A DNA stretch of 55,695 nucleotides from an uncultured Desulfobacterales bacterium (GTDB lineage: Bacteria > Desulfobacterota > Desulfobacteria > Desulfobacterales > ETH-SRB1). The notes under the pieces were generated by a model, which did no database searches, had not been told where the DNA came from, and saw only the letters and a list, made by a program, of their open reading frames with translations. The stretch lies in NCBI GenBank assembly GCA_965195235.1, contig CBDAFK010000159.1, positions 1 through 55,695 of the forward strand. The letters run 5' to 3'. The translations under genes and the position numbers were made by a program. Of this stretch, positions 1 to 55,695 are shown in pieces. How positions within the stretch are numbered: position 1 is the stretch's first letter; each line of letters begins with the position of its first letter.

Positions 1-978
1 ACAGATCATCGCCTGGGCAAAATGGAAAATAACTGCGATTGGCAAATCTCTGCCCGAAAAACCAGGACTGAAGGGAAGCAATATCGGGGAGCTTTCTTTG
101 TTCAGGACGAGATTGATGTTGGAAGACTTCTTGCTACGTTAAGTGCGAGGATGGACTGGTATAAGATATCTGATGGCTCTTTTTATGATTCAGCAGGCAC
201 AAGCGAGAAATACTCTGATAAATCAGGTGAGGAGTTTAATCCAAAACTGGGGCTGGTCTATCATCTGACCGATTCGACTGCTCTGCGGGGCTCTGTGGGA
301 CGGGCATCCAATATCCCTTATCTATATTCCCTGTATGGCACATGGGAGTGTCCCCCAGGGAAATTTAACGAAGGAAACCCTGATCTGGGCGTGGAATATA
401 CTATTGGCTATGAGGCAGGAATAGAGCAGCGTTTCGGAAATCAAGTAACATTACGCATGACCGGATTTTACAATGATATAAATGACTGGATGGCCAGGAT
501 TTACAATAAGACACAAGCAGGGGTTAAGTATTATAAGTGGCAAAATATAGATGAGGCGGAAACCAGCGGCATCGAATTAGAAGCAGAATACAGGCCCGTT
601 GCATCGCTCAAACTCTATGCCAATTATAATTACCTCCATACAGAGATAAGAGAGTACAAAGACAAACCGGAATACGAGGGAAACAGGCTTGACGGCCAGC
701 CTCGCTACCGCTTCAATTCCGGTTTTACCTATACCAATCCGGATATGTTCACAATTAACGTAAGACAACGTTACGTGGGCGATCGTTATGATGATATGGA
801 AAATGACCAGAAGCTCGACGCTTATACAACTTTTGATGTCAAAATTTCCAGAGATATTACTAAATTTATAGTGGCGTCCTTAGAGGTCGAAAATATCTTT
901 GACGAGGTCTGGCAGGAATCATATCAGTGGGAGACGCCAGGACGGATGATCTTTGGCAGGGTAAAGATAATGTTTTAA
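1..978 (+). CDS. TonB-dependent outer-membrane receptor, C-terminal barrel part (5' end outside window)
   Basis: Frame open from nt 1. Shares motifs with the complete receptor at 2186..4039 ([16 protein letters not shown], LRGSxGR, NPDL, NIDEAxTxGIE). Ends in an aromatic residue (..KIMF), typical of OM barrels. Confidence 0.8.
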   Translation, partial: TDHRLGKMENNCDWQISARKTRTEGKQYRGAFFVQDEIDVGRLLATLSARMDWYKISDGSFYDSAGTSEKYSDKSGEEFNPKLGLVYHLTDSTALRGSVGRASNIPYLYSLYGTWECPPGKFNEGNPDLGVEYTIGYEAGIEQRFGNQVTLRMTGFYNDINDWMARIYNKTQAGVKYYKWQNIDEAETSGIELEAEYRPVASLKLYANYNYLHTEIREYKDKPEYEGNRLDGQPRYRFNSGFTYTNPDMFTINVRQRYVGDRYDDMENDQKLDAYTTFDVKISRDITKFIVASLEVENIFDEVWQESYQWETPGRMIFGRVKIMF

Positions 979-993
979 ACAGGGAGCAATCAT

Positions 994-1944
994 ATGAAAA
1001 TCAAGAAGAAAAGTTTTTATTTGAAAACAGTGGCAGTTCTTGCGGCGATATTGGGTCTTATTACATTTTGTGTTACGCCACTTGCTGCGAGAAGTGAATA
1101 CAGGTGTGAGAAAGTCAATGCCATATTTATATCCGACAGGATTACAGATGTTGCCTATCGCCTCGGGGCAGTGCCGGTTGCGTATTGCGCGCGTTGCTGC
1201 TGGCCTATGACCCAAAAAGAGCTTTCTACTGTGACCAGGCTTGGATGTTACAGATGCGCCACAGTTGATTCGGTCATTAAAACAGCGGATAAACATAAAG
1301 TCAGGTTAATCCTGATTGAGAATGGCAGTGTCAGCATCAACAAAGACTGGAACTGGACGGATAAATTTTTAAAACCTTTAAAGGAACATGGCTACGATAT
1401 ACACGTCATAGACTTTTCAAAAGGGGTGCCCGGGGCTATCCTTGAAATAGGCAAGGCGCTTGGAAGGAAAGATAAGGCCATGGATCTTGCAAGGGAATAC
1501 ACAAGGTCGCTCAAGAGGATTAGAAACGCGATTCCCGCCACGAGAGCAGATAAAAAGATTCTGATTCTGCATGGTTGGGGAAAACGTGGTGTCCGTGTCG
1601 AAGCGCCGGGAGGCTATTCTGACCGGTTTCTGCTTGAACCGCTGGGGTGTATAAATGCGGGAAGCCTGATCAAAAAACAGGATACGAAAGTAAATAAAGG
1701 GTATTTTCCGCTTAAGAGCTGGCAGGCTGTTTTAAAGGCAAATCCTGATATTATTGTAACATATGGAAACTCCTATACTGTGCAAAAGAACCTTGTCCGG
1801 GCCTTAAAGACGCGCCCTGAATTAGCAAAGGTTACAGCCATAAGAAACCATGCGATTTATGCCCTTCCGTTCTATATGGACTCTTCGGTAACTCAGTATC
1901 CAAAAATTTTGAAGGTATGGGTAGATGCTGCCTATAAAGAATAA
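994..1944 (+). CDS. Periplasmic substrate-binding protein, Fe-siderophore/heme/cobalamin (FecB/BtuF-like) family
   Basis: N-terminal signal-like hydrophobic segment. C-terminal half resembles PF01497-type binders (..ANPDIIV.., ..VTAIRNHAIYALP..). Lies between two TonB-dependent receptor genes, with SD gggag upstream. Confidence 0.55.
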   Translation: MKIKKKSFYLKTVAVLAAILGLITFCVTPLAARSEYRCEKVNAIFISDRITDVAYRLGAVPVAYCARCCWPMTQKELSTVTRLGCYRCATVDSVIKTADKHKVRLILIENGSVSINKDWNWTDKFLKPLKEHGYDIHVIDFSKGVPGAILEIGKALGRKDKAMDLAREYTRSLKRIRNAIPATRADKKILILHGWGKRGVRVEAPGGYSDRFLLEPLGCINAGSLIKKQDTKVNKGYFPLKSWQAVLKANPDIIVTYGNSYTVQKNLVRALKTRPELAKVTAIRNHAIYALPFYMDSSVTQYPKILKVWVDAAYKE

Positions 1945-2088
1945 AAAAGATACAAAATACCCGAAACAAAGGAGGTGATAAATATTGATTACCCTGATTG
2001 AGTGGAGCTCAGTTTTTTTCAGGGGGTTGTAAGGGGAAAGGCGGCTCTCCCGGCAAAGAGTGAGACCGCCTTTCCGGTGGGAGGCAGG

Positions 2089-2110
2089 CCTGGTTAGATA
2101 TCTAACCAGG
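2089..2110. promoter_or_regulatory. Perfect 22-nt palindrome cctggttagatatctaaccagg in the leader of the receptor gene (operator or RNA hairpin candidate)
   Basis: Read directly. Preceded by a 10-bp-stem hairpin ggaaaggcgg..ccgcctttcc at 2035..2075. Confidence 0.3.
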
Positions 2111-2185
2111 CTACCCCTCAGTTCTTTTTTTATCAGAGCTGAGAGGGTCTTGTCAATTTTTATATGATAGGGAGGAGAACGGATC

Positions 2186-4039
2186 ATGAAACAGTTCAAA
2201 ACAATAATATGGTTGTTTACATTAGTTTTTGCCTTTGCCTTTGGGGCACAGGCGCAAGAGATAGTTGAACTCGAGAAAACGGTTGTCACAGCTACTAAAA
2301 CCGAGCATACCCTGGGTGATGTGCCCGTAGCCGCCGAGGTTATTACCAAAGAGGAGATTAAGGCCAAAAATATCAAAACTGTTCAGGATGCTCTTATACA
2401 TCTTACCGGAATAAAGATCACAAAATCTGGTGGAAGTTGGGGTGATAAAGGAAAGGTGCAAATTCAGGGTCTTGATGCAAGCCACACCCTGATACTAATA
2501 GATGGCCAAAGACTCTTAGGAGGACATGGCGCTGCTATAGATTTACAGCAAATCTCTATAGAGATGATTGAAAGAATCGAGATAGTAAAAGGACCTGCGG
2601 CTGCTCTTTATGGAAGTGATGCCATAGGCGGGGTGGTCAATATCATTACCAGGTCTGCTCCCAAGAAGCCTGCATTTTCTGCTTCCACTGCCTTTGGCAG
2701 CCGGAAAACCCAGGTTCATGAGGCAAGCGGCGGCTTTAAAAAAGATAAGTTTGGCGCTTTTCTCAATTTCACCTACAGGGAATCTGATGGCGTAGAGGCT
2801 GAATACATTAGTAGTGGAAAAAAACAAAGTGATCACTATGATGAGTATATTTTCCAGGGAAATTTCCAGTATGACTTTACTCCTCAATCGAAACTAAGCG
2901 TCAAGCCCTATTACTCTGAGCATACAACAAAAGAGGGAATTTCTGCCACGGAAATGCAGGACAGGACCCAGGAAAGAGTCGGCCTCAATTCTGTCTGGGA
3001 ATGGGAGCCTGACCAATTATCAAAATTAAGCCTGAGAGGCTCCTGGTTCAATTATGAACACTATCTGGATGATAAGACAACAGATTGGGAAAATGACAAC
3101 TATGAAGGAGAGATAAATTATAGCCGATTAATCTTAGATAGACATGCTCTAACCGGTGGCTATCACTACTATAAAGGAGAAGTAGATGATAAAGGAAAGC
3201 AATACTCGGCTGATCAGACTACTAATAGTTTCTTTATCCAGGATGAGATAGATTTTGAGCCCATTACCTTTGTCCTGGGCGCCAGGGTAGATGATCACGA
3301 CAGATGGGGCACAGAGGTCAATCCTAAAGCAAGTGTGCTTTACAGGGTAACTGAGGATTTTAAATTAAGAGGTTCGGCAGGTCGGTCTTTCAGGGCCCCC
3401 ACACTCGTTAAACTTTACGCAGATGGTTGGAGGATGGGCCCATGGCTTGTCCATGCTAATCCTGATCTAAAACCAGAAAAATCTGTCGGTTATCAATTGG
3501 GTGCAGAGTATACATTCTTCGAGAAACACCTTGGTAAAGTTTCCTTTTTCAGGAACGAGATCGAAGATTTGATAAGTTCTCGAACAGTAAGCGGGGGGAG
3601 GCCTCCCTGGGATATGTACTGGGAAAACATAGATGAAGCAACTACTCAGGGTATAGAGGCAAGTTTAATCAATCAGCTAACGGATAATCTAACCAGTAGA
3701 TTGGGATATACCTATCTCGATACAGAAAATGAGGAAACCCATAACGAACTCAAAAGGAAACCAAAACACAAGGTGGATGCAGAACTTAACTGGAGATTAC
3801 CTGAGTTTGGCCTCAATTTGAATTTTTCCGGTCAATATATCGGCAAAAGATACGATGATGAGGAAAATACCACCAGATTGGAAGCTTATACCATATTTGA
3901 TTTTGCTCTAACCAAGGATATTACCAAGTATGGTGAAATATTTTTCCGGGTGGATAATATTTTTGGCAAGGAAGACATCGAGGATGAATATGATATAGAT
4001 GGCGCCGAGTTTTTATGCGGAGTGAAAATAACTTTATAA
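2186..4039 (+). CDS. TonB-dependent receptor (617 aa, BtuB/CirA size class)
   Basis: Signal peptide, TonB-box-like VVTATK, and plug motifs ([43 protein letters not shown]). Long beta-barrel region. SD ggagga upstream. Confidence 0.9.
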
Positions 4040-4126
4040 TTGTGTCGGCGTTCCGTGCCCGCAAGCTCATATCTTTACGGGCACGGCATTTCTCATAATA
4101 GAGGTTTCCGTCACTCCCTTAACCTG

Positions 4127-5638
4127 ATGAAGGAAAAAACAATGGAAAGTAAAAGTAAAAAAACAAGGAATATAATAGGCATAGTCTTAGGCATTCTGAT
4201 AGTATTGGTTGTCTGGTCTATGGTAAGCGCAATGGGTAGCAGAGAAAAACCGGACGACGATAAACATCTCGGCATTGCGGAATATGAAAAGGGGAATTAC
4301 CAGGAGGCCATCAAATATTATAATAAGGGATTAGAAGCCAAGCCCGGTGATTCATGTTTGTTCAATAACCGTGGCCTGGCCTGTTATGAACTCAGAAACT
4401 ATGATGAGGCGCTTTCTGATTTTAGCAAGGCAATAGAACTAAAACCTGGCTTTACAGATGCCTATTTTAACCGAGGAAAAGCATACTGGAGAAAAGGAGA
4501 ACATAAAGATAAAGAGTCGCTGAAGAAAGCAATTTCTGATTTCAGTAAAGTCATAAAATTAAACCCTGATGATATGGAGGCTTATTACAACAGGGGGCTT
4601 GCTTACAGTAGTTTTGTCCATCACTGGAATAAAAAGGTCGATGATAGTTCTAAGCTTTCCGGATTTTCCCCTGATGAAACATATAATTTTGTTAAAGCCC
4701 TTGTTGATTTCCAAAAAGTAATCGACTCAGATTCTTCTTATAGCGCTCTCGCTATAGCCGGAAGAGCCAATCTCTTTTACAGGCACGCTAATTGGAAAGT
4801 GGCGATAATGGAATACAAGAAGGCGATAGAACGTAAGGAAGAAATTATAAAGGTCGTGGGCAAGGAAGGATATGGTGGGATGTTCGCACCTATGGGAAGA
4901 ACGTATCTATCGTTGGGAGAAATTGAGAACTCATATTCGAGTTATAAGAAATTCATGGATCTGGTTCCTGATCCTATGGCAACCTTCCATGAACAAGGGC
5001 CAACCTTTGGAATGGGCTATGCACTACATGTTGCTCAAAGTTTGAAGAAATACGAAAAAGCAATTGAATGGTATGACAGGAGAATTGCTATAAGTGAGAA
5101 GCCAAAAACGAGTGATTATTCGGGTAAAGGATTCTGCTATTACAAACTAAAGGAATATGACAAAGCAATCACGAATTACAATAAATGCCTGGATTTATAT
5201 GCTACCACAGAAACCCCTCAACATGAATATGGTTCTTCTGAAGGAGATGCCTGGAGATATCTGGGCATGATATACAAGGAAAAAGGAGACATTGGAAGAG
5301 CCGAAAAAGAATTTCGTAATGCTATACGAGTCTATAGTAAAAAGAAGAAAGGAGGAGGAAGGGTTAGATATGAAGGAAGAGGTCTGTGTTATCTTGAACT
5401 TGGGGAATATGATAAAGCAATTTCTGATTTTGAAAAAATAAAAGAATCAAAAATATATCCTCAAAAATATATAACCGCCCAAAAGAATATTGGTGTCACC
5501 TATCTAAAAATAGGGGATAAGGGAAAAGCAGAAGAATATTTTGAGAAAACAATAGAAATGGCCAAAGGGTATGAAAAAAAGAAGGATGAATATAAGGACA
5601 TAATCGAAGAAACAGAGAAGTTATTAAATGAAATATAA
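4127..5638 (+). CDS. Membrane-anchored TPR-repeat protein
   Basis: One N-terminal TM helix (IIGIVLGILIVLVVWSMV) followed by multiple TPR-like units (..YNxGxAyxxLxxYdEAixdFxKAIeLxP..). Start 4127 or 4142; the ORF-track start 4040 lacks an SD. Confidence 0.75.
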   Translation: MKEKTMESKSKKTRNIIGIVLGILIVLVVWSMVSAMGSREKPDDDKHLGIAEYEKGNYQEAIKYYNKGLEAKPGDSCLFNNRGLACYELRNYDEALSDFSKAIELKPGFTDAYFNRGKAYWRKGEHKDKESLKKAISDFSKVIKLNPDDMEAYYNRGLAYSSFVHHWNKKVDDSSKLSGFSPDETYNFVKALVDFQKVIDSDSSYSALAIAGRANLFYRHANWKVAIMEYKKAIERKEEIIKVVGKEGYGGMFAPMGRTYLSLGEIENSYSSYKKFMDLVPDPMATFHEQGPTFGMGYALHVAQSLKKYEKAIEWYDRRIAISEKPKTSDYSGKGFCYYKLKEYDKAITNYNKCLDLYATTETPQHEYGSSEGDAWRYLGMIYKEKGDIGRAEKEFRNAIRVYSKKKKGGGRVRYEGRGLCYLELGEYDKAISDFEKIKESKIYPQKYITAQKNIGVTYLKIGDKGKAEEYFEKTIEMAKGYEKKKDEYKDIIEETEKLLNEI

Positions 5639-5666
5639 GCTTGATTTTTAAAGGAGGTAAAAAATT

Positions 5667-5822
5667 ATGTGTTTACCGATCAGTGTTCTTACAAAAGGGC
5701 GAGTTAGTGGCTGCCTTGGGGTATGCAATCTGTGGCCTTATATCAGCGCTCTGGCAGTCCTTTGCGCTGGGATGGCATGGAACTTTGTTCGTGGAGGATT
5801 TTCCAGGAAGGAGCTTGGATAG
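5667..5822 (+). CDS. Unannotated small ORF, 51 aa, hydrophobic with 4 Cys (MCLPISVLTKGRVSGCLGVCNLWPYISALAVLCAGMAWNFVRGGFSRKELG)
   Basis: Translated by hand. Strong SD aaaggagg at 5650-5657, 9 nt before the ATG. Lies directly upstream of the radical SAM/SPASM gene. Too short for the ORF track. Confidence 0.4.
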   Translation: MCLPISVLTKGRVSGCLGVCNLWPYISALAVLCAGMAWNFVRGGFSRKELG

Positions 5823-5827
5823 AATAG

Positions 5828-5942
5828 CCACAGACACACGCAGACGACACAGACAATCCACTGGGCGACCCCGCCCAGTGGATGATGTCAGCCCTTCGGG
5901 GCCACAGGGGAAAAGTCTGTGTATGTCCGTGTGGGTCTGTGG
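5828..5942 (+). ncRNA. Y-shaped structured inverted-repeat element (cis-acting RNA candidate)
   Basis: About 25-bp imperfect outer stem (5828-5854 with 5915-5942), including two G-U pairs that work only in plus-strand RNA. Inner hairpins are ccactgggcg-accc-cgcccagtgg (5858-5881) and gccc-ttcg-gggc (5891-5902, UUCG tetraloop). Confidence 0.4.
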
Positions 5943-5956
5943 CTAATTAAACATAA

Positions 5957-6829
5957 ATGAATTTGTTATTTCCACAAACAACCTTGCAGATTGAACCTAC
6001 GCGCAGATGCAACCTGAATTGCAAGATATGTATACGCCCAAATTTGAATGAATTAACTGTCTCGCTTTCCTTAAAAGATTTTAGAAAGATATTTGATTCG
6101 TCTAATTTCAGGCACGTCGCCCTGCATGGATGGGGTGAGCCGCTATTGAATTCTGAATTATTTCAGATGGTAAAATACGCCGAGTCCAAAGGGGTTTCAA
6201 CTGAACTTACTACGAATGCTACGTTGCTTGAGACAAACATAGAAAGTATCCTTGCCAGCGGTTTAAGCAGCATTGTATTTGGGATACACGACAATGAGAA
6301 GCTGCCGGTTGTTGGGTCTCAGATTAGAGAGCTGGTAACTCGGCGTAGCCTAGAAAGATTGAGGAAACCTAAAGCCTACGTTGATATTGTCATATATGAA
6401 GGAAATCGGAATCGGATAGAGCATTTGGTGGAGACTGCGGCTGAATTGAGCATAGACGCAGTCGTTCTGCACAGGGTTTTTGATATCCGACAGGCGGGTC
6501 CTGACACACGGTATATTTCTGTTCAGGACGAAAAAATGCTCTTTAAAAGGGTAAAGAATCTGGCAAGAAGAGTAAAGCTAAAATTATATTTGCCTCCGGA
6601 ACCATCCATACCTTGCAGGGCGGTCAGGTATAGTCTTTTTGTTACATCTGAGGGCAAAATCACTCCATGCCCCTATTTGCCGGAGTTCTATATGGGAGAT
6701 GCAATTAACGGAGACCTGAAAAAGGTTATCTGTTCAGAAAGATATCAAAGTTTTGTCAGAAACATGAAAAAGCATCCTGTCTGCAGCAAATGCCCATTGG
6801 GCTCCACAGGCGGCAACTTCTATAACTAA
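5957..6829 (+). CDS. Radical SAM enzyme with C-terminal SPASM/twitch-like Cys cluster
   Basis: CxxxCxxC motif (RRCNLNCKIC). C-terminal ..ITPCPYLPEFYMGDAINGDLKKVICSERYQSFVRNMKKHPVCSKCPLG. Confidence 0.85.
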   Translation: MNLLFPQTTLQIEPTRRCNLNCKICIRPNLNELTVSLSLKDFRKIFDSSNFRHVALHGWGEPLLNSELFQMVKYAESKGVSTELTTNATLLETNIESILASGLSSIVFGIHDNEKLPVVGSQIRELVTRRSLERLRKPKAYVDIVIYEGNRNRIEHLVETAAELSIDAVVLHRVFDIRQAGPDTRYISVQDEKMLFKRVKNLARRVKLKLYLPPEPSIPCRAVRYSLFVTSEGKITPCPYLPEFYMGDAINGDLKKVICSERYQSFVRNMKKHPVCSKCPLGSTGGNFYN

Positions 6830-7088
6830 AGTTTCTCACCCTTAATTTCTAACAACATCAAGACAGCAAAGGAGCTGAATTTATTTCAGCCCTTGCTGTT
6901 TAAAGCTTTTGACCGGTTTGCTCCACGCAAGCCACGTCCTTTAGGGCGGGGTCAAGTGGAGCTATATAAAAATGTTTATCTTCCTTACCGGGAAGCCCCG
7001 CCTTTTAAGGCGAGGAGCTTCACAAATAAAATGGGTGCGAAACTTGAGTTCTATAATTTAACCTTTTCCAACAAAGCGTGTCTAATAA

Positions 7089-7619
7089 GTGAATGATCTA
7101 ATCTTAGTGGAAAAATTCAAAGGTGGAGATAGGACGGCTTTCAAGGAACTTGTCCTGAAATATCAAAAAGAAATTTATTTTTTGGCCTGCAGGATGGTGT
7201 TCAACAAAGAGGATGCAGCCGATGTTGTGCAGGAAATTTTTGTTCAGGTTTTTAAAAAGATCCATCAGTTTCGTTCTGCTTCCACGTTCAAGACCTGGCT
7301 TTACCGGGTTGCTATCAACCAGTGCAAGAATTTCTTGCGCGTGTTGAAGAAAAATCGAGAGCTTGCGCCGATTGAAAATTATGCTGTGACTGACCCGAAA
7401 GATTCCCAACTGGATCTGTTGCTGAAAAACGAAAGAGTCGATTTGATCAGTGAAACTATAGAAAAGCTGCCAAAAAAACAGAAGGCTGTTTTGATTCTGA
7501 GAACTTATCATGAGCTTTCTTATAAGGAAATCGCAGAAATCGTAGGCGGGTCGGTTAACTCTGCCAAGGTTAACTTTTCTCATGCGATAGAAAATATAAA
7601 AAGGCTTGTGGGTAAGTAG
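7089..7619 (+). CDS. ECF-type RNA polymerase sigma-70 family factor
   Basis: 176 aa. Region 2 (..AADVVQEIFVQVFKKIHQF..FKTWLYRVAINQCKNF) and region 4 HTH (LSYKEIAEIVGGSVNSAKVNFSHA). Confidence 0.9.
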   Translation: MNDLILVEKFKGGDRTAFKELVLKYQKEIYFLACRMVFNKEDAADVVQEIFVQVFKKIHQFRSASTFKTWLYRVAINQCKNFLRVLKKNRELAPIENYAVTDPKDSQLDLLLKNERVDLISETIEKLPKKQKAVLILRTYHELSYKEIAEIVGGSVNSAKVNFSHAIENIKRLVGK

Positions 7620-7648
7620 GAGCTGTTACATAGGAACCAGGGTTTGGT

Positions 7649-8278
7649 ATGAATTGCAAAACGATAAAAAAGCGGTTTTTGACGGACTACGTGGAAGGAA
7701 ATTTAGAGCTGGATCAAAAGACTCTCGTAGAGGATCATCTGGCGAATTGCCTCCAATGCCGGGAGCATTTTGGGGAAATCCAACGTATTGCGTCTCTTTT
7801 GAAATCCTATACTGTTGCGGATCCTGGAGAAGTTTTCTGGGATGGGCTTACGTCAAAAATTTATTCACGGGTAAACAAGAAAAAACCTGCGCAAAAAAAG
7901 CCCTGGGAAATTCTGCAAGAGTGGATGACCTGGAAAAGATTAGTGTACACTGCCACTCCCGTTTTGTTAATTCTTCTCCTTCTTTTTCCGGCCCATCATT
8001 TTTACCAATCCCATTTTTCAGAATTTACCAGTCAAGAAAATGTGCTGACCGTGGAGGAAATCGGAAATGAATTTTTGTTAATAGACGAATACTTAATTCA
8101 GATGCCGGCAAATCAGTTGGAAAAATTTGTGCAAAAAATGGCCTGGCTCATCTTAAGTCCTGAGGTCTTAGCCTGGCAGGAGTCCTTGGATGGGCTGGGA
8201 TTGGGGACAGATGAAGAAATCTTTCAGATGCGGAAAGAAAACATGGAGTTATTGGCAAAAAGACTGCACGAGGTTTAA
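7649..8278 (+). CDS. Anti-sigma factor (zf-HC2 type), single TM
   Basis: N-terminal H-x3-C-x2-C (HLANCLQCREHF), central TM helix, and position immediately after the ECF sigma gene. Confidence 0.7.
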   Translation: MNCKTIKKRFLTDYVEGNLELDQKTLVEDHLANCLQCREHFGEIQRIASLLKSYTVADPGEVFWDGLTSKIYSRVNKKKPAQKKPWEILQEWMTWKRLVYTATPVLLILLLLFPAHHFYQSHFSEFTSQENVLTVEEIGNEFLLIDEYLIQMPANQLEKFVQKMAWLILSPEVLAWQESLDGLGLGTDEEIFQMRKENMELLAKRLHEV

Positions 8279-8297
8279 TTTATAAAAGGAGGGATCT

Positions 8298-8789
8298 GTG
8301 AAAACTAAAATTTTTTGTATTGTTTTCGGCTTTGTTGTCATCCTGTCAATGACGCTGGAAACTGCCGTGGCCCAGAATCAAAAAATGGAGCGGGCGCTGG
8401 AACGTATAAATACAGTCAGGCTGCTTAAGATGATAGATGCCCTTGGGTTGGAAAAAGAAACAGCGGCAAAGCTTGCTTCCATATCGAACAAATATTGTGA
8501 GACCCGAAAAAGCCTTTTACGGAACACGAGAAAAGAGTTAAACGCATTGCGACAGATTTTAAGGAAGGATAGTCTGGATGAAGGTGAGTTAAAAAAAGTT
8601 GTAGGGCAGGTAAAAAGCCTTACAAAGGAATTAGCGGATTTAAAACTGCACCAGATGGATGAGGAGATGAATCTTCTAACGCATGAGCAACAGGCCAGGT
8701 ATTTAATTTTTAATGTAGATTTTCATAAAAAAATGCGCGGGTTGATTCAAGAAATCAGAGGGGCAGAAAAAAAGAAACCGAAAGAATAG
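8298..8789 (+). CDS. Periplasmic LTXXQ-motif (Spy/CpxP-like) protein
   Basis: Signal peptide, helical Lys/Glu-rich sequence, LTHEQQ motif, SD aaggagg. Confidence 0.6.
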   Translation: MKTKIFCIVFGFVVILSMTLETAVAQNQKMERALERINTVRLLKMIDALGLEKETAAKLASISNKYCETRKSLLRNTRKELNALRQILRKDSLDEGELKKVVGQVKSLTKELADLKLHQMDEEMNLLTHEQQARYLIFNVDFHKKMRGLIQEIRGAEKKKPKE

Positions 8790-8841
8790 AATTGGCGTAA
8801 TAGTGTTATCGAAGCGGATTTACGTAAATGAATAGAAAAAT

Positions 8842-9031
8842 GGTTAATGGTTCAAAGTTCCGGGGTTCACGGTTCAGGGTTAAACAGATGAGCTGATAGC
8901 TGTTAAACTGATAAACTATGAGTTATCTGAGCTCATTATGTCACCCAGGATACGCCTAACTGTGAACTGTGAACTGTAAACTGTGAACCTTGAACTGTGA
9001 ACCTTGAACTGTGAATTCTGAACCTGTGAAC
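8842..9031. repeat. Inverted heptamer arrays (ggttcaN units at 8842-8881; ctgtgaa/ccttgaa units at 8958-9031) around a small palindromic core
   Basis: Read directly. The core contains atgagct...agctcat. Confidence 0.9.
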
Positions 9032-10003
9032 GCTTACGTTATTTATACGTTGATTGTGCTTATGTTGGCTGGTCCTGTTGCTCTGGCAGCAGAGCCCGGT
9101 AATATGGTCTGGTGGGAAATGAAATCCGGCAATGTGAATGCAGTGGCTTCTCTCAAAAGGCCCAAAAGCTTAACGCTTCGCTGGGGTAAGTTTCCGCATG
9201 TACAACAGGATGCAAGTCTTCATGGCCAATCAGCAAGTCTCGATAGCGCAAGGACATGGATCAGAAATCCTGATGGCATTATATCAGAGGCCAATCTATC
9301 TCCGGACAAGGAGGCTGTAGCATTAGATTTTCCCACCAAGCTCAATCCTACTGAGTCTAACGGCCTTTATCTTGTGGGCATTCATATAAACGCCGGAGTT
9401 ATGGATATTGATTCAGACGGCACAGATGAAACGGTTCATTATTATGCAAAATATTTAATATATCATCGAAAAGATGGTGGTATTCAAGGCGATAGACCGG
9501 ACGTATTTTTTAAAGATCCGAATAAGATTGCCCTTGAAATAGGGCCGTTAAATACTTCCGGTATTGGAGAAATCCCTTCTATGAAAGCTGGCTATCAAGA
9601 AGCGCTCAAAAAGCACAAAATGAAGGTTTTATACAAAGGGCGGCCACTTGCGGATGCAGAGGTAGCTGTTTTGACTGAAAGTGGCTGGGAAAGAAAAGAG
9701 AAAACTGATTCCAGAGGTATAGTCTCAATCACTCCGGTCGAAAACGAAGCAAAAGAGAATAAATTCTTGTATGTGGTGACCTACAAAGACCTGTCAAACG
9801 GGCAATATTATTGCTCCAGCCTGATGATGTATGTGCCGAAGTCCCCACCAGAATGGATGCCCAAGGCAAAAGGATTTATCTTTTGGTTTGTCCTTGGCAC
9901 TGGTTTATTTGTTGTCTATGTTGGCTGGCGGATCCATAGAAGGCAAAAGCGCGACAGGAAGACTATGCTTGAATTTGAGAGACATAAGATCAGGAAGGAT
10001 TAG
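9011..10003 (+). CDS. DUF4198-like periplasmic protein with C-terminal TM anchor (paralog of 15597..16832)
   Basis: Signal-like N-terminus. Motifs are KIALEIGP, KVLYKGRPLADAEVAV and TDSRGIVSITP (DUF4198/carboxypeptidase-regulatory-like). C-terminal TM plus basic tail. The exact start is uncertain because it lies inside a repeat array. Confidence 0.55.
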   Translation: MNSEPVNAYVIYTLIVLMLAGPVALAAEPGNMVWWEMKSGNVNAVASLKRPKSLTLRWGKFPHVQQDASLHGQSASLDSARTWIRNPDGIISEANLSPDKEAVALDFPTKLNPTESNGLYLVGIHINAGVMDIDSDGTDETVHYYAKYLIYHRKDGGIQGDRPDVFFKDPNKIALEIGPLNTSGIGEIPSMKAGYQEALKKHKMKVLYKGRPLADAEVAVLTESGWERKEKTDSRGIVSITPVENEAKENKFLYVVTYKDLSNGQYYCSSLMMYVPKSPPEWMPKAKGFIFWFVLGTGLFVVYVGWRIHRRQKRDRKTMLEFERHKIRKD

Positions 10004-10006
10004 GAC

Positions 10007-10957
10007 GTGACTGTTACGAATTTAAGATGGATGGCGCTGATTATATCCTTTTTGGTCTTGATTCTGGGAGGATTAATAGGGCTTGATCTCGGCGGCTTCC
10101 TTCCTGTCTATGCCTGTCCTTATGTTGGGCAGACAAGGGGCGGGGTCTGTTTTTTGTTCAGACTCCAGTTCATCCTCGGAGTTGGATCCTGGGAAGCATT
10201 CAAGGCTCTGGGAGAGCACCTTCTCTATTTTTCTATTCTGGTCGTTCTTATCGGCAGGGCGTGGTGCGGATGGATCTGTCCTTTTGGATTTCTTCAGGAT
10301 GTCCTGGACTTGATCAGAAGAAAGCTCCATATAGGTTATATAAGGTTTCCCGAGCGGCTCCGGGCCAACTTAAGGTGCATGAAGTGGATATTTTTCTTTA
10401 TTGCTTTATTGATTCCCCTCTGGGTAGCCTATCCTTTATTAGCTCCATCTGTGGCCGGGGATCTGCGTCAACCTTTCTGCAGCCTGTGTCCAGGGAAATA
10501 TATCCTGCCGCTGGTTATTGGCAATCCCGATAGCGTGGCCGTTGATTTTAAAAGCGCCACTACTATTACCATGACCATTCTTGGTCTCACCTTTTCAACC
10601 ATTGCTATCATTGGCGCACTGCTGAAAAGACGATTCTGGTGCCCCTATTGTCCAATGGGCTTATTGCTTTCGTGGTACAAGAAAATCAGCTTTATAAAAC
10701 TCAAAAAAGATTGCCAGAAATGCACGATGTGCGAGGTCTGCTACAATGTTTGCCCGGTAGAGATACAACAGGTTTTTAAGGAAAGGGAAAACGAGGACGT
10801 TACTTTCACTGATTGTACTCTCTGCCTGCGATGTGTGGAATATTGTCCTGAAGACGGCGCACTCAGGGCAACCTTTCTTGGGAAAACAATCTATAAATCG
10901 ACCAGCAAGGGTTTCTTTTCCAGACAGCATATCATCCCGGGAGTTACTGATGATTAG
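10007..10957 (+). CDS. Membrane-bound 4Fe-4S polyferredoxin, NapH/MauN/CcoG-like
   Basis: Several TM helices, RAWCGWICPFG motif, and two ferredoxin motifs (CQKCTMCEVCYNVCP, CTLCLRCVEYCP). Confidence 0.8.
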   Translation: MTVTNLRWMALIISFLVLILGGLIGLDLGGFLPVYACPYVGQTRGGVCFLFRLQFILGVGSWEAFKALGEHLLYFSILVVLIGRAWCGWICPFGFLQDVLDLIRRKLHIGYIRFPERLRANLRCMKWIFFFIALLIPLWVAYPLLAPSVAGDLRQPFCSLCPGKYILPLVIGNPDSVAVDFKSATTITMTILGLTFSTIAIIGALLKRRFWCPYCPMGLLLSWYKKISFIKLKKDCQKCTMCEVCYNVCPVEIQQVFKERENEDVTFTDCTLCLRCVEYCPEDGALRATFLGKTIYKSTSKGFFSRQHIIPGVTDD

Positions 10958-11207
10958 GTGATTAGGTGATTAGGTGATTAGGTGATTAGGTGATTGGATG
11001 ATTGGATGATTGGATGATTGGATGATTGGATGATTGGATGATTGGATGATTGGATGATTGGATGATTGGATGATTAGATGATTAGATGATTAGATGATTA
11101 GATGATTAGATGATTAGATGATTAGATGATTAGATGATTAGATGATTAGATGATTAGATGATTAGATGATTAGATGATTGGATGATTGGATGATTCGTTG
11201 ATTGGAT
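10952..11207. repeat. 32-unit octamer tandem array in homogeneous blocks: 5x gattaggt, 10x gattggat, 13x gattagat, then gattggat x2, gattcgtt, gattggat
   Basis: Units counted from coordinates: 10952, 10992, 11072, 11176. The first unit supplies the TAG stop of the upstream gene. Confidence 0.97.
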
Positions 11208-11226
11208 GAGAGATAGAAGGTGAGTT

Positions 11227-11622
11227 GTGGCGGAGAAGGCGTTTAGGACATTTGAGGACCTGGAGTGCTGGCAGGCGTGTAGGGAGTTGCGAATGTTTGC
11301 AGCCAGGGTTTGTAGGGGATTTTCCAAAGAGGAAGAATATCGTCTTAAAGATCAGATTTTGCGGTCGGCTCGGAGTACGACAGCCAACATTGCGGAGGGC
11401 TATGGGCGATTCCACTATCAGGAAAACATCCAATACTGCCGCCACGCCAGAGGGTCATCATACGAAGTTTTGGATCATTTTATTACCGGAGTTGACGAGG
11501 ATCTAATCCCTGAAGCCAGTTTATCTGAATGCAGAATATTGGTGGAAAAAAGCGTTAAACTCTTGAATGGATACATTAGATATCTTGAATCAAAAAAGAA
11601 AAACAAATCAACAAATCGATGA
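11227..11622 (+). CDS. Four-helix-bundle protein (23S rRNA intervening-sequence protein / Avd-like family), copy 1
   Basis: Family hallmarks: FEDLECWQ, LKDQILRSARSTTANIAEGYGR, ARGSSYEVLDH. GTG start with SD gaaggtgag. Confidence 0.9.
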   Translation: MAEKAFRTFEDLECWQACRELRMFAARVCRGFSKEEEYRLKDQILRSARSTTANIAEGYGRFHYQENIQYCRHARGSSYEVLDHFITGVDEDLIPEASLSECRILVEKSVKLLNGYIRYLESKKKNKSTNR

Positions 11623-11684
11623 TTGGATGATTGGATGAAAAGAAAAACGAATGAACGAATCGACGAATCGACGAATCGACGAAA
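11621..11684. repeat. gattggat x2, then gaaaagaaaaa, then cgaatcga-type octamers in opposite orientation
   Basis: Read directly. Overlaps the stop codon of 4HB copy 1 and the first ORF-track start of the next gene. Confidence 0.8.
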
Positions 11685-13003
11685 TACTAATGACTAAGGA
11701 AGCTGATCAATTGCAAAAACGGAAAGCTCGTTTTGCCCGCGGTCTTGTTCGTTCAGCCGAAACAACGCTTGCTGAATTGGAGGAGAACCCGGATCTGCCA
11801 TTGAGTATGCACTATTTTATCAATATAATGAGGGAAGTATTTGTAAAGGACCGGGCGCATCGACTGCTGCTCCCATCTCAGCATCAAAGTACCAATAATA
11901 GGAAAATAATCGGCACATACTGCCTCATGGTTCCGGAAGAGCTAATCTATGCGGCAGGCGCGATACCCGTTCGACTTTGCGGAGGAAACTATGAGGCATC
12001 CCTGGCCGGAGATGAACTGGTGCCTCGTGATACATGTCCAGTGGTAAAGTCATCTATCGGTTTTACTTCTTTGAATCTGATGTCTTTATATCAGATGTGC
12101 GATGCAGTCATAGTTCCCACTACTTGTGATGCAAAGAGAAAGATGGGGGAGGAACTTTCAAAGTTTACTGAGGTCTGGATGCTCGAAGTGCCTCATATCA
12201 AAGATAGTGAAGGTTCAAGAAGACAATGGCTTCAACAACTTTACGCTTTAAAGAATAATATTGAAAAATTTACAGGTAAAAGTTTTATACGCAGGAAAAT
12301 CAGGCGCAAGGCGCTGGATGCCTCAATCAAGATGATAGGCTCGGCCCAGTACCAGGCTCGCAGGCTCTATGACATCAGGAAGTCATCTGCAGCCATAATC
12401 TCTGGGCGTGATGCAATGTTTGCAATCAATGCCTATAGTTATGATACAGCTTTTAAGTGGACAAAGGCAATGACCAGGTTGAATGATGAATTAGAAGTGC
12501 GATGCCATAAAGGTCAGTTTATTTGCAGTGAGCATACGCCGCGCATATTGATTGCAGGTTCTCCCCCGATCTTTCCTAACTGGAAAATCCCCTCTCTTAT
12601 CGAAGAGATGGGTGCTGTGATCGTAGCCGATGAGTCGTGTATGGGTAATCGTTATCTTTACGATCCTATAGGACTCACCGAAAAGTCGGTGACGGATATG
12701 ATGGTAGGCATTGCTGCCAGGTATATTATGCCTTGCGTCTGCCCATCATTTGCGCCAAATGAGGACAGGCTCTTTAGATTACTTCAAATGGCTGAAGAAT
12801 TCAGCATTGACGGCATCATCTATCATGTACTCAAAGGGTGCGTCATCTATGACTTTGAGCTGATTCGTGTTGAAAAGATAATGAAAGGCAAAAATATACC
12901 AGTGCTGCGGATAGAAACGGACTACTCTCCTGAAGACATTGAACAGCTCAGGACCCGTATTGAAGCATTTGTAGAGATGCTCGGAATAAGAAAAGAAAGA
13001 TAA
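11651..13003 (+). CDS. 2-hydroxyacyl-CoA dehydratase / benzoyl-CoA reductase BcrC/BadD / double-cubane-cluster-protein family (PF06050-like) Fe-S enzyme
   Basis: 450 aa. Family-like segments are IIGTYCLMVPEELIYAAGAIPVRLCGG, CDAVIVPTTCDAKRK and GIIYHVLKGCVIYD, with many conserved-looking Cys. Followed by an HgdC-type activator. Alternative start ATG 11690. Confidence 0.75.
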   Translation: MNESTNRRIDEILMTKEADQLQKRKARFARGLVRSAETTLAELEENPDLPLSMHYFINIMREVFVKDRAHRLLLPSQHQSTNNRKIIGTYCLMVPEELIYAAGAIPVRLCGGNYEASLAGDELVPRDTCPVVKSSIGFTSLNLMSLYQMCDAVIVPTTCDAKRKMGEELSKFTEVWMLEVPHIKDSEGSRRQWLQQLYALKNNIEKFTGKSFIRRKIRRKALDASIKMIGSAQYQARRLYDIRKSSAAIISGRDAMFAINAYSYDTAFKWTKAMTRLNDELEVRCHKGQFICSEHTPRILIAGSPPIFPNWKIPSLIEEMGAVIVADESCMGNRYLYDPIGLTEKSVTDMMVGIAARYIMPCVCPSFAPNEDRLFRLLQMAEEFSIDGIIYHVLKGCVIYDFELIRVEKIMKGKNIPVLRIETDYSPEDIEQLRTRIEAFVEMLGIRKER

Positions 13004-13078
13004 AGAGGTCAGAGGTCGGAGGTCGGCATCTTGTTCCCAGGCTTTGTCTGGGAATGCATAAGAAGGGAGGATGATTAC

Positions 13079-13876
13079 ATGGAATGTTATGCAGGTATTG
13101 ACGCGGGTTCAACTTACATGAAGGTAGCTATTATGAATAATAATAGCGTATTAGAGGGGTATAAAGTCGCGCCTGCAGGCATAGACTGCCGCGAGACAGC
13201 AAAAGCGGTATTCGATCAACTACTTGACAACTTAGGTCTATCTGCACCTGATGTCCTCTCTATTACTTCCACAGGTTACGGCCGGAGACGGGTCGATATC
13301 TCCCATAAAAACGTAACAGAGATAAGAGCCCATGCAACAGGCGCTGTCTGGACAGCGCATGAAGGAAGAAAAATCAGGACAATCATTGACATTGGCGGGC
13401 AGGACAGCAAGGTGATTGTTATCAACGAAGAAGGGGAAACAAAAAACTTTGCAATGAATGATAAATGCGCTGCCGGCACAGGCCGTTTCTTAGAAGTCCT
13501 TGCGCGCGTCCTTAACGTAACGGTTGAAGAACTTGGTCCCTTTTCGCTTCAGGCAAAGAGTCCGTGCCAGATAAATAGTCTATGCGCGGTATTTGCGGAA
13601 TCTGAGGTAATATCGCTTCTTGCAAGGGGAAACGACCGCAAGAACATCATTGCCGGAATCCATAGATCTCTTGCCAAACGAGTTTCAGGGATGGCAAGAA
13701 GGGCCGGTTTGGAATCTGAAGTGCTTTTGACCGGTGGAGGAGCCCTTAATCCCGGTCTTGTCGCTGCATTTGAGGATGAATTGATGATGGATATCTATGT
13801 TGCAAAAAATCCTCAACTCAATGGCGCAATCGGAGCCGCCCTGCTTGGCAAAAACTCTAATGGAGGAAAAGGGTAA
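13079..13876 (+). CDS. HgdC/BcrAD/BadFG-type ATPase activator (archerase) of the preceding enzyme
   Basis: GIDAGSTYMKVAI (actin-fold phosphate-1), DIGGQDSKVI, CAAGTGRFLE, LCAVFAESEVISL, LTGGGALN. Confidence 0.9.
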   Translation: MECYAGIDAGSTYMKVAIMNNNSVLEGYKVAPAGIDCRETAKAVFDQLLDNLGLSAPDVLSITSTGYGRRRVDISHKNVTEIRAHATGAVWTAHEGRKIRTIIDIGGQDSKVIVINEEGETKNFAMNDKCAAGTGRFLEVLARVLNVTVEELGPFSLQAKSPCQINSLCAVFAESEVISLLARGNDRKNIIAGIHRSLAKRVSGMARRAGLESEVLLTGGGALNPGLVAAFEDELMMDIYVAKNPQLNGAIGAALLGKNSNGGKG

Positions 13877-13878
13877 AT

Positions 13879-14553
13879 ATGTTACCTCAATTTGCGATAC
13901 CCTATTCCACAGCCTTATTTATAGGCATTACATCCGGAATAAGCCAGTGTAATGTTGTATGTGCTCCGGTTGTATCTACTTATATAATGGGATCAGGACA
14001 AAGCGCACTAAAGGGCCTGAAATCTTTTGCTGTTTTTACGCTTGGAAGAGTTTTCATGTGCGCAGCGCTTGGCCTGGCTTCAGGTTATATCGGCGCAACA
14101 TTTATTAGTGTGGAAAGCGACTTGCAATATGTCCGGTTAGTTTACAGTTCTGTGTTGATTTTAGTTGGTTTGCTGATGCTTGTACATCCTGTGTGTAAAA
14201 ACTGCAAACAGTCAAAAGAGAAAACCAGGATGTTTGCCTTTTTCTCACAACGTTTTGCTTTCAATCCAACAGCACACTTGCTTATTATGGGGATGGCATT
14301 TGCCATGATTCCATGTCCGCCGATGGGACTCGCATTGCTTTATAGCTCACAGATGCCGTCAGTAATCTCCAGTTCTATCCTGATGTCGCTTTTCGGCATC
14401 GGGACAGCAGTCTCGCCACTTATAATTATTTGTGCTCTGGCAGGCTGGTTTTCTAAAAAAATTAAGAGCGAGGTTCCGCAATACAGGATGATGTTTCAGA
14501 GGCTTTCAGGGGTAATATTAATCTTACTTGGTGGTTTGCCTGTTATATTTTAA
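13879..14553 (+). CDS. Polytopic membrane protein, CcdA/DsbD_2-like (putative transmembrane reductant or ion carrier)
   Basis: About 6 predicted TM helices with Cys in TM segments (SQCNVVCAP, IPCPPMG). Starts 3 nt after the activator stop. Confidence 0.45.
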   Translation: MLPQFAIPYSTALFIGITSGISQCNVVCAPVVSTYIMGSGQSALKGLKSFAVFTLGRVFMCAALGLASGYIGATFISVESDLQYVRLVYSSVLILVGLLMLVHPVCKNCKQSKEKTRMFAFFSQRFAFNPTAHLLIMGMAFAMIPCPPMGLALLYSSQMPSVISSSILMSLFGIGTAVSPLIIICALAGWFSKKIKSEVPQYRMMFQRLSGVILILLGGLPVIF

Positions 14554-14638
14554 GGAAACTTTTAAATGGTCAATTGCTAATTTTGTCTCCCTCGCCCCTT
14601 GGGGAGTGGGCCGGAGTGAGGGGGAAACAGGAGGTGTA

Positions 14639-15430
14639 ATGATGAAGAATTTCAAAAGACTTTTTCAAATCGTTTTAGTTCTATGTTTTTGTTTGTGCCT
14701 TTCCACAGTTGCTTATGCCCATACAATGTGGCTCAATGTTACAGACTATTCCCCGAAGATTTTTTCCCATCCCAAATATGCTCCGGTGCCGCGGGCAAAA
14801 ACTGTGGTTTATTTTGGTTGGGGGCATAGATACCCGGTAGCTGATTTTTTATCTGACAAATATCTGGGAGACTTTTTCTTGATTAAGCCGGATGGCAGTA
14901 AAGAAAAATTAACACCTGGTGAAGGAGGATTCCGGGCTGTTGAAATAAAGGAAAAAAAGGAAGGCGGGATGATAGTCGCTGCGACCATAACACCTGGTTT
15001 TTATGGAGAAATAAAGAAAAAAAAGGATTTCTATAAACTTCGTTATGCGCAATACGCCAAGGCATTAATAAATGTTGGAAAAGTTTCAGGCAATCCCTTT
15101 TCAAAGCCTGTGGGCCACAGGTTAGAGATAATTCCTTTGAAGAATCCCAATGAACTTAAGTTGGAAGAGTGGTTTGAATTTAAGGTGTTGTTTGATGGAA
15201 AGCCGGCAAAGCGTGTGAAGATTCGTGCATGTTCTCTTTTTTCCTTCGCTGGCAAATCTTTTACTACATCAACAGATAATAATGGGAAGGCAAAGATAAG
15301 GATTCTGGATTATTGTGGACCATGGATTGTAAAAGCGACTATGCAGTTGCCCCCTACTAAGGAGTTCAAAGATAAATGCAAAGAGCTTTCTTATACAGCG
15401 ACGCTTACTTTTGCAGTGCCGAAAACGTAG
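14639..15430 (+). CDS. DUF4198-family periplasmic (Ni/Co-type) binding protein
   Basis: Signal peptide ending ..AYAHTMWLNV (mature N-terminus H-x-x-W, typical of DUF4198). LEIIPLKNP and VLFDGKPAKRVKI. SD aggagg at 14629-14634. Confidence 0.65.
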   Translation: MMKNFKRLFQIVLVLCFCLCLSTVAYAHTMWLNVTDYSPKIFSHPKYAPVPRAKTVVYFGWGHRYPVADFLSDKYLGDFFLIKPDGSKEKLTPGEGGFRAVEIKEKKEGGMIVAATITPGFYGEIKKKKDFYKLRYAQYAKALINVGKVSGNPFSKPVGHRLEIIPLKNPNELKLEEWFEFKVLFDGKPAKRVKIRACSLFSFAGKSFTTSTDNNGKAKIRILDYCGPWIVKATMQLPPTKEFKDKCKELSYTATLTFAVPKT

Positions 15431-15435
15431 CTGTT

Positions 15436-15581
15436 GAGTGATTGGATGAATGGGATGGTTGGATGATTGAGTGAATAGGCGTCACTGCTTAAGTAGCCGG
15501 ATGTTTAAATAATCTGCGAAAATCTGCGTAATCTGCGGATTGGACGAAAAGAAAAATGAATCAACAAATCAACGAAATGAG
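15436..15581. repeat. Mixed short-repeat spacer: gattggat-like units, aatctgcg units, and gaaaagaaaaa plus aatcaac units
   Basis: Read directly. Confidence 0.8.
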
Positions 15582-15596
15582 AAAGGAGACTATGCA

Positions 15597-16832
15597 ATGA
15601 AACACTTTAAGGTATTTGCATTTGCTTTACTTACTATGCTTATGGTGGCTGGTTCTGCCGCTTTTGCGTCACATCCGGCCCAGGTGATCTGGTGGGAGCT
15701 CGAAGCTCAGCACACAGATCATGCTGCTGCTTTGACCATGGCTGAAATGATTGCTGCTTTCGAAAGGCCAAAGACATTGATTTTGCGCCAGGGGACATTT
15801 CCACCTTCAGGGGATGATAAGAGCGCTCCTGGCCAATTTTTGGCGTTCGATGATGCCAGCGTCTGGATCAGAAATCCTGATGGCGTGGTGTCAGCGATAA
15901 ATCCGTCCCGAGATAATGGGACTATCACACTGAACCTTCCCTCCGATCTCAACGCTGGAGAGTTGAATGGCCGATACCTCGTGGGCGTCCATCTCGATGC
16001 CGGTGTTATGGATCTTGATTCGGATGGCACAGATGAGAAGGTTCATTTTTATTCGAAGTTCCTCGTAAATTATCGCAAAAAGGATGGCATTAAAGGTGAA
16101 AATCCGGATGTTTTCTTTAAGTACGACGATAAGATTGCCCTTGAAATAGGGCCGTTTTTTCCCAAAAGTATGTTCAAAAAGGCGGCATGCCCTCACGCTG
16201 ATGCTATCAAAGGCAGCAAAGGAAGTAAGGTCGGTTATGTTAGTGATGGTGGCAACCAGTCATCCCTCAAGGAGTACAAAATGAAGGTTTTATACAAAGG
16301 GCGGCCACTTGTAAATGCAGACGTAATTATTTTGAGTAAGACCGGTTGGAAGAAGACCCTCGTGACCGACTCTGAGGGCGCAATTTCAATTACTCCTCCA
16401 AAGACACTTGCACCTATTGTAAATCCGCAGGGAATCAGTCACTTTCGTGGACATGGAAAGCCTCACTCTGGAATCGGAGAAGGTACAAAAAAAGACTCGC
16501 AGGGCGCAGGACACAAGGCTGGATACGCCGAAGGGCATAAGGTTCGACATGCCAACAGAATATTACCTGGAGGCAGACATACAGCCGTAGACAAATTGCT
16601 CTATGTGGTGGCTTATGAAGACCCTGCAACCGGGGAATATCACTGTGCAACCCTGCCAATGAGTTTAGGAATGTTTTCTCGCGGCGGCAGCGGCAAATGG
16701 CTGAGCATGTCCAGCGGCTTTGCTTCCTGGGGTATCCTTGGAGCGGGTTTAGGCGTTGTCGGTGTTGGCGGAGGTATTTACCATAGGAAAAGACGCAACA
16801 GGGAAACAATCTTCAAATCCAAAAAATCATAG
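15597..16832 (+). CDS. DUF4198-like periplasmic protein with His/Gly-rich insertion and C-terminal TM anchor (paralog of 9011..10003)
   Basis: Shares WIRNPDG, LVGVHLDAGVMDLDSDGTDEKVHFY, KIALEIGP, YKMKVLYKGRPL, TDSEGAISITP and LYVVAYED with the paralog. ATG 15597 is preceded by SD gaaaggag. Confidence 0.6.
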   Translation: MKHFKVFAFALLTMLMVAGSAAFASHPAQVIWWELEAQHTDHAAALTMAEMIAAFERPKTLILRQGTFPPSGDDKSAPGQFLAFDDASVWIRNPDGVVSAINPSRDNGTITLNLPSDLNAGELNGRYLVGVHLDAGVMDLDSDGTDEKVHFYSKFLVNYRKKDGIKGENPDVFFKYDDKIALEIGPFFPKSMFKKAACPHADAIKGSKGSKVGYVSDGGNQSSLKEYKMKVLYKGRPLVNADVIILSKTGWKKTLVTDSEGAISITPPKTLAPIVNPQGISHFRGHGKPHSGIGEGTKKDSQGAGHKAGYAEGHKVRHANRILPGGRHTAVDKLLYVVAYEDPATGEYHCATLPMSLGMFSRGGSGKWLSMSSGFASWGILGAGLGVVGVGGGIYHRKRRNRETIFKSKKS

Positions 16833-16995
16833 TATCAGAAATTTGAAACTGAAAAATTTGTAATGGCCGCAAAAAGTCGCATAAATATAAATCGTATGCA
16901 TTTGTTAAGGCTCAAACCGTTTTGCGCTTTTTGCGACTTTTTGCGGCTAATTTTCGTTTTTAAAGGTGCAAACTACTTTTGTGGCTATATAAAGA

Positions 16996-18321
16996 ATGTC
17001 CGAAATGATAACCATAGATATAAATAGGCGGAGGAATATGTTCAGGCGACTTTTGCTGCTGTTGTTTACCGCTGGAATCTGTTTTTTTGTTTCAGCGATG
17101 GCGCTTGCCGAAGATGGCTCGCATGCAGAAGAAGAACTGACTATAGAGCAAGCCATTGCAGTCGCCTTAAAGAATAATCCGAGCATAAGGGTTGCTAGTG
17201 AAGCGCGTATAGCTGGTCGTGCAAGGATCGGGCAGACACAATCCGCCTACTATCCATACGTAAACTTACAGACAAGATACAGCCGCAGTTGGCAGGAGGC
17301 AAGCCAATCGTCTGCCCGAAACCATTATGGAAATACCTTCGAGTTGAGCCAATTGATTTTCGATTTTGGCAGAACGCCAGGTCTTGTGGGAAGTGCTCGA
17401 GAAAGTTATGAGTCGCTCAAAGAAAGTTATCAGAATTCCAGACAAATCGTGGCACTGAATACAAAGGTAGCTTATTACGCTTATCTGGCTTATGAGCGGG
17501 AATTAATGCTCACCGAAGAAATCGTCAGGCAAAGAAATCAATTATTACATCAGGCAAAGCAATTTTTTAAGACTGGCCTCAAGCCCAGGATTGACGTAAC
17601 CAGGGCAGAAGCAAACCTCTATGATGCAAAATTATCTTTTATCAAGGCGCAGAACGGGTTGCAGATTGCAAAGATAAACCTGGTGAATGCCCTTGGAATA
17701 GAAAAACTTCCGTGGAGTGTGCTAAAAGATGTACTGGAGATAAAAAAACCCATCATCATGAATCTGGACGATGCAAAGAGTATGGCCATAATGCAGCGGC
17801 CAGACCTTCTTCAAAACAAAGCGTTAGAGAGAGAAAGAGAATTTTCAGTGAAGGCTGCAAAGGCTGAGTATCTCCCCAGGTTGAGCGGCAATGCAAACTA
17901 CGGCTGGAGCAGCACGGATTTCCCATTGCAAGAAGAATGGACGGTCGGGATGCAGATGGCATTTCCATTGTTTACAGGGTTTGAAAAAAGAGAGAAACTG
18001 AGGCAGGAAGAGGCCAAACTGAGGCAGGCGAAAGCCTTCAGTGATGTGATCATACAAAACACTTTGGCCGAGGTAGAGCAGGCTTATGCAGATATGAATA
18101 CGGCTTCCGAACAGATTGTGGCAGCAAGAAAGGGAAGTCAGGCTTCCAACGAGAATCTTGAGCTTGCAACTAAGCGATATCAGCAGGGGCTAAATGATAT
18201 TATTGAGATAACAGATGCCCAGGTTCAATACCTGACTGCTGAGACGAAATACATCAATTCTCTGTACGACTATAAAATAGCTGAAGCTATGCTTGAAAAA
18301 GCAACAGGCAAATCTTACTGA
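16996..18321 (+). CDS. TolC-family outer-membrane efflux protein
   Basis: Signal peptide (probable true start ATG 17038). Two repeated coiled-coil/barrel halves with typical LTLEQAIAVALKNNPSI and ..YDYKIAEAMLEKATG. Confidence 0.85.
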   Translation: MSEMITIDINRRRNMFRRLLLLLFTAGICFFVSAMALAEDGSHAEEELTIEQAIAVALKNNPSIRVASEARIAGRARIGQTQSAYYPYVNLQTRYSRSWQEASQSSARNHYGNTFELSQLIFDFGRTPGLVGSARESYESLKESYQNSRQIVALNTKVAYYAYLAYERELMLTEEIVRQRNQLLHQAKQFFKTGLKPRIDVTRAEANLYDAKLSFIKAQNGLQIAKINLVNALGIEKLPWSVLKDVLEIKKPIIMNLDDAKSMAIMQRPDLLQNKALEREREFSVKAAKAEYLPRLSGNANYGWSSTDFPLQEEWTVGMQMAFPLFTGFEKREKLRQEEAKLRQAKAFSDVIIQNTLAEVEQAYADMNTASEQIVAARKGSQASNENLELATKRYQQGLNDIIEITDAQVQYLTAETKYINSLYDYKIAEAMLEKATGKSY

Positions 18322-18327
18322 GAGGTA

Positions 18328-19554
18328 ATGGTGAAGTTATTCCATAATAAGTATGTAAAATACATTATATTGATATTGGCGCTCATTGGTATTCCGTGTG
18401 TCATATACGGCCTTATTGATAAAAAAAACGAACCCGGATATCGCACTGTAAAACTGGAAAGAGGAGATATTGCCTCTACTATTCTGGCTACTGGCACACT
18501 TAATCCGGTTATTCTTGTCCAGGTTGGAAGCCAGATTTCAGGCAACATTAAGGGCCTCTACGCAGATTTCAATTCTGTGGTCAAAAAAAACCAGGTAATC
18601 GCCCGGATAGACTCGATGTTGCTTAAGGCAGAAGTGGAAAAGGCCAGGGCAAATTACAAAGCTGCCCTGGCAAATGTGGAAAAGGCTAAGGTAATAGCGA
18701 ATGATACCAGGCGTACATTAAATCGCTATGAGGCCCTTGTTAAAGAAAACCTGGTATCACAGAGCGACGTGGATACCGCTCAAACTAACTACGATTCTGC
18801 TGTGGCTCAGATTGAAGTAGTTAGAGCACAGGTAGATCAAACCAGGTCAACTCTGGATTTTTCCAGGACCCGCCTGGACTATGCGATTATTCGTTCGCCT
18901 GTGGATGGCATTGTTCTTTCAAGAAATGTAGATGTGGGACAAACAGTCGCAGCAAGTTTCCAGGCCCCTACGCTCTTTACCATTGCCCGGGATCTAACCG
19001 AAATGCAGGTAAATACCAGTGTGGATGAGGCTGACATCGGCCGGGTGGAAGTGGGACAAGAGGTTACCTTTACCGTAGATGCCTATCCTTCCGAGGTGTT
19101 CGAAGGAAGGGTTTCACAGATTAGAAATGCTCCCCAGGTAGTACAGAATGTCATTACATACGATGTCATCATTGAGGTAGAAAACCCCGAGCTAAAACTC
19201 AAGCCGGGCATGACGGCCAATGTCTCTATTGTAGTAGCTGAAAAAAGAAATGTTTTGAGAATTCCTAATGCTGCTTTAAGGTTCCGACCTTACGGGGAAG
19301 AAAGGGAATCCCGCCAACCAAAAGGAATAGAGACAAGCGCCCAAAATCGGGTATGGGCGCTCCTTGCTGATGCGAAACTGAAATCTGTGCCCGTCAAATT
19401 AGGCGTTAACAACGTAAGGTATTACGAGCTTACAGAAGGAGATCTCAAGGAAGGAGATAATCTGGTTGTGGGACTGTCGGGTGAAAAACGTTCGTCCAAC
19501 CCAGGCGCTATAGGCTCGAAGATGTATCGGGCTCGGAGATATTTAGGACATTAG
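18328..19554 (+). CDS. macA: Efflux periplasmic adaptor (HlyD/MacA family)
   Basis: N-terminal TM, long coiled-coil (..AKAALANVEKAK..VDTAQTNYDSAVAQ..), IRSPVDGIV lipoyl motif and beta-barrel segment. Confidence 0.85.
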   Translation: MVKLFHNKYVKYIILILALIGIPCVIYGLIDKKNEPGYRTVKLERGDIASTILATGTLNPVILVQVGSQISGNIKGLYADFNSVVKKNQVIARIDSMLLKAEVEKARANYKAALANVEKAKVIANDTRRTLNRYEALVKENLVSQSDVDTAQTNYDSAVAQIEVVRAQVDQTRSTLDFSRTRLDYAIIRSPVDGIVLSRNVDVGQTVAASFQAPTLFTIARDLTEMQVNTSVDEADIGRVEVGQEVTFTVDAYPSEVFEGRVSQIRNAPQVVQNVITYDVIIEVENPELKLKPGMTANVSIVVAEKRNVLRIPNAALRFRPYGEERESRQPKGIETSAQNRVWALLADAKLKSVPVKLGVNNVRYYELTEGDLKEGDNLVVGLSGEKRSSNPGAIGSKMYRARRYLGH

Positions 19555-19600
19555 CATTCGTTGATTGGATGATTCGTTGATTGGATGATTGGATGGATGG
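19555..19600. repeat. Octamer array cattcgtt gattggat gattcgtt gattggat gattggat
   Basis: Read directly. Fills the macA-ATPase spacer. Confidence 0.85.
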
Positions 19601-19610
19601 AGAATAAGGA

Positions 19611-20333
19611 ATGGCTAATCTCATAGAAACCCGGAACCTGGTTAAGGTTTACAGTTCAGGCGATGTAAAGGTAGTTGCTTTGGATGAAATTAGCCTGACC
19701 ATTGATGCAGGGAGCCTGGTGGCGGTGATGGGACCTTCCGGCTCTGGCAAATCTACACTTATGAACATACTTGGCTGCCTGGATAAGCCAACGTCCGGCA
19801 AATATTTCTTAGAAGGAATAGATATAGGGGGCCTCGACAGGGATCAACTGGCTCACATCAGGAACCATAAAATAGGTTTTGTGTTTCAAACATTTAATCT
19901 GCTTGCCAGAACCTCTGCCCTTGAAAATGTTGAACTCCCTCTGATTTACAGTGGGGTATCTACCGGAAAGAGAAGAGAAATGGCCATGGACGCGTTACAC
20001 TCCGTTGGTTTATCAGGACGAGACAGCCATTATCCCAATCAGCTCTCCGGTGGTGAACAGCAGAGGGTAGCCATTGCCCGGGCACTGGTCAATTCTCCTG
20101 CTATAATCCTTGCCGATGAGCCTACCGGAAATCTGGATACCAAAAGCAGCTATGAGATTATATCTATCTTTCAGAAATTGAATGTCGAGAAGGGAATTAC
20201 CGTCATTATTGTAACCCATGAACCCGATATTGCTGCTTTCACGAGAAGAAATATTATATTTCGAGATGGAAAAGCAGCAGAAGATAAAATTGCACAAAAA
20301 AACACAAGTGCCTGCCCTGGCGCTATGCGATAA
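19611..20333 (+). CDS. ABC transporter ATP-binding protein (MacB/LolD-type)
   Basis: Walker [10 protein letters not shown], signature [15 protein letters not shown], Walker [13 protein letters not shown]-loop VTHE. Confidence 0.95.
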
Positions 20334-20387
20334 CCTGACTATTGTTGAAGTATTTCTTGTTATATAGGAAATTATAAAATTATGCTT

Positions 20388-20435
20388 TATCATTATTCGA
20401 CGTTCGATGTTGGACGTTCGATGTTGGATGTTCAT
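20388..20435. repeat. Dispersed element atcattattcgacgttcgatgttggacgttcgatgttggatgttcat (heptamer cgatgtt-type units)
   Basis: Near-identical copy at 50137-50182. Confidence 0.85.
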
Positions 20436-20443
20436 CTTTTAAT

Positions 20444-21670
20444 ATGTTTTTTCTTTCAAGTCTAAAAATTGCGTTTCGGGCTATCCGGGTGCAGAGGATG
20501 AGATCGGCCTTGACCATGCTGGGCATCATCATTGGTGTGGGAACGGTTATCATTATCATTAATGCCGGTTCCGGGGCTAAGAGTCAGATTGCCAAACAGA
20601 TTGCCGGCATCGGTTCAAACCTCCTTATGGTATTTCCAGGCTCTACAAGTTCCGGAGGCGTCAGAATGGGCGCCGGTACCAAACCTACCCTGTGCATTGG
20701 TGACGCCGAGGCCATTAAAGAGGCATGTCCCAGTGTCAAGCTTGTTGCACCTACGTGGGGTGGCACAGCGCACCTCGTTTTTGGCAATCAAAACTGGAGT
20801 ACGTCTGTTACCGGCACAATTCCGGATATGTTTCAGATCAGGAATTGGACCCTCGCGTTTGGCTCTCTTTTTAACCAGCGTGATATCAATACAGCAGCCA
20901 AGGTCTGCATCTTGGGACAGATAGTGGTGGAAAATCTTTTGGGAGATATTGACCCAATTGGTCAAGTCATCAGAATCAATAAAATTCCATTTACTGTTAT
21001 TGGGGTTTTAGACAAAAAGGGTTCATCATCATACGGCAGAGATCAGGACGACAGTATCTATGTTCCTTTGAGCACAGCGCAGAAGAGACTTTTTAGCACG
21101 CATATTCCCGGCCTTGTCAGAACAATCATGGTTCAGGCAAAGAGCCTGGAATTGATGTTTGAAGCTGAAAAAGAAATAAATGCCCTGCTCATGCAGAGGC
21201 ATCATATTCAATCAGGTCAGGAAAAGGATTTTACTGTAAGAAATCTGACCGAAATAATGAGTATAGCCCAAAAAACAGCAAACATTATGTCGGTTCTGTT
21301 GCTTACTATTGCTATGATTTCTCTCGTGGTGGGCGGAATAGGAATTATGAATATTATGCTGGTTTCGGTCACAGAAAGAACCAGGGAAATCGGCATTCGC
21401 ATGGCCGTGGGAGGGAGAAGTAAGGATATCCTCATGCAATTTCTCATAGAAGCCATTATCCTGAGCCTGTTTGGGGGGCTGTTAGGGATGGTATTAGGAA
21501 TAACAGCATGTAAGGTTATAGCGGCTGTGATAAAATGGCCCATCCCGATTTCGTGGGAAGCCCTTTTGTTGGCCTTTGTCTTTACCGGGGCAATCGGGGT
21601 CTTTTTCGGATTCTATCCCGCTAATAAGGCATCCAAATTAAATCCTATTGATGCCTTGCGATATGAATAA
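20444..21670 (+). CDS. ABC transporter permease, MacB/FtsX family
   Basis: N-terminal TM, large periplasmic domain, and C-terminal FtsX 3-TM region with ..ERTREIGIRMAVGGRSKDIL... Confidence 0.9.
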   Translation: MFFLSSLKIAFRAIRVQRMRSALTMLGIIIGVGTVIIIINAGSGAKSQIAKQIAGIGSNLLMVFPGSTSSGGVRMGAGTKPTLCIGDAEAIKEACPSVKLVAPTWGGTAHLVFGNQNWSTSVTGTIPDMFQIRNWTLAFGSLFNQRDINTAAKVCILGQIVVENLLGDIDPIGQVIRINKIPFTVIGVLDKKGSSSYGRDQDDSIYVPLSTAQKRLFSTHIPGLVRTIMVQAKSLELMFEAEKEINALLMQRHHIQSGQEKDFTVRNLTEIMSIAQKTANIMSVLLLTIAMISLVVGGIGIMNIMLVSVTERTREIGIRMAVGGRSKDILMQFLIEAIILSLFGGLLGMVLGITACKVIAAVIKWPIPISWEALLLAFVFTGAIGVFFGFYPANKASKLNPIDALRYE

Positions 21671-21757
21671 AATTAGCAATTAGCAATTAACAATTAACAA
21701 TTAACAATTAACAATTGACCACTGACCATTGATAATTGATAATTGACCATTGATAAG
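21671..21757. repeat. Heptamer array aattagc x2, aattaac x4, aattgac, cactgac, cattgat, aattgat...
   Basis: Read directly. Starts at the nucleotide after the permease stop codon. Confidence 0.9.
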
Positions 21758-21810
21758 AGCTTATCGCCATTGCAGGCAAAAGCATCATGGCAGCAAGGAG
21801 GAAAGAAATA

Positions 21811-22107
21811 ATGAACTTTTCTGGTTTCGTGGTTGGCAGTGTTATGCTGTTAACAATAGCATTTACTCATATACTTGTTATTAAAGGTGAATATCATTTT
21901 GGGACAAAGTGGTGGCCAGCGCTCTTTTTTGTTGGTTTTCTCTTTATATTAGTTTCTATCTTCGTCGATAATGAACTTTTGTCAGGAAGCCTTGGTATTG
22001 TCAGCTTTTGTTTATTCTGGAGCATTTATGAACTTTTTCTGCAAAAAAAGCGTGTTGCCAAAGAATGGTTTCCCAAAAATCCAAAAAGGGACTATGATAT
22101 TGGATGA
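21811..22107 (+). CDS. Small integral membrane protein (3 TM, about 98 aa)
   Basis: SD aggagg 7 nt upstream of ATG 21811. Hydrophobic segments. The stop TGA lies in a ggatgattgg repeat unit. Confidence 0.6.
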   Translation: MNFSGFVVGSVMLLTIAFTHILVIKGEYHFGTKWWPALFFVGFLFILVSIFVDNELLSGSLGIVSFCLFWSIYELFLQKKRVAKEWFPKNPKRDYDIG

Positions 22108-22270
22108 TTGGTTGATTGGGTTGATTGGGACGGAAAATCCCCTCTTGAGAGGGGTGGACGCGAAGCGGACGGGGTGTGTAATCCTCTATGAAGAAGGTTG
22201 GATGATTCGTTGATTAAATGAAAAGAAAAACCAATCAACCAATTAACCAATCAACGAATCGATGATTTCA
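22102..22270. repeat. Repeat-rich spacer
   Basis: Components are gattgg units, a GC hairpin cccctc-ttga-gagggg (22139-22154), and a 12-bp perfect stem gattcgttgatt/aatcaacgaatc (22204-22215 / 22249-22260) around a gaaaagaaaaa-containing loop. Read directly. Confidence 0.85.
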
Positions 22271-22297
22271 TGACCGATAATTTGAGAGTGAACTAAA

Positions 22298-22702
22298 GTG
22301 ACAAAATCTTTTTTGCTGTTATTTGTATCAGTCTGCCTTTTAAGCTTTACTGCTACGGCAGCTTTCAGTTTTGATATACCCAGGAAAGAAGAATTGGAGT
22401 TAAAAGCCCGGGCACGGATGAAATATGTGACACTTGACCTGACAAAGGTGACATTTTCAGAGGATGAAAAGAGGAAAATAGAGCATGATTTTGAAGAGAA
22501 CTACAGTCTGGATATATCGGATTATGATCCGGTAACAAACATGGCTATCGTAAACATTATTGCCAGGAAATTTGATAACATGCCTATGATCCAGAAATGG
22601 TATTTTGACGGAACTATATGGCGGGATGATCTCGATCCGGATATCATAGTAGATCCCGCTATGCCTTTTAAAAGCCTTGACGGAAATTGTCCTTCGCGTT
22701 AA
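22298..22702 (+). CDS. Secreted hypothetical protein (134 aa)
   Basis: GTG start and signal-peptide-like N-terminus. No recognisable domain. Confidence 0.5.
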   Translation: MTKSFLLLFVSVCLLSFTATAAFSFDIPRKEELELKARARMKYVTLDLTKVTFSEDEKRKIEHDFEENYSLDISDYDPVTNMAIVNIIARKFDNMPMIQKWYFDGTIWRDDLDPDIIVDPAMPFKSLDGNCPSR

Positions 22703-22740
22703 TAGAGGTGTATATTTAAATTAGAAACTTTAATCTTTAT

Positions 22741-22835
22741 AAGGGATGTCTTACGAGCTCGGACCTTTAGAAAGGTGTGCCGGGAAAGTGAAGGCGTAAC
22801 ATGGGTTGTAGTACAAAGCCAGGTTGCGCCTTTTT
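22741..22835 (+). promoter_or_regulatory. Conserved leader RNA copy A with intrinsic terminator (riboswitch/attenuator candidate, class unknown)
   Basis: Blocks aagggatgtcttacg and cgggaaagtgaaggcgtaac.tgg.ttgt are shared with copy B. Terminator stem ggcgtaac/gttgcgcc (22793-22830) followed by ttttt. Confidence 0.5.
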
Positions 22836-22971
22836 GTTTAGGAGATGTAGACAGTGAAGACCAGTATACGAAAAAATCACAACTTCCAGAGATCGCCCGA
22901 ATTTATTGAGAAGTGCAGGATAGATGTTAAACAATTGATGTTAACGGATAAATTTGAAAGGAGGCTACCGG

Positions 22972-23511
22972 ATGAAAACTATAATTGTGTGTGCGAGCCG
23001 TTATGGTTCGACCCTTGAGATTGGCCGCTGGATGGCAGATCGCCTGCCTTGGGAGAATGTGGACGTTTATCCGGTAGAGAAGGCACCCGAGCCGGAAGGT
23101 TATGAACTGGTCTTTTTAGGTGGTGGTGTTTACACTGAAGAGGTGAGCAAGGAGATAGTGGAATATGCCAGGAAGCACCTGACTTTTATGAAAGATCAAA
23201 AAGTGATCCTCTTTGCTGTCTGCCTTGATACCAAAGGGGTCTATATGCGGGGAAAGATACATGGAGGCTGGAACTACCTAAAGCCGCTTCTTCATCTCTT
23301 TAAAGATCAACCTCCTGTTCACGCCGGGGTCCTATCCGGGGAGATCAACCCGAAAAAGCTTACCGAAAAGGACTATAATCTTCTTATGATCCTTTATAAT
23401 AAAATTCTTAAACGCAATCTAACAGAGGTTCCTTACCGAACCCTGATGAATAAGCTGGAGGTCTGGGAGTTTGTCGAAAAAGCCTTATCCCGACTGGAGG
23501 GAAGATTTTAA
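22972..23511 (+). CDS. Flavodoxin-like protein (Flavodoxin_5/HemG-like)
   Basis: MKTIIVCASRYGSTLEIGRWMA N-terminus. SD aaaggagg 7 nt upstream of ATG 22972. Confidence 0.7.
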   Translation: MKTIIVCASRYGSTLEIGRWMADRLPWENVDVYPVEKAPEPEGYELVFLGGGVYTEEVSKEIVEYARKHLTFMKDQKVILFAVCLDTKGVYMRGKIHGGWNYLKPLLHLFKDQPPVHAGVLSGEINPKKLTEKDYNLLMILYNKILKRNLTEVPYRTLMNKLEVWEFVEKALSRLEGRF

Positions 23512-23534
23512 TGTAAATCTCAGGAGAAGCGCTG

Positions 23535-24968
23535 ATGGAAGATAAAACAAAACATAAAATGAACGTCGGGACGCTTAACCGTCATACCTCTGAAATAACC
23601 CCACAGGATCAGCGAAGGTTTTTTGCCAATGAAAATGGCGATCCCTTGCACTCGGCTTTTGATAAAAAGAGCGCAGTGCATCCAGGGGCCAGGGGTCGGC
23701 CTCTGGACCCTGAAAGCGCCGGCGAGGTGTGGAGCCGGATTATGGCCAGGGAGGGGGGAAAAGAGAAAAGAGCCGCATATTTCCATATACCATTTTGTGA
23801 GACACACTGTCTTTATTGCGGCTTTTATTTAAACCCGTTCAAGGCTGGCGAAGAAGAGAATCGTTATGTCGATTATGTTATCCGGGAACTGGAGATGGTG
23901 GCGAAGACTCCCTTTATCAAATCCCATCCTTTTCATGCCATCTATCTTGGAGGAGGAACCCCGAGTGCACTGAGGCATGAAAACCTTTTCAGGCTCCTGA
24001 AAGTAATCCCGAAATATCTGCCTCTGGCCAATGATTGCGAGATTACACTTGAAGGGAGAGTTTATCATTTTTCAGATGATAAGATCTTTGCGTGTATAGA
24101 GGGAGGGGTTAATCGTTTTTCTATAGGAGTTCAGAGTTTTGATACCCAGGTGCGCAGGAAGATGGGGCGCATCGAGACAGGAGAAAAGGTTGCAGAGAGA
24201 CTAAAATATATAGCTGGCCTTGACCAGACCGCTATGGTAATTGATTTGATTTATGGTCTTCCTTACCAGACCATGGAGATATGGGAAAAGGATGTAACAA
24301 AGTATATTGAATTGAAACTGGATGGCGTGGATCTATACCAGTTGAATATCTTTAAGAGGGGGAGGCTTGAAGAGGCTGTCCGGAAAAAAACGATAGCGCC
24401 GCCTGCTGATATCAGGATGCAGGCCGACATGTTTGCAAGAGGGGTAGAGATCATGAAGCATGCAAGATACAGGCGGCTTTCCATAAGCCACTGGGGGAGG
24501 ACCACACGGGAGAGAAATATCTATAATGCCCTGGCCCTGTCCGGCAAGGTTTGTGTTCCCTTTGGTTCCGGCGCAGGGGGATGGCTGGATGGATACTTCT
24601 TCTTCCAGGACAATAGACTGGATGGTTATTATCGAAGAATTGACGAGGGTAATAAACCGATTGCCATGTCCATGAAACAGCCTGAGAATAACGACCTGTT
24701 TAAGGAGCTTGCAGGGCAGATGGAATTAGGGCGCTGCCATTTAAAAGAGCTTGGAGAACATTACGGTTTTGAGCTTGAAGAAATCTTCTTTCCTCTCCTT
24801 GATCAGTGGGAAAAGGTTGGTCTGATTAAAATGAACGACGGCTGGACAGAGCTGACCCTGGCAGGTGAGTTCTGGCAGGTAAACCTTTGCCAGGCATTGA
24901 TCGATCATTTTGCTGCGGTGATTGGAAAGCGACCGGCCAGTCCCGGCATGATGGATCTTGGAGACTGA
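23535..24968 (+). CDS. hutW: HemN-family radical SAM enzyme, probably HutW/ChuW-like (anaerobic heme degradation methyltransferase)
   Basis: CETHCLYCGF (CxxxCxxC) after a roughly 85-aa N-terminal extension, then YLGGGTPSAL. 477 aa. The flavodoxin partner gene lies directly upstream. Family assignment is firm; the HutW subtype is tentative. Confidence 0.6.
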   Translation: MEDKTKHKMNVGTLNRHTSEITPQDQRRFFANENGDPLHSAFDKKSAVHPGARGRPLDPESAGEVWSRIMAREGGKEKRAAYFHIPFCETHCLYCGFYLNPFKAGEEENRYVDYVIRELEMVAKTPFIKSHPFHAIYLGGGTPSALRHENLFRLLKVIPKYLPLANDCEITLEGRVYHFSDDKIFACIEGGVNRFSIGVQSFDTQVRRKMGRIETGEKVAERLKYIAGLDQTAMVIDLIYGLPYQTMEIWEKDVTKYIELKLDGVDLYQLNIFKRGRLEEAVRKKTIAPPADIRMQADMFARGVEIMKHARYRRLSISHWGRTTRERNIYNALALSGKVCVPFGSGAGGWLDGYFFFQDNRLDGYYRRIDEGNKPIAMSMKQPENNDLFKELAGQMELGRCHLKELGEHYGFELEEIFFPLLDQWEKVGLIKMNDGWTELTLAGEFWQVNLCQALIDHFAAVIGKRPASPGMMDLGD

Positions 24969-24970
24969 TT

Positions 24971-25390
24971 TTGAAAAACGCAATCATTTCAGATGTGATC
25001 ACGCACAGGAATCGCGCAATTAGAATATGCCTGATAATTACAGGGTCATTCTTTGTAGGTCTTGGAACGCTCGGGATAGTTTTGCCTCTTTTGCCTACAA
25101 CCCCGTTTCTCGTGCTTGCCGCTATGTGTTTTTCCCGAAGTTCAGAAAGATTTCACAACTGGCTCCTTAACAACAAATGGTTTGGAGCCTACATTAAGAA
25201 TTACCGGGAGGGTAAGGGGATTTCGTTAAGGCAAAAGGTTGTAGTTCTGTCCCTCCTGATATTAACAATCGGATATTCATGCATTTTCCTGCTTGATCAT
25301 ATTGCCGTCAGGATTATTTTAGTTTTGATAGCTGTTGGCATAAGTAGCCACATTCTCAGAATTCCAACCTTGCGCAGCCCTAAACAATGA
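24971..25390 (+). CDS. ybaN: DUF454 (YbaN-family) inner-membrane protein
   Basis: LGIVLPLLPTTPFLVLAAMCFSRSSERFHNWLLNNKWFG is the family signature. Probable TTG start 24971, just after the upstream TGA. Confidence 0.75.
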   Translation: MKNAIISDVITHRNRAIRICLIITGSFFVGLGTLGIVLPLLPTTPFLVLAAMCFSRSSERFHNWLLNNKWFGAYIKNYREGKGISLRQKVVVLSLLILTIGYSCIFLLDHIAVRIILVLIAVGISSHILRIPTLRSPKQ

Positions 25391-25410
25391 TCAATGTAAC
25401 TGCTCAGTTA

Positions 25411-25454
25411 GATAGGCTGAAGGCTGTTAGATCACTTCAGCCTTCAGGCTAAAC
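25411..25454. repeat. Palindromic aggctgaagg-type repeat hairpin
   Basis: gataggctgaaggctgttagatcacttcagccttcaggctaaac. Same unit family as the arrays at 45593, 46024 and 51874. Confidence 0.7.
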
Positions 25455-25586
25455 AAATAGTAGATAGCCACGAATGACATGAATGGGGCACGAATGAACC
25501 GTGAGCCTGAGTAGTTACAAAAAATCTTGACAGTAAATTTTTCTTTTGTTAGGGATGCCTAAATTGCTTAGTTATATAAAACTCTG

Positions 25587-25677
25587 AAGGGATGTTTTAC
25601 GGTTTCCTGGCCTGATATTGCGGGAAAAAGTGAGGGCGTAACTTGGATTGTGAAAGCAGTCGGGTTGCGCTTTTTTT
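25587..25677 (+). promoter_or_regulatory. Conserved leader RNA copy B with intrinsic terminator
   Basis: aagggatgttttacg ... cgggaaaaagtgagggcgtaacttggattgt ... gttgcgc followed by ttttttt. Lies 34 nt upstream of ATG 25711. Confidence 0.5.
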
Positions 25678-25710
25678 ATTGTTCTAAAGAAACAAAAAAA
25701 GGAGGGGGAA

Positions 25711-27720
25711 ATGGCTACCAGGGAAGAATTAGAAGAAAAAGCAGGAGATTGCCAAACCACTGAAGATTATGTCGATGTGGCAAAAGAAATAGTTAACGCG
25801 TTGTCAGATAAGGAATGGGCCACAAGCCTCATTGAAGAAGGCGCGGAATGGGCGCAAACCGCTGATGAATGTATAGCCCTCGCAAAGAGTTCATCAGAGG
25901 TATTGGAAAACAAAGAGAAATCAAACGAATATCTGGTGCGTGCCAAGGATTATTGCATGAACGCCCAGGATTTCGTAAACCTTGGCAAAGCAGCATCAGA
26001 CATGGGCGAGGCCGAAGCCGCCAAAGAAATATTTGTCGCCGCTCAGGGCAAATGCGTCAAGATCAAAGATTTTCTGGATCTCAGCAAAACCATCAATGAG
26101 CTACTTTCAGACGCGGAGTTAGCCAGGGAAACCGCTAACAAGGCATTGGGCAAATGCAGCAGCGCCGCGGACTATAATGAATATGCCAAAAGTGTACTTG
26201 ATATATTTGACGATAAGGACTGGACAAAGGAAGTTTACGACAAGGCTGTTGAAACATGCAAAACCGGAGAAAATTTCGGGGTGCTCGCGAAAGGTGTTCT
26301 GGATAATCTTTCCGATAAAAATCTGGCCAAGTCAATTTATGAGAAGGCGGAGAGTTCCCTTGATTCAGGAATTGATCTGATAAAATTGGCCGAGTCAGCC
26401 ATAACTGATTTAGAAGATGAAGAATATGCCAAAGCAATTTATACAAATGCCGAGGGCAAGCTCGAAAGCGGCGATGATTTGATGCAACTCGCGGAATCAT
26501 TGATGGGTAAACTTAATGATAAGGACATGGCGTTGACAGTTTATAAAACAGCGGAAACTAAATACAGCGATTATGCAAATTATGTCAAACTGGCCAAAGC
26601 TGTCTTCAAGGATACGGGTGATGCTGCTTTTGCCGGTAGTGTTTACAAAAAGGCGGCTGACACAACCCAGGATTCCAATCAACTGGTAGCGGTTGCAATT
26701 GCCCTGGCTGACGAAATTAATGATAAAAAAGGCGCCTTTGACGAGCTAAAACGAGCAGAGCTATCCGTTAAGACCGTGGATGAATTTAAAAAGACTGCCG
26801 ATGCCATCATCAAGTACGCTGACGATCAACAGTGGATTGATGTTATTAATGACCAACTCGAAAAGCGAGAGACTCACAAAGACCTTTATAAAGAATTTGT
26901 TGACCGGGAACAAGAATGCAAAACAAGCAAATCAATGTCTAACCTGGCCCATGAAGTGATTGAGAAAACGGCTGATTCTCATTATGCCAGAAAGCTTTAC
27001 CAAACGGCTGAAGGATTATGCACGTATTTTCCTGAATATCTCCATGTTGCCGGGGCCATTTATTCTGATCTTAACGACGCAGACTGGATACGAACAATTT
27101 ATGAAAAACTGCTCGAAGAGTGCGATGATACACACAAGTATAACGATTTGGTTGATGGAATAACAACCACCTTGAATGATAAAGAATGGGTTAAGAATAT
27201 CTATTCGAAATTGGAAGAACAATGCAACAAGGAGACAGATTTTATCAAACTGGCCCGTATTGTTCTGGCAAAATTGGGCGATCAAGATTTGGCCAAAAAA
27301 CTTCTCGGTAAGGCTGAGGAAAAAAGTCAGGATATATTCGGGTACACCACTGTAGCAATGGCTGTGCTCGACATTTTGGCTGATAAGGAGTGGGCAAAAT
27401 CTATCTACAATAAAGCTGAAGCGAATTGCAATAATCGGGATGATTACGAAAATCTAATTTCCGAGATCCAGAGGAAAACGCCTGACGATGACCTTCTCCG
27501 GCAGATACACAGCTCCGCTGAGAATAAGTTTAGAGAAACAAGAGATTTTATTTATTTGGCCGAAAGCATTGTAAGGTGTTTTTCGGATAATTCATGGGCC
27601 AGGAATGTCTATGCAAAAGCTAAGCAAGCGTCAGATGCCAATACCTGCAAATTTGAGCTGGCTGCCAGCGTTGCCAGGAAGCTAAATGACACAAAATGGG
27701 CATCTCGGTTGCGAAGATAA
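25711..27720 (+). CDS. Cytoplasmic all-helical protein built of about 19 tandem 34-residue repeats (TPR-length, non-canonical)
   Basis: Manual parsing gives 34-aa units of pattern xKAExxCxxxxDFxxLAxxVxxxLxDKxWAKxIY. SD aaggaggg. No signal peptide. Confidence 0.8.
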   Translation: MATREELEEKAGDCQTTEDYVDVAKEIVNALSDKEWATSLIEEGAEWAQTADECIALAKSSSEVLENKEKSNEYLVRAKDYCMNAQDFVNLGKAASDMGEAEAAKEIFVAAQGKCVKIKDFLDLSKTINELLSDAELARETANKALGKCSSAADYNEYAKSVLDIFDDKDWTKEVYDKAVETCKTGENFGVLAKGVLDNLSDKNLAKSIYEKAESSLDSGIDLIKLAESAITDLEDEEYAKAIYTNAEGKLESGDDLMQLAESLMGKLNDKDMALTVYKTAETKYSDYANYVKLAKAVFKDTGDAAFAGSVYKKAADTTQDSNQLVAVAIALADEINDKKGAFDELKRAELSVKTVDEFKKTADAIIKYADDQQWIDVINDQLEKRETHKDLYKEFVDREQECKTSKSMSNLAHEVIEKTADSHYARKLYQTAEGLCTYFPEYLHVAGAIYSDLNDADWIRTIYEKLLEECDDTHKYNDLVDGITTTLNDKEWVKNIYSKLEEQCNKETDFIKLARIVLAKLGDQDLAKKLLGKAEEKSQDIFGYTTVAMAVLDILADKEWAKSIYNKAEANCNNRDDYENLISEIQRKTPDDDLLRQIHSSAENKFRETRDFIYLAESIVRCFSDNSWARNVYAKAKQASDANTCKFELAASVARKLNDTKWASRLRR

Positions 27721-27959
27721 CATTTCCAGAAAAGGAAAGTATAACAATGTTACACAAGAAACAACTTCTTTCGGTCTCCAAAATCCACCGCCTAAAAAAA
27801 GATATGGATATTTTGATCGTTGGAAGGGATATTTTTTCAAAAATTTCAGAAAAAAATCCGGTTATCACTGTTGCCTTATGAAAACACTACTAATTGGCCA
27901 TTTTTAGGCGCACCCCTCCCTTAATAAACGATTTTACTTCTTATCTCTTACTTTTTAGC

Positions 27960-28200
27960 CTACCCGGAGGGAACAGGCTGAAGCATTGCAATTTTCTTTC
28001 GGGCATTAATCAACAACTCCATTGCCGGATTGTTTTTTGTTAACCTGATTATCAAACTGCGGGAACGTGTTACCACACGTCCAGGAAGATTAATAAAAGA
28101 AAACCTAACTGCTTTCATTCTCTTTGATATCCAGGAGCCTTCCATCGCCAGTTTCTTCATCATCGCATTCAGATTAAGCGCTAATATCATGATCCACCAC
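27960..28200 (-). pseudogene. C-terminal remnant of a DDE transposase (IS4/IS1380-like)
   Basis: ..ALNLNAMMKKLAMEGSW..KAVRFSFINLPGRVVTRSRSLIIRLTKNNPAMELL.. resembles transposase C-termini. There is no catalytic N-terminal part. Confidence 0.4.
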
Positions 28201-28270
28201 CAGAAAAAACAGAGGGGTCGGGAAAACAAAGGGGGAAAACAAAGGGGTCGCGTCTTCATTTTTCACTTCT

Positions 28271-28293
28271 GTCAAGAATGAAGACCTGACCCC
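28271..28293. repeat. Orphan diverged copy of the 24-bp terminal repeat of the Y1-transposase element
   Basis: gtcaagaatgaagacctgacccc compared with ttcaagaataaagatttgacccc at 40405-40427. Nearby are gacccctatgttttt x2 and the gggtcaa..ttgaccc hairpin (about 28414-28434). Confidence 0.4.
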
Positions 28294-28457
28294 TATGTTT
28301 TTCGTGACCCCTATGTTTTTCCCTGATTTTTAATTTTTCTGCTACATTTTTTAGTCTTGAAACTTTTTGCTGGTAAGCCCAAACTAACATTTTACTCCTC
28401 TCGTTTACCCTCAAGGGTCAAAGGCAGACTTGACCCCATTTCTTCAATGACTGCTAA

Positions 28458-30722
28458 TTATGGAACGGTTATCGAATCGCTTGTTTCATCATTAGCTGTG
28501 GAGTCGTATTCCCAGCCAGTAAGGGAAACATCATCCACTGTGAAGGTGAACGTGCCAACAGCATTTTTCACAGGATCCGATTCTAAGGTTACTTGCCCAG
28601 CACTATCTGTTTCACCTGAGTCTGCGTCGCTTGTTATTCCACTCCAAGTACCTGATACAATTGCGCCGCCTTGCACCGGCGAGCCGACAGAGTCAACAAT
28701 GGTCACTGTGGCTGTGGCATAAGTGTACCAGCCATTCAGTTTTCTTACAGCTGTTGACATATCAATGCTGGAGATGTGCGCGGTATCATCAGACGCCTCA
28801 TCTGTGGTGAAACTATAACCATCGAAACCACCGGCGTCAGCAGCCATATTTCCAGCGGCATCTGTTGACTGCACTTCATAGTAGTAAGTTGTATCTGCTC
28901 CAAGGCCGGTGAGGGTTATAGAGTGGCTGGTGACCATAGTCGAATCAAAAGCGCTACTCTCATCAATAGTGGTCGTTCCATAATTAACCATGCTATCACT
29001 TAGCTCATCTGTTGTCCATGTGATGGTTGCGCTTGAGCTGGTGACTGAGCTTGCTACTGACGATATTTCTGGCAGTGTAACATCACCTTTAAATGTAATC
29101 GTCGTAGCAGTCCCTGTATTATTAGCAAGGTCAGTGCCAAAGGCATCTACAGTATGTATCCCGGTCGTAGTAACGGTAAATGTCCACTCCCAGGTATTCG
29201 TTGCTGTTGCCAACATTCCTACCGATTCAATAATTGTTTCATCCGGCAAGGTCACTTTAACTGTTGGCGCTGCAGATAAATCTTCATTAAAGGTTACAGT
29301 AATTGTCGTTTCTCCATTGCTTGGATCAGGGGAAGCTGTTATTGAAAGAACTGGCGGTGTAATGTCTGGTCCTGTTGTATAGTTTAAAGCAGCATAGGCA
29401 TCCACAATCCCCCATCCATACGCTGTATCCCAGCCCTCATCTCCTTTATCTTCGGCTGAATTCTGCAATGCCTCTCTCACAGCATCCGGGCCAATAACCC
29501 CATTAGCTATCAGCAAGGCAGCCACCCCAGCTACATGAGGACTAGCCATAGAGGTGCCTTGATAGAACCAATAGCCAAAATTTGTATAGTCACTGCCGTC
29601 GTGGGTCTGCTGGAGAACTCCGTCACCATAACCATCCCCGTTCTGATTAACGTAAATATCCCCGCCCGGCGCAGTTAAATCCAAGGATGGGCCTCCATTG
29701 GAATAATAGGAAACCTCTTCATCGTACCTGGTAGCTCCAACTGCTATACAATACGCATCGTATGCAGCAGGATAACTCACAGTGGTTGCTGAGCCATCAT
29801 TGCCGGAAGCACAGACAATAGTAACGTCACTATTATAAGCATAGACAAGGGCGTTCTCCAGGGTAATTGATGGCACTGGTCCGCCAAGACTCATATTAAT
29901 AACCTGGGCGCCATTATCAGCAGCAAAATAGATGCCATCGGCAATATCTGTATAGGTTCCGGAACCAGCACTATCCAGCACTTTTACCGGCATTATGGAA
30001 CAATCAAAGGCCACCCCGGCTACCCCTTCGCCATTATTTGTAGATTGAGCGATAGTGCCCGTGACATGAGTACCATGTCCCTCATCATCATTTGGGTGGT
30101 CATCGTCATTGACAAGATCAGATCCGGGTACAACTACAAAATCAGTATTGGCTAAGTCCGGTGCCTGCTCGTAAGTTATATACCTATATTTGCCGCTTGC
30201 CCCAAGAGGGACGACTTCTTCATAATCTTCATAGGCCACTCCGGTGTCTATTACCGCTACTATAACACCATCGCCGGTCGACAAGCCCCAGGCTTCTTTC
30301 ATGCCTATTCCACCGTAATCGGCATTATCCAGATGCCATTGAAGAGGATAATATGGATCATCGGGAACCAAAAAGGCATGGGCTATGAAGTTTGGTTCTG
30401 CATACTCGACATTAGGATTCCTCTTATATGTCGCGACCATCTGTTCAACGGTCCTTCCCTTTGGAATCCTCAATCTCTTAAACCCTGCAAACCGGCTGGT
30501 TTTTATTACCGAAGTTCCATGTTTTTGATTTATTTCCCTCACTACGTCGGAGCTAACCCCTGGTTTGAACTTTACAATAATCTCCATAGGGACATATCCG
30601 GGGCCTTCAATGGTTTTTACCCCATCTTTCACAAAAAACTCCTGTCCGAAACTTATGCCGGCAAAACCTAATATCAAAAGACTTGCCAATGCAATTCCTA
30701 CAATCAAACATGTCTTTTTCAT
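28458..30722 (-). CDS. Secreted subtilisin-family (S8) serine protease with I9 propeptide and C-terminal Ig/FN3-like domains
   Basis: Catalytic triad contexts VAVIDTGV, HGTHVTGT and GTSMASPHVAG. Signal peptide from ATG 30722 with SD aggagg. C-terminal Thr/Ser-rich beta domains. Confidence 0.95.
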   Translation of the reverse strand: MKKTCLIVGIALASLLILGFAGISFGQEFFVKDGVKTIEGPGYVPMEIIVKFKPGVSSDVVREINQKHGTSVIKTSRFAGFKRLRIPKGRTVEQMVATYKRNPNVEYAEPNFIAHAFLVPDDPYYPLQWHLDNADYGGIGMKEAWGLSTGDGVIVAVIDTGVAYEDYEEVVPLGASGKYRYITYEQAPDLANTDFVVVPGSDLVNDDDHPNDDEGHGTHVTGTIAQSTNNGEGVAGVAFDCSIMPVKVLDSAGSGTYTDIADGIYFAADNGAQVINMSLGGPVPSITLENALVYAYNSDVTIVCASGNDGSATTVSYPAAYDAYCIAVGATRYDEEVSYYSNGGPSLDLTAPGGDIYVNQNGDGYGDGVLQQTHDGSDYTNFGYWFYQGTSMASPHVAGVAALLIANGVIGPDAVREALQNSAEDKGDEGWDTAYGWGIVDAYAALNYTTGPDITPPVLSITASPDPSNGETTITVTFNEDLSAAPTVKVTLPDETIIESVGMLATATNTWEWTFTVTTTGIHTVDAFGTDLANNTGTATTITFKGDVTLPEISSVASSVTSSSATITWTTDELSDSMVNYGTTTIDESSAFDSTMVTSHSITLTGLGADTTYYYEVQSTDAAGNMAADAGGFDGYSFTTDEASDDTAHISSIDMSTAVRKLNGWYTYATATVTIVDSVGSPVQGGAIVSGTWSGITSDADSGETDSAGQVTLESDPVKNAVGTFTFTVDDVSLTGWEYDSTANDETSDSITVP

Positions 30723-31021
30723 GATTTTGGCCCTCCTGAAAACAAGATTATTTTTCCTCGCAAATTTCTGTTGGATCGGAATATTTTTGAATTTATTTAA
30801 TAACATAGGGGCAAAAAATAAGTCAACAAATTATAGTTGGACATGATGTGTATTCTGGTAGTTCTTATCCCTTCGCCTTAGCGGTTCAAGAAACTAACAA
30901 AATAAGTGCATTAATCAAGATGCGTACCAATCGCTTTGACATTGACAAAAATTAAGGTTTATGGGATTTGCTTAGAATATATTAACAATCAACCAACGTT
31001 ATATATTAAGAGGATATAGTT

Positions 31022-31315
31022 ATGAGGCGCCAGAATATATTGAAAATTCTTGCCGAACATCGTAGTGAAATTGAATTACGTTTTGGCGTGGCATCATTAT
31101 CGCTTTTTGGTTCTGTGGCCCGCGATGAGGCTTCGGCAGAAAGCGACGTTGATATCCTGGTAACTTTTGTGCAAACTCCTGGGATATTTGGTTTCCTTGA
31201 GTTGAAAGAATACTTGGAAAACCTCTTGCAATGTTCTGTTGATCTCGTTACCAGGAATGCCTTAAAAAAACAGTTTCGTGAACAGATTCTTCAGGAGGCG
31301 CTTCATGCCGTCTAG
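31022..31315 (+). CDS. mntA: Nucleotidyltransferase antitoxin (MntA, type VII TA)
   Basis: GSVARDEASAESDVDILV NTase motif, 97 aa. Confidence 0.85.
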   Translation: MRRQNILKILAEHRSEIELRFGVASLSLFGSVARDEASAESDVDILVTFVQTPGIFGFLELKEYLENLLQCSVDLVTRNALKKQFREQILQEALHAV

Positions 31316-31628
31316 AAGTTGGCAGTTTCGAATAGATGATATTGTTGAAGCGATTAACAAAATTGAGCGCTATACCCATGGCATCGATTTTGCTGCATGG
31401 CAAAACGATGAAAAGACTGTAGATGCTGTTATCCGTAATCTTGAAGTGATTGGGGAAGCCTCTTCACATCTGCCTATAGAAGTCCAAGAACAATACGAGG
31501 ATGTGCCTTGGGGCACGATGAAGGGGATTCGTAATATTTTAGCCCATGAGTATTTTGGTATTGACCTTGAAATTGTCTGGAAAACGGTTAAGGAGGACCT
31601 GCCGATTCTGAAGAAACGGTTGCTGTAA
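31305..31628 (+). CDS. hepT: HepT (DUF86/HEPN) toxin
   Basis: RNILAHEY (Rx4H HEPN motif). Overlaps the mntA stop. SD aggagg before ATG 31305. Confidence 0.85.
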   Translation: MPSRSWQFRIDDIVEAINKIERYTHGIDFAAWQNDEKTVDAVIRNLEVIGEASSHLPIEVQEQYEDVPWGTMKGIRNILAHEYFGIDLEIVWKTVKEDLPILKKRLL

Positions 31629-32202
31629 ATTTTTAATCGACCCCCTTTGTTTTAACTTCTCTCAGCCGCAGGCTGATTGTTTTCTGTTAGCTTCATCAGG
31701 AAGCCGGCAGAGCAACAAAATAATCCTGAAAATCCTGCCTGCCCCGTTAAATCCATTTAGGCTATTTAACCGGGGTCTAATAAATTTTTATCTTGAAAAT
31801 GCTAAGTGAAAAAAGAAGTTATTCAACGTAGTCAACTACGTCCCCAACTTTTCCACACCTTAAGCAGATGTCAACTCAAAATGTTCCTGTGTTAATAACA
31901 TTGGTTCGGGGATTGTAAGCTTAAATATGGTCAAGGTTACATGAATGGTGATGAGACAGCGGGGACGTTATAAATTTGTAAATCAAAGGTTGATTGAAGG
32001 CACAAAGTTATATTTTTATGGACCACTATCGTAACTTGAGTTTTTTCTCCCCAAAAATTTTCTTGAAAAGAGGTCAAAAGGCAGAGCCTTTGGTGGCTCT
32101 GCCTTTTTGCTGTACAACCAGGTAATTTTATCTCTGCGTTACCGCACTTACCTTTTGAATTGTTAATATTTACTTTTGAAGATGTGGCCCTACTATCTCC
32201 CC

Positions 32203-33123
32203 CTATGGTTCTACTATAACAACAAAATTAGAAGTGTAAGTAATATCGCATTCCCGATCATGCAATGTGATATAAACTGACGTCGGAGGTGGCGTACCTT
32301 TTAGTTCAGCAAACCAAATTAAATTTAAATCATCTGAGCAAGAAAGAGCACAAAACCCGTAAAGATAGTTATCATTATTATCATAGATCTTAACCCAAGT
32401 CCGCGAAGCATTGGTGTTCAAACCGCATGGTGGTAAATGAGGTGAAGGTACAAACAGTTCGTCAGGAAAATCTCCAGAGTTAGTTACTGCCAGTTTATAA
32501 CGAGTATACTCTGTTGAACCGATCCAATAATACTCCGATCCAGTGTAACTGAGATCTGGGCTTGGCAAATCGGGATAACATTGAACAACCCGTACCGTGA
32601 TGGGATCAGAGGTAGCGCTTACCTGCGAGTCAAGGAAGATGCCCTTGGCGTTAGCGCCTGAGTTCAGGTAGTGTATGCCAGCCTCGGTATACTCCTGCTG
32701 ACCACCCGGATTGACGTCTGTTGACACCCAGAAAACCAGGGTTTCTGATGCCCCTGGCGCCAAGTCTTCCACTTCCCAGGTCAGGAACACCTTCTCGGTC
32801 TTGCCTTTGATGGAGGTGTCCACCGAACCTATAGAAGCTTCATAATCACTCAACTCAAGGTCACCGCCGAGGCGGTCCTTGACCACGACGCCGGTAATCG
32901 AGTTGACGGCATCGTTGTTGGTAACCGTGATCTTCAACTGAAAGTCTGTCTCTTCCCCGACCTCAATTAGGCCATCTGCATCCTCATCCCAGTACTCAAC
33001 AAGCTCCTTGGTCACTGAAATCGGCCAATCTTCCGCGTCAGCACTGGCTATTCCCATCCCCATAACCATTGATATTGATAGGGTCAGAACCAGTGCCAAT
33101 ATTGGAAATAATACTTTTTTCAT
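32203..33123 (-). CDS. Secreted protein with DUF11-like beta-sandwich domain and Cys-containing C-terminal domain
   Basis: Signal peptide. ..LKITVTNNDAVNSITGVVVKDRLGGDLEL.. resembles the DUF11/Cna-B-type repeat. Confidence 0.55.
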   Translation of the reverse strand: MKKVLFPILALVLTLSISMVMGMGIASADAEDWPISVTKELVEYWDEDADGLIEVGEETDFQLKITVTNNDAVNSITGVVVKDRLGGDLELSDYEASIGSVDTSIKGKTEKVFLTWEVEDLAPGASETLVFWVSTDVNPGGQQEYTEAGIHYLNSGANAKGIFLDSQVSATSDPITVRVVQCYPDLPSPDLSYTGSEYYWIGSTEYTRYKLAVTNSGDFPDELFVPSPHLPPCGLNTNASRTWVKIYDNNDNYLYGFCALSCSDDLNLIWFAELKGTPPPTSVYITLHDRECDITYTSNFVVIVEP

Positions 33124-33272
33124 TTTGTTTCTCCTTTGTTTTAAGTTTGCATTGTCGCCCCTTGATCTGGGGCGCAGTGATTCTTTATCTCAATCCTTGT
33201 AATTCCGGCCGGACACCACCCCCTTTCACCTTAACGCCATTAGATCATGATGAAGAACAAAACTTAACCAAT

Positions 33273-33357
33273 CCACAGATTACGCAGATGACACAGATTT
33301 TAAGACAGGCTTTATAATATTTAGATAAAAATCTGCGAGAATCTGTGAAATCTGCGG
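33273..33357. repeat. Inverted short-repeat arrays (ccacagattacgcagatgacacagatttt / aaaatctgcgagaatctgtgaaatctgcgg) forming a long imperfect hairpin
   Basis: Read directly. Lies upstream of the minus-strand gene 32203..33123. Confidence 0.8.
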
Positions 33358-33362
33358 ATATA

Positions 33363-33797
33363 AAAAAAGCCGGGCCACCTTTTCCCAGGCAACCCGGCTA
33401 TCTTTTCCCAGGCAACCCGGCTATCTTTTTTCAAGACCCGTGGCTTTCCGTCCCCTGATCACTCAGGGTTTGGCTTTGTCTGCAGGGCTAATGGGGATCA
33501 TACGTCCCCACTGCACTTACCCCAATATTTAATTTTTAAGATGTGACCCTAATTGCTCTCAAAATAAAAAAGCCGGGCCACCTTTTCCCAGGCAACCCGG
33601 CTATCTTTTCCCAGGCAACCCGGCTATCTTTTTTCAAGACCCGTGGCTTTCCGCCCCCTGATCACTCAGGGTTTGGCTTTGTCTGCAGGGCTAATGGGGA
33701 CGTCATAAATTTATAAATCAAAGATTCATTGAGAGCAAAAAGTTATATTTGCAGACGTCCCCACTGCGGTTACCCCAATGTTTAATTTTTAAGATGT
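33363..33797 (-). repeat. Tandem duplication of a roughly 190-bp unit; each copy ends (minus strand) in a strong intrinsic terminator. Candidate tandem sRNA genes or 3'UTR elements
   Basis: Unit 1 is 33363-33547 and unit 2 is 33568-33797, the latter with a roughly 50-bp insertion at 33705-33753. Terminators lie at 33362-33399 and 33565-33602. ccctga-GUGA-ucaggg hairpin. Confidence 0.8.
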
Positions 33798-33815
33798 GTT
33801 GTACCTATCTGCTTC

Positions 33816-34517
33816 CTATAACTCCACCTCTTCGTCTTTGATCATGCGAACTTCTTCGATTGTGACACTGCCCATCCCGAGGTATGCATTTGACATCGCC
33901 CCAGTTTCCGCAGTATCATAAATTTCTTCAGCATCGCCATCAACATAGATAAGCTTGGCCTGAACCTGTATTGTGTGAGTACCTGCAAGAAGATCTTTAA
34001 CAATAAAATTAAAAGAATTGGCGTTCATCGTATTAAGGATTAGTTGGAGCGTTTCAGGTTCTATTAACTCCAGATCAATGACCAAAATGCCATCATCAAC
34101 ACTAATGGCTCCTGAAATATCGCCTGCAAATTCAGCGATCAACTTCTGATGTCTTCTGGCAAAGATAATTTCACCCGGCAAAGCAACTTCGTTTCCATCC
34201 ATTGTTCCATCCACCAGCACCTGTACTTTAACAACAGCTTCGGCCTCTGCAGTCGCTCTGGCAAGGGTTTTACTCGCAACCTTAGTGTTTGTGGTAAGGC
34301 CGCACTCCAGTGAGACATCAATAAAAAGGTCTTTTTGCTGGGCGGTTTTGATGGTCTGGGTAAAAATAGTTGTATAATCAGTAGCGTCACCAGCCATAGT
34401 AATAACAGAAATATCTCCGCACTTGGCTGTAACTTTTGCGGAAGCCGCAAAAGCACTGCCATACCCAAAAGCCACTGCCATAACGACAGCCAAACAAACA
34501 ATAGATAATTTCTTCAT
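33816..34517 (-). CDS. Secreted hypothetical protein (233 aa)
   Basis: ATG 34517 with SD aaggagg. Signal peptide MKKLSIVCLAVVMAVAFGYGSAFA. No recognisable domain. Confidence 0.6.
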   Translation of the reverse strand: MKKLSIVCLAVVMAVAFGYGSAFAASAKVTAKCGDISVITMAGDATDYTTIFTQTIKTAQQKDLFIDVSLECGLTTNTKVASKTLARATAEAEAVVKVQVLVDGTMDGNEVALPGEIIFARRHQKLIAEFAGDISGAISVDDGILVIDLELIEPETLQLILNTMNANSFNFIVKDLLAGTHTIQVQAKLIYVDGDAEEIYDTAETGAMSNAYLGMGSVTIEEVRMIKDEEVEL

Positions 34518-34705
34518 TTTAATCCTCCTTAATAGAGTTACTTTTAGTTTAAAAATTCTGAGTTTCAAGTTACATTTTCGACTTTTCACATTATTTTTTT
34601 AAATCACCCCCTTTTAATGAGTCTGTCTGTTTGAGTTTTTAATTTTTAATTATGAATGAAGGAAAAAAGTCCGATTTTAATTCAACATTTAAAATTAATA
34701 ATTCT

Positions 34706-35089
34706 CTATGCGTTTCCGACAGTATGATGCTTTAAAAAAAAGTTTATCTGTTCCTCCTGCTCTTTTGTAAGCTGATCAAACTTCAATCCGCATCGCCTGT
34801 TCGCTAAATTATGCATGACCGTTAATTGATCGTCTTGGTCAGCATCATAAACCAGGCTGCAGGGTATATTGGAAAGATAAAAAGAATTGTTTGAAACAAA
34901 TATATCTATTATGTGGGAGTTTTCTGATACAGGACTATCTTTTGCAGGCTGTAGATAATTGAAACCAAGGCCGCCCCTGCTGATATCATTTATCGGACCG
35001 ATTTTATTAAACTCAGGCCTGAAGACAACAAAAGCTGAACCTTGCGGCTCAAATCTTTCATGCTGACGCTGTTCATGGTGTATTGGCAC
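34706..35089 (-). CDS. PilZ-domain (c-di-GMP binding) protein
   Basis: RQHER (RxxxR) and DISRGG (DxSxxG) motifs, 127 aa. Confidence 0.85.
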   Translation of the reverse strand: MPIHHEQRQHERFEPQGSAFVVFRPEFNKIGPINDISRGGLGFNYLQPAKDSPVSENSHIIDIFVSNNSFYLSNIPCSLVYDADQDDQLTVMHNLANRRCGLKFDQLTKEQEEQINFFLKHHTVGNA

Positions 35090-35115
35090 GCTGTTTTCCT
35101 TGCAAAGAAATTTTT

Positions 35116-35155
35116 TAGCTCTTAGCTCTTAGCTAATGGCTAAAGGCTAATGGCT
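35116..35155. repeat. Heptamer array tagctct x2, tagctaa, tggctaa, aggctaa, tggct
   Basis: Read directly. Lies upstream of the PilZ gene. Confidence 0.75.
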
Positions 35156-35299
35156 TTTTTCACAAATCTTCACATCGGTAAATAAGCTGAAACTATTGCC
35201 AGCCTTAAAAAAATACTTTTCGGACAAGTGCAAGATGACAATAAAACAAACATAGCTTAAATGTAAAGGGGTATTTTCATGGGTATAAAATGGGTATAT

Positions 35300-36163
35300 T
35301 TACTCACCCCTATTGCTAAAAAAAGACTGGAGATAGATGCCAAGATTGCGGCTGGAATTATTGAGATCCAGCTTTTTTCGGATATTCTTGCGATGTGTTT
35401 TCACTGTTTCAGGCGAAATATACATATGTTCAGCAATTTCACCGGTTTTCAACCCGTTTTTTATCAGAAGTGCGACCCGGAGTTCAGTAGAGGTCAGTAT
35501 TGTGGAAAATTTCTGTTTAGCTACCGGTCTTGAAGTCAGATCAGACACCAGATCCATGAGCAGCTTGAGATCGCGATTATCAGAACCGGAAAATTTTTTA
35601 TTTTGTTGAAGTTTATTTATTATTGGCAAAATGGAAGCTCTGATTTTATTTTCGATTATCACTTCGGTATCTTCTCGTGTTCTTTCTATGTTTCTCGCTA
35701 ATGTGGACAATGCCTTGTTAGTCTCCATTAACTGTCTGTTTGCATCTTGCAGTTTAATCTTCTCATCCCTGTACGCGAGTTCAGCTTTCTGTGTTTCAAG
35801 AGCGCATTTTATGGAATGAACTATCAATTTGTGGTCGAACGGTTTTTCAAGAAAATCAAAGGCACCGAGTCTCAGGGCGCCGGTGATTGATTCCTTATCG
35901 CCAAACCCGGAGATCATAATAACCTTTGTGTCAGGGCTAACCTTAACTATTTCCGAAAGCAAGTCCATCCCGGACTTTTCCGGCATATTGATGTCGAGCA
36001 TGACCACGTTATAAAAACAGCTCTTTATGAGGTCAAGCACCTGCAAGGGGTTTGAGGTGCTTTTAACTCTGATCCCAAGGCGGGAAATCATTTGTTGCAG
36101 AATATCACAAATCTCGGGGTCATCATCCACGATCAACACAAGAGCGTCTTGTTCTATCATCAT
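35300..36163 (-). CDS. Response regulator: REC domain, coiled-coil, and LuxR/GerE-type HTH
   Basis: LIVDDDPEI..VMLDINMPEKSG..KVIMISG, and C-terminal LTSTELRVALLIKNGLKTGEIAEHMYISPETVKTHRKNIRKKL. Confidence 0.9.
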   Translation of the reverse strand: MMIEQDALVLIVDDDPEICDILQQMISRLGIRVKSTSNPLQVLDLIKSCFYNVVMLDINMPEKSGMDLLSEIVKVSPDTKVIMISGFGDKESITGALRLGAFDFLEKPFDHKLIVHSIKCALETQKAELAYRDEKIKLQDANRQLMETNKALSTLARNIERTREDTEVIIENKIRASILPIINKLQQNKKFSGSDNRDLKLLMDLVSDLTSRPVAKQKFSTILTSTELRVALLIKNGLKTGEIAEHMYISPETVKTHRKNIRKKLDLNNSSRNLGIYLQSFFSNRGE

Positions 36164-36263
36164 GGTATTATCCCAATTTGAAAATTTTGGGGTCAGTATG
36201 TTGCGAGTTTAGTTATGTTGTGAGTTTTTAGACTGAAGTTTCACCGAAATTAGGACCACAATT

Positions 36264-36303
36264 GGGGACGTTGGTAAAATATTGACATTTCACCAACGTC
36301 CCC
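36264..36303. other. 12-bp-stem hairpin ggggacgttggt...accaacgtcccc downstream of the 784-aa protein gene
   Basis: Read directly. Same GGGGACGT stem motif as at 31961, 33493 and 33697. Confidence 0.6.
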
Positions 36304-36334
36304 GTTGTTCCCTCTCGCTTTCTACGTTGTCTCT

Positions 36335-38680
36335 TTAAAAATCAGGCTGCACGAACATCAGGATGAGAGCCTCTATCTGCGGCGTTGTAATTGGAGTATC
36401 ATCCAAGTCCTGAACCCCGCCAATTTTCGCAACCAGGGCGTCAAGTCTGGTTTTCTTGGCTGCACTGGCTGTCTGAAATGCAGAATCACTCTGTTCCGAC
36501 ATCATTGCTGCAAAGAAGTTGAACTCTATGATCTCTATATCCTGCCTGATCGCCTTCAGGTTGGACAGTGTCACGAAATTCTTTGTTAAAACATTTGGAG
36601 CTGCGTTGTTATTTATGTAGTCTCTATACTTGGCAAAGTCCTTTAAAACAAAGTTTGTCCGGATGGGGGTATCGCTGTAAATAAAATACATGGAATCTTG
36701 AGTGCCAGCACTGATATCACTCATGGTCACGCCATCTTGAAATGTTAAGGTGTCACCGGTGTTAGAAGCTATGGTTGCCTTCTGTGTGTACGTTGCACCA
36801 TTGCCGAAAGCACAAGAGCCAAAGAGGCTGCCATTATGTTCGTTGGTTGCATAGTGCTTTATCGGGTCTGTAACTGTTTTATCGTCATCAATCTTGGAAT
36901 TAACAAAGAAATTATCTATCTCCTTCAGCCATGTCATTGCTGTCATACCAGTCACAGGGATCTCTACATTGTCCGAATACGTCCTTCCGCTGGTTGAATG
37001 CACGTAAAGCGCGGAGTAGTCATCAACGCTGGCGTCATCGGCAGAAAAATCTTCGTCACCGTAATATGTAATGTATCCACCGTTTTCTAACAAATCAGCC
37101 GCCCAGTTATAGACCACTGCCATTGTGATGGGGATCCAGGTCTGTCCATTCTGTGACCAGAATTGTCCAACATCGTCGCCAAGATAAGTTTTGGTCATAT
37201 CTTGCATATTTCCCCATCTGTCAGTCCACTTATAGTAGTCAAGCCCAAGGGCATTGGCTATCTTCCATCGGAGACCATCATTTGTTTGATCAGAAGTTTC
37301 AGGATGAGTGTCTTTAATATCCTGATCACCGTCAATTTCAACTGTAGTTGATGCCGAACCCGTCATATAATCAGTAAACGCAGCATTCATGGTAGTATTT
37401 ATGGTAGTTTGAGCGGTGCTCATATCATCCTCAGACGGCATAATATCCGGGTCGTCAAACACCTTATCAAACTGCTGAAAACATTCGATCATCGCAGTGG
37501 TCAGAATCGTGGTGGCAGTCGTAAATTTTGTATTCTGTGAATCCGTGGCATTCAGTGTGATAAGGCCGGCACTGTATTTTTGCAGCATTGCCTTGGCCTT
37601 GCCCTTCATGACCCCTTGCCTCATGCCATTTTCCATGCTTATAGCCATTTTATCAAGGATTGGAAAATTTTCGTCAAGGCTATCGCCATCGTCGCCTGTG
37701 ATAGCGGTGACGGTCAGGCCGAGATATGTATTGAGCCATGTATTGGCCGTAGCAAGGTCGTCCCCGCCGTTTTCCACCAGAACACTGATATAATCCGCCA
37801 TATAGTCGGTAACGCATACCATTACTTGACCCATTTCAGGGAAGGCGTTGAGAAAATCTTCCGGATCTATGCCCGCGGCATTGGCGGCCTCTATCAGAAG
37901 ATCTATGACCTCTCCCGCGGCCTCGCCCCTTTTCCTGGCCTCCTCCGCGCTGGGTTCTATTTTACCATCGTTATCGAAGTAGTTATCCACCGATTCCTTC
38001 ATTAATGCGCTGATCAGATAAAATCTTTCCTGTATCTCACTGTAAAAAGTGCTCAGATTCTCGCTATACTCTTTCTCTATCAGGTATGGCACAAGGCCGC
38101 GACCCGTCAGATTTACCGCTCCTGTATCCATGTAGCCTGGATCGAGTATAGCAAACTCTTTAAGCCAATCGTCCGCTCCCAAGACACACTGCTTCATCCC
38201 AAGAGCAAGATATTTTGTTTCGTATTCATTCAACGCTGCGGAGCGGCAGGTCAGCGATATAATCGCGGCTATCAATGCATTATCGCTTTCGCTCGCCTCA
38301 AAAGCGGAAAGCACTGCATTTGCCTGAACGGTAGATGTTTCGGAAACGCCCAGATTGACGGTACCGCCGGCCGCAGGAGCCGCAACTATCGCTTTTCTTG
38401 TAACAGTCCCATCTGTCGCGGTTACAACGAGAAAATTGTATGAGGCGGATGTCGGGATGCCGCTTGAAAGTGTAAACGCCAGCTTGCCATCCGCATCTAC
38501 CACAGCGGTTGTACTTATACCGAGATTTGTCGTCACGGTTCCGTTACTGTTCACTCCCTCAATAGAGACGGTACAGGTAGTACCGGGAGTTAGAGCAGCT
38601 CCCTGTGCTATTACCGGCATAGAAAGGATTGTGACCAGCATGGTAAATATGGTCATTATGCCCAATCTTTTATATTTCAT
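36335..38680 (-). CDS. Large secreted protein of unknown function (about 781 aa)
   Basis: ATG 38680 lies 10 nt after SD aggagg. Signal peptide ..MPVIAQGA. No domain recognised by eye. Confidence 0.7.
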   Translation of the reverse strand: MKYKRLGIMTIFTMLVTILSMPVIAQGAALTPGTTCTVSIEGVNSNGTVTTNLGISTTAVVDADGKLAFTLSSGIPTSASYNFLVVTATDGTVTRKAIVAAPAAGGTVNLGVSETSTVQANAVLSAFEASESDNALIAAIISLTCRSAALNEYETKYLALGMKQCVLGADDWLKEFAILDPGYMDTGAVNLTGRGLVPYLIEKEYSENLSTFYSEIQERFYLISALMKESVDNYFDNDGKIEPSAEEARKRGEAAGEVIDLLIEAANAAGIDPEDFLNAFPEMGQVMVCVTDYMADYISVLVENGGDDLATANTWLNTYLGLTVTAITGDDGDSLDENFPILDKMAISMENGMRQGVMKGKAKAMLQKYSAGLITLNATDSQNTKFTTATTILTTAMIECFQQFDKVFDDPDIMPSEDDMSTAQTTINTTMNAAFTDYMTGSASTTVEIDGDQDIKDTHPETSDQTNDGLRWKIANALGLDYYKWTDRWGNMQDMTKTYLGDDVGQFWSQNGQTWIPITMAVVYNWAADLLENGGYITYYGDEDFSADDASVDDYSALYVHSTSGRTYSDNVEIPVTGMTAMTWLKEIDNFFVNSKIDDDKTVTDPIKHYATNEHNGSLFGSCAFGNGATYTQKATIASNTGDTLTFQDGVTMSDISAGTQDSMYFIYSDTPIRTNFVLKDFAKYRDYINNNAAPNVLTKNFVTLSNLKAIRQDIEIIEFNFFAAMMSEQSDSAFQTASAAKKTRLDALVAKIGGVQDLDDTPITTPQIEALILMFVQPDF

Positions 38681-38707
38681 GATAAACACACCTCCTTTAT
38701 TTAAACA

Positions 38708-38929
38708 CTATTTCCCCGAACCGGAAACGGTACCACTGGTTGTGCTGCTTGAACTACCGCTATCGCTGCCGCCACAACCACCAGTGGCCATTATTGTGCC
38801 GAGGCATATAAGAACCACAGCTACAAGGAAAAAAGTTTTTGCAGACTGTTTCCATGACTGTTTTTTGCCATTCTGTTTTGAGCTTTCTTCCACCCTTTTG
38901 TTGCCAGACATTTTTATCATTTTTTTCAC
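38708..38929 (-). CDS. Small membrane/lipoprotein-like protein with Gly/Ser-rich tail
   Basis: TM segment ending ..IMATGGCGGSDSGSSSS (lipobox-like). Lies directly upstream of the large secreted protein gene. Confidence 0.4.
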   Translation of the reverse strand: MKKMIKMSGNKRVEESSKQNGKKQSWKQSAKTFFLVAVVLICLGTIMATGGCGGSDSGSSSSTTSGTVSGSGK

Positions 38930-39369
38930 CTCCCTTTCATTTGCTGCATGATTGAAAATCTGTACTACGAAATTTTAAACTCATAGAACTAATGGGACTG
39001 TAAAAAAATCGAATTCATCAGGTATCAAGTATTAACAGCTTGATAAAACAGACAATTAGTTTAACCTAACACCTAACCATTAACACGTTTCATAAAAAAA
39101 TAGCATGAATGGGTTTTGATTAAAAAAAGGTCTTGAACAGGAGAAAAGGAATTTGAATGCAGGTGCAGATCAGCATACTACAGAAAAAACGTAAATCCGG
39201 CCATCTGGTTGCCGTTAGATAGAAAGTTTTAAATCCCTATAAATGTGCCCCCGTTTTTAGCCTACAGGGTACATTTATACTTTCAAAGACGGATTTGTCA
39301 ATAATTATTGCTTAAAATTGTCATCAAACAATGGGAGGTTAAAACCTGATGGACTCGTAAAAAGTCATT

Positions 39370-40427
39370 GGGGTCAAATCTTTATTCTTGAATCATGACG
39401 GATTATGTAGTATAGTCCTTACATGGCTCGACCACTAAGAATCCAATATGAAAACGCATACTACCACGTGACCTGTCGGGGCAATGCCCGGGAGGACATC
39501 TTTGGTGATGATGCAGATCGGAATGCCTTCCTTGAACTCCTGGCTCGATCAACCGAGATTTATCAGGTGGATATCCTGACTTTCGTTCTCATGACCAACC
39601 ACTTTCATATCGTCATCAAAACCCCATTGGCCAATCTCCAGGAATTCATGCGCCATTTTAACATATCCTATACCTCCTACTTCAACCGGATTCATCATCG
39701 AGTTGGCCATCTCTACCAGGGTCGTTACAAATCTTTCGTGATCGATGCTGACAGCTATCTCATGGAAGTGAGTCGATATCTACACCTGAACCCCGTCCGG
39801 ATAAAGAAAAAAGAAATCCTTCCGGTTGAAGATCGACGGAAACAGTTGAGAGGTTATCGGTGGAGCAGTTATCCCGACTACATCAGGGAAACGACCCGCT
39901 ATCCATGGTTGAACCGACATGAAGTTCTCGCGTATTTCGAAGGTGATAATCCCGACGGCAGGAAGGCATATGCCCGGTTTGTTGAGAGCGGCTTGAGCCT
40001 TAATATCCCCACTCCACTGGAGAAGGGCAAAGGGCATGGTATTATCGGAGACAAATCGTTTATTGAGAAGATCAGCACCAGCTATTTCAAATCCATGCAA
40101 AAGCGTGAAGTGCCAGCGTTAAGGAAAATTGAACGATACCTAAATCCGGAAAGAATCCTCGATGCCGTCGCTGTGGTAACCGGAGCGGAAAAGTCAGCGT
40201 TCCTTGCGAGGGGGTATCAGGGCATTGCCCGTGGATTGGCCATGGAATTGCTTTACCGACACGGTGGATTGTCCCAGCGGGAGATCGGTGAATTGATGGG
40301 AATAGACTACAGTTCCGTCAGTGTGGGGAGAAAACGATTTCGGACGATGGCAGAACAAGATAAAGAATACAAAAAGCTTGTAACCAGGGTTCAGGAAATC
40401 TTAATTCAAGAATAAAGATTTGACCCC
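39370..40427 (+). mobile_element. Y1-transposase element bounded by perfect 24-bp inverted repeats (RAYT/REP-like organisation)
   Basis: ggggtcaaatctttattcttgaat (39370-39393) is the exact reverse complement of 40404-40427. Confidence 0.7.
39423..40415 (+). CDS. IS200/IS605-type Y1 (HUH) transposase-like protein with C-terminal DnaA-C-like HTH
   Basis: YHVTCRGN, NHFHIVIKT (HUH), GHLYQGRYKS (catalytic Tyr region). C-terminal LSQREIGELMGIDYSSVSVGRKRF. Confidence 0.85.
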   Translation: MARPLRIQYENAYYHVTCRGNAREDIFGDDADRNAFLELLARSTEIYQVDILTFVLMTNHFHIVIKTPLANLQEFMRHFNISYTSYFNRIHHRVGHLYQGRYKSFVIDADSYLMEVSRYLHLNPVRIKKKEILPVEDRRKQLRGYRWSSYPDYIRETTRYPWLNRHEVLAYFEGDNPDGRKAYARFVESGLSLNIPTPLEKGKGHGIIGDKSFIEKISTSYFKSMQKREVPALRKIERYLNPERILDAVAVVTGAEKSAFLARGYQGIARGLAMELLYRHGGLSQREIGELMGIDYSSVSVGRKRFRTMAEQDKEYKKLVTRVQEILIQE

Positions 40428-40472
40428 AAGTTGCCCCTGGGGAAGCCCCCCGGATACCCGATTCTGTGATTC

Positions 40473-40877
40473 CTATTTAACCCAATTTTCGACCTTCAAA
40501 TTTCTAACTCGTTTGAATTCCTTTTCATTGTTACTAATCAGGATTAAATTTCTGCTTAAGGCATGAGCCGCCATCAGCAGGTCGAGTGGACCGATAGGCT
40601 CACCGCGTTTCTCTAATTGAAAACGAATATCTCCATAAATGTTGGCAGCCATTTCGTCGTATGGAAGGATTTCAAGTGGAGCAAGAAACTCTTCGATGCG
40701 CTGTTTATTTAATCTGTGATTTTCGCTTTTACTAACTCCATACTGCAACTCTGAAACTGTGATTGTTGACACACCGATTTCGCCCACATCAAACAGCTTA
40801 AACTTATGAATGATCCCGGTCGGGCGTTTATTCATTATGTAAATACAGATATCGGTATCAACTAAATATTTAATCAA
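40473..40877 (-). CDS. vapC: PIN-domain toxin VapC
   Basis: MIKYLVDTDICIY.., ..LLMAAHALSRNLILISNNEKEF. Confidence 0.9.
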   Translation of the reverse strand: MIKYLVDTDICIYIMNKRPTGIIHKFKLFDVGEIGVSTITVSELQYGVSKSENHRLNKQRIEEFLAPLEILPYDEMAANIYGDIRFQLEKRGEPIGPLDLLMAAHALSRNLILISNNEKEFKRVRNLKVENWVK

Positions 40878-41106
40878 GGCTCTCTCTCTTTTGTTGTAAC
40901 TCCGGCTGATTTCTTTCGGTCATAAATGGTTCTTCATATTTCATTAAATTTTTTTCCCAAAGATCCCAAATAGATTGATTTTTAGAAATTAATAATACCC
41001 CTCCAGCCACTTTTTTTATATAGACCTCATTTCCCTCAAATCGATAGACTTTGGGTAAGCGAACTGCTTGACTTCGCCCATTTATAAATAATTTGGCAGT
41101 TTTCAT
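40870..41106 (-). CDS. vapB: AbrB/SpoVT-type antitoxin VapB
   Basis: NGRSQAVRLPKVYRF motif. Overlaps the vapC start by 8 nt. Confidence 0.85.
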   Translation of the reverse strand: MKTAKLFINGRSQAVRLPKVYRFEGNEVYIKKVAGGVLLISKNQSIWDLWEKNLMKYEEPFMTERNQPELQQKRESLD

Positions 41107-41220
41107 AATTGCCTCCTCTTGATTATTGATTTATATTTAAAAGTATATACCATCTACAGAAGATGTCAAGGTATATATTGTGAGTGCGCCAAGCAAAGGA
41201 ACGTCTGGGGTGACCCCATC

Positions 41221-41474
41221 TCCCTCCAACGAGGATGGAATGATTGTTGTTTGAAAACATCCGGTATCCATCACCTTTTCCGACAAGCTGGACCGCCGGT
41301 ATTTCAAGGGCATTCTGGAATTTTTTCAAAGCGGCTGACGGCTGAATCTCGGCTGACTTCGCCTGACTTCGCCTCAATCAGAAGGAGGGGAATGTTCTCG
41401 TTGGCTATCAGGAAATCCACTTCCTGCTTTTCTTTGTTTTTTATGAAGTGGAGTGAAAATCGACATTTTCCCCG
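41221..41474 (-). pseudogene. Frameshifted C-terminal remnant of a DUF4143-type AAA ATPase
   Basis: ..QEVDFLIANENIPLLLIEAKSGEVS.. continues in another frame as ..SAALKKFQNALEIPAVQLVGKGDGY... No N-terminal ATPase part. Confidence 0.4.
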
Positions 41475-41498
41475 CATTACGACATATTCAAGACCAAA

Positions 41499-41702
41499 CT
41501 GGTAACTATACGTAAAGCCGCAGGGCTGACGCAAAGGCAATTGGCCAAAAGACTCAAGCGGGAACATTCTTTTATCAGCCGTATTGAGTTGGGAGAACGT
41601 CGTTTGGACGTAGTTGAGTTCTACTGGGTCTGCCGCGCTTGTAATCAAGATCCAAAATCAATCTATGATGAATTGTTAAAAGAATTCGCCAAACTCGATT
41701 GA
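41499..41702 (+). pseudogene. XRE-family HTH fragment lacking a canonical start codon
   Basis: Hand translation gives ..IRKAAGLTQRQLAKRLKREHSFISRIELGERRLDVVEF... There is no ATG/GTG/TTG upstream in frame after the stop at about 41470. Confidence 0.4.
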
Positions 41703-41737
41703 CGAAGTTCAGCTAAGGCAAAACTCTTATTTTAAAA

Positions 41738-42124
41738 TTATTCCAGAACTTCAACAAATTTGGAATCCCGGATCACGGCATCATTGGTAATAATTGGCAA
41801 GTCAAGATATCTGGCGGTTTCGGTTTTTGCAGCTTCCCTGCCATCATCTCTGTCTTCTGGTTCCGGCAGAAGCATCTTCTGTATCCGTTCCACATAAAGA
41901 CTTTTCATAACCAGGTTGGGAACTTTCAAGATCACCATATCTTTAATACCAAAACGATCTTCAAAAACTATGGTGTCAGCCCGTACACATTTGACAAAGC
42001 AGATCAAGGGGGTGGGAGGGAAAGAGATCTTGGAATAGGAGACATTATCCCCCAATACATTTTCGAATACTTCTTGACAAATAGCAGGCTCTATTCTACC
42101 ATCAAAACCATATAATTTAGACAT
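41738..42124 (-). CDS. Hypothetical protein (128 aa), possibly PIN-like C-terminus
   Basis: ORF trimmed to ATG 42124 because the longer track ORF overlaps the plus-strand TA pair. C-terminal ..ARYLDLPIITNDAVIRD.. resembles PIN C-terminal motifs only weakly. Confidence 0.35.
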   Translation of the reverse strand: MSKLYGFDGRIEPAICQEVFENVLGDNVSYSKISFPPTPLICFVKCVRADTIVFEDRFGIKDMVILKVPNLVMKSLYVERIQKMLLPEPEDRDDGREAAKTETARYLDLPIITNDAVIRDSKFVEVLE

Positions 42125-42151
42125 ATTATATGTATAGAATGGAGGGAGGAC

Positions 42152-42334
42152 ATGGCGCTTGTAAAAAAAACCATTGAACTGGATCAAGATCAGATCAATC
42201 GGATCAAGACAGCACTGAAAGCAAAATCGGAAAAGGAAGCCATAAACGCCGTCATAAAGCAGTTTGACACCGATTTTCAGCTTGCAGAAGCAACCCTGAA
42301 AGACGCTGGAACTTTTGCTTTTGAGGAAATCTAA
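42152..42334 (+). CDS. Small type II antitoxin-like protein
   Basis: 60 aa. Lies 3 nt upstream of a PIN toxin gene. Confidence 0.55.
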   Translation: MALVKKTIELDQDQINRIKTALKAKSEKEAINAVIKQFDTDFQLAEATLKDAGTFAFEEI

Positions 42335-42337
42335 GGG

Positions 42338-42757
42338 ATGCAGAAGAAAGTAGTCTTTGACACGAACGTTTATATTGGGGTTTTCAACCAGGGCCTTTAT
42401 AAAAAAGAGATCGACGGATTTAATAAGGTAATGTACCTGGTCCATCCCGTACTTCATGAATTATGGATTGGAGCCAGAGGAAAACGGGAGATTAACCATC
42501 TTATCAATTTTGGGACCAGATTTATCAAATTGGGAAGACTCGTAGTTCCCTCATCCACCACACAGACCTTGATTGGCAAAGCATGCCAAAAGCTTCGTTC
42601 TATAGGCAGACTTGACCCTGCAAATCCTCGTATTTACAACGATGTATGCATTGCACTGCTTGCCAGACAAATAGGAGCGACTGTTGTAACAACAAATATC
42701 TCCGATTTTAAAAAGATCCACCAGGCAGTTGATTTCAAATTTAGAAATGTCATGTAA
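42338..42757 (+). CDS. PIN-domain toxin (VapC-like)
   Basis: KKVVFDTNVYI.. N-terminal acidic motif, ..VVTTNISDFKKI C-terminal motif. Confidence 0.8.
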   Translation: MQKKVVFDTNVYIGVFNQGLYKKEIDGFNKVMYLVHPVLHELWIGARGKREINHLINFGTRFIKLGRLVVPSSTTQTLIGKACQKLRSIGRLDPANPRIYNDVCIALLARQIGATVVTTNISDFKKIHQAVDFKFRNVM

Positions 42758-42941
42758 CGTCCATTTGTAAATCAGTAACTCATTCGAACAGTTGATAGTC
42801 TCTCTTTTTGGCTATCCTTTCCCCTTTATTCACAGCATAAACCATGCCGGGTGCATCTAATCTGGCTGATCGTGGCATAATAAATACAAAATCATCAATA
42901 CGCTAAGCTGTCAACTGTTTTACAAATGGACGTCCTCCTCT

Positions 42942-43577
42942 TTATACAAGGCTGAAAATGGCCATATTGCCAAGGATATGGATGGTTATGGGAACCATCA
43001 GGTTTCCCTCTTTCTCGTAGGCCATGGCAAAAAGGATTCCGCCTGTTATCTGGGGCAAAGGAAATCCGGAGCCTGCGGGATGCGCAAGGACAAATGCCAG
43101 CGTGCTTATGGCCACGGCGGCAAAGACCCCCCATCGTCTGAAAAACCTGTAGATTATTCCCCTGAAGAAGATCTCCTCCGCCACGGGTGATATCATGCCA
43201 CCAATAAGGAAGAAGAGGATGATCTCGTTTCGTCCTGCCGGAAGGCGGGTGTGTATCAGTGTGAGTGGATTAATGCCGGCGGCAAAGAGCGCCGCAGAGA
43301 CAAGGAGCACAATTATCCCGAAACCGGCCGACCAGACAAGCCCCCTTTTCAGCCCGGAAAACATGCCGGACAGGGCGAAACCTATGGAAGCCAATCCCTT
43401 CTCCCTGTTCAAAACAATCAGCACAATCAGGACTGCCTCAAGGAGACGCGCGGCTCCCAGAAGAGGTGTCGAGGAATACGCGCCCGTTGAGGCGGCAATG
43501 CCCACGGCCGCCTCAATCACGGCAACCACGACAACAGAGATAAGCACGGTCTTTATTTCGATCCTGTCTGCTTCCAT
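42942..43577 (-). CDS. CPBP (CAAX/Abi) family intramembrane glutamic endopeptidase
   Basis: SPVAEEIFFRGIIY (EExxxR motif), FVLAH, ITIHILGN. Multi-TM. Confidence 0.85.
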   Translation of the reverse strand: MEADRIEIKTVLISVVVVAVIEAAVGIAASTGAYSSTPLLGAARLLEAVLIVLIVLNREKGLASIGFALSGMFSGLKRGLVWSAGFGIIVLLVSAALFAAGINPLTLIHTRLPAGRNEIILFFLIGGMISPVAEEIFFRGIIYRFFRRWGVFAAVAISTLAFVLAHPAGSGFPLPQITGGILFAMAYEKEGNLMVPITIHILGNMAIFSLV

Positions 43578-44896
43578 CCAAGTCTCCTCAGCGCCCTGTA
43601 GGCATACTGTCGGCTGTACCAGTCGCCGGATGTCTCAATCCTTTTTATGATCTCTTCGATGGCGCCCGGGTCTTTCCTCTCCCCCAGGGCATAAAAGGCC
43701 ATGCAGACCACATTTTGATTGGGGTCATTCAGCATGGACAGGAGTTCGCTGTAAGTCTCCGGTTTCCGGCTTTTGCTCATAGCCTTTGCCAGCCAGTAAC
43801 GTTCAGGTATATTAGGACTTTTCAGCATCTTTTTATAAGCCCTGAGATCGCCTATCTCCATCCCTTTCCGCTCCATAATCTTCAGAGCCGCGACTCTGTC
43901 TTGCCAGTGTCCGGATTCCATGGCTTCAGGAAGATTGCCAACATCTATTGTCTTTCTGTCGGCGGAATAAAGTGAAATCAGGATAATGGCCCCTATCGCA
44001 AAACAGAGAATCGAGGCTGTGACAGAAGCTTTTTTTGAATCCATAAAAATACACGATGCAAGATAGAACAAAGCATAAAGTGTAATGTACAAAATAAGAG
44101 GAAATCCTGTTAGAAGACAGAAAAAGGTAAACTTCCGGAATGAGGAATGCCGGTCGCTCTTCAGGGAAAACTCTCTCAACACATCCCCGGACGCGGCAAG
44201 AAAATCCCCCTGCGCAATCCGGAGAATCGTTTTTCCCCTGTTATTAAATGCAAGCATTCCGCCATCTTCCGTTATCTCCAGATCGGCCTTTGGATATCCT
44301 CTTATATTAAGGTAGTCATGGTCAAGCAGCTTCTTTTCCAGTAGATTTGCCGTGGAATCCTTCATGCCTTCAAGTCTGCATGTCCTGAGTATCTTCTGGT
44401 CCAGGGATTTGAAGGCCTCCGCAGGATAGAGTGTGTATTTGTAATAGAAGTCGCTGATTTTTGTTCCAAAAGAATTGGACATGAGGAGATTGTCTCTGAT
44501 GTCGAGAAATACGTCGCCACCAGCACAGGGCAGCCACAAAAGCGCCAGGAGCAAGAGAGGGATAACGGGAGCAAATTCACCGAACCGGGTTCGCTGCCTT
44601 GTCCACGCAGGCATCCATTTCAGAGCTGCCGCTGAAACCACGGCAGGCACAAAGACAAAATACGCAGTAGCAGCGGGGCAAAAACCGTGGAAATTCACCC
44701 ACAAAAGGCACCCCATCCAGGACAGCAAGAGAAGGATCGGGAAAATCCTGCTTCGGGAGAAGAGGCGGTCCCATGTCCAGACCGCGGCAAGGGTCAGAAC
44801 GGAGAGGCCGGCACCCACAATCAGCGTGAAAAACAGACCTCCGAAAAAAGCAGGTGCAAATTCCTTTAGATAATGCACGGTATGCTGGTTAGGCAC
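43553..44896 (-). CDS. Polytopic membrane protein with C-terminal HEAT-repeat domain
   Basis: Multiple TM helices. C-terminal ..DRVAALKIMERKG.., ..NVVCMAFYALGERKDPGAIEEIIKRIE..WYSRQYAYRALRRLG (HEAT/PBS-lyase-like). Its 3' end overlaps the CPBP start by 25 nt. Confidence 0.7.
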   Translation of the reverse strand: MPNQHTVHYLKEFAPAFFGGLFFTLIVGAGLSVLTLAAVWTWDRLFSRSRIFPILLLLSWMGCLLWVNFHGFCPAATAYFVFVPAVVSAAALKWMPAWTRQRTRFGEFAPVIPLLLLALLWLPCAGGDVFLDIRDNLLMSNSFGTKISDFYYKYTLYPAEAFKSLDQKILRTCRLEGMKDSTANLLEKKLLDHDYLNIRGYPKADLEITEDGGMLAFNNRGKTILRIAQGDFLAASGDVLREFSLKSDRHSSFRKFTFFCLLTGFPLILYITLYALFYLASCIFMDSKKASVTASILCFAIGAIILISLYSADRKTIDVGNLPEAMESGHWQDRVAALKIMERKGMEIGDLRAYKKMLKSPNIPERYWLAKAMSKSRKPETYSELLSMLNDPNQNVVCMAFYALGERKDPGAIEEIIKRIETSGDWYSRQYAYRALRRLGWKQTGSK

Positions 44897-45060
44897 TACA
44901 AGATAGCCGGCTTCCTCATGGCCGTAAAGGTGCGGTAAAGACCGGCATTGGACAGGTAAACCTGTATAGTGGCTATAATCTGGGCCGTAAACAGACCTGG
45001 AAGAAGCACTCTAAATATGTTCATTTCAGGCAGCCGTTCGAATGAAAAGTTTGATAATCG

Positions 45061-45200
45061 GGGAGGTTGAAACCTCCCCTACCCTAAAATAATAAAATAG
45101 CACATTTGCCAACAGTGATGCAAATCCCATGTTGAAAATCCGCGTGTCGTGTGTTAGAAATTTTTATGGGTGGAATGGGAGGTTGAAACCTCCTTTACCC
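45061..45200. repeat. Two copies of a 24-nt hairpin-containing motif gggaggttgaaacctccYYtaccc (45061-45084, 45177-45200) upstream of gspI
   Basis: Read directly. Each copy contains the palindrome gggaggtt/aacctccc. Confidence 0.75.
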
Positions 45201-45224
45201 AGCAGTTGCAAAGAACTCTTATCA

Positions 45225-45596
45225 ATGTTACAAACCATGCGAATATTAAAGAAAAACGGCTTTACCCTTCTCGAGGTCATGATTGCCATGTCCATCCTTG
45301 CCATAACGCTCGTTGTGGTTTTTCAATCCCAGTCCCAGAGCATATCCATGGCAGGCAGGGCAAGGTTTGAAACCACTGCATCTTTTTTAGCGCAAAGCAA
45401 AATGGCGGAGATCGAGGCGGCAAATCCGGAAGAAATAGGCTCTAACAGCGGGAATTTCGGCGATGATTTTCCCGATTATTCATGGGAGGTGGATGTGACG
45501 GAAACAGAGATCGAACTCCTGAAAAAAATTGAGGTTAAGGTTGTAAATGAGAGAATGACGTCGAATAATTCATTCAGACTTGTGCTTTATAGATAG
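45225..45596 (+). CDS. gspI: T2SS minor pseudopilin GspI-like
   Basis: Prepilin N-terminus KKNGFTLLEVMIAMSILAI. About 120 aa. First gene of the pseudopilin series. Start 45225 or 45237. Confidence 0.75.
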   Translation: MLQTMRILKKNGFTLLEVMIAMSILAITLVVVFQSQSQSISMAGRARFETTASFLAQSKMAEIEAANPEEIGSNSGNFGDDFPDYSWEVDVTETEIELLKKIEVKVVNERMTSNNSFRLVLYR

Positions 45597-45665
45597 GCTG
45601 AAGGCTGTTAGGCTGAAGACTGTTAGTTGGATAGGCTGAAGGCTGTTAAGCTGTTAGGCTGAAGG
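45593..45665. repeat. Octamer array of aggctgNN units (aggctgaa/aggctgtt)
   Basis: Read directly. The first unit supplies the TAG stop of gspI, and the last units form the SD (gaaggag) of the 4HB gene. Confidence 0.9.
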
Positions 45666-45673
45666 AGAAAATC

Positions 45674-46027
45674 ATGCGTGATCATACTAAGCTCAGAGCG
45701 TTTGAACTATCTGACGAAGTGGTGCTTTTGATCTATCGAGCAACCAGGAAATTCCCCAAAGAGGAAATATATGGGTTGACCTCCCAAATGAGAAGAGCGG
45801 CGGTTTCAGTTCCATCAAACATAGTTGAAGGGTGCGCACGTGAGAGTCAGGCCGAGTATCTCCGCTTTCTTGAAATCGCGTTAGGCTCCTTAAGGGAGTT
45901 GCATTATCAGTTTGGTCTATCAAAACGTTTGGGGTATTCTGATGAACATGATATTTCTGATTGTGAATCAAAAATTGTGGAGACTGAGAAAGTTTTGGGT
46001 GCTCTGCTTCGATCAATGCGGAGATAG
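45674..46027 (+). CDS. Four-helix-bundle protein (23S rRNA IVS protein family), copy 2
   Basis: YGLTSQMRRAAVSVPSNIVEGCAR, FLEIALGSLRELHYQ. Confidence 0.9.
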   Translation: MRDHTKLRAFELSDEVVLLIYRATRKFPKEEIYGLTSQMRRAAVSVPSNIVEGCARESQAEYLRFLEIALGSLRELHYQFGLSKRLGYSDEHDISDCESKIVETEKVLGALLRSMRR

Positions 46028-46154
46028 GCTTAATTAGGCTGTAGGCTATTAGGCTGAAGGCTGTTAGGCTAAACAACCTAACCTAAATGCCTTCAGCCTA
46101 TAGCCTAAACAACCTAACCCTAACAGCCTACTAACAGACTACAGCCTAAAAAGC
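46024..46154. repeat. Palindromic double array: aggctNNN units forward (46024-46070), then reverse-complement units (46089-46154)
   Basis: Read directly. Supplies the TAG stop of 4HB copy 2. Confidence 0.9.
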
Positions 46155-46163
46155 TAAAAGACT

Positions 46164-46829
46164 ATGCAAAAAAGAAACGGGTTCACACTGATTGAGATAC
46201 TTATCGCCATATTTATACTGGCGACGGTCCTGACAACGGTATATGCCGCATATACCGGAACTTTCAGGATTGTAAAGGATACAGCGTATGCTGATGACAT
46301 CTACAGCATGGCAAGGGGCGCCATGAAAAGAATGACTGAAGATCTGGAGTCGTCCTGCAAGCACATGGATTCTTTCAGCTTCACCTCCGTGAAGGCCGAG
46401 ACGGAAATGGGGGAGTTCACTGAGCTGTCATTTCTTTCGTTTGCGCATCTGGACTTTGATGATGAAAAAACCTCGGGCATTGCCGTTATAAACTACTTCA
46501 TTGTGGAGGATGATGAGAAAGAGAGCTGCGTGCTGAAACGAAGGGATGAGCTGTACATGGATAAAATAGAAGGCGCGGAGGAAGATGCCTCGAGAAAAGG
46601 GGGATATGCCCTCTGTAACAGGCTGCAATCCCTGGCATATAAGTTTTACGACAGCAAAGGGGAGGAGTACGATTCCTGGGATTCGAACTCTGACCTGGAA
46701 ACACAGAAAGACAGCGCCCCGTCTGTTGTATCCATACAGATGGATTTTATAAATCCCGATGACAGAGACAAGCCTTACAGGTTTATGACAAAGGTATTTC
46801 TGCCAATGGCGGGGAGTTTAGAAGATTAG
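46164..46829 (+). CDS. gspJ: T2SS minor pseudopilin GspJ-like
   Basis: QKRNGFTLIEILIAIFILATV prepilin N-terminus, 221 aa. Confidence 0.75.
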   Translation: MQKRNGFTLIEILIAIFILATVLTTVYAAYTGTFRIVKDTAYADDIYSMARGAMKRMTEDLESSCKHMDSFSFTSVKAETEMGEFTELSFLSFAHLDFDDEKTSGIAVINYFIVEDDEKESCVLKRRDELYMDKIEGAEEDASRKGGYALCNRLQSLAYKFYDSKGEEYDSWDSNSDLETQKDSAPSVVSIQMDFINPDDRDKPYRFMTKVFLPMAGSLED

Positions 46830-47009
46830 AGGATTAGAAGGTTAGAAGATTAGAAGGTTAGAAGATTAGAAGGTTAGAAAATTAGAAGGTTGGAAGATTG
46901 GAAGATTAGAAGGTTGGAAAATTAGAAGGTTGGAAGGTGGGAAGGTGGGAAGATTGGAAGGTTAGAAGGTTGGAAGGTTGGAAGATTAGAAGGTTGGAAG
47001 GTGAGGAAG
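46818..47009. repeat. 24-unit octamer array ttRgaaNN (gattagaa/ggttagaa/ggttggaa...)
   Basis: Units counted by hand. Encodes the last 3 aa plus the TAG stop of gspJ and fills the spacer to within 1 nt of the next ATG. Confidence 0.95.
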
Positions 47010-47010
47010 C

Positions 47011-47394
47011 ATGGAAAGGAAACGGGATATTAGGCATTTCAGGGATTTGGATGTTTACAGGCGGGCTTTTGATGCTGCAATGGAGATTTTTCAAATGACC
47101 AAGGGGTTCCCTTCTGAAGAGAAATTTTCTCTGGTTGATCAGATTCGAAGGTCATCAAGATCTGTATGCGCCAACTTGGCAGAAGGGTGGCGGAAAAGAC
47201 GTTATCCTGCCGTTTTCAAGAACAAGGTGACAGATTCTATGCAAGAAGCATCCGAAACGCAGTGCTGGTTGGAATTTTCTTTGGCATGCAAGTATATTAA
47301 TAAAAATACCTTCAGTAAGCTTGATAATGAATACGAGCAGCTTATTTCAATGCTCAATTCCATGGAAATGAACGCTAAGAAATTCTGTTTTTAA
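47011..47394 (+). CDS. Four-helix-bundle protein (23S rRNA IVS protein family), copy 3
   Basis: FRDLDVYRRAF, LVDQIRRSSRSVCANLAEGWRKR. Confidence 0.9.
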   Translation: MERKRDIRHFRDLDVYRRAFDAAMEIFQMTKGFPSEEKFSLVDQIRRSSRSVCANLAEGWRKRRYPAVFKNKVTDSMQEASETQCWLEFSLACKYINKNTFSKLDNEYEQLISMLNSMEMNAKKFCF

Positions 47395-47401
47395 AGGCTT
47401 G

Positions 47402-47440
47402 TTCTTCTAATTTTCCTAACTTCTTACCTTCTGATTTTCT
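47402..47440. repeat. Short array ttcttcta attttcct aacttctt accttctg attttct, the reverse-complement orientation of the 46818 array
   Basis: Read directly. Confidence 0.8.
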
Positions 47441-47460
47441 TGCATTACAAAGGGGTCGGA

Positions 47461-48438
47461 ATGATAAAGGTCTTGATGAATGAAAGGGGCGTGGCCCTGA
47501 TACTTGTGATACTGATGATCAGCATCATTATCGCTGTCACTCTCCAGTTGAATATTTCCTCAAGGTCTGAGATATATGAAGCCGCAAATCTTGGGGACGG
47601 TATCAGGGCCACCTGCGCTGCCAAGTCCGGGTTTTACATGGGAGAGGCGCTTCTGGCTGAAGACACAAACAACTTTGATTCCCTGAATGAAGACTGGGCA
47701 AATCTGGAATCAGTTTCCGCCGGCTCAGGAACCCTTTTTGACGGAGAACATTTCGGGTTGAATATCGAGGATGAATCCGGTAAAATTCCAATCAACAGCC
47801 TTATAAAAGAGAATGATGAATACAACGACGGCATCAAGGAACTCCTGAAAAGGTTTCTGAGTTTGCCGGAATTTGACATAGATGAGCAGCAGGTCCGTGA
47901 CATTGTGGATGCGGTCAAAGACTGGATGGATGAAGATAACGAAGTAACCGGGTTTAGCGCTGAAAACATGTACTACGGAGGACTGGAAAAGCCGTATTCA
48001 TGCAAAAATGCCCCCCTGGATTGCATTGAAGAACTTTTAATGATAAAGGGAATTACTGAAGATTTGTATTACGGCGCGGGCGAGACACCCGGCATCGCAA
48101 AGTATCTCACACTGCACGGCAAGGGGGAAATAAACATCAATACCGCTCCGAATTTGATTTTGAAGGCGCTTTCGGATGAAATTACTAATGAAATGGTCTC
48201 TGATATGGATGAATTCCGAAGAGATGAAGAAAACGACCTTTCGAAATCCACATGGCATAAAGATATCTCTGGAATGAAGAATATACCCATTGATTCCAAG
48301 CTGATAACCGCAAAGAGCGATATATTCAGGATCACATCCACAGGTTATATGAATGATATCAGCAAAAGGGTAAGCGGAGTAATCGAAAGACACATCGACG
48401 GCAGAGCAGTAAAGATATTGTCCTGGAGGGCGGACTGA
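47461..48438 (+). CDS. gspK: T2SS minor pseudopilin GspK-like
   Basis: NERGVALILVILMISII N-terminus and GKGEININTAP motif, both typical of GspK. Confidence 0.8.
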   Translation: MIKVLMNERGVALILVILMISIIIAVTLQLNISSRSEIYEAANLGDGIRATCAAKSGFYMGEALLAEDTNNFDSLNEDWANLESVSAGSGTLFDGEHFGLNIEDESGKIPINSLIKENDEYNDGIKELLKRFLSLPEFDIDEQQVRDIVDAVKDWMDEDNEVTGFSAENMYYGGLEKPYSCKNAPLDCIEELLMIKGITEDLYYGAGETPGIAKYLTLHGKGEININTAPNLILKALSDEITNEMVSDMDEFRRDEENDLSKSTWHKDISGMKNIPIDSKLITAKSDIFRITSTGYMNDISKRVSGVIERHIDGRAVKILSWRAD

Positions 48439-49967
48439 TGCCGGAAAAGATCCTTGGTCTTGATATCGGAAGAAACAGCATAAAGGCAGTCCAGGTCATG
48501 GCCGGCATCAGGGGGTATGAGGTTGCCCGTATAGCCCTGGTGGATATTGATGACGAAGGCGGGACAGAAGAGGCCCTCAAAAAACTGTTCAAAAGCGGCA
48601 TATTCACAGACAGCATATGCATAACCGCGCTTCCCGCAAAGGAGTTTTTCTTCCGCAACATAAGGCTTCCCTTTAAAGATAAAAAGAAAATCAGCCAGAC
48701 CATCGCATACGAACTTGAACCGCTCATCCCCTGCCCCGCAGATGATGTCCTGATAGATTACATTATTACAGATCAGACAGACCAGACAGATATATTCTCT
48801 GCCGCGGTTGCCAAATCCGCCGCAGGTGATCTAATCAAATATCTCAAGAAATGCAATGTAGAAGCATCGATAATGGACATAGATGCAGTTCCCGTGGTCT
48901 CAAGGCTTCTGACCAGCTATACTGACATGACGGGGTGCGGGCTTCTTTTAGATATCGGCGCCGGAGATACCACGGGCGTGATTTTCGATAAAAGTGGAAT
49001 CATTAACATCAGGCGCTTCCCGTTTGGGGGAGAAAAGATCACAAAAGCCATTGCAAAGGCCCTGAAAATTGAGTTTTCGGAGGCTGAAAAAAGAAAGAGG
49101 TTGAGCGATACAGATGAGGCCGGGGAAGAAATTTCGGCGGTGTGCGGGAGGTTCTTTTCTGAAGTCAAAAATACGCTGCTATCCCTCAGCTTAAAAGGTC
49201 ATCTCAAAGAAGATCCCACAAAGGTCTTTCTTACCGGAGGCGGGGGGCTTTACCTGCCTCTTCAGAAAAAGATGGAAACCTTTTTTTCTCTTCCAATAGA
49301 AATGGTTGATATCTCAGCAGCAGACGATATCGTGATGGAAAAAGAGGCCGGAAAAGACTGGAATCCCATGCTGATGAACCAGGCCCTTGCCCTCGCAATT
49401 AGAGAAACAAAGAAGAACGCTGGATTTAACTTTGCCCGTGGAGAATTCGGGCCGAAAAGAAAATATGAAAAATTCCGGAAGGATTTTAAGTGGGCATCGG
49501 CGATTCTTTTCATAATAGTCTGCGCATTCGGAGTTGACCTGTACATAGACTACCATTATGACAGGGCACACCTGAACAGACTTAAACACGAAATAACAGA
49601 TGTCTTTAAAAAGACCTGCCCTGAAGTTACAAGGATAGTTGATCCAATACAGCAGTTGAAGGTCAGAATAGCAGAAGCTAAAAATTCTTCCTCAGGGCTG
49701 AATAGCGCCGGGTCCGGGATAAGGACGCTGGATATAATAAAGGATATTTCCCGGCTTGTTCCGGAATCAACAGACTTTCTCATCACGAGTTTCACGTTTG
49801 ATGGCGCTGCGGTGAAGATTAAGGGTGAAACCGACAATTTCAATACCGTTGACAACATAAAAAACAGTCTCGGCAAATCGAACTATTTTAAAAATGTTAC
49901 GATAAGCTCGGCCACACTCATCAAAAAGGGAACCAGGGTCGGGGTTGATTTGAGAATGGGACTTTAA
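48438..49967 (+). CDS. gspL: GspL-like assembly protein (PilM-type actin-fold N-domain, TM, PilN/GspL periplasmic domain)
   Basis: ILGLDIGRNSIKAVQV, LLLDIGAGDTTG, LTGGGG. One TM (WASAILFIIVCAFGVDLYI). The ATG overlaps the gspK TGA. Confidence 0.7.
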   Translation: MPEKILGLDIGRNSIKAVQVMAGIRGYEVARIALVDIDDEGGTEEALKKLFKSGIFTDSICITALPAKEFFFRNIRLPFKDKKKISQTIAYELEPLIPCPADDVLIDYIITDQTDQTDIFSAAVAKSAAGDLIKYLKKCNVEASIMDIDAVPVVSRLLTSYTDMTGCGLLLDIGAGDTTGVIFDKSGIINIRRFPFGGEKITKAIAKALKIEFSEAEKRKRLSDTDEAGEEISAVCGRFFSEVKNTLLSLSLKGHLKEDPTKVFLTGGGGLYLPLQKKMETFFSLPIEMVDISAADDIVMEKEAGKDWNPMLMNQALALAIRETKKNAGFNFARGEFGPKRKYEKFRKDFKWASAILFIIVCAFGVDLYIDYHYDRAHLNRLKHEITDVFKKTCPEVTRIVDPIQQLKVRIAEAKNSSSGLNSAGSGIRTLDIIKDISRLVPESTDFLITSFTFDGAAVKIKGETDNFNTVDNIKNSLGKSNYFKNVTISSATLIKKGTRVGVDLRMGL

Positions 49968-49977
49968 CTACTCAGGT

Positions 49978-50278
49978 GGATTAGAGGATTAGAGGATTAG
50001 AAGGTGGGAAGAAATGAACATCGAACATCGAACGTCCAACATCGAATCTTGAATGGAAAAAATGAAGAAACAAAAATAGTCTTTGGATATTTGTATTGTT
50101 TTTTCAATTTTAAAATAATTTGAAGAGCGAAGCGACATCATTATTCGACGTTCGATGTTCAATGTTCGATGTTGGACGTTCATCTTTTTATATAAAACAT
50201 CGAATGTTGAATGGAAAGAAACAAAAGGCAAAAGACTGGAAAAAAAAGATGAACATCGAATATTGAATGAGAAAAAGG
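49978..50278. repeat. Composite repeat spacer
   Basis: Components are gattagag octamers, gaacatc heptamers (50014-50050), an inverted copy (50140-50182), and three catcgaatNttgaatgRaaa modules. Read directly. Confidence 0.85.
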
Positions 50279-50341
50279 TTAGAGGTTTAAAATTTTTGCG
50301 GCTTTGCGTGAGCCATTTTGAGACAGGATTAGGGGATAGTT

Positions 50342-50887
50342 TTGGATTTTTGGACAAAATTTAAGTTAAAACTGACAAGGCAGGAAAGATATTACGTATC
50401 TGCATGCGTTGCCCTAATTGCTCTTTTTATCATCTTCCAGTTTATCCTGTCTCCTTTTTTTGAGGCAAAGGGGAATGTCAAACGTTCTATTCAGGCAAAG
50501 GAAAAGACACTGAAAGAGCTTGTCTCCCTAGGTTCGGAATACGGGGCGCTGAAAGAGGATTCGGTGGACATCAAGAAGAGGCTTGCCCTCAGATCTAAAA
50601 ATTTTACTCTGTTTTCCTTTCTCGAAAAACAGGCCGGTCGAAGCGGGATAAAACCAGGCATAAAATATATGAAACCCTCTGCCTCAATAGACAAGGGAAA
50701 CTACAAAGAATCATCTGTGGAAATGAAACTGGAAAACATCACGCTGAAACAGCTCGTCGAATATTTGTATCTCATAGAGTCGCCTGAAAATCTGGTCAGG
50801 ATCAAGAGGATTTCCGTAAAACAAAGCAAGGGAAGCCCGGAATACATGACCGCGCTGATCCATCTGGTGACATATCTGGAAGATTAG
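50342..50887 (+). CDS. gspM: GspM-like T2SS protein
   Basis: N-terminal TM (YYVSACVALIALFIIFQFIL), then ..LKQLVEYLYLIES..VRIKRISVKQ... TTG start is tentative. Confidence 0.65.
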   Translation: MDFWTKFKLKLTRQERYYVSACVALIALFIIFQFILSPFFEAKGNVKRSIQAKEKTLKELVSLGSEYGALKEDSVDIKKRLALRSKNFTLFSFLEKQAGRSGIKPGIKYMKPSASIDKGNYKESSVEMKLENITLKQLVEYLYLIESPENLVRIKRISVKQSKGSPEYMTALIHLVTYLED

Positions 50888-51039
50888 AAGGTGAGAAGAT
50901 TAGAAGGTGAGAAGATTAGAAGATTGGCTCGTTGCTCGTTGCTCGTTGCTCGTTGCTGGTTGCTCGTTGCTGGTTGCTCGTTGAACTGTAAACTGTGAAC
51001 TGTGAACTGTGAACCCTGAACCTTTGAACCGTGAACCGT
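50877..51039. repeat. Three concatenated arrays: gattagaaggtgagaa octamers, gctcgtt heptamers x8, and gaactgt/gaacc heptamers
   Basis: Read directly. Encodes the last residues and the TAG stop of gspM. Confidence 0.95.
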
Positions 51040-51046
51040 TACAAAC

Positions 51047-51868
51047 ATGAAAACTAAAAAATGGATTGCATATACGATATACGGCGTGCTGATTACGGCT
51101 GCCTTCCTGTATTTGCGCTTCCCTTCGGACAGCGCGGGAAGGTATATCAAATCAATTGTCGCGGACCGCAACCCGGACATCGTCCTTTCGTTTGATTCTG
51201 TAATGCCCTGTCTTCCGCCGGGGATAAGGCTTCATAGCCTTTCCGTCGGCTTTAAAGACAAACCGGGTTCAACCCTCAAAGCCGATGTCGCAAAAATACG
51301 GCCTGCCCTTTTAAAACTTCTTTCCGGTAAACTGGCGCTGCTTTTTAATGCAGATGCATACGAAGGGCATATAAATGCGGATATAGGTTTCACAAACCGC
51401 TTTTCATGCAAAGGACCTGTCAGGGTAAATGTCGATCTGGATAACATTAATATCGGGAAATGTGCTTATATCAAGGCGGCAAGCAGCCGCAAGATTGACG
51501 GCAGGCTCGGTGGAACCATGTCGTATAATGGAAAATGGAATGGACTTATCAATGGCGCAGGCAGCGCAAACATCGTGCTCCTTGACGGAAACATACAGCT
51601 TTTGGGAGATATATTTGGCCTCAATGAGGTAAACTTTGATAAAATGGAAGTAGATATGACCCTCAAAAATCGCACCATTAAAATAGCTGGATTGGACGTA
51701 ACGGGAAAACAGCTCAGCGGATCCTTTGCTGGAAACATATTTCTTGACAGGGATATCATGCAAAGCAGGCTTGCCATAAAGGGCGATCTAAAAATTCCTG
51801 CGTTGGATAAAAAGGTTTCAACTACTCTGAAGGGAACGGTGTCCAAACCCGTACCGGGGTTTATGTAG
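51047..51868 (+). CDS. gspN: GspN-like T2SS protein
   Basis: N-terminal TM, about 270 aa beta-rich. Position after gspM. Assignment rests mainly on context. Confidence 0.5.
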   Translation: MKTKKWIAYTIYGVLITAAFLYLRFPSDSAGRYIKSIVADRNPDIVLSFDSVMPCLPPGIRLHSLSVGFKDKPGSTLKADVAKIRPALLKLLSGKLALLFNADAYEGHINADIGFTNRFSCKGPVRVNVDLDNINIGKCAYIKAASSRKIDGRLGGTMSYNGKWNGLINGAGSANIVLLDGNIQLLGDIFGLNEVNFDKMEVDMTLKNRTIKIAGLDVTGKQLSGSFAGNIFLDRDIMQSRLAIKGDLKIPALDKKVSTTLKGTVSKPVPGFM

Positions 51869-51873
51869 GAAGA

Positions 51874-51980
51874 GATAGGCTGTAGGCATTTAGGCTGTAG
51901 GCTGAAGGTTACAAAAACTAACAGCCTACAGTCTAAACAACATATAGCCTTCAGTCTAAAAGCCTACAGCCTAAACAACC
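51874..51980. repeat. Palindromic double array of aggctgNN units (forward 51874-51915, reverse 51920-51980)
   Basis: Read directly. Confidence 0.9.
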
Positions 51981-51995
51981 TGAGCAATTAAGATT

Positions 51996-52832
51996 ATGAC
52001 AACCAAATACCATACAATATTTATACTTGCGGCAATAGCAGCTCTGTCCTTTCTGTGTGTGGATATCTTTTACAAGACGCTCGATGCAAAACTTTCCGGA
52101 TTTCGGACGGAAGAGATATCCTTCAAAAAAACTGTCACACACAAGGCTGCAAGAAAACCGTCTCTTAATGCTTACAGGGTAATTTCAGACAGGAACCTGT
52201 TCGGTTCGATTGACAAAGCAGGTGGAAAAATACAGATCAATGTTGATGAGCTGGAACCAACAAAATTGGGGCTTGCCCTTCTTGGAACTGTTTCAGGCAC
52301 CGGAGGGTTTGACTTTGCAGTTATTGAAGAAAAGGACAAAAAAAAACAGGGTCTTTTCAAAGAGGGTGATAGCGTCGCAGCAGCTACCATCATCAGAATC
52401 ATGAGGGGCATTGTTGTTTTAAGAGTGGCTGACAGGGATGAGATACTGAAGATGGAGGAAGGCGATCATAGATCAAAGGTCGGAGGTCGGAGGTCAGAAG
52501 TCAGAGGTATAAAGAACGTAATAAAGGTAAAGAAAACCGATATCGACAACGCCTTTAAAAACATGGGGAAAATGCTTGCCCAGGTTCGCATAAGACCCTA
52601 TTTTTCCTCAGGAAAGTCGGACGGATTCATGGTAAGCAGAATAAAGCCCGGAAGCATCTTTCAGAAAATGGGCATGCAAAACGGGGATATTATACAGGGC
52701 GTTGACAACGAGCCAATTAAGAGCCCGGATGAAATGATGAAACTGTATAACGGGCTAAAATCCGGTTCAGAAATAAACCTTAACATCAAAAGAAAAGGAA
52801 GACAGGAAGAACTGAGTTATATATTCAAATAA
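51996..52832 (+). CDS. gspC: GspC-like protein with C-terminal PDZ domain; contains an in-frame 6-heptamer insertion
   Basis: N-terminal TM. PDZ-like ..GFMVSRIKPGSIFQKMGMQNGDIIQGVDNEPIKS... Heptamers at 52464-52505. Confidence 0.65.
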   Translation: MTTKYHTIFILAAIAALSFLCVDIFYKTLDAKLSGFRTEEISFKKTVTHKAARKPSLNAYRVISDRNLFGSIDKAGGKIQINVDELEPTKLGLALLGTVSGTGGFDFAVIEEKDKKKQGLFKEGDSVAAATIIRIMRGIVVLRVADRDEILKMEEGDHRSKVGGRRSEVRGIKNVIKVKKTDIDNAFKNMGKMLAQVRIRPYFSSGKSDGFMVSRIKPGSIFQKMGMQNGDIIQGVDNEPIKSPDEMMKLYNGLKSGSEINLNIKRKGRQEELSYIFK

Positions 52833-52910
52833 AACAGATCGTTGCTGGTTTATTTTGGAGCAAGGCCCGTGATGCCGTACGTTACGCAAACACGGTTTGC
52901 TCGCTCCATA

Positions 52911-53084
52911 TTTGTTGCTGGTTGCTCGTCAAAACTCCGAACCTTTGAACCTGTGAACCTTTGAACCTTTGAACCTTTGAACCTTGAACCTTTGAACCTT
53001 TGAACCTTGAACCCTGAACACCTGAGTTTTGAATGTTGAATATTGAATTTTAAATTCAAAATTATATTTAACCCTTGAACCTTT
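52911..53084. repeat. Array of cctttgaa/ccttgaa units (8/7 nt), plus gttgctg and ttgaat units
   Basis: Read directly. Confidence 0.9.
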
Positions 53085-53088
53085 ACTC

Positions 53089-54027
53089 ATGTATACATCA
53101 TATTTTGGTCTCAACGAAAATCCATTTAATCTGACTCCGGATCCCAGATATCTCTTTCTGAGTTCCCAGCACAGGGAAGCGCTCAACCATCTGATCTATG
53201 GGATAAATGAAAGAAAGGGGTTTGTTCTTATTACAGGGGGGATTGGGACAGGCAAGACTACAATCTCCAGGGCATTTCTGTCTGTTCTGGATAAATCGGT
53301 TGACAGCGCCCTGATTTTCAACTCCGCTGTCTCGGATATGGAACTTCTACAGACAATCAACAGGGAATTCGGAGTCAAATCAGAAAGGGGGAGGCCCACC
53401 AAAAAACGCCTTATCAGCGCCCTGAATGCATTTCTCCTGAAAAATTTCGCTGCCGGCAGAAATGCGGTCCTCCTGATAGATGAAGCGCAGAACCTCCCCT
53501 TAAGCGTCCTCGAACAGATACGGATGCTTTCAAATCTCGAAACCGACAGGGAAAAGCTGCTTCAGATAGCGCTTCTCGGTCAGCCGGAACTTCAAAAGCT
53601 CCTCGATCTGCCATCTTTAAAGCAGCTCAACGAAAGAATCACGGTAAGGTATGACCTCAAGCCTCTCAACAGCGAACAGGTCCGGCAATACATAGAACAC
53701 AGACTGATAATAGCCGCCGAAAATAATGGAATTTTACGATTTCCAGATGGTGTCTGCAAAATTATCCATGGCTACGCAGAGGGTATTCCCAGGCGCATCA
53801 ACGCAATCTGCGACAGAGCGCTCCTCATAGCCTATACCAGGGGCACTTCATCTATCGATAAAAATATAATAAGACAGGCAGTTGACGATATCGGCGGAAA
53901 TTATCTGAAAGGCAAAAACAGAAAAACAGACTTTCTGCTTGCAATCCTGCTTGCGCTTACCATTCTCGTGTCGGCAGGTATAATATTCAGGAATGACATA
54001 CTGAATTTTCTTAACGGAACTAACTGA
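53089..54027 (+). CDS. gspA: ExeA/GspA-type AAA ATPase
   Basis: YFGLNENPFNLTPDPRYLFLSSQHREAL and Walker A GGIGTGKTT, typical of ExeA/MshM. C-terminal TM. Confidence 0.85.
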   Translation: MYTSYFGLNENPFNLTPDPRYLFLSSQHREALNHLIYGINERKGFVLITGGIGTGKTTISRAFLSVLDKSVDSALIFNSAVSDMELLQTINREFGVKSERGRPTKKRLISALNAFLLKNFAAGRNAVLLIDEAQNLPLSVLEQIRMLSNLETDREKLLQIALLGQPELQKLLDLPSLKQLNERITVRYDLKPLNSEQVRQYIEHRLIIAAENNGILRFPDGVCKIIHGYAEGIPRRINAICDRALLIAYTRGTSSIDKNIIRQAVDDIGGNYLKGKNRKTDFLLAILLALTILVSAGIIFRNDILNFLNGTN

Positions 54028-54033
54028 GCAGAA

Positions 54034-54435
54034 ATGAGCTATATTAATGATGCCCTGAAGAAGGTGCAGAAAGAAAAAGATAGTCTCTATCAGCGCTACG
54101 GCAACATTATATCCGACCCTGTCTATCACCGGACCGGACGCGGAAAAAGGTGGATGATTACAGGCAGCGTGATTGTTTTGATTCTGCTTGCACTGTCGGT
54201 CTTTATACTGTTAAGATACAATGCCTCTTCGGGTACAGACAACAGCAACATGGCCATTATACAGGATGCAGGGGATAAGACAGAAGTCAGAAGTCGGAGG
54301 TCAGAGGCCAGAGATCAGAGGTCGGAGATCAGAAGTCAGAAGTCAGAGGTCAGAGGTCAGAGGTCGGAGGTCGGAGATCAGAGGTCGGAGGTCAGGGGTC
54401 AGGGGTCAGAAGTCAGAGGTCAGATGAAAATTTAA
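54034..54435 (+). CDS. GspB-like N-terminal domain, TM, and heptamer-array-encoded C-terminus
   Basis: MSYINDALKKVQKEKD resembles the GspB N-terminus. TM at VIVLILLALSVFILL. The C-terminal about 50 aa (SEVRxxR heptads) are encoded by the 54281-54420 array. Confidence 0.45.
   Translation: MSYINDALKKVQKEKDSLYQRYGNIISDPVYHRTGRGKRWMITGSVIVLILLALSVFILLRYNASSGTDNSNMAIIQDAGDKTEVRSRRSEARDQRSEIRSQKSEVRGQRSEVGDQRSEVRGQGSEVRGQMKI
54281..54424. repeat. 20 tandem heptamers cagaggt/cagaagt/cggaggt inside the ORF
   Basis: Units counted by hand. All three forward frames are open across the array. Confidence 0.95.
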
Positions 54436-54498
54436 CGGAAAACAGTGGAAACGGCAATGGACTTTATATTCGGATCGAAACGTGCTATCTTAATATGG

Positions 54499-55413
54499 AT
54501 GTCCGCCGACGCCCTGCCGACCGAAGACCGTCCCCAGCCCGAAGAGGACCGCCGCGTTGCCTTGCCGGCGATCTTGTTGCTGGCCACCTGTGTGTCGACG
54601 TTTTGGGTCGGCGCGGTCGATTGGAAGCCGATCAGCCATCTGGACGCCTTGTTCCGCGGGGCGTGGGAGGTTATCGATTGGCGGCAAGGACTGCTCTACA
54701 TGGTAGTCGTGCTGGCGGTGCTGCTGACGCACGAGATGGGCCACTTCCTGATGGCCCTACGACACCGGATCCCCGCCAGCTTGCCCTATTTCATTCCCGT
54801 GCCGGTGATACCCTTCGGTACGCTCGGGGCGGTGATCGGCATGGAAGGCTCGCGGGCGAACCGCCGCGAGTTGTTCGACCTCGGCGTGGCCGGGCCGCTG
54901 GCCGGCCTGGCCGTGACGCTGCCGATCGCCTGGATCGGCATCCGGATGCTTAAGCTCGACCCGCCCATGCCCGGCGAGATATGCTTCCACAATCCGCTGC
55001 TGCTGCAATACATGATCGCTTGGATCCAGCCCGAATTCGTCGATCCGAGCAGATTTTATCTCGGTCAGTTCAATCCCTATTTAATGGCCGGCTGGGTGGG
55101 GATGTTCGTGACGGGCCTGAACATGCTGCCGGTCAGCCAATTCGACGGCGGGCACGTGGCCTATGCTCTGCTGGGCCGCCGCCGCGCCCACTGGCTGGCC
55201 CGGGGGCTGTTGGTCGGGGCGATCCTGTTCGTCCTCTACAACGAGCTATACGGATGGGTGATCCTGTTGGTGCTGGTGATCCTAATGGGCGTTGACCATC
55301 CGCCCACGGCCGACGACCGCTGTAAGATGGGCTGGCTGCGGATGGCGATCGGCTGGCTGGCGATCTTGATCCCCGTCTTTTGCTTCCCACCGTGGGGCAT
55401 CACGGCTCAGTAA
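54499..55413 (+). CDS. Site-2 protease family (M50) membrane metalloprotease, GC-rich
   Basis: HEMGHFLMA (HExxH) in a TM helix. Multi-TM. The NMLPVSQFDGGH motif matches the NxxPxxxLDG second site. The start is chosen at the first ATG inside the GC-rich segment. Confidence 0.8.
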   Translation: MSADALPTEDRPQPEEDRRVALPAILLLATCVSTFWVGAVDWKPISHLDALFRGAWEVIDWRQGLLYMVVVLAVLLTHEMGHFLMALRHRIPASLPYFIPVPVIPFGTLGAVIGMEGSRANRRELFDLGVAGPLAGLAVTLPIAWIGIRMLKLDPPMPGEICFHNPLLLQYMIAWIQPEFVDPSRFYLGQFNPYLMAGWVGMFVTGLNMLPVSQFDGGHVAYALLGRRRAHWLARGLLVGAILFVLYNELYGWVILLVLVILMGVDHPPTADDRCKMGWLRMAIGWLAILIPVFCFPPWGITAQ

Positions 55414-55506
55414 TCTGTCGCCGGCGGGGCAGCATCCTCGTTTAACGTCGGGTGGCACGTCCCTGAGCGCCGCGAAGGGCGTGGTGCGTCACGACTCAAT
55501 AAGATT

Positions 55507-55533
55507 GTAGGACAGGTTGCCAACCTGTCCTAC
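55507..55533. terminator. 12-bp perfect hairpin gtaggacaggtt-gcc-aacctgtcctac
   Basis: Read directly. Lies downstream of the M50 gene with no U-tract, so terminator function is uncertain. Confidence 0.35.
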
Positions 55534-55633
55534 GAACTCAAGACCTCATTCTTGAGTAAGCGTCCGCCCGATCCATGCTTGACGGCTGTGGTAGGCTGGT
55601 GGCATTCAGTCTTAGCTGCCAAGGAGTCACGTT

Positions 55634-55695
55634 ATGGGTAAACCCGGTCGGCCTGGTCCGAGTCTTGACGACTACTTGTACTGGCAGGAGCGTTT
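55634..55695 (+). CDS. 5' end of an unknown CDS (runs off window)
   Basis: ATG 55634 lies 7 nt after SD aaggag. Open to the end of the window (MGKPGRPGPSLDDYLYWQER). Confidence 0.3.
   Translation, partial: MGKPGRPGPSLDDYLYWQER

Follow-up and report, generated by a model that had tools for sequence, protein, structure and literature searches.

The stretch of DNA analysed here (hereafter, the window) comprises 55,695 nucleotides of one contig from an uncultured Desulfobacterales bacterium. Close to one end it carries a locus headed by a TonB-dependent receptor, in which a membrane-anchored TPR protein, a micropeptide gene, a branched hairpin and a radical SAM enzyme follow one another on the same strand, with an ECF sigma factor and an anti-sigma factor downstream (Table 1). 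The TPR protein is present in 35 loci, and in two of them (L062 and L069) it is duplicated jointly with the peptide gene; the receptor of L100 has an STN signalling domain.

Table 1. Features of the micropeptide/radical SAM locus, in positions of the window.
Feature	Position	Strand	Basis or remark
Second receptor, partial	22-978		
Periplasmic binding protein	994-1944		
TonB-dependent receptor, head of locus	2186-4039	+	Synteny in L001-L008, L009, L013, L018
TPR protein, N-terminal membrane anchor, upstream partner of micropeptide gene	4142-5638	+	Cluster 3
Shine-Dalgarno AAAGGAGG of micropeptide gene	5650-5657	+	ATG 9 nt further on
Micropeptide gene, 51 aa	5667-5822	+	Homologue clusters, dN/dS, radical SAM adjacency, AF2
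Branched hairpin between micropeptide and radical SAM genes	5825-5945	+	Fold; repeat I12
Radical SAM enzyme, 290 aa, twitch/SPASM-like C-terminal domain	5957-6829	+	Pfam, invariant Cys, AF2
223-nt insertion	6826-7048	.	16-nt terminal inverted repeats CTMAAGTTTCKCACCC, 8-bp duplication TTCTATAA
ECF sigma factor	7089-7619	+	Downstream of radical SAM gene; synteny in relatives
zf-HC2 anti-sigma factor	7649-8278	+	Downstream of radical SAM gene; synteny in relatives

The small open reading frame is a genuine gene for a single-pass membrane micropeptide. Its product, MCLPISVLTKGRVSGCLGVCNLWPYISALAVLCAGMAWNFVRGGFSRKELG, begins with M-C-L-P-I-S-V and continues with GCxGxC, a single transmembrane helix (approximately residues 22-40) and a basic tail; the AF2 model places a helix at 23-50. 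The earlier note on this DNA had described the frame, its four cysteines and a strong Shine-Dalgarno sequence at 9-nt spacing, and all of this stands. The window has 15 AAGGAGG sites, of which this Shine-Dalgarno sequence is one, and AAAGGAG(G) also precedes the homologues in L009, L013, L014, L016 and L018. The homologues form clusters (15 at 90% identity, 17 at 50% identity) with invariant columns in their alignment (A1), and the dN/dS of the gene, 0.07-0.24, indicates purifying selection. Neither bacterial nor archaeal micropeptides match a family in Pfam or NCBIfam; a protein of 992 aa that matched the peptide profile (P0149) was rejected as spurious, being a WD40-like repeat protein. A chance reading frame, placed beside the enzyme gene by coincidence, would have in its favour only that the frame is small and matches no family in the databases, and this explanation is effectively refuted by the purifying selection, the conserved Shine-Dalgarno sequence and a motif and adjacency kept in two domains of life.

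Across the family, the micropeptides measure 47-70 aa and start with M-C-x-P-[IV]-[STA]-V (hereafter, MCxP), followed by one transmembrane helix and a basic tail that are as well conserved as the N-terminus. Cys2 is the only universal cysteine, and 35 of the 73 distinct micropeptides have no other. C2, C16 and C20 are present in bacterial forms, while archaeal and many bacterial micropeptides have Cys2 only, in an N-terminus otherwise rich in Ala, Val and Thr. The net charge around the transmembrane helix is +3.5 on the C-side and +0.3 on the N-side, so that the positive-inside rule predicts an outward-facing Cys2, on the opposite side of the membrane from a cytoplasmic enzyme.

The radical SAM gene starts 11 nt past the end of the hairpin stem and has no visible Shine-Dalgarno sequence. 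The earlier description of its product, an enzyme of 290 aa with CxxxCxxC and a SPASM/twitch-like cysteine cluster, agrees with the profile searches: it belongs to the radical SAM superfamily (PF04055, 43.7 bits against a cut-off of 29.5), with the motif at C18xxxC22xxC25, and it exceeds the cut-off of the SPASM family (PF13186, 41 bits against 21.5). The cysteines of the C-terminal domain that are invariant in 56 homologues are limited to C220-x12-G233-x4-C238 and C276xxC279, and do not make up the full seven-Cys SPASM motif (CX9-15GX4C ... CX2CX5CX3C ... C). Since only these four are invariant, the domain is twitch-like and consistent with a single auxiliary cluster. The enzyme reaches the cut-off of no NCBIfam family, so it is not assigned to a family with a known non-peptide substrate, an assignment that the earlier note regarded as telling against a peptide substrate. 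The best-scoring family is TIGR04317, the tungsten cofactor oxidoreductase radical SAM maturases (E = 8e-30, residues 9-242), to which the enzyme does not belong, its 104.1 bits being far under the cut-off of 380 and no AOR-family gene being adjacent.

The AF2 model of the enzyme (pLDDT 87.7) has among its closest solved folds SuiB, PqqE, SkfB and anSME, which modify peptides or proteins, as well as BlsE, DesII, MoaA and viperin, which act on small molecules. A sequence search against the PDB gives weak, generic radical SAM matches only. No Pfam RRE is matched in the enzyme, and there is no room for one at the N-terminus, given that CxxxCxxC already begins at residue 18.

As judged from the genomic comparison, the micropeptide gene is paired with a single distinct clade of radical SAM enzymes, and the pairing is conserved in both Bacteria and Archaea. 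The micropeptide gene adjoins the enzyme gene in at least 78 of 83 loci, which is the small precursor gene conserved beside a maturase that RiPP systems have and that the earlier note proposed to look for. In 74 of the 83 an MCxP reading frame lies directly upstream; further MCxP copies lie downstream of the enzyme gene in L062 and L069, and L074 and L096 have variants. The range of the pair includes Desulfobacterota, Dehalococcoidia, Latescibacterota, ANME-1/2, Altiarchaeota, Bathyarchaeia and Thermoproteota, among others, and literature searches found no description of the module. Two to three peptide genes accompany a single enzyme gene in L062, L069, L073, L042, L050, L095 and L039. ATGA overlaps or gaps of 0-16 nt separate the two genes in L009-L012, L014 and L016, and the overlaps suggest coupled translation in some lineages rather than a large excess of peptide. 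The idea of a peptide-modification pair therefore survives as far as the pairing is concerned, but the RiPP-like arrangement first suggested does not: there is no RRE, the peptide is anchored in the membrane, no leader peptide is present (conservation of the motif sets in right at residue 2), and the window contains neither a protease nor an exporter.

The hairpin that separates the two genes in the window has a predicted energy of -76.5 kcal/mol (z = -9.09), and none of 200 shuffled sequences was as stable. Its outer stem, made of CACAGAC-like repeats, pairs 5825-5854 with 5915-5945 in 28 bp interrupted by three 1-nt bulges, and it encloses two inner hairpins, the first of 12 bp (5856-5883) and the second (5886-5906) capped by UUCG at 5895-5898. 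The branched form reported earlier is thus confirmed. Its G-U pairs had been said to fit the plus strand only, and two pairs of the outer stem do so, but the reverse complement is just as stable (-75.6 kcal/mol, z -8.5), and fold energy consequently gives no strand specificity. A rho-independent terminator, which would need a GC-rich stem followed by a U-run, is rejected: a scan of 5825-5956 on both strands found no terminator-like site and no U-tract, and the stem is followed by AAUUAAACAUAAAUG. A gathering-mode search of the window against Rfam gives no match in the hairpin region, and the full-length element of L100, searched in E-value mode, gives a single spurious miRNA match (E = 0.15). 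Five near-identical hairpin sequences show one compensatory pair, nine one-sided pairs that keep G-U pairing (12 cells) and five C-A cells. A dispersed MITE or REP element is also rejected, since matches are confined to the peptide/enzyme junction within a limited sample of 981 kb of fetched loci, the window and a JGI metagenome scan with an exact 24-mer.

Full-length forms of the hairpin, of approximately 240-275 nt, occupy the same junction in L100-L106, and the window's hairpin is a deletion derivative of the form of approximately 240 nt. The inner domain of the full-length form, 115 nt long, was rejected as coding sequence: its 17-codon Cys mini-ORF is frameshifted in L104 and lacks its stop in L103. 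The Y-shaped RNA of the earlier note is not conserved among the relatives. In the nearest one, L001, an unrelated heptamer-array hairpin stands in its place; L009-L012, L014 and L016 have none, and it is missing from most relatives, in which the two genes overlap or lie less than 40 nt apart. From this distribution, the hairpin is a lineage-specific intercistronic insert, outside the core system. The fallback that the note offered, a small membrane protein followed by another of the genome's inverted heptamer-array hairpins, turned out to be largely right. There is still some support for a stem-loop of one kind or another between the two genes, in that junction spacers of 40 nt or more have a median fold z of -2.8 against -0.5 in control spacers (Mann-Whitney p = 5e-8), a comparison built on crude ORF calls, phylogenetically related loci and mononucleotide shuffles, which make the z-scores somewhat optimistic in test and control sets alike. 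The structured spacers that recur across phyla have unrelated sequences.

The arms of the hairpin are identical at 78-80 of 80 nt and end at sharp boundaries, while the flanking third codon positions are identical at 54-64%, and a CAGGATA-type element shows the same pattern of arm and flank. These elements offer a clear example of non-coding DNA that is better conserved than the synonymous sites of the neighbouring genes. Such conservation of sequence far exceeds what the structure needs, and a simple stability-element model leaves it unexplained. One explanation would deny the hairpin any function in the operon and regard it as a tolerated palindromic insertion, kept and exchanged by recombination. 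It would suit a window that is rich in intergenic tandem arrays of 7-8 nt and other inverted-array hairpins and that is a recombination mosaic around this position, as well as the gain and loss of inner modules between close relatives, the different element in L001, the absence of any in most relatives and the equal folding of both strands; it is, however, at odds with the identity of the arms, its recurrence in the CAGGATA-type element, the confinement of copies to this junction and the enrichment of structured spacers there across phyla, and we regard it as rather unlikely, although well worth keeping in mind. The hairpin most probably works at the level of the mRNA, either in processing or by stabilising a 3' end, and is neither a terminator nor a riboswitch nor a core component.

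In this it would resemble REP-like and other intercistronic mRNA-stability stem-loops, with which it shares a very stable stem right after the upstream stop codon, the lack of a U-tract and a position between highly and weakly translated genes. It differs from them in being found at this junction only and in its inverted heptamer arrays, nested hairpin modules and conservation beyond flanking synonymous sites. Intergenic direct repeats of heptamers have been described as STRR in cyanobacteria and as TAACTGA in Beggiatoaceae, Cyanobacteria and Bacteroidetes (PMC4679880). The abundant intergenic arrays of the window are similar to these, but they comprise many repeat units, often in inverted arrays that form hairpins, and their host belongs to the Desulfobacteraceae, a lineage absent from that study.

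The genomic setting of the pair, as read from annotated neighbours, is mostly that of metal-uptake loci of anaerobic bacteria and archaea. Typically encoded nearby are an exported TPR protein, an FmdE-like exoprotein (425-455 aa), an unannotated polytopic membrane protein (170-200 aa, after the enzyme gene in 46 loci), TonB receptors, Fur/DtxR, DUF4198, FeoAB and CbiMNQO; some loci add a CbiO-type ATPase, Peripla_BP_2 or a ChuW-like radical SAM protein with flavodoxin. The polytopic membrane protein belongs to no family in Pfam or NCBIfam and has no sequence match in the PDB, and tblastn of the window found no homologue of it or of the FmdE-like protein.

We lean slightly towards the view that the pair consists of an enzyme and its substrate, with Cys2 as the putative site of action and the hairpin tuning the ratio of peptide to enzyme. 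The cytoplasmic enzyme would act on the micropeptide at or beside Cys2, where it might form a thioether or a different cross-link, or else oxidise the cysteine; both cross-linking and oxidation of cysteine are known for other SPASM/twitch enzymes. Because the positive-inside rule places Cys2 outside, the modification would have to precede insertion, and it may take place before or during this step, which would leave the N-terminus outside. There, the micropeptide would work with exported TPR proteins (elsewhere FmdE-like ones) in a metal-acquisition locus under TonB/Fur/DtxR/ECF-sigma control. The strong Shine-Dalgarno sequence of the peptide gene, its absence from the enzyme gene and the stable hairpin would together yield far more peptide than enzyme. 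The several peptide genes per enzyme and the universality of Cys2 alone speak for a substrate; the lack of leader, RRE, protease and exporter in the window, the ATGA overlaps, the predicted outside position of Cys2 and the small-molecule enzymes among the nearest folds speak against it.

Among known maturases, SuiB/SuiA, PqqE/PqqA, SkfB/SkfA and the sactipeptide and ranthipeptide synthases likewise combine a radical SAM core with a C-terminal Cys-rich auxiliary-cluster domain, and SPASM/twitch maturases share with the window a small Cys-containing reading frame directly upstream, with a strong Shine-Dalgarno sequence, and give the best structural matches to its enzyme. Unlike them, the pair described here has no leader or RRE, a motif that starts at residue 2, a partner anchored by a transmembrane helix, only four invariant C-terminal cysteines and no protease or exporter, and it occurs in metal-homeostasis loci of both Bacteria and Archaea. 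The anSME enzymes recognise the motif C/S-x-P/A-x-R and have two auxiliary clusters. They are similar to the window's enzyme in being SPASM-family enzymes that act on a protein cysteine with Pro at +2, in a weak alignment to its C-terminal domain and in being among its structural matches; the motif here, C-x-P-[IV]-[STA]-V, has no Arg and there is no sulfatase, and the enzyme is not an anSME.

A different view makes the micropeptide a small membrane subunit instead of a substrate. Cys2, possibly with the N-terminal amine, would bind a metal or Fe-S cluster and the peptide would tether or partner the enzyme and transport proteins, while the enzyme's own substrate would be a small molecule taken up by the cell, for instance a metallophore or a tetrapyrrole. 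The micropeptide is indeed a transmembrane protein, uptake genes abound around the pair (TonB receptors, Peripla_BP_2, FeoAB, DUF4198, the CbiO-type ATPase and the ChuW-like protein with flavodoxin), the polytopic membrane protein often follows, the ATGA overlaps suggest near-equal synthesis of the two products, and the nearest named enzyme family, TIGR04317, consists of cofactor maturases. There is also a precedent for metal binding at this residue in CooT, a 7-kDa nickel chaperone whose Cys at position 2 binds the metal (PMC6006190). Two to three peptide genes per enzyme, the strong Shine-Dalgarno sequence of one gene and its absence from the other, and the persistence of the pair without the polytopic and FmdE-like proteins, as in the window, run counter to such a subunit, which we judge unlikely on balance, though a serious competitor.

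The cysteines C2, C16 and C20 of bacterial forms, together with a TonB receptor and an ECF sigma/anti-sigma pair in the window, bring to mind a classical secreted RiPP metallophore, whose modified Cys-rich N-terminal part would be cleaved from the transmembrane helix, exported and re-imported through the receptor. Methanobactin operons are of this kind: they contain a peptide, a TonB transporter and an ECF sigma/anti-sigma pair, and their maturase is MbnBC. The window has the first three in one locus, but it has a radical SAM enzyme in place of MbnBC and a membrane-anchored peptide. A metallophore is improbable in view of the forms that have Cys2 only in an otherwise Ala/Val/Thr-rich N-terminus, the lack of a conserved protease or exporter, the helix and basic tail conserved like the N-terminus and the persistence of the pair in archaea, which lack TonB systems.

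Returning to the enzyme-substrate reading, a radical SAM enzyme that modified the N-terminal Cys of a micropeptide lacking a leader and anchored in the membrane would add to the SPASM/twitch enzymes a class of substrate and a mode of recognition that are both new. The pair is common to sulfate reducers, Dehalococcoidia, ANME-1/2 and several deep archaeal lineages, and its Fur/DtxR/TonB/Feo/CbiMNQO neighbourhoods may point to an unrecognised route of metal acquisition by anaerobes in sulfidic habitats. A broader and decidedly tentative proposal is that the MCxP micropeptide and the twitch-type enzyme form the core of an undescribed bacterial and archaeal system for the acquisition of metal (Fe, Ni or Co), in which the N-terminal Cys is modified or loaded with a metal or cofactor and the junction hairpins are regulatory. 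It is equally speculative that an exported TPR protein, an FmdE-like protein or both belong to the full system, together with the novel polytopic membrane protein. We suggest with similar reserve that it serves anaerobes living in sulfidic sediments, among them ANME archaea and the sulfate reducers that partner them, and that its heptamer-array hairpins are constrained in sequence. Four unannotated families, namely the micropeptide, the enzyme clade, the polytopic membrane protein and the FmdE-like exoprotein, share a testable context.

In the window itself, the enzyme gene has been truncated at its 3' end: the 223-nt insertion, flanked by the duplicate copies of TTCTATAA at 6818-6825 and 7049-7056, has removed the last 12 codons and provides the stop codon.

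The 51-codon ORF with a strong SD sequence described by the earlier note upstream of the radical SAM (rSAM) gene was confirmed, and it is a real gene; the peptide genes of its relatives also have strong SD sequences, and the first 40 codons give pairwise dN/dS values of 0.07-0.24. Homologues of the peptide fall into 15 clusters at 90% identity and 17 at 50% identity, all of 51-60 aa; the one exception, a repeat protein of 992 aa among the 50%-identity clusters, was rejected as a spurious match. The invariant columns are M1 C2 P4 I5 S6 V7 L8 T9 G11 G15 C16 G18 C20 L22 W23 ... W38 N39 F40, and no existing family model in Pfam or NCBIfam matches the peptide. Residues 23-50 are predicted to be helical (AF2), and the net charge in 72 family members is +3.5 after the hydrophobic segment vs +0.3 before it, so that the positive-inside rule predicts a single-pass protein with its N-terminus outside and its C-terminus inside.

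The pairing of this peptide with the enzyme is deep and far broader than expected. The gene order TPR protein, small ORF, rSAM is found on contigs of close and distant homologues, and a scan for rSAM loci, taking one genome for each species, yielded 80, from bacteria that include Desulfobacterota, Dehalococcoidia/Chloroflexota, Latescibacterota, Clostridia and Actinomycetes, and from archaea that include Methanophagales (ANME-1), Methanosarcinales, Altiarchaeota, Bathyarchaeia, Thermoproteota, Archaeoglobi and Hadesarchaea, as well as further lineages. With the peptide profile, and by simply listing the ORFs upstream, an ORF of 47-70 aa was found directly upstream of rSAM in 74 of 83 loci, with the N-terminus M-C-[AVL]-P-[IV]-[STA]-V-x-[TA]; the core idea of a peptide/rSAM pair was right. 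Positions 5-9 are conserved although they lie outside the search pattern. Variant peptide forms occur in loci L074 and L096, the contig end cuts locus L078, and the peptide genes lie downstream of rSAM in the ANME-1 loci L062 and L069. Cys2 is the sole universal cysteine: 35 of the 73 distinct peptides have no other, and the GCxGxC of the window's peptide is present in 29. The two genes overlap by ATGA in L014 and L016 and are 11-16 nt apart in L009-L012. No description of the module was found in the searched literature.

The enzyme, too, proved to be what had been claimed, a radical SAM protein with CxxxCxxC and a SPASM/twitch-like cluster, given its Pfam matches and four invariant C-terminal cysteines, the only C-terminal ones invariant across 56 homologues (C220-x12-G-x4-C238 and C276xxC279). 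Judged by this pattern, its C-terminal domain is twitch-like and falls short of a complete seven-Cys SPASM domain. No NCBIfam cut-off was reached (best TIGR04317, 104 bits vs 380 required), and sequence comparison with the PDB gave weak matches only. The folds nearest to its AF2 model (pLDDT 87.7) are SuiB, BlsE, DesII, PqqE, SkfB and anSME (TM about 0.7-0.76), so that, as modelled, it belongs to the SPASM/twitch group, which spans peptide- or protein-modifying and small-molecule enzymes. No SD sequence precedes the rSAM gene in the window or in its relatives L009-L012, L014 and L016. A 223-nt insertion at 6826-7048, with 16-nt terminal inverted repeats (CTMAAGTTTCKCACCC) and flanked by an 8-bp duplication (TTCTATAA, 6818-6825 and 7049-7056), provides the rSAM stop codon; the last 12 codons are lost, and the displaced tail ...LTFSNKACLISE remains readable at 7057-7096. 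Locus L100 is without the insert and has an rSAM of 302 aa overlapping the sigma gene, and the inserts of L001-L008 and L022 are 99.6-100% identical.

The pair does not form a standard RiPP arrangement. Two peptide genes per rSAM are present in five loci (L073, L042, L050, L095 and L039), and in L062 (8045-12416) and L069 (8032-13721) two or three tandem units of TPR protein and MCxP peptide lie downstream of a single rSAM, an arrangement that links the TPR protein with the peptide; several peptide genes per rSAM look like the pattern of an enzyme with several substrates. It is well known that anSME oxidizes the Cys within C-x-P-x-R, and that thioether formation from Cys is the reaction of sacti- and ranthipeptide synthases. 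The C-x-P core of the peptide resembles the anSME target, although the Arg is absent. On balance we lean slightly towards the peptide being the substrate of rSAM. A precedent for a role other than substrate is the Ni chaperone CooT, which, like the peptide, has a Cys at position 2, there involved in Ni binding (PMC6006190).

Clustering of all neighbours within 7 kb of the pair gave four recurrent partners (listed in the table). The polytopic membrane protein has the motif YLPIK...IPGPAAGM...PWYG and no match in Pfam, NCBIfam or PDB; the archaeal FmdE-domain proteins have a C-terminal anchor. Both of these unannotated families accompany the pair outside the window's lineage, and neither was found in the window. 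Also in the surroundings are Fur, DtxR, FeoAB, DUF4198, a CbiO-type ATPase with likely CbiMNQ genes, a TrmO-like protein, a NifH-like protein and a ChuW-like rSAM with flavodoxin. The order in the window is two TonB receptors, periplasmic binding protein, TPR protein, peptide, rSAM, ECF sigma, zf-HC2 anti-sigma, LTXXQ protein, two DUF4198-like proteins, Fer4_5 polyferredoxin and DsbD_2 protein. From the neighbourhood alone, we read this as a putative metal-acquisition setting. Another putative metal-handling pair of the same island, a DsbD_2 membrane protein gene and a full DUF4198 gene (13879-15430), lies downstream of an HGD-D dehydratase/activator pair.

Features of the peptide-rSAM region and recurrent partners of the pair
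Feature	Position or occurrence	Strand	Remarks
Small ORF, 51 codons	5667-5822	+	SD AAAGGAGG at 9-nt spacing
Outer stem, 28 bp	5825-5854 with 5915-5945		
Inner hairpin, 12 bp	5856-5883		
Small inner hairpin	5886-5906		UUCG loop
rSAM, 290 aa	5957-6829	+	Pfam Radical_SAM and SPASM, both above cut-off; C18xxxC22xxC25
TPR protein	35 loci		N-terminal anchor or lipoprotein signal
Exported FmdE-domain protein, 425-455 aa	44 loci, e.g. L031 4421-5785, L039 5195-6553		
Polytopic membrane protein, 170-200 aa	46 loci, e.g. L031 7854-8414, L073 7810-8379, L094 7782-8330		directly after rSAM
TonB-dependent receptors	12 loci		

The 134-nt spacer between the two genes folds into a branched hairpin (-76.5 kcal/mol, z -9.09; 0 of 200 shuffles equally stable), whose stem begins 3 nt past the peptide stop and ends 11 nt before the rSAM start codon. 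The branched RNA, with two inner hairpins and a UUCG loop, is present as described; as for its G-U pairs fitting only the plus strand, there are two such pairs, but the reverse complement folds too (-75.6 kcal/mol). No U-tract was found at the hairpin, and neither it nor its full-length form matched Rfam. The hairpin is lineage-specific and outside the conserved system: the two genes are less than 40 nt apart in 26 of 73 loci, and L001, the window's nearest relative at the nucleotide level (98.3% over 2035-5813, 95.6% over 5941-8775), has at this position an unrelated hairpin from CAGGATA-type inverted repeats. The CAGGATA-type element, in which a 39-nt GC hairpin insert is present or absent, occupies the same junction in L001 (6166-6282), L004 (2015-2170), L018 (7912-8000), L020 and L021. 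Loci L100-L106 have the window's CACAGAC-type element in a longer form (about 240-275 nt, with a 115-nt inner domain and, in L100 and L102, an additional 35-nt hairpin), from which the window's hairpin seems to derive by deletion between two CCTTCGGG repeats. Compared with L001 and L100 over 2035-8775, the window is a recombination mosaic, L001-like upstream of about 5700 and again from 6677, and L100-like (about 96% identity) over about 5700-6676, hairpin included.

The 47 distinct peptide-rSAM spacers of at least 40 nt have a median fold z of -2.8 (45% below -3); in 152 co-directional spacers taken from the same loci as controls it is -0.5 (12% below -3; Mann-Whitney p = 5e-8), a comparison limited by crude ORF calling, by mononucleotide shuffling and by relatedness among the loci. 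The spacer sequences are unrelated from lineage to lineage: L023 (Latescibacterota) has its own heptamer-array hairpin of CACGGAT/ACACTGA units at 3879-4036, and L028 and L013 have simple GC hairpins. The CACAGAC-type arms of the window and of L103-L106 are identical at 78-80 of 80 nt, against 72-74% for the coding flanks and 54-64% for their third positions, with sharp boundaries at the stem base; the CAGGATA-type element is likewise more conserved than flanking third codon positions, and all element copies found sit at the peptide-rSAM junction. Junction spacers more structured than controls, and elements conserved beyond their flanks, speak against the hairpin being mere junk. This conservation may reflect selection on the sequence or repeated transfer. 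RNAalifold on five sequences gave one compensatory pair, 9 pairs (12 cells) changed on one side with G-U kept, and five C-A cells, too few changes to settle structure or strand. The hairpin RNA might uncouple what happens to the peptide part of the transcript from what happens to its rSAM part, and its stem would hold the peptide stop codon and the rSAM start codon close in space.

Elsewhere in the window, two tandem c-di-GMP-I-GGC riboswitch aptamers lie on the minus strand (33407-33483 and 33610-33686; RF03167, 69.6 and 68.4 bits), each within a duplicated block containing a 23-nt repeat (CTTTTCCCAGGCAACCCGGCTAT). Intergenic tandem arrays are very numerous; their units, 7-8 nt long, are of many different kinds and present in up to 32 copies (e.g. 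10949-11209, 46818-47002, 54281-54424, 8958-9031, 52939-53013 and 50927-51036). Such arrays are known from Beggiatoaceae, Cyanobacteria and Bacteroidetes, in a study with no mention of Desulfobacter* or Deltaproteobacteria (PMC4679880). Further inverted-array hairpins, built from short repeats (AACATCG, TAGGCTG, ATTGGTTG), occur at 50009-50268, 51876-51973, 46034-46149 and 22099-22259, the last with a GC-rich core, and share their architecture with the element at 5825-5945.

What the first reader, a model, noticed from the sequence alone, without database searches (positions are those of the whole stretch)
8842..54427. Many intergenic spacers hold 7- or 8-nt tandem arrays drawn from a few unit families
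Seen in sequence: at least 20 arrays occur, mostly in the spacers of the plus-strand operons. They lie at 8842-9031, 10952-11207, 11621-11684, 13005-13027, 15436-15581, 19555-19600, 20388-20435, 21671-21757, 22102-22270, 25411-25454, 33273-33357, 35116-35155, 45593-45665, 46024-46154, 46818-47009, 47402-47440, 49978-50278, 50877-51039, 51874-51980, 52911-53084 and 54281-54424.

Unit families recur at distant sites:
- gattNgNt (8 nt)
- ttRgaaNN (8 nt)
- aggctgNN (8 nt)
- cctttgaa (8/7 nt)
- ctgtgaa (7 nt)
- gctcgtt (7 nt)
- gaacatc (7 nt)
- cagaggt (7 nt)
- aattaac (7 nt)
- tagctct (7 nt)

Many sites contain both orientations of one family, giving long hairpins. The arrays begin within a few nt of stop codons and end close to the next start.

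Established knowledge: short heptamer intergenic arrays are, to my recollection, reported in some large sulfur bacteria and filamentous cyanobacteria. I cannot verify any relationship here.

Inference: the density, family structure and inverted architecture argue for an active, genome-wide repeat system. It might involve slippage-prone spacers, protein or RNase recognition sites, or a non-autonomous mobile element class, rather than random microsatellites.
Basis: partly seen in the sequence, partly recalled or inferred. Interest (0 to 1): 0.7.

Follow-up and report, generated by a model that had tools for sequence, protein, structure and literature searches.

The report
Heptamer arrays flank four-helix-bundle genes
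The 7-8-base tandem repeats between genes here are real, and many are the inverted arms, or apparent leftovers, of small gene cassettes encoding a four-helix-bundle protein, the same design as the protein-coding intervening sequence of 23S rRNA, which gives a testable lead on the unexplained heptamer repeats of cyanobacteria and sulfur bacteria.

Summary
There are 28 period-7/8 arrays, against 0.4 in dinucleotide shuffles. 88% of array bases are intergenic, and periods 5, 6 and 9-12 are absent. Independent assemblies of related Thermodesulfobacteriota carry the same unit families at the same spacers, as does a finished isolate genome (Desulfosarcina alkanivorans), so this is not an artefact.

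All three PF05635/TIGR02436 four-helix-bundle (4HB; S23p/Avd-like) genes in the window sit between a forward array and reverse-complement copies of the same unit. In 56 independent metagenomic 4HB loci, 66% have such inverted arms, against 0.4% of controls. So do named Nostoc, Calothrix, Anabaena, Gemmatirosa and Geminocystis examples, and a true 23S rRNA intervening sequence in Azospirillum.

The unit sequence tracks the 4HB clade in three clades, each found on contigs of very different GC content. The cassettes are present or absent at orthologous spacers, occur as ORF-deleted copies, and vary in copy number between samples.

Best reading: the arrays are arms, ORF-less hairpins and solo arms of IVS-like 4HB cassettes lodged inside operons. 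They expand by slippage and probably spread by recombination between arrays. How they move and what the protein does are inferred, not shown. The Y1 transposase is not linked to the arrays.

The parts
8842..9040 (+). ORF-less hairpin element of family D: forward GGTTCA/ACGGTTC units (8842-8880), an 80-nt loop, then reverse-complement (GAACTGT/GAACCTT)n (8958-9040) running into the start of the DUF4198-like gene
   Evidence: TRF; sequence; fold z=-6.4; matches 50982-51037
10949..11209 (+). Upstream arm of cassette A: (GATGATTR) x32.6. It begins inside the TAG stop of the Fer4 gene.
   Evidence: TRF (score 382); sequence
11227..11622 (+). 4HB_a gene (PF05635 / TIGR02436 four-helix-bundle protein) with its own Shine-Dalgarno site (AAGGTGA)
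   Evidence: Pfam E=3.5e-25; TIGR02436 86 bits against cut-off 24
11602..11685 (+). Downstream arm of cassette A: (AACAAATC)x2 inside the ORF end, (GATGATTG)x2.6, loop GAAAAGAAAAAC, then (AACGAATC)x4.8. It ends at the probable true HGD-D start, ATG 11690.
   Evidence: TRF; the 62-nt module recurs at 22201-22262
13005..13027 (+). Family G array (GAGGTCR)x3 between the HGD-D stop and the BcrAD start; it contains GGAGGT
   Evidence: TRF
15436..15581 (+). Degenerate family A units (15436-15500) followed by AATCTGCG units of period 9-10 (15509-15537)
   Evidence: TRF; weak fold (z=-0.8)
19555..19605 (+). Family A solo array (GATTCGTT/GATTGGAT), starting 1 nt after the HlyD stop
   Evidence: TRF; matches 10985-11209; fold z=-3.5
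20388..20435 (+). Family E arm (GATGTTC/GACGTTC) just upstream of the MacB start. It is a 57-nt module, 91% identical to 50137-50193.
   Evidence: TRF
21671..21757 (+). Family H arrays (AATTAAC)x6.6 and (AATTGAY), starting directly after the MacB stop
   Evidence: TRF; fold z=-3.0
22099..22270 (+). Family A: forward array beginning in the DUF4491 stop codon, then a hairpin (GATTCGTTGATT / loop AAATGAAAAGAAAAAC / AATCAACGAATC)
   Evidence: TRF
25415..25449 (+). Family B mini-hairpin GGCTGAAGGCTG...CAGCCTTCAGGC. It is an inverted repeat, not a tandem array.
   Evidence: fold z=-3.9
33273..33357 (-). AATCTGCG-family hairpin (period 9-10) in the leader of the DUF11 gene, downstream of a c-di-GMP-I-GGC riboswitch
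   Evidence: TRF; Rfam; fold z=-6.8
35115..35155 (-). Family J: (TTAGCTC)x2.9 abutting (GCTAATG)x3.4, upstream of the PilZ gene
   Evidence: TRF; fold z=-2.8; J-like arms flank 4HB genes of Calothrix and Pseudanabaena
45593..45665 (+). Upstream arm of cassette B: (TAGGCTGA/AGGCTGT)n, beginning in the TAG stop of gspI
   Evidence: TRF
45674..46027 (+). 4HB_b gene (PF05635/TIGR02436; closest solved structure 2GSC, X. campestris XCC0516)
   Evidence: Pfam E=9e-34; PDB E=1.6e-26; dN/dS 0.06-0.28 in its clade
46024..46157 (+). Downstream part of cassette B: forward B units, a loop, then reverse-complement B units (hairpin)
   Evidence: TRF; fold z=-7.3
46818..47002 (+). Upstream arm of cassette C: (TTAGAAGR)x23. 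It encodes the last residues and the TAG stop of GspJ.
   Evidence: TRF (score 195). The same site in another sample has about 5 fewer units.
47011..47394 (+). 4HB_c gene (PF05635/TIGR02436)
   Evidence: Pfam E=6.6e-33; more than 120 homologues at >=80% identity under several phylum labels
47395..47448 (+). Downstream reverse-complement arm of cassette C (CTTCTAA/CCTTCTG units). The true GspK start is ATG 47461.
   Evidence: the same arm follows a TTAGAGGG array without an ORF in L002; pairs with the upstream array in the MFE fold
49978..50278 (+). Composite spacer: family C units (49978-50001), then a family E hairpin (GAACATC 50016-50046 paired with GATGTTC 50144-50181) and further E fragments
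   Evidence: TRF; fold z=-7.0
50879..51036 (+). Three abutting arrays: C (TTAGAAGR, contains the gspM stop), F (GCTCGTT x8), D (GAACTGT/GAACCGT x7.7). The last ends 10 nt before the gspN ATG.
   Evidence: TRF; orthologous spacers keep the same order of families
51874..51980 (+). ORF-less family B hairpin between gspN and gspC. The orthologous spacer in L005 holds a 4HB_b gene.
   Evidence: TRF; fold z=-7.6
52473..52508 (+). Family G array inside the gspC linker, in frame.
   Evidence: TRF; 6 units in the window and L001, 3 in L002, 7 in L005 (a frameshift), absent in L004/L010/L013
52841..53084 (+). Family F units interrupted by a 65-nt nested small element (52851-52915), then family D (GAACCTTT)x9.6 and (TGAATTT), ending just before the exeA-like ATG
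   Evidence: TRF
54281..54424 (+). Family G array (CAGAGGT)x20.6 with no stop codon in any frame, read through as a C-terminal tail of the 133-aa ORF
   Evidence: TRF; homologues align only to the first 60-91 residues

Best explanation
**What it is.** The arrays are the repeat arms of small, promoter-less cassettes built around a four-helix-bundle (4HB) gene of family PF05635/TIGR02436, also called S23p and related to Avd. The layout is: forward array of 7-8-nt units, Shine-Dalgarno site, 4HB ORF, reverse-complement array of the same unit. This is the design of the ORF-bearing intervening sequence (IVS) of 23S rRNA, but here the cassettes sit in the spacers of ordinary operons, on the same strand as the host genes.

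**Shown:**
- Each 4HB clade has its own unit sequence.
- The arrays gain and lose units.
- Cassettes are present or absent at orthologous spacers.
- ORF-deleted copies exist.

**Inferred:**
- Units are gained and lost by slippage.
- Arrays and cassettes are copied between spacers by recombination between arrays of the same family.
- The pentameric 4HB protein recognises its own unit. This would explain why the unit stays constant where synonymous sites are saturated.
- In the operon transcript, paired arms form long stems that RNase III cuts, as it does in 23S IVSs.

**Why the insertions may be tolerated.** The period is not a multiple of three and many units contain a stop codon. The arrays therefore end translation in any frame, and they often supply the host gene's stop codon.
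For: **In the window.** All three 4HB genes lie between forward and reverse-complement arrays of one family.

**Across other loci:**
- 64 metagenomic 4HB loci were picked by protein pattern only. 70% have inverted flanks (score >=14) against 0.4% of 560 control positions in the same loci (Mann-Whitney p=1e-26).
- Strong periodic runs in the flanks are almost all of period 7 or 8: 57 of 59 scoring flanks, out of 128 examined.
- After removing near-duplicates, 66% of 56 clusters have inverted arms.

**Unit tracks clade:**
- Units differ by at most 1 base in 62% of locus pairs whose proteins are >=60% identical, against 5-6% of other pairs.
- Clade B carries AGGCTGW on contigs of GC 0.35-0.63.
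- Clade C carries TTAGARGR in unrelated gene contexts.
- Clade D carries ACGGTTN / GAACYGT under Desulfosarcina, Nitrospirae, Gammaproteobacteria and Cloacimonetes labels.

**The protein is under purifying selection.** dN/dS is 0.06-0.28. Units are conserved even between pairs whose dS is saturated.

**Presence/absence and decay:**
- The J-K junction is an ATGA overlap in L001 and L004 but a 610-bp cassette in the window.
- 4HB_b sits at I-J in the window but at gspN-gspC in L005, where its 91% aa identity exceeds that of the flanking genes. The window has an empty B hairpin at that spacer.
- L004 and an L002 copy keep the arms but have lost most of the ORF.

**Named genomes.** Nostoc, Calothrix, Anabaena, Pseudanabaena, Geminocystis and Gemmatirosa show the same layout. 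So does a bona fide 23S IVS in Azospirillum, with arms of five heptamers.

**Literature.** The Coxiella IVS has 2-3 tandem heptamers before the S23p ATG, and RNase III cuts in the stem (PMC4990558).

**Other support:**
- Array density is higher in loci that hold a 4HB gene: 5.9 against 1.5 per 10 kb, p=2e-4. This comparison is confounded by relatedness.
- About 80% of neighbouring genes are co-oriented with the 4HB gene.
Against: - Most arrays in the window (about 15 of 21 sites) are not next to a 4HB gene, and no ORF remnant is detectable in their loops.
- Families E, F, H and the AATCTGCG family had no cognate 4HB in my sample.
- The 4HB protein has no known catalytic activity, and I found no target-site duplication or defined element end.
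- Mismatches between arms show no excess of G:U-compatible changes on the sense strand (73 against 70), and most are transversions (218 of 361). So there is no sign that RNA pairing is under selection.
- The whole cassette C does not fold better than shuffles (z=-0.8).
- Gain and loss at the J-K junction cannot be polarised, because the relatives are mosaic.
- Phylum labels of MAGs can be wrong. The spread of GC content is the firmer evidence for host diversity.
Confidence: 0.6

Rival explanations
1. The arrays come first. They are slippage-prone long simple-sequence repeats kept up by a polymerase bias towards 7-nt units. 4HB genes are a separate mobile gene that merely prefers to insert into such arrays or hairpin tips. 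Most arrays would then have nothing to do with 4HB.
For: - Arrays far outnumber 4HB genes.
- In cassettes A and B the ORF is bracketed by forward units on both sides, as if it had been inserted into an existing array.
- Heptamers are the commonest long repeat unit in many bacteria (Mrazek 2007, as summarised in PMC4679880).
- Copy-number changes are frequent.
Against: - The same unit accompanies one 4HB clade across contigs with GC from 0.35 to 0.63 and saturated dS. Each such host would need to have had that array already.
- ORF-deleted copies keep both arms.
- Identical 50-60-nt composite modules recur at distant spacers, which local slippage cannot produce.
Confidence: 0.2
2. The arrays are host regulatory RNA elements, with the 4HB genes as passengers. 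They could be binding platforms for S1, Csp or CsrA-type proteins, or processing and stabilising hairpins that set the relative expression of cistrons.
For: - The arrays are placed precisely, from the stop codon to just before the next start.
- Family order is conserved at orthologous spacers.
- Genes downstream of reverse-complement arms often lack a Shine-Dalgarno site, while the 4HB ORFs have strong ones. MacGregor reported the same for TAACTGA repeats (PMC4679880).
- Some hairpins are strong.
Against: - The same junction is an ATGA overlap with no spacer at all in close relatives, so the arrays are dispensable.
- There is no wobble asymmetry.
- Copy number and unit order differ between samples that encode an identical protein.
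- One array frameshifts gspC in L005.
Confidence: 0.13
3. A REP/RAYT-type system: the Y1 (IS200-like) transposase at 39423-40415 mobilises the hairpins as single-stranded DNA.
For: - A Y1_Tnp domain is present, with weak similarity to REP-associated tyrosine transposase.
- One 4HB locus (L128) has a Y1 gene 430 nt downstream.
Against: - The Y1 gene is flanked by its own perfect 24-nt inverted repeat, GGGGTCAAATCTTTATTCTTGAAT (39370-39393 and 40404-40427), which is unrelated to any array family.
- Only 1 of 131 loci (665 kb) has a homologue.
- It scores 61 bits against the RAYT cut-off of 80.
Confidence: 0.03
4. The arrays are assembly or scaffolding artefacts of this contig.
For: Short-read contigs that carry the same genes break 26-56 nt upstream of the 4HB ATG, inside the arrays.
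Against: - The same families occur at the same spacers in MAGs assembled by different groups.
- They also occur in the complete genome of an isolate and in finished cyanobacterial plasmids.
Confidence: 0.01

Closest known systems
ORF-containing intervening sequence (IVS) of 23S rRNA (Leptospira, Coxiella; S23p ORF)
   Same: - A PF05635 four-helix-bundle ORF sits in the loop between terminal inverted repeats.
- The arms contain tandem heptamers whose copy number varies (Coxiella GACAGAT x2-3, PMC4990558).
- An Azospirillum 23S IVS fetched here has arms of five heptamers.
- Distribution is sporadic and horizontal transfer is suspected.
   Different: - Here the elements lie in spacers of protein-coding operons, not in helix 25 or 45 of 23S rRNA.
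- The arms are much longer (up to 32 units).
- Several clades coexist in one genome, each with its own unit.
- ORF-less hairpins and solo arms abound.
- RNase III excision has not been tested here.
Cyanobacterial STRR heptamers and bacterial long simple-sequence repeats (Mazel 1990, from my own knowledge; Mrazek 2007; GGGAATC in Xanthomonas, PMC4692102)
   Same: - Tandem 7-nt units, mostly intergenic and within operons, with several families per genome.
- Convergent inverted pairs were noted in Xanthomonas.
- 4HB hits on plasmids are dominated by Nostocales, and their flanks carry heptamer arrays.
   Different: - The unit sequences differ, and the organism is a Thermodesulfobacteriota MAG.
- 8-nt units and mixed 15/23-nt periods are common here.
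- None of the papers I could read links these repeats to PF05635 genes.
TAACTGA direct repeats of marine Beggiatoaceae, cyanobacteria and Bacteroidetes (MacGregor 2015, PMC4679880)
   Same: - Family D units (GAACTGT, AAACTGT, TAACTGT, GAACCGT) share the AACTG core.
- Like TAACTGA sets, they end a few nt upstream of start codons that lack a Shine-Dalgarno site.
- Relatives of clade D 4HB genes carry TAACTGA-like units in their arms.
   Different: - There is no tandem TAACTGA in the window.
- Many other families are present.
- Inverted pairs are common here but rare in the Beggiatoaceae report (1 of 170 sets).
- That study proposed S1, Csp or CsrA as binders, not a 4HB protein.
REPIN-RAYT systems (PMC3116915)
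   Same: - A short repeat family is dispersed through intergenic space, and one small protein gene is flanked by its own repeats in inverted orientation.
- Each protein clade has its own repeat family.
   Different: - The protein is a non-catalytic four-helix bundle, not a Y1 transposase.
- The repeats are tandem arrays of 7-8 nt, not single 20-nt palindromes.
- The analogy concerns organisation only.
Foldback transposons and MITEs (from my own knowledge)
   Same: - Long terminal inverted repeats built from short tandem units.
- Many copies have no coding capacity.
- Other small elements nest inside them.
   Different: - Foldback transposons are eukaryotic.
- No transposase and no target-site duplication were found here.
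Avd of diversity-generating retroelements
   Same: Homologous fold: weak hits to bAvd, DivGenRetAVD and phrog_3206.
   Different: - None of the about 50 proteins scanned in the window has a reverse transcriptase domain, and I saw no template/variable repeat pair.
- Scores are below the Avd cut-off (31 against 80 bits).

Membership tests
ORF-containing 23S rRNA intervening sequence (S23p type) | Encodes a PF05635/TIGR02436 four-helix-bundle protein | tested here: met
   Three genes score above the Pfam and TIGR02436 cut-offs. PDB 2GSC matches at E=1.6e-26.
ORF-containing 23S rRNA intervening sequence (S23p type) | ORF bracketed by terminal inverted repeats able to form a stem | tested here: met
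   Seen in the window cassettes and in 66-70% of relatives, against 0.4% of controls.
ORF-containing 23S rRNA intervening sequence (S23p type) | Inserted in helix 25 or 45 of the 23S rRNA gene | tested here: not met
   The window has no rRNA. The cassettes lie between gspI/J/K and between the Fer4 and HGD-D genes.
ORF-containing 23S rRNA intervening sequence (S23p type) | Excised from the transcript by RNase III | not testable with these tools
   Needs RNA end-mapping. Shown only for Coxiella and Leptospira IVSs (PMC4990558).
Long simple-sequence repeats / STRR-type heptamer arrays | Tandem units of 5-11 nt (mostly 7), longer than chance allows, mainly intergenic | tested here: met
   28 arrays against 0.43 in shuffles; 88% of array bases intergenic.
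Long simple-sequence repeats / STRR-type heptamer arrays | STRR unit sequences of heterocystous cyanobacteria (CCCCAGT and others, recalled from memory) | not tested
   None of the unit families found here is CCCCAGT. The closest relatives are Thermodesulfobacteriota MAGs.
TAACTGA repeats (MacGregor 2015) | Direct tandem repeats of exactly TAACTGA | tested here: not met
   No TAACTGATAACTGA on either strand; only 5 single copies. The related units are GAACTGT and GAACCGT.
TAACTGA repeats (MacGregor 2015) | Sets end within a few nt upstream of a start codon, in forward orientation | tested here: met
   Family D arrays end 10 nt before gspN ATG 51047, shortly before exeA-like ATG 53089, and at the DUF4198-like start.
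REPIN-RAYT | A Y1 (RAYT) transposase flanked by the dispersed repeat it mobilises | tested here: not met
   The inverted repeats flanking Y1 are unrelated to the arrays. RAYT model 61 bits against cut-off 80. A homologue occurs in 1 of 131 loci.
Diversity-generating retroelement | Avd together with a reverse transcriptase and a template/variable repeat pair | tested here: not met
   None of about 50 window proteins has an RT domain. The Avd model scores 31 bits against cut-off 80.
MITE / foldback element | Terminal inverted repeats, no coding capacity, target-site duplication | tested here: inconclusive
   Inverted arms and ORF-less copies are present. No duplication or defined ends were found when filled and empty sites were compared.

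The most novel reading that the evidence does not exclude
PF05635 four-helix-bundle proteins are sequence-specific partners of heptamer and octamer arrays throughout bacteria. Each pentameric 4HB clade would bind, maintain and perhaps generate its own 7-8-nt unit. The classical unexplained repeats would then be the footprint of one class of IVS-like selfish cassette, organised like REPIN-RAYT pairs but without a known recombinase. Those repeats include cyanobacterial STRRs, Xanthomonas GGGAATC, Beggiatoaceae TAACTGA and the arrays here.

The fixed polarity fits arrays being built symmetrically outward from a break or insertion point: the G-rich strand faces inward on both sides in most loci. 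An Avd-like protein working with a polymerase or reverse transcriptase could do this. That last step is pure speculation.
Probability: 0.25. Interest if true: 0.9.

Novelty: new variant of a known kind. Interest (0 to 1): 0.72.

Why it matters
Tandem heptamer arrays in bacterial intergenic regions have been described since 1990 without an accepted origin or function. The S23p/IVS protein family, with more than 6,000 close relatives per query in my two searches, has no known role.

Three results make both questions testable: the arrays are the arms of 4HB cassettes, each protein clade keeps its own unit across very different hosts, and the 23S IVS is one special case of the same design. The tests are:
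- Does a 4HB protein bind its own unit?
- Does it change array length or cassette mobility?
- Does RNase III cut operon transcripts at the arms?

There are practical consequences too:
- These elements break short-read assemblies.
- They supply stop codons and reshape gene ends.
- They can frameshift genes. The gspC array has 3, 6 or 7 units in different relatives.
- They cause start codons to be mis-called.

Tried and rejected
1. Exact-protein look-up of HGD-D: not on record. Look-ups of 4HB_b and 4HB_c found only the same T2SS context, on contigs that break inside the arrays.
2. A seven-sequence 4HB alignment was too divergent for the metagenome scan. I replaced it with a three-sequence alignment.
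3. Viral-contig scans with 4HB_a and 4HB_c found no relatives.
4. PADLOC gave no defence-system hit for the 4HB proteins or Y1.
5. The wobble-asymmetry test for RNA-level selection was negative, 73 against 70.
6. The whole-cassette fold was unexceptional, z=-0.8.
7. Stop codons in all three frames are only modestly enriched in the arms: 53% against 35% upstream, 52% against 26% downstream.
8. A search for 4HB remnants in the window's spacers found none.
9. Y1 as the cognate protein is rejected.
10. Comparing filled and empty sites gave no target-site duplication and no way to tell gain from loss.
11. Literature searches found no paper that links heptamer arrays in general to PF05635. The library lacks most subscription journals, so earlier work may exist.

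Full report
**1. The observation**

Tandem Repeats Finder reports arrays at 19 of the 21 listed sites. A separate periodicity scan finds strong runs only at period 7 (seven runs) and period 8 (seven runs), one at period 4, and none at 5, 6 or 9-12.

At TRF score >=40 there are 28 arrays of period 7/8 or sums of these (14, 15, 16, 21, 23). Thirty dinucleotide shuffles give a mean of 0.43 and a maximum of 3.

With a gene map from five Pfam scans, 88% of array bases are intergenic although only 16.7% of the window is. Arrays make up 14% of intergenic DNA and 0.4% of coding DNA.

Ten of the twelve arrays that follow a gene begin within 3 nt of its stop codon. In six cases the stop codon is part of the first unit. 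Several arrays end a few nucleotides before the next start.

Blastn of the window against itself shows that composite modules of 33-77 nt recur at distant spacers. This is dispersal, not only local slippage.

Hairpins are real for a subset:
- z = -7.6 at 51870-51990
- z = -7.3 at 46028-46163
- z = -7.0 at 50005-50200
- z = -6.8 at 33268-33362 (minus strand)
- z = -6.4 at 8840-9045
- z about -0.7 at 11600-11690 and 15436-15545, which are not hairpins

Small corrections:
- Two listed sites (25411-25454 and 47402-47440) are inverted arms rather than tandem arrays.
- The AATCTGCG family has period 9-10.
- One array (54281-54424) is read through as a protein tail.
- One array inside gspC (52473-52508) was missed.

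**2. Not an artefact, and not confined to this contig**

A scan of one genome per species with the GspL-like protein returned 29 loci, all from Thermodesulfobacteriota-type MAGs. The closest are 'Desulfobacteraceae bacterium SB_S3_bin18' (92% aa identity) and 'Eth-SRB1' (85%).

Period-7/8 arrays are as dense in the closest relatives (9.6, 7.9 and 6.9 per 10 kb) as in the window (6.6). Density falls to about 0.5 in distant relatives.

Orthologous type II secretion spacers carry the same families in the same order:
- TAGGCTG after the gspI stop
- TTAGAAGR after other stops
- GAACYGT just before the gspN ATG

Copy numbers differ between relatives.

A finished genome of a cultured isolate, Desulfosarcina alkanivorans, has at least 12 heptamer arrays in one 20-kb exopolysaccharide operon.

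Short-read contigs carrying the window's own 4HB genes end 26-56 nt upstream of the ATG. Assemblies break in the arrays rather than create them.

**3. What the arrays belong to**

The window has three genes of family PF05635/TIGR02436. This family is also called the '23S rRNA intervening sequence protein', 'S23p' or 'four helix bundle protein', and I abbreviate it 4HB.

Each gene lies in an operon spacer on the host strand, has its own strong Shine-Dalgarno site, and is bracketed by one unit family:
- **Cassette A.** (GATGATTR)x32, then 4HB_a, then (AACAAATC)x2, (GATGATTG)x2.6, a loop and (AACGAATC)x4.8.
- **Cassette B.** (TAGGCTGW)n, then 4HB_b, then forward units, a loop and reverse-complement units.
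- **Cassette C.** (TTAGAAGR)x23, then 4HB_c, then a reverse-complement arm.

The three proteins are only 21-29% identical to each other. Each has a different unit.

**4. The association is general**

A metagenome scan used only two peptide patterns inside the ORF.

Of the 64 loci with enough flanking DNA:
- 70% have upstream and downstream flanks that align as reverse complements (score >=14). Only 0.4% of 560 control positions in the same loci do (Mann-Whitney p=1e-26).
- 57 of 128 flanks have a strong periodic run of period 7 or 8, against 26 of 1120 control flanks.

After collapsing near-identical loci, 66% of 56 clusters have inverted arms.

About 80% of neighbouring genes on each side are co-oriented with the 4HB gene. 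The median gap from the upstream stop is 88 nt. The upstream arm is G-rich in 85% of loci and the downstream arm C-rich in 67%.

A tblastn of 4HB_b against plasmids hits 25 records, mostly Nostocales. These are the organisms in which STRR heptamers were first described.

I inspected ten named examples. All carry heptamer arrays on at least one side, and eight have arrays upstream and downstream, usually as reverse complements:
- N. punctiforme: (GTCAGGA)n
- Anabaena sp. 90: (CAGGTGA)n, between cas6 and cas4
- N. edaphicum: (GTAGGGA)n
- Calothrix brevissima: (GGGTGTA)n
- Geminocystis and Gemmatirosa: the same layout

**5. Link to the 23S IVS**

One plasmid hit, Azospirillum lipoferum AZO_p2, lies inside a 23S rRNA gene (Rfam LSU model, 500 bits). 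It is a classical ORF-bearing IVS.

Its arms are five heptamers (CAGAGGA CGGATGA CAGAGGA CGGAGGA CAGAAAG) and their reverse complement.

Published work on the Coxiella IVS (PMC4990558) describes:
- an S23p ORF in the loop of a 28-bp stem of terminal inverted repeats
- RNase III cleavage in that stem
- two or three tandem GACAGAT heptamers before the ATG, with the number varying among strains
- the X. campestris homologue as a homopentameric ring

The closest solved structure to 4HB_b is that protein, 2GSC.

The window's cassettes therefore have the IVS design but sit in operon spacers.

**6. Unit sequence tracks protein clade**

Among locus pairs whose 4HB proteins are >=60% identical, the flanking units differ by at most one base in 62%. 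For less similar pairs the figure is 5-6%.

Three clades show this independently:
- **Clade B** (>=63% identity to 4HB_b). Most members with a detectable periodic arm carry AGGCTGT, AAGGCTG or AAGACTG. The contigs range in GC from 0.35 to 0.63.
- **Clade C.** More than 120 homologues are >=80% identical to 4HB_c, under Deltaproteobacteria, Spirochaetales, Anaerolineae and Bacteroidetes labels. Those I inspected, in unrelated gene contexts, have GGTTAGAG/TTAGAAGR upstream and the reverse complement downstream, or (L123/L124) only the reverse-complement arm.
- **Clade D** (the 4HB found in L010). Homologues at >=79% identity are labelled Desulfosarcina, Nitrospina, Nitrospirae, Gammaproteobacteria and Cloacimonetes. 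All inspected have ACGGTTN upstream and (G/T)AACYGT downstream, including TAACTGA-like units.

Clade D ties the window's 'pre-start' family D to a 4HB clade. It also ties it to the TAACTGA repeats of Beggiatoaceae, although the window has no tandem TAACTGA.

Within clade B, dN/dS is 0.06-0.28. Many pairs with saturated dS still share the unit. So the protein is functional, and the unit is conserved beyond neutral expectation.

**7. Mobility and decay**

- The gspJ-gspK junction is an ATGA stop/start overlap in L001 and L004.
  - In the window it holds the 610-bp cassette C.
  - That cassette replaces the last five codons of gspJ and supplies its stop codon.
- A 4HB_b gene lies between gspI and gspJ in the window and in L001.
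  - In L005 a 91%-identical copy lies between gspN and gspC. That is more similar than the flanking genes (67-76%).
  - At that spacer the window and L001 have an ORF-less family B hairpin.
- L010 has a clade D cassette at gspN-gspC. L004 has the same arms, but only the last 35 or so codons of the ORF remain.
- L002 has another cassette, plus an 'empty' copy that keeps the first nine codons.
- In L002, the downstream arm of cassette C directly follows a TTAGAGGG array with no ORF between them.
- The same gspJ-gspK site in another sample encodes an identical 4HB_c protein. Its array has about five fewer units, in a different order.
- Among the 29 related loci, those holding a 4HB gene have more arrays: 5.9 against 1.5 per 10 kb, p=2e-4. 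This comparison is confounded by relatedness.

**8. How it most likely works**

Shown:
- the architecture of the cassettes
- its generality across loci and named genomes
- clade-specific units
- purifying selection on the protein
- presence/absence at orthologous sites
- ORF-less derivatives
- copy-number change

Inferred:
- *Spread and ORF loss.* Arrays of one family at many spacers act as portable homology, so cassettes and hairpins spread and lose their ORF by recombination between arrays. In cassettes A and B, forward units lie on both sides of the ORF, which would allow precise loss.
- *Protein-unit recognition.* The 4HB pentamer recognises its own unit.
- *RNA processing.* Paired arms in the operon transcript are RNase III substrates, as in IVSs.
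- *Tolerance.* Units often contain TAG or TGA, and the period is not a multiple of three. The arrays therefore stop translation in any frame, which would make insertions between coupled genes tolerable. The enrichment of stops in all three frames is only modest.

Points against:
- Most arrays are not next to a 4HB gene, and no ORF remnants remain in their loops.
- Four families have no cognate 4HB in my sample.
- There is no target-site duplication, and gain cannot be told from loss.
- There is no sense-strand wobble excess between arms (73 against 70).
- Cassette C as a whole folds no better than shuffles.

**9. Rivals**

- *Arrays come first, and 4HB genes insert into them.* This remains possible (0.2). 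It fits poorly with one unit accompanying one clade across hosts of very different base composition.
- *Host regulatory elements.* This fits the placement and the missing Shine-Dalgarno sites. But the spacers are absent in close relatives and vary within populations (0.13).
- *The Y1 transposase.* It has its own unrelated 24-nt inverted repeats, and a homologue occurs in 1 of 131 loci. Confidence 0.03.
- *Artefact.* Refuted.

**10. Novelty**

Already known:
- intergenic heptamer arrays (STRR; long simple-sequence repeats; TAACTGA, PMC4679880; GGGAATC with convergent pairs, PMC4692102)
- S23p IVSs with inverted ends, and in Coxiella a few heptamers (PMC4990558)

Not described in any paper I could search:
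- PF05635 genes are generally embedded between inverted 7-8-nt arrays.
- The unit is clade-specific.
- Such cassettes populate operon spacers.
- ORF-deleted copies keep both arms, which suggests that many 'orphan' arrays are their derivatives.

The library lacks most subscription journals, so earlier work may exist. I therefore rate this as a new variant of a known kind, with interest 0.72.

Noticed in passing
window 33407-33483 (-) and 33610-33686 (-): Two c-di-GMP-I-GGC riboswitch aptamers (69.6 and 68.4 bits) lie in tandem, about 203 bp apart. The flanking sequence is duplicated, including a 23-nt repeat (CTTTTCCCAGGCAACCCGGCTAT x2.2) at 33379-33429 and 33582-33632. They sit upstream of the DUF11 gene, and an AATCTGCG hairpin lies between the proximal aptamer and the start codon.
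   Followed up: partly
window 52473-52508; L005 14150-14300; L001, L002: A CAGAGGT-family heptamer array sits in frame in the gspC linker. It has 6 units in the window and L001, 3 in L002 and 7 in L005, where it shifts the reading frame. It is absent in L004, L010 and L013. It could be a slippage switch or a pseudogene of type II secretion protein C.
   Followed up: partly
window 54034-54435: The 133-aa ORF owes its last 48 or so residues to a stop-free (CAGAGGT)x20 array. Homologues align only to the first 60-91 residues.
   Followed up: partly
window 39370-39393 and 40404-40427, flanking 39423-40415: The Y1_Tnp plus HTH gene (330 aa) is bracketed by a perfect 24-nt inverted repeat, GGGGTCAAATCTTTATTCTTGAAT (26 nt by blastn). 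It looks like a self-contained element unrelated to the arrays.
   Followed up: partly
window 52851-52915; L002 I-J and C-ExeA spacers: A 65-nt small element (TATTTTGGAGCAAGGC...CTCCATATTTGT) is nested inside GCTCGTT/GTTGCTGGTT arrays. Copies occur in different spacers of L002. This resembles the very small elements reported inside cyanobacterial heptamer arrays (recalled from memory).
   Followed up: no
L013 I-J and C-ExeA spacers; L003 L-M spacer: Another MITE-like element, with ends TCGTAAAAAGTCG...CGACTTTTTACGA, is inserted inside AAGGTTC arrays. In L001 and L003, a 170-nt element with ends AACCTAAATTGAGCG...CGCTCAACTTAGGTT is inserted just after the first codons of gspJ.
   Followed up: no
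L118 (Pseudanabaena galeata) and L135 (Anabaena sp. 90): In two cyanobacterial plasmids a 4HB cassette sits between cas6 and cas4 of a CRISPR-Cas operon. The units differ: AAAGCTA in one, CAGGTGA in the other.
   Followed up: no
window 11651 vs 11690; 47440 vs 47461; 9011: Mechanical ORF starts fall inside arrays. The likely true starts are ATG 11690 (HGD-D) and ATG 47461 (GspK). The arrays will mislead gene callers.
   Followed up: partly
window 31022-31628 (+), 40473-40877 (-), 28220-28321, 36250-36300: The array-poor minus-strand block carries mobile or defence-type genes: two short overlapping ORFs on the plus strand that were not scanned, a PIN toxin, and Y1. It also carries other dispersed repeats (GGGGTC/GACCCC and GGGGACGT...ACGTCCCC palindromes; 31961-32015 matches 33696-33750).
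   Followed up: no
window 51047-51868: The 273-aa 'hypothetical' protein in the T2SS operon matches GspN (TIGR04411, 102 bits against cut-off 50).
   Followed up: yes

Follow-up and report, generated by a model that had tools for sequence, protein, structure and literature searches.

A widespread leader RNA overlapping an intrinsic terminator before iron-acquisition genes, a candidate iron-status switch of Desulfobacterales and other bacteria

Bacterial iron uptake is, in the textbook account, controlled at the protein level by Fur and DtxR and, in addition, by trans-acting sRNAs. RNA-level control of iron genes in iron shortage is found in the IRE/IRP (aconitase) system, where the IRE, whose hairpin has a CAGUGN loop, affects translation or stability. 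Riboswitches of the HMP-PP (thiS), Li+ (nhaA-I), Na+ (DUF1646) and xanthine (NMT1) classes are very small hairpins with conserved bases in internal loops, their aptamers being fused to or embedded in an intrinsic terminator. To our knowledge, every known metal riboswitch on an uptake gene, such as the M-box, is an OFF switch. The M-box (Mg2+), yybP-ykoY (Mn2+) and czcD/NiCo (Ni/Co) RNAs are cis-acting 5' leaders with an intrinsic terminator on metal-homeostasis genes. The czcD RNA stands before metal efflux genes. It is the one RNA for which Fe2+ sensing has been proposed to date (PMC9389577; PMC11672702). The published Fur regulon of Desulfovibrio and Geobacter comprises feoAB, flavodoxin, the AraC-type foxR, porins, a P-type ATPase and MoxR/VWA genes (Rodionov et al., 2004, PMC545781).

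The window analyzed here is a stretch of 55,695 nt from an uncultured Desulfobacterales bacterium (GTDB ETH-SRB1; contig CBDAFK010000159.1 of assembly GCA_965195235.1). The original prediction had placed two copies of a leader around a flavodoxin/HutW-like operon, with shared 5' and 3' blocks, a differing middle segment and a terminator stem followed by a T-run, and the sequence and its folds agree with that description. Both copies lie on the + strand and are built alike: the 5' and 3' blocks are invariant, the hairpin in the middle is variable, and each has an intrinsic terminator. Within the window, the 24-nt 3' block has exactly two occurrences (0.00 occurrences expected from 100 dinucleotide shuffles), the 15-nt 5' block has two exact matches, and the regions of copies A and B are 77% identical over 172 aligned columns, most of the identity lying in AAGGGATGTYTTACG and AAGTGARGGCGTAACWTGGRTTGT. 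Each copy folds into a hairpin and, before a U run, a GGCGUAAC/GUUGCGC(C) stem, at a minimum free energy of −34.0 kcal/mol for copy A and −30.9 kcal/mol for copy B (z-scores −2.98 and −3.41); the middle segment has a different length and sequence in each, yet is paired in both. When the whole window was searched with covariance models, filters off, copies A and B alone were returned. The parts of the two leaders and the genes behind them are:

22742..22839, + strand: leader copy A in full, the conserved A-GG-R at its start and the U run at its end (83.1 bits with the R1 covariance model, 61.7 bits with the aptamer-only model R2)
22742..22748, + strand: copy A 5' tail A-GG-G-AUG, the near-invariant element start and probable transcript 5' end
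22749..22754, + strand: copy A P1 5' strand UCUUAC, pairing with 22788-22794
22758..22784, + strand: copy A variable hairpin P2, from the fold; five of five basal pairs change on both sides among homologues
22788..22794, + strand: copy A P1 3' strand GUGA-(A)-GG, its last two G's (22793-22794) being also the terminator base
22793..22835, + strand: copy A intrinsic terminator, with 5' arm GGCGUAAC (22793-22800), upper stem and loop (22801-22822), 3' arm GUUGCGCC (22823-22830) and U run (22831-22835)
22972..23511, + strand: flavodoxin-like gene (Flavodoxin_5, Pfam E=1e-14), the first gene after copy A
23535..24968, + strand: ChuW/HutW, a radical SAM methyltransferase of anaerobic heme degradation (anaerobilin synthase; 514.6 bits to TIGR04107, the cut-off being 400)
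24971..25390, + strand: DUF454 (YbaN-like) membrane protein (Pfam E=7e-41; start codon approximate), the last gene of the copy-A unit
25588..25677, + strand: leader copy B, whole element (R1 74.7 bits, R2 58.5 bits)
25595..25600, + strand: copy B P1 5' strand UUUUAC, in which C5 is replaced by U and pairing with G is kept
25603..25627, + strand: copy B P2 hairpin UUUCCUG...CGGGAAA, from fold and covariation
25630..25636, + strand: copy B P1 3' strand GUGA-(G)-GG
25635..25677, + strand: copy B intrinsic terminator, with 5' arm GGCGUAAC (25635-25642), upper hairpin (25643-25663), 3' arm GUUGCGCU (25664-25671) and U run to 25677
25711..27720, + strand: gene of a 669-aa TPR-like repeat protein, following copy B

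The HutW protein of the window is 90% identical to an Eth-SRB2 protein named anaerobilin synthase, and a tandem pair of leaders lies upstream of another HutW-like gene at locus L106; the leader was absent when sought at more distant HutW loci. The 669-aa repeat protein had no significant match in a family search. Its homologues in Desulfobacter (about 40% identity) are divergent to feoAB, and the leader, sought upstream of them, was absent there.

Homologues were collected by an exact-pattern scan of species-representative genomes and by covariance-model searches. The scan gave 115 instances on 108 stretches from 88 assemblies, and the covariance models added about 20 diverged copies, making 133 distinct copies in total, with up to five or six per genome. 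The carriers are mostly Desulfobacterales or Desulfosarcina, together with some bins of Nitrospirota or Acidobacteriota, and include the cultured Desulfosarcina widdelii PP31 and D. cetonica JCM 12296. Mis-binning may account for some of the carriers beyond Desulfobacterota (Altiarchaeota, WOR-3, Thermotogota), which are short contigs.

Rfam 15 scans of both window copies and two distant homologues returned only noise even at E<=10 (best 21.6 bits against 49), in agreement with the original prediction, which by eye saw no match to a list of known riboswitch classes, and a gathering-threshold scan of the whole window found two c-di-GMP-I-GGC aptamers only, at 33.4-33.7 kb. Nor did the literature searched, including the Breaker-lab 224-motif, 26-genome and 50-genome surveys, contain a feoAB or iron-uptake leader motif. 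The two leaders thus belong to an RNA element that is widespread but not yet catalogued and stands before iron-acquisition genes of sulfate reducers and related bacteria. Since Rfam holds no match, homologues exist and their placement is not random, the claim that an unclassified cis-regulatory leader ties two transcription units to one signal is supported.

In the consensus fold, P1 has 6 bp and a bulged A, a GG/AA internal loop leads to P2, which covaries strongly, and then comes the terminator, whose two basal G's are common to the 3' strand of P1 (G7'G8'). In MAFFT alignments, 93.1% of the cells are paired compared with 87.5% in shuffles, and 179 cells are changed on both sides compared with 41, values that none of 500 shuffles reached; slid-partner controls were 39-54% paired. 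All five basal pairs of P2 change on both sides across homologues, and pairing in P1 is kept in 11 of 14 variant cells, including two double compensatory changes (C-G to U-A and A-U to G-C). The P2 hairpin loop ranges from about 3 to more than 12 nt. The U of GUGA is never non-U in the real copies of the metagenome collection, a scan of which that forced a non-U at this position gave a single chance match (L114). Conservation rises sharply at −4 (110 homologues), preceded by a weak −10-like A/T signal at −14 to −7. The element is a conserved, structured 5' UTR with covariation and a coherent cis placement, two of the traits expected of a riboswitch, the third being protein-free binding of a small ligand that alters the fold.

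The terminator, an 8-bp GGCGUAAC/GUURCGCC stem extended by P3 and followed by 5-8 U, is present in 114 of the 115 exact-pattern instances, the exception being cut by a contig end, and 113 of 114 homologues have it in their minimum-energy fold. With its G+C-rich stem directly before the U run, it is of the intrinsic (Rho-independent) type. The AAC of its 5' arm is invariant, and the middle A of this triplet is unpaired in 23 of 106 aligned terminators.

Several readings without an RNA switch were considered, namely a repeat or mobile element, a transcription-factor DNA operator, a leader-peptide attenuator and a CsrA site. Because the spacing between the 5' and 3' blocks varies from 18 to 41 nt while the pairing covaries, the element fits an RNA rather than a dimeric DNA site or a repeat. 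The alignment of homologues has no upstream columns conserved at a fixed position, and upstream matches to the Fur box, taken solely as the published delta-proteobacterial consensus (a 17-bp TTGAAAATCATTTTCAA-like palindrome), have at best at least four mismatches and are distributed as in control DNA. The conserved 5' AUG could start a leaderless peptide; however, no leader ORF is conserved, since the conserved UAA shares the frame of that AUG in 42 copies and falls into the other two in 37 and 35. The 5' ARGGAUGU resembles the CsrA consensus, and CsrC and RsmY do give matches, although far below threshold (17.2 bits against a gathering score of 61, and 7.4 against 57); the element has a single conserved GGA, where CsrA-binding RNAs have many GGA loops, and CsrA would leave the other 25 invariant bases unexplained. 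By the covarying pairing, the lack of a conserved leader ORF and the co-oriented placement described below, these readings are already largely refuted, and we give them almost no weight.

Regarding placement, 108 of 114 copies have a co-oriented ORF within 450 nt downstream and the other six run off short contigs, so the random placement looked for as a refutation was not found. The downstream units include FeoB in 25 cases and FeoA in 17, a Cys-rich DUF2325 protein in 25 and its 130-aa Cys-rich partner in 23. The DUF2325 protein, in a long or short form, is the most frequent first gene after the leader, with 26 units. Other downstream genes are feoC, ExbB/ExbD/DUF3450, TonB, TonB receptors, DUF4198, porins, flavodoxin, HutW, ECF sigma factors, AraC, P-type ATPases and AAA+VWA proteins. 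What these genes share is iron acquisition as a whole (Feo, TonB, flavodoxin and heme breakdown), which is broader than the heme/flavodoxin genes named in the original prediction. Desulfovibrio and Geobacter have nearly the same set as their published Fur regulon (PMC545781), which is controlled through a 17-bp box in DNA, whereas here the common feature is an RNA leader and the published delta-proteobacterial box is not enriched.

A multi-copy family of trans-acting sRNAs, similar to the iron sRNAs RyhB and PrrF, could also account for an RNA of about 95 nt that has its own terminator, several copies per genome and conserved unpaired blocks beside variable stems; the single-stranded blocks would be seeds and the position near iron genes incidental. 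However, free-standing sRNA genes would be co-oriented with their neighbors in about 50% of cases, the gene start lies a median of 57 nt past the U run with a ribosome-binding site often immediately behind it, and the conserved blocks pair with each other as P1. We therefore consider such a family very unlikely, although the terminated leader could have a secondary role in trans.

The element is very probably a cis-regulatory attenuator RNA, and the signal is very probably iron status. We propose a new attenuator that acts in cis, probably as a riboswitch, and whose terminator would be blocked by a bound effector that reports iron limitation. Each copy would be the 5' leader of an mRNA, with the RNA starting at or beside A-GG-R-AUG, and would attenuate transcription in cis. 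It is predicted to form a rod of P1 (UCUUAC with GUGA-A-GG and its bulged A), the GG/AA internal loop and the variable P2, with the strong terminator directly after it, the 5' arm of which, GGCGUAAC, begins with the two G's that also close P1. A putative effector would bind the invariant core (5' tail, P1, internal loop and CGUAAC) and would keep the two G's, and perhaps CGU, off the terminator 3' arm, and RNA polymerase would read through into the iron-acquisition genes, which in the window are flavodoxin-HutW-DUF454 and the repeat protein. We know of no small-molecule precedent for an effector that signals iron shortage.

Folding energies bear on the direction of such a switch. The terminator fold is favored by a mean of 10.3 kcal/mol over 114 copies; the terminator form being about 10 kcal/mol more stable, termination would therefore be the default. 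The helix that most likely competes with the terminator, and has two G's in common with its base, is UCUUAC/GUGA(A)GG; when the terminator 3' arm is withheld in folding, 111 of 114 copies pair the 5' strand with GGCGU. The UUACG/CGUAA anti-terminator suggested originally is not supported: it occurs in none of 114 homologue folds and only 7 of 16 variant cells keep its pairing. A 9-bp P1 with AUG/CGU outer pairs, as predicted by folding, was dropped in favor of the 6-bp form, with only 5 of 22 variant cells staying paired. Folding predicts these outer pairs for the anti-terminator, the exact form of which is therefore tentative. A three-way junction in which the 5' AGG swaps with the shared GG for the terminator CC is possible but would cost +9.4 kcal/mol, and was set aside.

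The reverse logic would be a riboswitch turned off by Fe2+ (or heme or Fe-S), in which iron sufficiency promotes termination and the unliganded RNA reads through, the pocket either taking in the terminator helix, in the manner of the HMP-PP thiS class, or freeing GGCGUAAC. The OFF behavior of metal riboswitches on uptake genes and the classic iron-repressed character of the regulon fit this logic, and a pocket of P1, terminator and 5' tail is possible because the terminator 5' arm is invariant and 88 of 114 minimum-energy folds contain both the short P1 and the terminator. However, the ligand-free terminator is already favored by about 8-10 kcal/mol over any anti-terminator that we built, there is no separate stable anti-terminator helix, and read-through by the apo form is hard to see, making this logic improbable in our judgment. 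The more familiar arrangement of Fe2+ turning uptake off would need a bound form that favors the terminator. On the model preferred here, the bound form is probably the read-through form.

Alternatively, the RNA might sense nothing, and an iron-status-dependent RNA-binding protein might prevent termination by binding the rod, as in antitermination of the RAT/LicT-BglG, PyrR or HutP type; such a protein could be, for example, the apo form of an Fe or Fe-S protein. The element shares with RAT (BglG/LicT/SacY) a conserved hairpin whose 3' part lies over the 5' arm of a strong terminator, default termination and, as proposed here, read-through upon binding, a resemblance of architecture only. The expression platform is uniform in all 133 copies; one terminator platform throughout is equally typical of protein-bound antiterminator sites and of riboswitches, a point that weakens the riboswitch reading. 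The Cys-rich DUF2325 protein, as the commonest first gene, is reminiscent of autoregulated antiterminator genes, and a DUF2325 protein of Campylobacter is PerR-regulated and a suspected metal binder (PMC9426514). By contrast, representatives of the 32 downstream clusters with at least two members (62 unclustered ORFs left out) contain no CAT/PRD, ANTAR, PyrR-like or other known RNA-binding domain and no PTS genes, and the sequence and the iron-acquisition regulon are unrelated to those of RAT. Long-form DUF2325 genes are loosely coupled to the leader, which at five fresh loci was directly upstream in one, merely nearby in two and absent in two, and DUF2325 was rejected as an obligatory partner; PDB and NCBIfam searches with the protein gave no functional clue. 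About 30 nt are near-invariant across several phyla; ligand pockets show this more often than protein sites do, although the argument is a weak one. We regard protein-dependent antitermination as somewhat unlikely.

In the model preferred here, the putative effector would be a small ligand or ion rather than a protein. Like the HMP-PP, Li+, Na+ and xanthine riboswitches, the element is a small hairpin overlapping its terminator, with ligand binding here only putative, and it differs from them in conserved sequences and regulated genes and has no Rfam match. Unlike the M-box, yybP-ykoY and czcD/NiCo RNAs, to which it has no sequence or structure match, it is a single rod-like hairpin instead of a multi-helix junction. 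Membership in czcD/NiCo was rejected, as P1, loop and P2 form one continuous hairpin before the terminator, with no four-way junction, and the genes downstream serve uptake and iron sparing, not efflux. An ANTAR target, which has two tandem short hairpins with hexaloops, was likewise rejected for an element with one hairpin and a variable loop. Control of iron genes at the RNA level in iron shortage, as suggested here, would be shared with IRE/IRP, whereas the AGUGA of the element lies inside a helix and the output would be transcription termination.

The element is a strong candidate for a switch of a new, riboswitch-like kind that would respond to iron status. Sensing by the RNA alone is about as likely as not, and we put forward only tentatively a new riboswitch class that senses iron status directly, through Fe2+ or a small molecule rising in iron shortage, and runs the whole iron-acquisition regulon by transcription termination. 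If so, the RNA would replace, in many Desulfobacterales, Nitrospirota and other anaerobes, the Fur box of related bacteria. A widespread cis-acting RNA over feoAB, TonB systems, heme degradation and flavodoxin would represent a missing class of metal control, that of uptake, would offer a compact (about 60 nt) candidate sensor part, and would explain how iron acquisition is tuned in major marine sulfate reducers, among them Eth-SRB1 and Eth-SRB2, syntrophic partners of alkane-oxidizing archaea. The leader also flags DUF2325, its Cys-rich partner and the 669-aa repeat protein as uncharacterized members of the iron regulon. The idea is directly testable because D. widdelii PP31 and D. cetonica JCM 12296 are in culture.

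The leader that the original prediction placed ahead of two transcription units is present at both positions in the window. Alignment of the two copies with their flanks gives 77% identity, which falls mainly in two blocks, AAGGGATGTYTTACG on the 5′ side and AAGTGARGGCGTAACWTGGRTTGT on the 3′ side. The window contains the 24-nt 3′ block twice, compared with 0.00 occurrences expected from shuffles. In folding, both copies formed a hairpin and, after it, the proposed terminator, namely the GGCGUAAC/GUUGCGC(C) stem and then a U run, with minimum free energies of −34.0 and −30.9 kcal/mol and z-scores of about −3. Searches of the 55.7-kb window with filters off, using covariance models of the whole element (R1) and of the aptamer only (R2), found no copies beyond A and B:

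22742-22839, plus strand: leader copy A
22972-23511: Flavodoxin_5 gene, directly after copy A
after the Flavodoxin_5 gene: ChuW/HutW anaerobic heme-degrading radical SAM enzyme (TIGR04107, 514.6 bits; cut-off 400)
third in this series, after ChuW/HutW: DUF454 protein gene
25588-25677, plus strand: leader copy B
downstream of copy B: gene for a 669-aa repeat protein

HutW shares 90% identity with its counterpart in Desulfobacteraceae bacterium Eth-SRB2, which places the window in a related sulfate reducer. Family searches gave no assignment for the 669-aa repeat protein. Its homologs in Desulfobacter (~40% identity) are divergent to, and adjoin, feoA-feoB, which supports a link of this gene to iron; the leader motif is absent from both of these loci:

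L115 1-4926: Desulfobacter repeat-protein homolog beside feoA-feoB
L116 1-4914: Desulfobacter repeat-protein homolog beside feoA-feoB and also a NicO gene

Further homologs of the leader exist beyond the window, which we sought by exact-pattern scanning and covariance model. With one genome per species, the pattern ATGTYTTACG-N15-45-AGTGARGGCGTAAC gave 115 distinct instances on 108 stretches from 88 assemblies, and the R1 search of the same loci added about 20 diverged copies, including a tandem pair, bringing the total to 133 distinct true copies. Most carriers are Desulfobacteraceae, Desulfosarcina, Desulfonema, Desulfatiglans and other Thermodesulfobacteriota, among them the cultured Desulfosarcina widdelii PP31 and D. 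cetonica JCM 12296, and some are Nitrospirota/Thermodesulfovibrionales and Acidobacteriota (contigs of 28–75 kb). A few instances lie on short contigs binned as WOR-3, Zixibacteria, Thermotogota, Anaerolineales and Altiarchaeota, for which the binning is doubtful. One genome may hold several copies: a Guaymas bin has at least six, and the Eth-SRB2 scaffold RPGQ01000052.1 (66 kb; loci L082, L031/L001 and L036) at least five. At Eth-SRB2, one leader lies immediately 5′ of feoA-feoB and another 5′ of a small HU-like gene; the leaders on the scaffold precede feoAB, the HU-like gene, NifX-like/triple-FeoA/DUF2325 genes and a FeoA gene, and the cluster looks like an 'iron island'. At another locus (L123 2353-2501), GGGACUGCCUUGCGG...ACGCAAC plus a hairpin, 5′ of a long DUF2325 gene, reads like a decayed leader, undetected by R1 and by R2.

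Conservation sets in sharply at A(−4)-G-G-R and continues with AUGUCUUACGG, and upstream of A(−4) there is nothing except a weak −10-like A/T signal at −14 to −7; the transcript probably starts with the element. Anchored mutual information and alignment counts defined a 6-bp helix, P1, pairing U4C5U6U7A8C9 with G2′U3′G4′A5′(A6′ bulged)G7′G8′, next to which come a 2 × 2 GG/AA internal loop and a hairpin, P2. The central segment, noted earlier to differ between copies A and B, corresponds to P2, which varies in length and sequence across the homologs and whose basal pairs show changes on both sides in five of five. Across 106 full-length copies aligned with MAFFT, pairing held in 93.1% of cells, compared with 87.5% in shuffles and 39–54% with slid partners, and 179 cells were changed on both sides, the shuffles giving 41; not one shuffle in 500 attained the observed values. 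The sequence blocks are nearly invariant, with 23 copies varying. In these, 11 of the 14 variant cells of P1 remain paired, through exchanges such as C5-G7′ to U-A and A8-U3′ to G-C, whereas the originally proposed UUACG/CGUAA anti-terminator pairing is kept in only 7 of 16, which argues against it, and additional outer AUG/CGU pairs, kept in 5 of 22, were likewise rejected. When metagenomes at large were scanned for copies that are exact except for a non-U at U3′, a single chance match came up, and U3′ is effectively invariant. AAC in the 5′ arm of the terminator is also invariant even though 23 of the 106 aligned terminators leave its middle A unpaired, and it is therefore conserved beyond helix formation.

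Several other kinds of element were considered and rejected. The reading frames are split 42/37/35, arguing against a leader peptide; a DNA operator or repeat does not agree with a spacing of 18 to 41 nt across which pairing still covaries; and a free-standing sRNA is disfavored by co-orientation with downstream genes (108/114). A CsrA site was rejected as well. All copies begin with ARGGAUGU (e.g., window 22742-22749; L062 5252-5350, minus strand), identical to the 3′ end of RUACARGGAUGU, the CsrA SELEX consensus. This likeness is probably coincidental, and one copy matches CsrC at 17 bits, far below the gathering score of 61.

Placement is non-random, in line with the expectation for a cis-regulatory RNA: a co-oriented ORF follows within 450 nt in 108 of 114 instances, the other six running off short contigs. 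A median of 57 nt separates the terminator tail from the called start, often with a ribosome-binding site right after the U run. Downstream proteins were clustered and representatives of the 32 clusters with at least two members scanned, 62 unclustered ORFs lying outside the scan. Counted as transcription units, the scanned families include FeoB (25), FeoA (17), FeoC (2), a DUF2325 protein of ~420 aa (25), its 130-aa Cys-tailed partner (23) and a short DUF2325 protein (3). Also recurring are DUF3450-ExbB-ExbD, a TonB-dependent receptor, DUF4198, a NikL-like protein, OprB-like and other porins, NifX-like and triple-FeoA genes, flavodoxin-HutW, ECF sigma and AraC regulators, an HU paralog, a P-type ATPase, AAA+VWA proteins and an ABC exporter. 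This is almost the same set as in a published reconstruction of the Fur regulon of Desulfovibrio and Geobacter, which comprises feoAB, fld, foxR, porins, P-type ATPase and MoxR/CoxE-like proteins (PMC545781), and therefore represents an iron-limitation regulon. Upstream of the leaders, the Fur-box consensus of that study shows no enrichment over control DNA, and no fixed position is conserved there; thus, the leader is the one element common to these genes. Regulator genes occur at some loci, and those in the Desulfosarcina-like genomes hint at protein-level iron control beside the RNA leader:

L106 3051-3250, minus strand: tandem leaders, each with its own terminator, 5′ of a HutW-like radical SAM gene and then a DtxR-family regulator gene
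L120 1515-2066, L121 1393-1968 and L122 1522-2073: DtxR/IdeR-family iron-dependent repressor genes in Desulfosarcina-like genomes, just 5′ of a cluster of a 97-aa gene, the long DUF2325 gene and the Cys-tail gene

The earlier view that the leader lies outside the known riboswitch classes is borne out by permissive Rfam scans (E ≤ 10) of both copies and two distant homologs, which returned noise only. The whole window matches Rfam 15 only at two aptamers away from the leaders, arranged in tandem upstream of a 306-aa ORF (32203-33123, minus strand):

33407-33483, minus strand: c-di-GMP-I-GGC aptamer (RF03167), 69.6 bits
33610-33686, minus strand: c-di-GMP-I-GGC aptamer (RF03167), 68.4 bits

We found no feoAB or iron-uptake leader motif described in Rfam 15, large motif surveys or reviews of riboswitch ligands and metal sensing, a partial coverage of the literature, and an earlier description may exist elsewhere. 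The only possible Fe2+ riboswitch named in these surveys and reviews is czcD, which controls efflux. We conclude that the leader is a genuine and widespread family of cis-regulatory RNAs, apparently uncatalogued so far, that very probably governs iron acquisition; to the known terminator-based leader switches it adds a new sequence and a new regulon.

In 113 of 114 copies the minimum-energy fold contains the terminator, as a rule together with the four inner P1 pairs. With the 3′ arm held back, as happens in the course of transcription, GGCGU becomes the partner of the 5′ strand in 111 of 114. On average the terminator state is favored by 10.3 kcal/mol, and explicit anti-terminated models cost +7.8 (extended rod) and +9.4 kcal/mol (three-way junction). 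No separate stable anti-terminator helix was found among these folds and models, and termination should be the default outcome. In the simplest switch, an effector would bind the invariant core and keep the two basal G's, the last two of P1, from the terminator. For a regulon induced by iron shortage, such an effector should report iron limitation, a reading toward which we lean. The opposite design, in which Fe2+ promotes termination, would fit regulatory precedent better but the folding energetics worse.

An RNA-only switch is not the sole possibility, since the architecture equals that of RAT-type antitermination and the commonest first gene encodes a Cys-rich, uncharacterized DUF2325 protein that might assist antitermination at the leader. 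We consider protein assistance the less likely reading: no known RNA-binding domain was found in the representatives of the 32 scanned clusters (the 62 unclustered ORFs apart), and of five fresh DUF2325 loci one has the leader directly upstream, two have it near another gene and two lack it. With the leader directly upstream in only one of five, DUF2325 seems to belong to the regulon without being an obligatory partner.

Two further features lie near the copy A genes. The hairpin GGCTGAAG...CTTCAGCC at 25419-25446, 3′ of the DUF454 gene, has no T run and gives a weak, sub-threshold match to P26; it might mark the end of the copy A transcription unit. Within the 133-nt spacer between the copy A terminator and the flavodoxin start codon, an imperfect palindrome, GTTAAACAATTGATGTTAAC (22932-22951), could be a second control site acting at the DNA level.

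Follow-up and report, generated by a model that had tools for sequence, protein, structure and literature searches.

Four-helix-bundle genes of the 23S rRNA intervening-sequence protein family lie between inverted arrays of 7-8-nt repeats in operon spacers of an uncultured Desulfobacterales bacterium

Introduction

[quoted passage not shown] The origin and mobility of the 23S rRNA IVS is a question that has stood since the early 1990s. Four-helix bundles of the type of Avd, an accessory protein of diversity-generating retroelements (DGRs), are pentameric in solved structures.

Here, we analyse a stretch of 55,695 nt from an uncultured Desulfobacterales bacterium (assembly GCA_965195235.1, contig CBDAFK010000159.1, positions 1 to 55,695; "the window"), in which four-helix-bundle (4HB) genes of the same protein family are enclosed by short-repeat arrays in the spacers of protein-coding operons. 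A full-text literature search found no paper describing inverted-array 4HB cassettes in operon spacers, in agreement with an earlier sequence-only reading of this DNA, which knew of no description of the arrangement.

Results

Three ORFs of the window (45674-46027, 47011-47394 and 11227-11622) were identified by profile search as PF05635/TIGR02436 proteins, with 116.3, 113.6 and 88.7 bits against PF05635 (cutoff 33.8) and 116.9, 103.1 and 86.4 bits against TIGR02436 (cutoff 24). The first two lie, as the sequence-only reading had proposed, in the gspI-gspJ and gspJ-gspK spacers of a type II secretion system (T2SS) operon. The features of this region are as follows.

45129-45596, forward strand: gspI, minor pseudopilin (TIGR01707, E 2e-15; likely start ATG at 45249)
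45593-45673, forward strand: cassette 1, 5' arm; nine forward (T)AGGCTG-type units at a spacing of alternately 7 and 8 nt
45674-46027, forward strand: 4HB-1, 117 aa (PF05635, E 9e-34; TIGR02436)
46033-46071, forward strand: cassette 1, five forward TAGGCTG units 3' of 4HB-1, direct repeats of the 5' arm
46076-46161, forward strand: cassette 1, 3' arm; reverse-complement units of the CAGCCTA type
46164-46829, forward strand: GspJ-like pseudopilin, below the gspJ cutoff, N-methyl motif present
46818-47007, forward strand: cassette 2, 5' arm; about 23 forward 8-nt units, TTAGAAGG / TTGGAAGG / GTGGGAAG
47011-47394, forward strand: 4HB-2, 127 aa (PF05635, E 7e-33; TIGR02436)
47402-47440, forward strand: cassette 2, 3' arm; reverse-complement units CTTCTAAT TTTCCTAA CTTCTTAC CTTCTGAT
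47461-48438, forward strand: gspK (NF037980, E 3e-33, 115.7 bits, below the cutoff of 130; PF21687 (T2SSK_1st), 55.5 bits, above cutoff); an identical 325-aa product is on record

4HB-1 matches PDB 2GSC (XCC0516, a solved four-helix-bundle homopentamer) over residues 2-117 with an E value of 1.6e-26, and a protein search gave relatives in the thousands, of which the best 120 share 82-97% identity with it. The 4HB proteins show dN/dS of 0.04-0.12 with dS reaching more than 2, and are under strong purifying selection. The named close matches to the window are MAGs of Deltaproteobacteria, Desulfobacteraceae and Desulfatiglandales, with GCA_028571455.1 as a close relative assembly; the taxon labels of relatives are those of MAG bins and may be partly wrong.

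A forward array stands ahead of each of the two T2SS-associated genes, nine units in cassette 1 and 23.1 copies of TTAGAAGG (46818-47002, TRF) in cassette 2, and reverse-complement units follow behind, able to pair with the 5' arm over 20 nt at 90% complementarity in cassette 1 (45593-45612 with 46082-46101) and over 37 nt at 84% in cassette 2 (46876-46912 with 47404-47440). The degenerate terminal units of the upstream arrays form the SD sequences, GAAGGAG (45662-45668) in cassette 1 and GGTGAGGA (47000-47007) in cassette 2. The upstream arrays, the reverse-complement units and the SD sequences had been read from the letters beforehand, and this stands, except that the account of the cassette 1 flanks was right about the reverse units downstream but incomplete, since five forward units are also present at 46033-46071, where they supply the 5' strand of a local hairpin whose other strand is the first reverse units. 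A conserved end motif, CTAAACAACCT, occurs twice on the 3' side of cassette 1 (46069-46079 and 46105-46115). The arrays also reach into the neighbouring genes: the gspI stop TAG (45594-45596) is the first TAG of the cassette 1 array, and the GspJ-like stop (46827-46829) falls inside the first units of cassette 2, with the last codons, L-E-D-stop, being array-encoded, whereas the GspJ-like protein of the related locus L088 ends in ...LPLAG*.

The third 4HB gene had been missed by the sequence-only reading. It belongs to cassette 3 (10949-11691), which has a ferredoxin-like gene on one side and a 2-hydroxyglutaryl-CoA dehydratase D-component (HGD-D) gene on the other.

10949-11213, forward strand: cassette 3, 5' arm; about 32 forward 8-nt units, GATGATTA / GGTGATTA / GATGATTG, ending in GATTCGTTGATTGG
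11227-11622, forward strand: 4HB-3, 131 aa (PF05635/TIGR02436)
11599-11691, forward strand: cassette 3, 3' flank; AACAAATC twice, forward GATGATTG twice, then (A/G)ACGAATC five times

The (A/G)ACGAATC units are the reverse complement of GATTCGT(T/C). The unit copy number varies between assemblies with 99-100% identical 4HB-3 protein, from about 32 in the 5' array of the window to about 16 or 4-8 in the others.

The pairing of the flanks was assessed by folding against shuffled controls. Cassette 1 folded with z = -5.2 (none of 100 shuffles equally good), cassette 3 with z = -4.0 and cassette 2 with a modest z = -2.1 (none of 20 shuffles equally good), and the suggestion that the flanks of the two T2SS cassettes can form a long stem holds beyond shuffled controls, modestly so for cassette 2. 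The flank-flank duplexes comprise 60 bp at -67 kcal/mol in cassette 1 and 48 bp at -54 kcal/mol in cassette 2, while base pairing between the cassette 3 arms is poor (-28.5 kcal/mol, with many bulges). Complementary termini enclose the insert, with a strong stem in cassettes 1 and 2 and a weak one in cassette 3. RNAduplex energy discriminates poorly, because control 120-nt pieces also give -50 to -60 kcal/mol, and it was dropped as a population statistic and replaced by shared 7-mers and array density. Among the loci of 4HB relatives purines make up 70% of the coding strand in the upstream flank, and the sense duplex is stabler than the antisense duplex in 59 of 93 loci (p = 5e-4), a modest bias. 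The occurrence of purine-rich coding-strand 5' arms across clades with unrelated units, together with the stabler sense duplexes, argues for a strand-specific constraint at the level of the transcript. Consensus matches to a promoter or terminator of the cassettes' own were not above shuffles.

Comparison with orthologous T2SS operons showed that relatives at about 80% GspK identity have one or neither of the 4HB genes. L088 (81% GspK identity) has a 4HB-1 ortholog with matching arms and is without 4HB-2, and L086 (80%) has neither gene, but keeps forward arrays of the cassette 1 and cassette 2 families in the orthologous spacers, with a junction, ctttatagATAGGCTGAAGG, identical to that of the window; L087 has TCGGAGG x3 instead. 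In L090 and L091 (63% GspK identity) both 4HB genes and arrays are missing, and gspJ and gspK overlap. Since close relatives differ in whether they carry them at the same spacers, the 4HB genes are accessory cassettes, gained and lost, and not fixed genes of the operon. The forward arrays of L086, which lack the genes, indicate that arrays could predate the cassettes or serve as landing pads.

The same layout recurs far beyond these relatives. With 4HB-2, 80 loci from many phyla were found, and in 70 loci with 4HB-2 relatives, again from many phyla, period-7/8 arrays make up 26% and 18% of the flanking 100 nt on the two sides of the gene and about 1% of the sequence beyond 300 nt from it, an enrichment of about 30-fold beside the gene. 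Such arrays are present in 67 of 76 loci as compared with 3 of 148 control pieces, and the upstream flank shares a median of 8 7-mers with the reverse complement of the downstream flank (1 in three controls); the pattern of inverted 7/8-nt flanks seen in the window is a general one. Three protein clades have the unit families TAGGCTG, NNAGAAGG and GATGATT/GATTCGT, kept across neighbourhoods, phyla and viral contigs, and the motif table by clade reads 5.1/0.4/0.1, 0.2/7.1/0.4 and 0.2/1.0/9.8. Each clade retains its own unit family even at saturated synonymous sites, and both arms of one locus resemble each other more than they resemble the arms of other loci of the same clade. Relatives of 4HB-1 adjoin efp, an Rce1-like gene or bipA, all with TAGGCTG arms and CTAAACAACCT (the motif also being found in L003, L004, L005 and L088), and they are present in viral contigs; relatives of 4HB-3 were found by protein search in other neighbourhoods, and a scan of viral contigs with 4HB-3 gave no match. 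The gene and its inverted arms are inherited as a single unit, in neighbourhoods unrelated to one another, in many phyla and in viral contigs. Rfam found no rRNA in the window and placed none of 40 relatives' loci in rRNA, which indicates that existence outside rRNA is common for the PF05635 family. Strict sense orientation in operons was dropped as a rule, as cassettes are co-oriented with the upstream neighbour in 79% and with the downstream neighbour in 68% of cases, between about one in five and one in three cassettes elsewhere lacking co-orientation with a neighbour; by estimate, these values are close to the general bacterial background.

The arrays are, however, not specific to 4HB genes in this genome, a correction to the sequence-only reading. 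They make up 2.8% of the window over about 20 spacers, only three of which hold a 4HB gene, and they occur without the gene in L086. Units of the cassette 1 and cassette 2 families recur in gene-less spacers of the T2SS operon at 49978-50001, 50879-50925 and 51876-51975, including the following features.

49974-50184, forward strand: gene-less arrays between a gspL-like gene and gspM; GGATTAGA x3 (cassette 2 family), then an inverted GAACATC / GATGTTC pair enclosing an A/T-rich loop of about 100 nt
51876-51975, forward strand: gene-less hairpin of the cassette 1 unit family; forward TAGGCTG, then CAGCCTA units, ending in CTAAACAACCT

The hairpin at 51876-51975 has a conserved counterpart at this site in L086 (9309-9415) and is possibly a cassette that has lost its ORF. 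The published TAACTGA heptamer arrays (PMC4679880) were also considered as 4HB-borne, and this was rejected for viral contigs: a scan for TAACTGA x3 gave 107 loci with 132 arrays, none of which had a 4HB-like ORF within 200 nt when ORFs were searched with an HMM built from the collected 4HB proteins. In cyanophage-like contigs TAACTGA arrays flank a different ORF of 122 aa, in direct orientation.

Discussion

We propose, as the probable explanation of these data, that each element is an IVS-type selfish cassette living in operon spacers, with a predicted arm stem, RNase III processing and cognate recognition of its repeats. The cassette would consist of one 4HB gene (PF05635; homologous to pentameric XCC0516 and DGR Avd), preceded by a purine-rich forward array of 7-8-nt units whose end supplies the ribosome-binding site of the gene, and followed by an array in which these units are reverse-complemented. 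In a read-through operon transcript the two arms would pair into a long imperfect stem around the ORF which, by analogy with the 23S rRNA IVS, may be a substrate of RNase III, and we suggest that the predicted cutting would let the insert be tolerated within the transcription unit. The putative 4HB oligomer, the cassette's only product, is predicted to recognise its own repeats, in the form of RNA or DNA, because the unit is conserved clade by clade; such recognition could serve autoregulation and/or the maintenance and spread of the cassette, and deletion between direct units would give rise to the ORF-less arrays and hairpins that litter the genome. The sequence-only reading had likewise suggested IVS-like, possibly mobile cassettes in mRNA operon spacers, and the accessory status, the occurrence of gene and arms together across phyla and the Coxiella-like build speak for it, whereas the presence of arrays without 4HB genes and the incomplete co-orientation do not. 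Its further suggestion that processing would segment the T2SS polycistron stands as a prediction, for which the modest bias towards stabler sense duplexes is the one observation at the level of the transcript.

The inverted arrays could instead be the terminal inverted repeats, or single-strand hairpins, of a DNA-level mobile element that is transposed or recombined by an enzyme in trans (e.g. an HUH/Y1 transposase) or by the 4HB protein, RNA pairing being incidental. The presence/absence polymorphism and the spread over phyla and viral contigs are consistent with this, as are the conserved imperfect termini of clade 1 (left, AGGTGGATAGGCTG; right, CAGCCTAAACAACCT) and the direct units on both sides of 4HB-1, which could mediate deletion or recombination. 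The window does contain a Y1_Tnp (IS200-like) ORF (39423-40415), but no arrays stand on either side of it in the TRF list, no transposase or mobility enzyme is linked to cassettes in any locus examined, and inspection by eye of a few junctions (window, L003-L005 and L088; a small sample with repetitive ends) showed no target-site duplication. Together with the strand bias of the arms, these observations make a DNA-level element unlikely. The 4HB protein could also be a trans-acting RNA or DNA binder whose operators are the scattered arrays, the cassette being a regulator gene within its own site and not selfish. The recurrence of cassette 1 and 2 units in gene-less T2SS spacers, the overlap of arrays with ribosome-binding sites and the unit families kept at saturated dS would agree with such a regulator, but in most other genomes arrays stay close to the 4HB gene, no further off than about 200 nt, the gene is gained or lost while arrays remain (L086) where joint retention or loss would be expected, and many array families have no cognate 4HB gene in the window, which covers 55 kb only; we consider this improbable. 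Coincidence, with ordinary small 4HB genes lying by chance among the slippage-prone, STRR-like spacer arrays of a genome rich in them, could account for the many spacers with arrays and no 4HB gene and for heptamer arrays without 4HB genes elsewhere (our viral-contig scan; PMC4679880), but is contradicted by the array enrichment beside 4HB genes, the reverse-complement orientation of the downstream flank and the clade-specific units, as well as by the same arms accompanying the same gene in unrelated neighbourhoods, and is very improbable. That the elements are remnants of a DGR with the 4HB protein as its Avd is hardly credible and was rejected, since the matches of 4HB-1 to Avd models are weak (bAvd PF22296, E 2.5e-4; NF033474, 31 bits, far under the cutoff of 80), no reverse transcriptase is present in the scanned window ORFs or the listed gene calls of related loci, and no template/variable repeat pair was noticed in passing.

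Returning to the selfish cassette, PF05635 is a very large family, and a 4HB gene that lies almost always between inverted 7-8-nt arrays gives a testable system, with cognate protein-repeat binding, RNase III processing in polycistronic mRNAs and array-mediated gain and loss as predictions. If short-read assemblies break at arrays, the arrangement would account for 4HB genes being found mostly on tiny contigs. In genomes rich in arrays, the RNA of operon spacers may end up cut into separate molecules. A wider reading, which is tentative and to us doubtful, is that PF05635 proteins are putative sequence-specific binders of 7-8-nt repeats and form, with their inverted arrays, a very widespread and unrecognised class of self-propagating cassettes, of which the classical 23S rRNA IVS would be the rRNA-resident special case; the protein might promote the insertion or retention of its own cassette or the growth of its array, and decayed cassettes might be one source of the enigmatic intergenic short tandem repeat arrays in some bacterial lineages.

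Among known systems, REP/BIME elements with RAYT resemble the cassettes as short structured repeats that fill operon spacers and form hairpins, and a Y1-type ORF is present in the window. REP sequences are, however, palindromes of 20-40 nt and not tandem 7-8-mers, the gene linked to the cassettes encodes a 4HB protein and not an HUH transposase, and the Y1 gene is without TRF arrays. The STRR and TAACTGA heptamer arrays of cyanobacteria, Beggiatoaceae and Bacteroidetes (PMC4679880) share with the cassettes tandem intergenic units of 7-8 nt, often abutting start codons, and a patchy cross-phylum distribution with no known vehicle; the arrays of the window are tandem heptamers in this sense, which is a descriptive class only as the unit sequences differ, and the cassette arrays are paired in inverted orientation around a single gene family and have units particular to each lineage. 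Avd has a homologous four-helix-bundle fold (reviewed in PMC10053308), but no reverse transcriptase was found among the ORFs scanned, no template or variable repeats were noticed, and the NF033474 score is 31 against 80 bits. The 23S rRNA IVS of Leptospira, Coxiella burnetii, Brucella and Xanthomonas has the same protein family within stem-forming terminal inverted repeats and, in Coxiella, likewise has tandem short units of variable copy number just upstream of the ATG. The IVS resides in helix 25 or 45 of 23S rRNA, whereas these cassettes occupy protein-coding operon spacers, flanked by gspI, gspJ and gspK or by the ferredoxin-like and HGD-D genes; their arms are long arrays of up to 32 units as compared with a 28-bp stem, and the RNase III excision known for the IVS is here predicted.

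Three 4HB genes between inverted arrays of short repeats

Inspection of the two T2SS spacers confirmed the observation of the sequence-only reading that small four-helix-bundle (4HB) genes are bracketed by inverted arrays: the genes match PF05635/TIGR02436, with forward 7-8-nt units on the 5' side and reverse-complement units on the 3' side. Both spacer genes stand, and a third 4HB gene, at 11227-11622, had been overlooked. 4HB-1 has a match in XCC0516 (2GSC; E 1.6e-26), a pentameric protein of solved structure, and pairwise identity among the three proteins is only 22-37%. The 4HB-1 and 4HB-2 genes are flanked by gspI, a GspJ-like pseudopilin gene and gspK, with a PilM/PilN-type gspL-like gene, gspM, an unassigned ORF, gspC and an AAA_22 ATPase gene further downstream.

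4HB genes and arms of the three cassettes
11227-11622, 4HB-3 ORF (E 3.5e-25); ~32 GATGATT(A/G) units before, ACGAATC units after
45593-45673, cassette 1 5' arm, 9 (T)AGGCTG units with alternating 7/8-nt spacing
45674-46027, 4HB-1 ORF, 117 aa (E 9e-34)
46033-46071, cassette 1 3' side, 5 further forward units, then reverse-complement units to 46161
46818-47007, cassette 2 5' arm, ~23 units of TTAGAAGG type
47011-47394, 4HB-2 ORF, 127 aa (E 7e-33)
47402-47440, cassette 2 3' arm, four to five reverse units

The gspI stop codon lies inside the first unit of the cassette 1 5' arm, the last units of which make the SD GAAGGAG of 4HB-1, and the last three GspJ residues and stop codon are encoded by the 5' units of cassette 2. 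The stem proposed between the flanks was present in the minimum-energy structures of the cassettes, and all three folded better than dinucleotide shuffles (z = -5.2, -2.1 and -4.0 for cassettes 1, 2 and 3). Direct duplex prediction gave 60 pairs and -67 kcal/mol for the arms of cassette 1, 48 pairs and -54 kcal/mol for cassette 2, and a bulged duplex of only -28.5 kcal/mol for cassette 3.

The same gene with the same arms in other neighbourhoods

The window is unusually array-rich: arrays make up 2.8% of its bases and occur in ~20 spacers, most of which lack a 4HB gene, so the window alone is insufficient to tie arrays to 4HB genes. A search with 4HB-1 brought up thousands of relatives, most of the top 120 (82-97% identity) lying on very short contigs. 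Three long contigs place the gene in unrelated surroundings (one after efp, one after an Rce1-like gene, one in the bipA/ABC-F gap of a Verrucomicrobiota MAG), and all three carry (A)TAGGCTG units before it and CAGCCTA units ending CTAAACAACCT after it. More distant relatives (57-64% identity), on viral contigs, are flanked by related heptamers (TAGGCTG, TAGTCCG, GGAGTCT, GGCTCCA), forward upstream and reverse-complemented downstream. The HEAT_2 and Rce1-like pair of the window (42942-44896) recurs in the related locus L004 (1815-4357), where the Rce1-like gene is followed by a 4HB-1-clade cassette; at this position the window lacks one.

A scan with one genome per species gave 80 loci for the 4HB-2 clade, in MAG bins labelled Desulfobacteraceae, Melioribacteraceae, Planctomycetota, Nitrospirota, Omnitrophota, Verrucomicrobiota, Caldilineaceae, Pyrinomonadaceae, Sphingobacteriales, Nostocales and others. 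Of 76 loci, 67 had period-7/8 arrays in one or both flanks, vs 3/148 control pieces. Between the upstream flank and the reverse-complemented downstream flank, the median number of shared heptamers is 8, vs 1 each for direct comparison, for pieces 600 nt further out and for mismatched loci. Arrays cover 26% and 18% of the 100 nt next to the gene on its two sides, ~1% or less of the sequence past 300 nt and 0.45% of the gene itself. In three other neighbourhoods, relatives of 4HB-3 have forward GATGATT/GATTCGT units and reversed ACGAATC units. The comparative evidence supports the earlier cassette interpretation and extends it to the protein family.

Motif table of the three clades
Clade 1: AGRCT 5.1, GAAG 0.4, GATT-type 0.1
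Clade 2: AGRCT 0.2, GAAG 7.1, GATT-type 0.4
Clade 3: AGRCT 0.2, GAAG 1.0, GATT-type 9.8

The motif table shows a unit family of its own for each clade, and more distant 4HB-2 relatives have further families (GGACGA(A/G)G, GGAGATGG, GACAAGRT, GGCGAATG, GGAGACAC). Within a clade, the two arms match better inside one locus than between loci. Copy number also differs between assemblies: upstream of 4HB-3 the window has ~32 units (10949-11213), vs ~16 or 4-8 at the same site in other assemblies whose protein is 99-100% identical (L107, L108, L111, L112-L116), a contrast that reflects either rapid expansion and contraction or the collapse of arrays in short-read assembly.

Presence and absence in orthologous T2SS operons

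Close and more distant relatives of the operon were gathered by a metagenome scan with GspK.

T2SS operons at the two spacers (GspK identity in brackets)
Window: gspI-gspJ, 4HB-1 with forward and reverse arms; gspJ-gspK, 4HB-2 with forward and reverse arms
L088 (81%): gspI-gspJ, 4HB-1 ortholog with the window's forward/reverse units and end motif CTAAACAACCT; gspJ-gspK, 3 forward units and a small GAACATC hairpin, no 4HB-2
L086 (80%): gspI-gspJ, no 4HB, 5 forward TAGGCTG units after a window-identical junction (ctttatagATAGGCTGAAGG); gspJ-gspK, forward GATTAGAG-type units, no 4HB gene
L087 (80%): gspI-gspJ outside coverage; gspJ-gspK, TCGGAGG x3
L090/L091 (63%): array-free over 11 kb; gspJ overlaps gspK

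Because related operons differ in gene presence at these spacers, the 4HB genes are accessory inserts in hypervariable spacers; an array-free gene at the same site in every orthologous operon is not the pattern of the operons compared. These few genomes are compatible either with loss of the cassette, its arrays being left behind, or with its insertion into pre-existing arrays. The direct units either side of 4HB-1 offer an easy route to deletion. A gene-less hairpin at 51876-51975, conserved in L086 (9309-9415), consists of cassette-1 units with the cassette-1 end motif and looks like the product of such a deletion.

Arrays without 4HB genes and other elements of the window

4HB-free arrays exist in the source genome and elsewhere. 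The published TAACTGA arrays were rejected as 4HB cassette cargo (0/132 arrays in viral contigs had 4HB). On viral contigs, pairs of TAACTGA x3 arrays ~432 nt apart, direct and not inverted, bracket an opposite-strand 122-aa ORF that encodes no 4HB protein (L136 2453-2905, also L138, L151, L165) and possibly represents a further small gene set within heptamer arrays. The AACTG-type arrays of the window (8881-9031, 50982-51036) resemble the ACTG-containing heptamers around 4HB genes of three Bacteroidota loci, L078, L082 and L083 (GGCAGTT/GACAGTG upstream, AACTGC/AAACTGA downstream). The ~20 CAGAGGT copies at 54281-54424 lie within ORF 54034-54435, for which neither Pfam nor NCBIfam gave a match; either translation runs through the array, or the array has given rise to a spurious ORF call.

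A small module (A-rich run, GATGAACATCGAAC..., palindrome CAACATCGAATGTTG, second A-rich run) has copies in a number of T2SS spacers, in the window (50010-50060, 50240-50275), L086 (4808-4850, 4900-4945, 8343-8375) and L088 (1028-1070), apparently replacing or accompanying 8-mer arrays. A short hairpin, GGGAGGTTGAAACCTCC(C/T), has two copies upstream of gspI (45061-45085, 45178-45200). Two tandem c-di-GMP-I-GGC riboswitch aptamers (RF03167; 33407-33483 and 33610-33686, - strand; 69.6 and 68.4 bits) lie upstream of ORF 32203-33123, ~203 nt apart in a duplicated segment recognisable by 23-nt repeats (33379-33429, 33582-33632). In a 330-aa ORF (39423-40415, +), an N-terminal Y1_Tnp (IS200-like) domain (E 1.6e-13) precedes a long C-terminal extension; TRF listed no 7-8-nt arrays flanking this ORF.

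Selection and level of action

In the 4HB-1 clade dN/dS is 0.04-0.12, with dS from 0.4 to >2, and therefore the 4HB protein is functional; dS is saturated in all comparisons of the 4HB-2 clade. The non-coding unit and end motif persist where neutral sites are randomised. Since array slippage can even out copies within one array but cannot keep one unit across genomes, we infer that selection acts on the unit sequence. The most economical reading is that the 4HB protein would recognise the cassette repeats, because it is the sole clade-specific factor in the cassette.

The purine fraction of the coding strand is 0.70 in upstream arms vs 0.45 downstream, across clades with unrelated units. In 59/93 cassettes the sense strand gives a more stable duplex than the antisense strand (Wilcoxon p = 5e-4; sense vs antisense, -56 vs -29 kcal/mol for cassette 2, -39 vs -21 for cassette 3, no difference for cassette 1), and promoter-like or terminator-like sites showed no excess in cassettes. 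These biases and the lack of such an excess favour, with a modest effect, arms that would act in a read-through transcript. By a crude heuristic, 79% of upstream and 68% of downstream neighbours are co-oriented, which makes operon spacers the usual location, not an obligatory one.

Comparison with known systems

REP/RAYT identity was rejected for the window cassettes, as was that of a DGR Avd protein (31 bits vs a cutoff of 80; reverse transcriptase not found among the ORFs scanned). The 23S rRNA IVS of Coxiella burnetii has an S23p ORF with two or three GACAGAT heptamers, in strain-variable number, directly before the ATG; its SD is AG-rich, and RNase III cuts its 28-bp terminal stem in vitro (PMC4990558). 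The window cassettes have the same layout of ORF, tandem repeats, SD and terminal stem but lie outside rRNA; an Rfam scan placed neither them nor any of 40 relatives' loci in rRNA. By analogy they would work like an IVS while failing its defining location, and may likewise be processed by RNase III. Searches of the full-text literature, with subscription journals largely outside coverage, found no description of 4HB genes in inverted repeat arrays outside rRNA. One paper, in a figure legend alone, counts the 23S rRNA IVS protein among those linked to CRISPR systems or arrays, a link that could reflect the arrays flanking 4HB genes. On sequence grounds, the cassettes are classed as IVS-type elements outside rRNA, with lineage-specific repeat arms.
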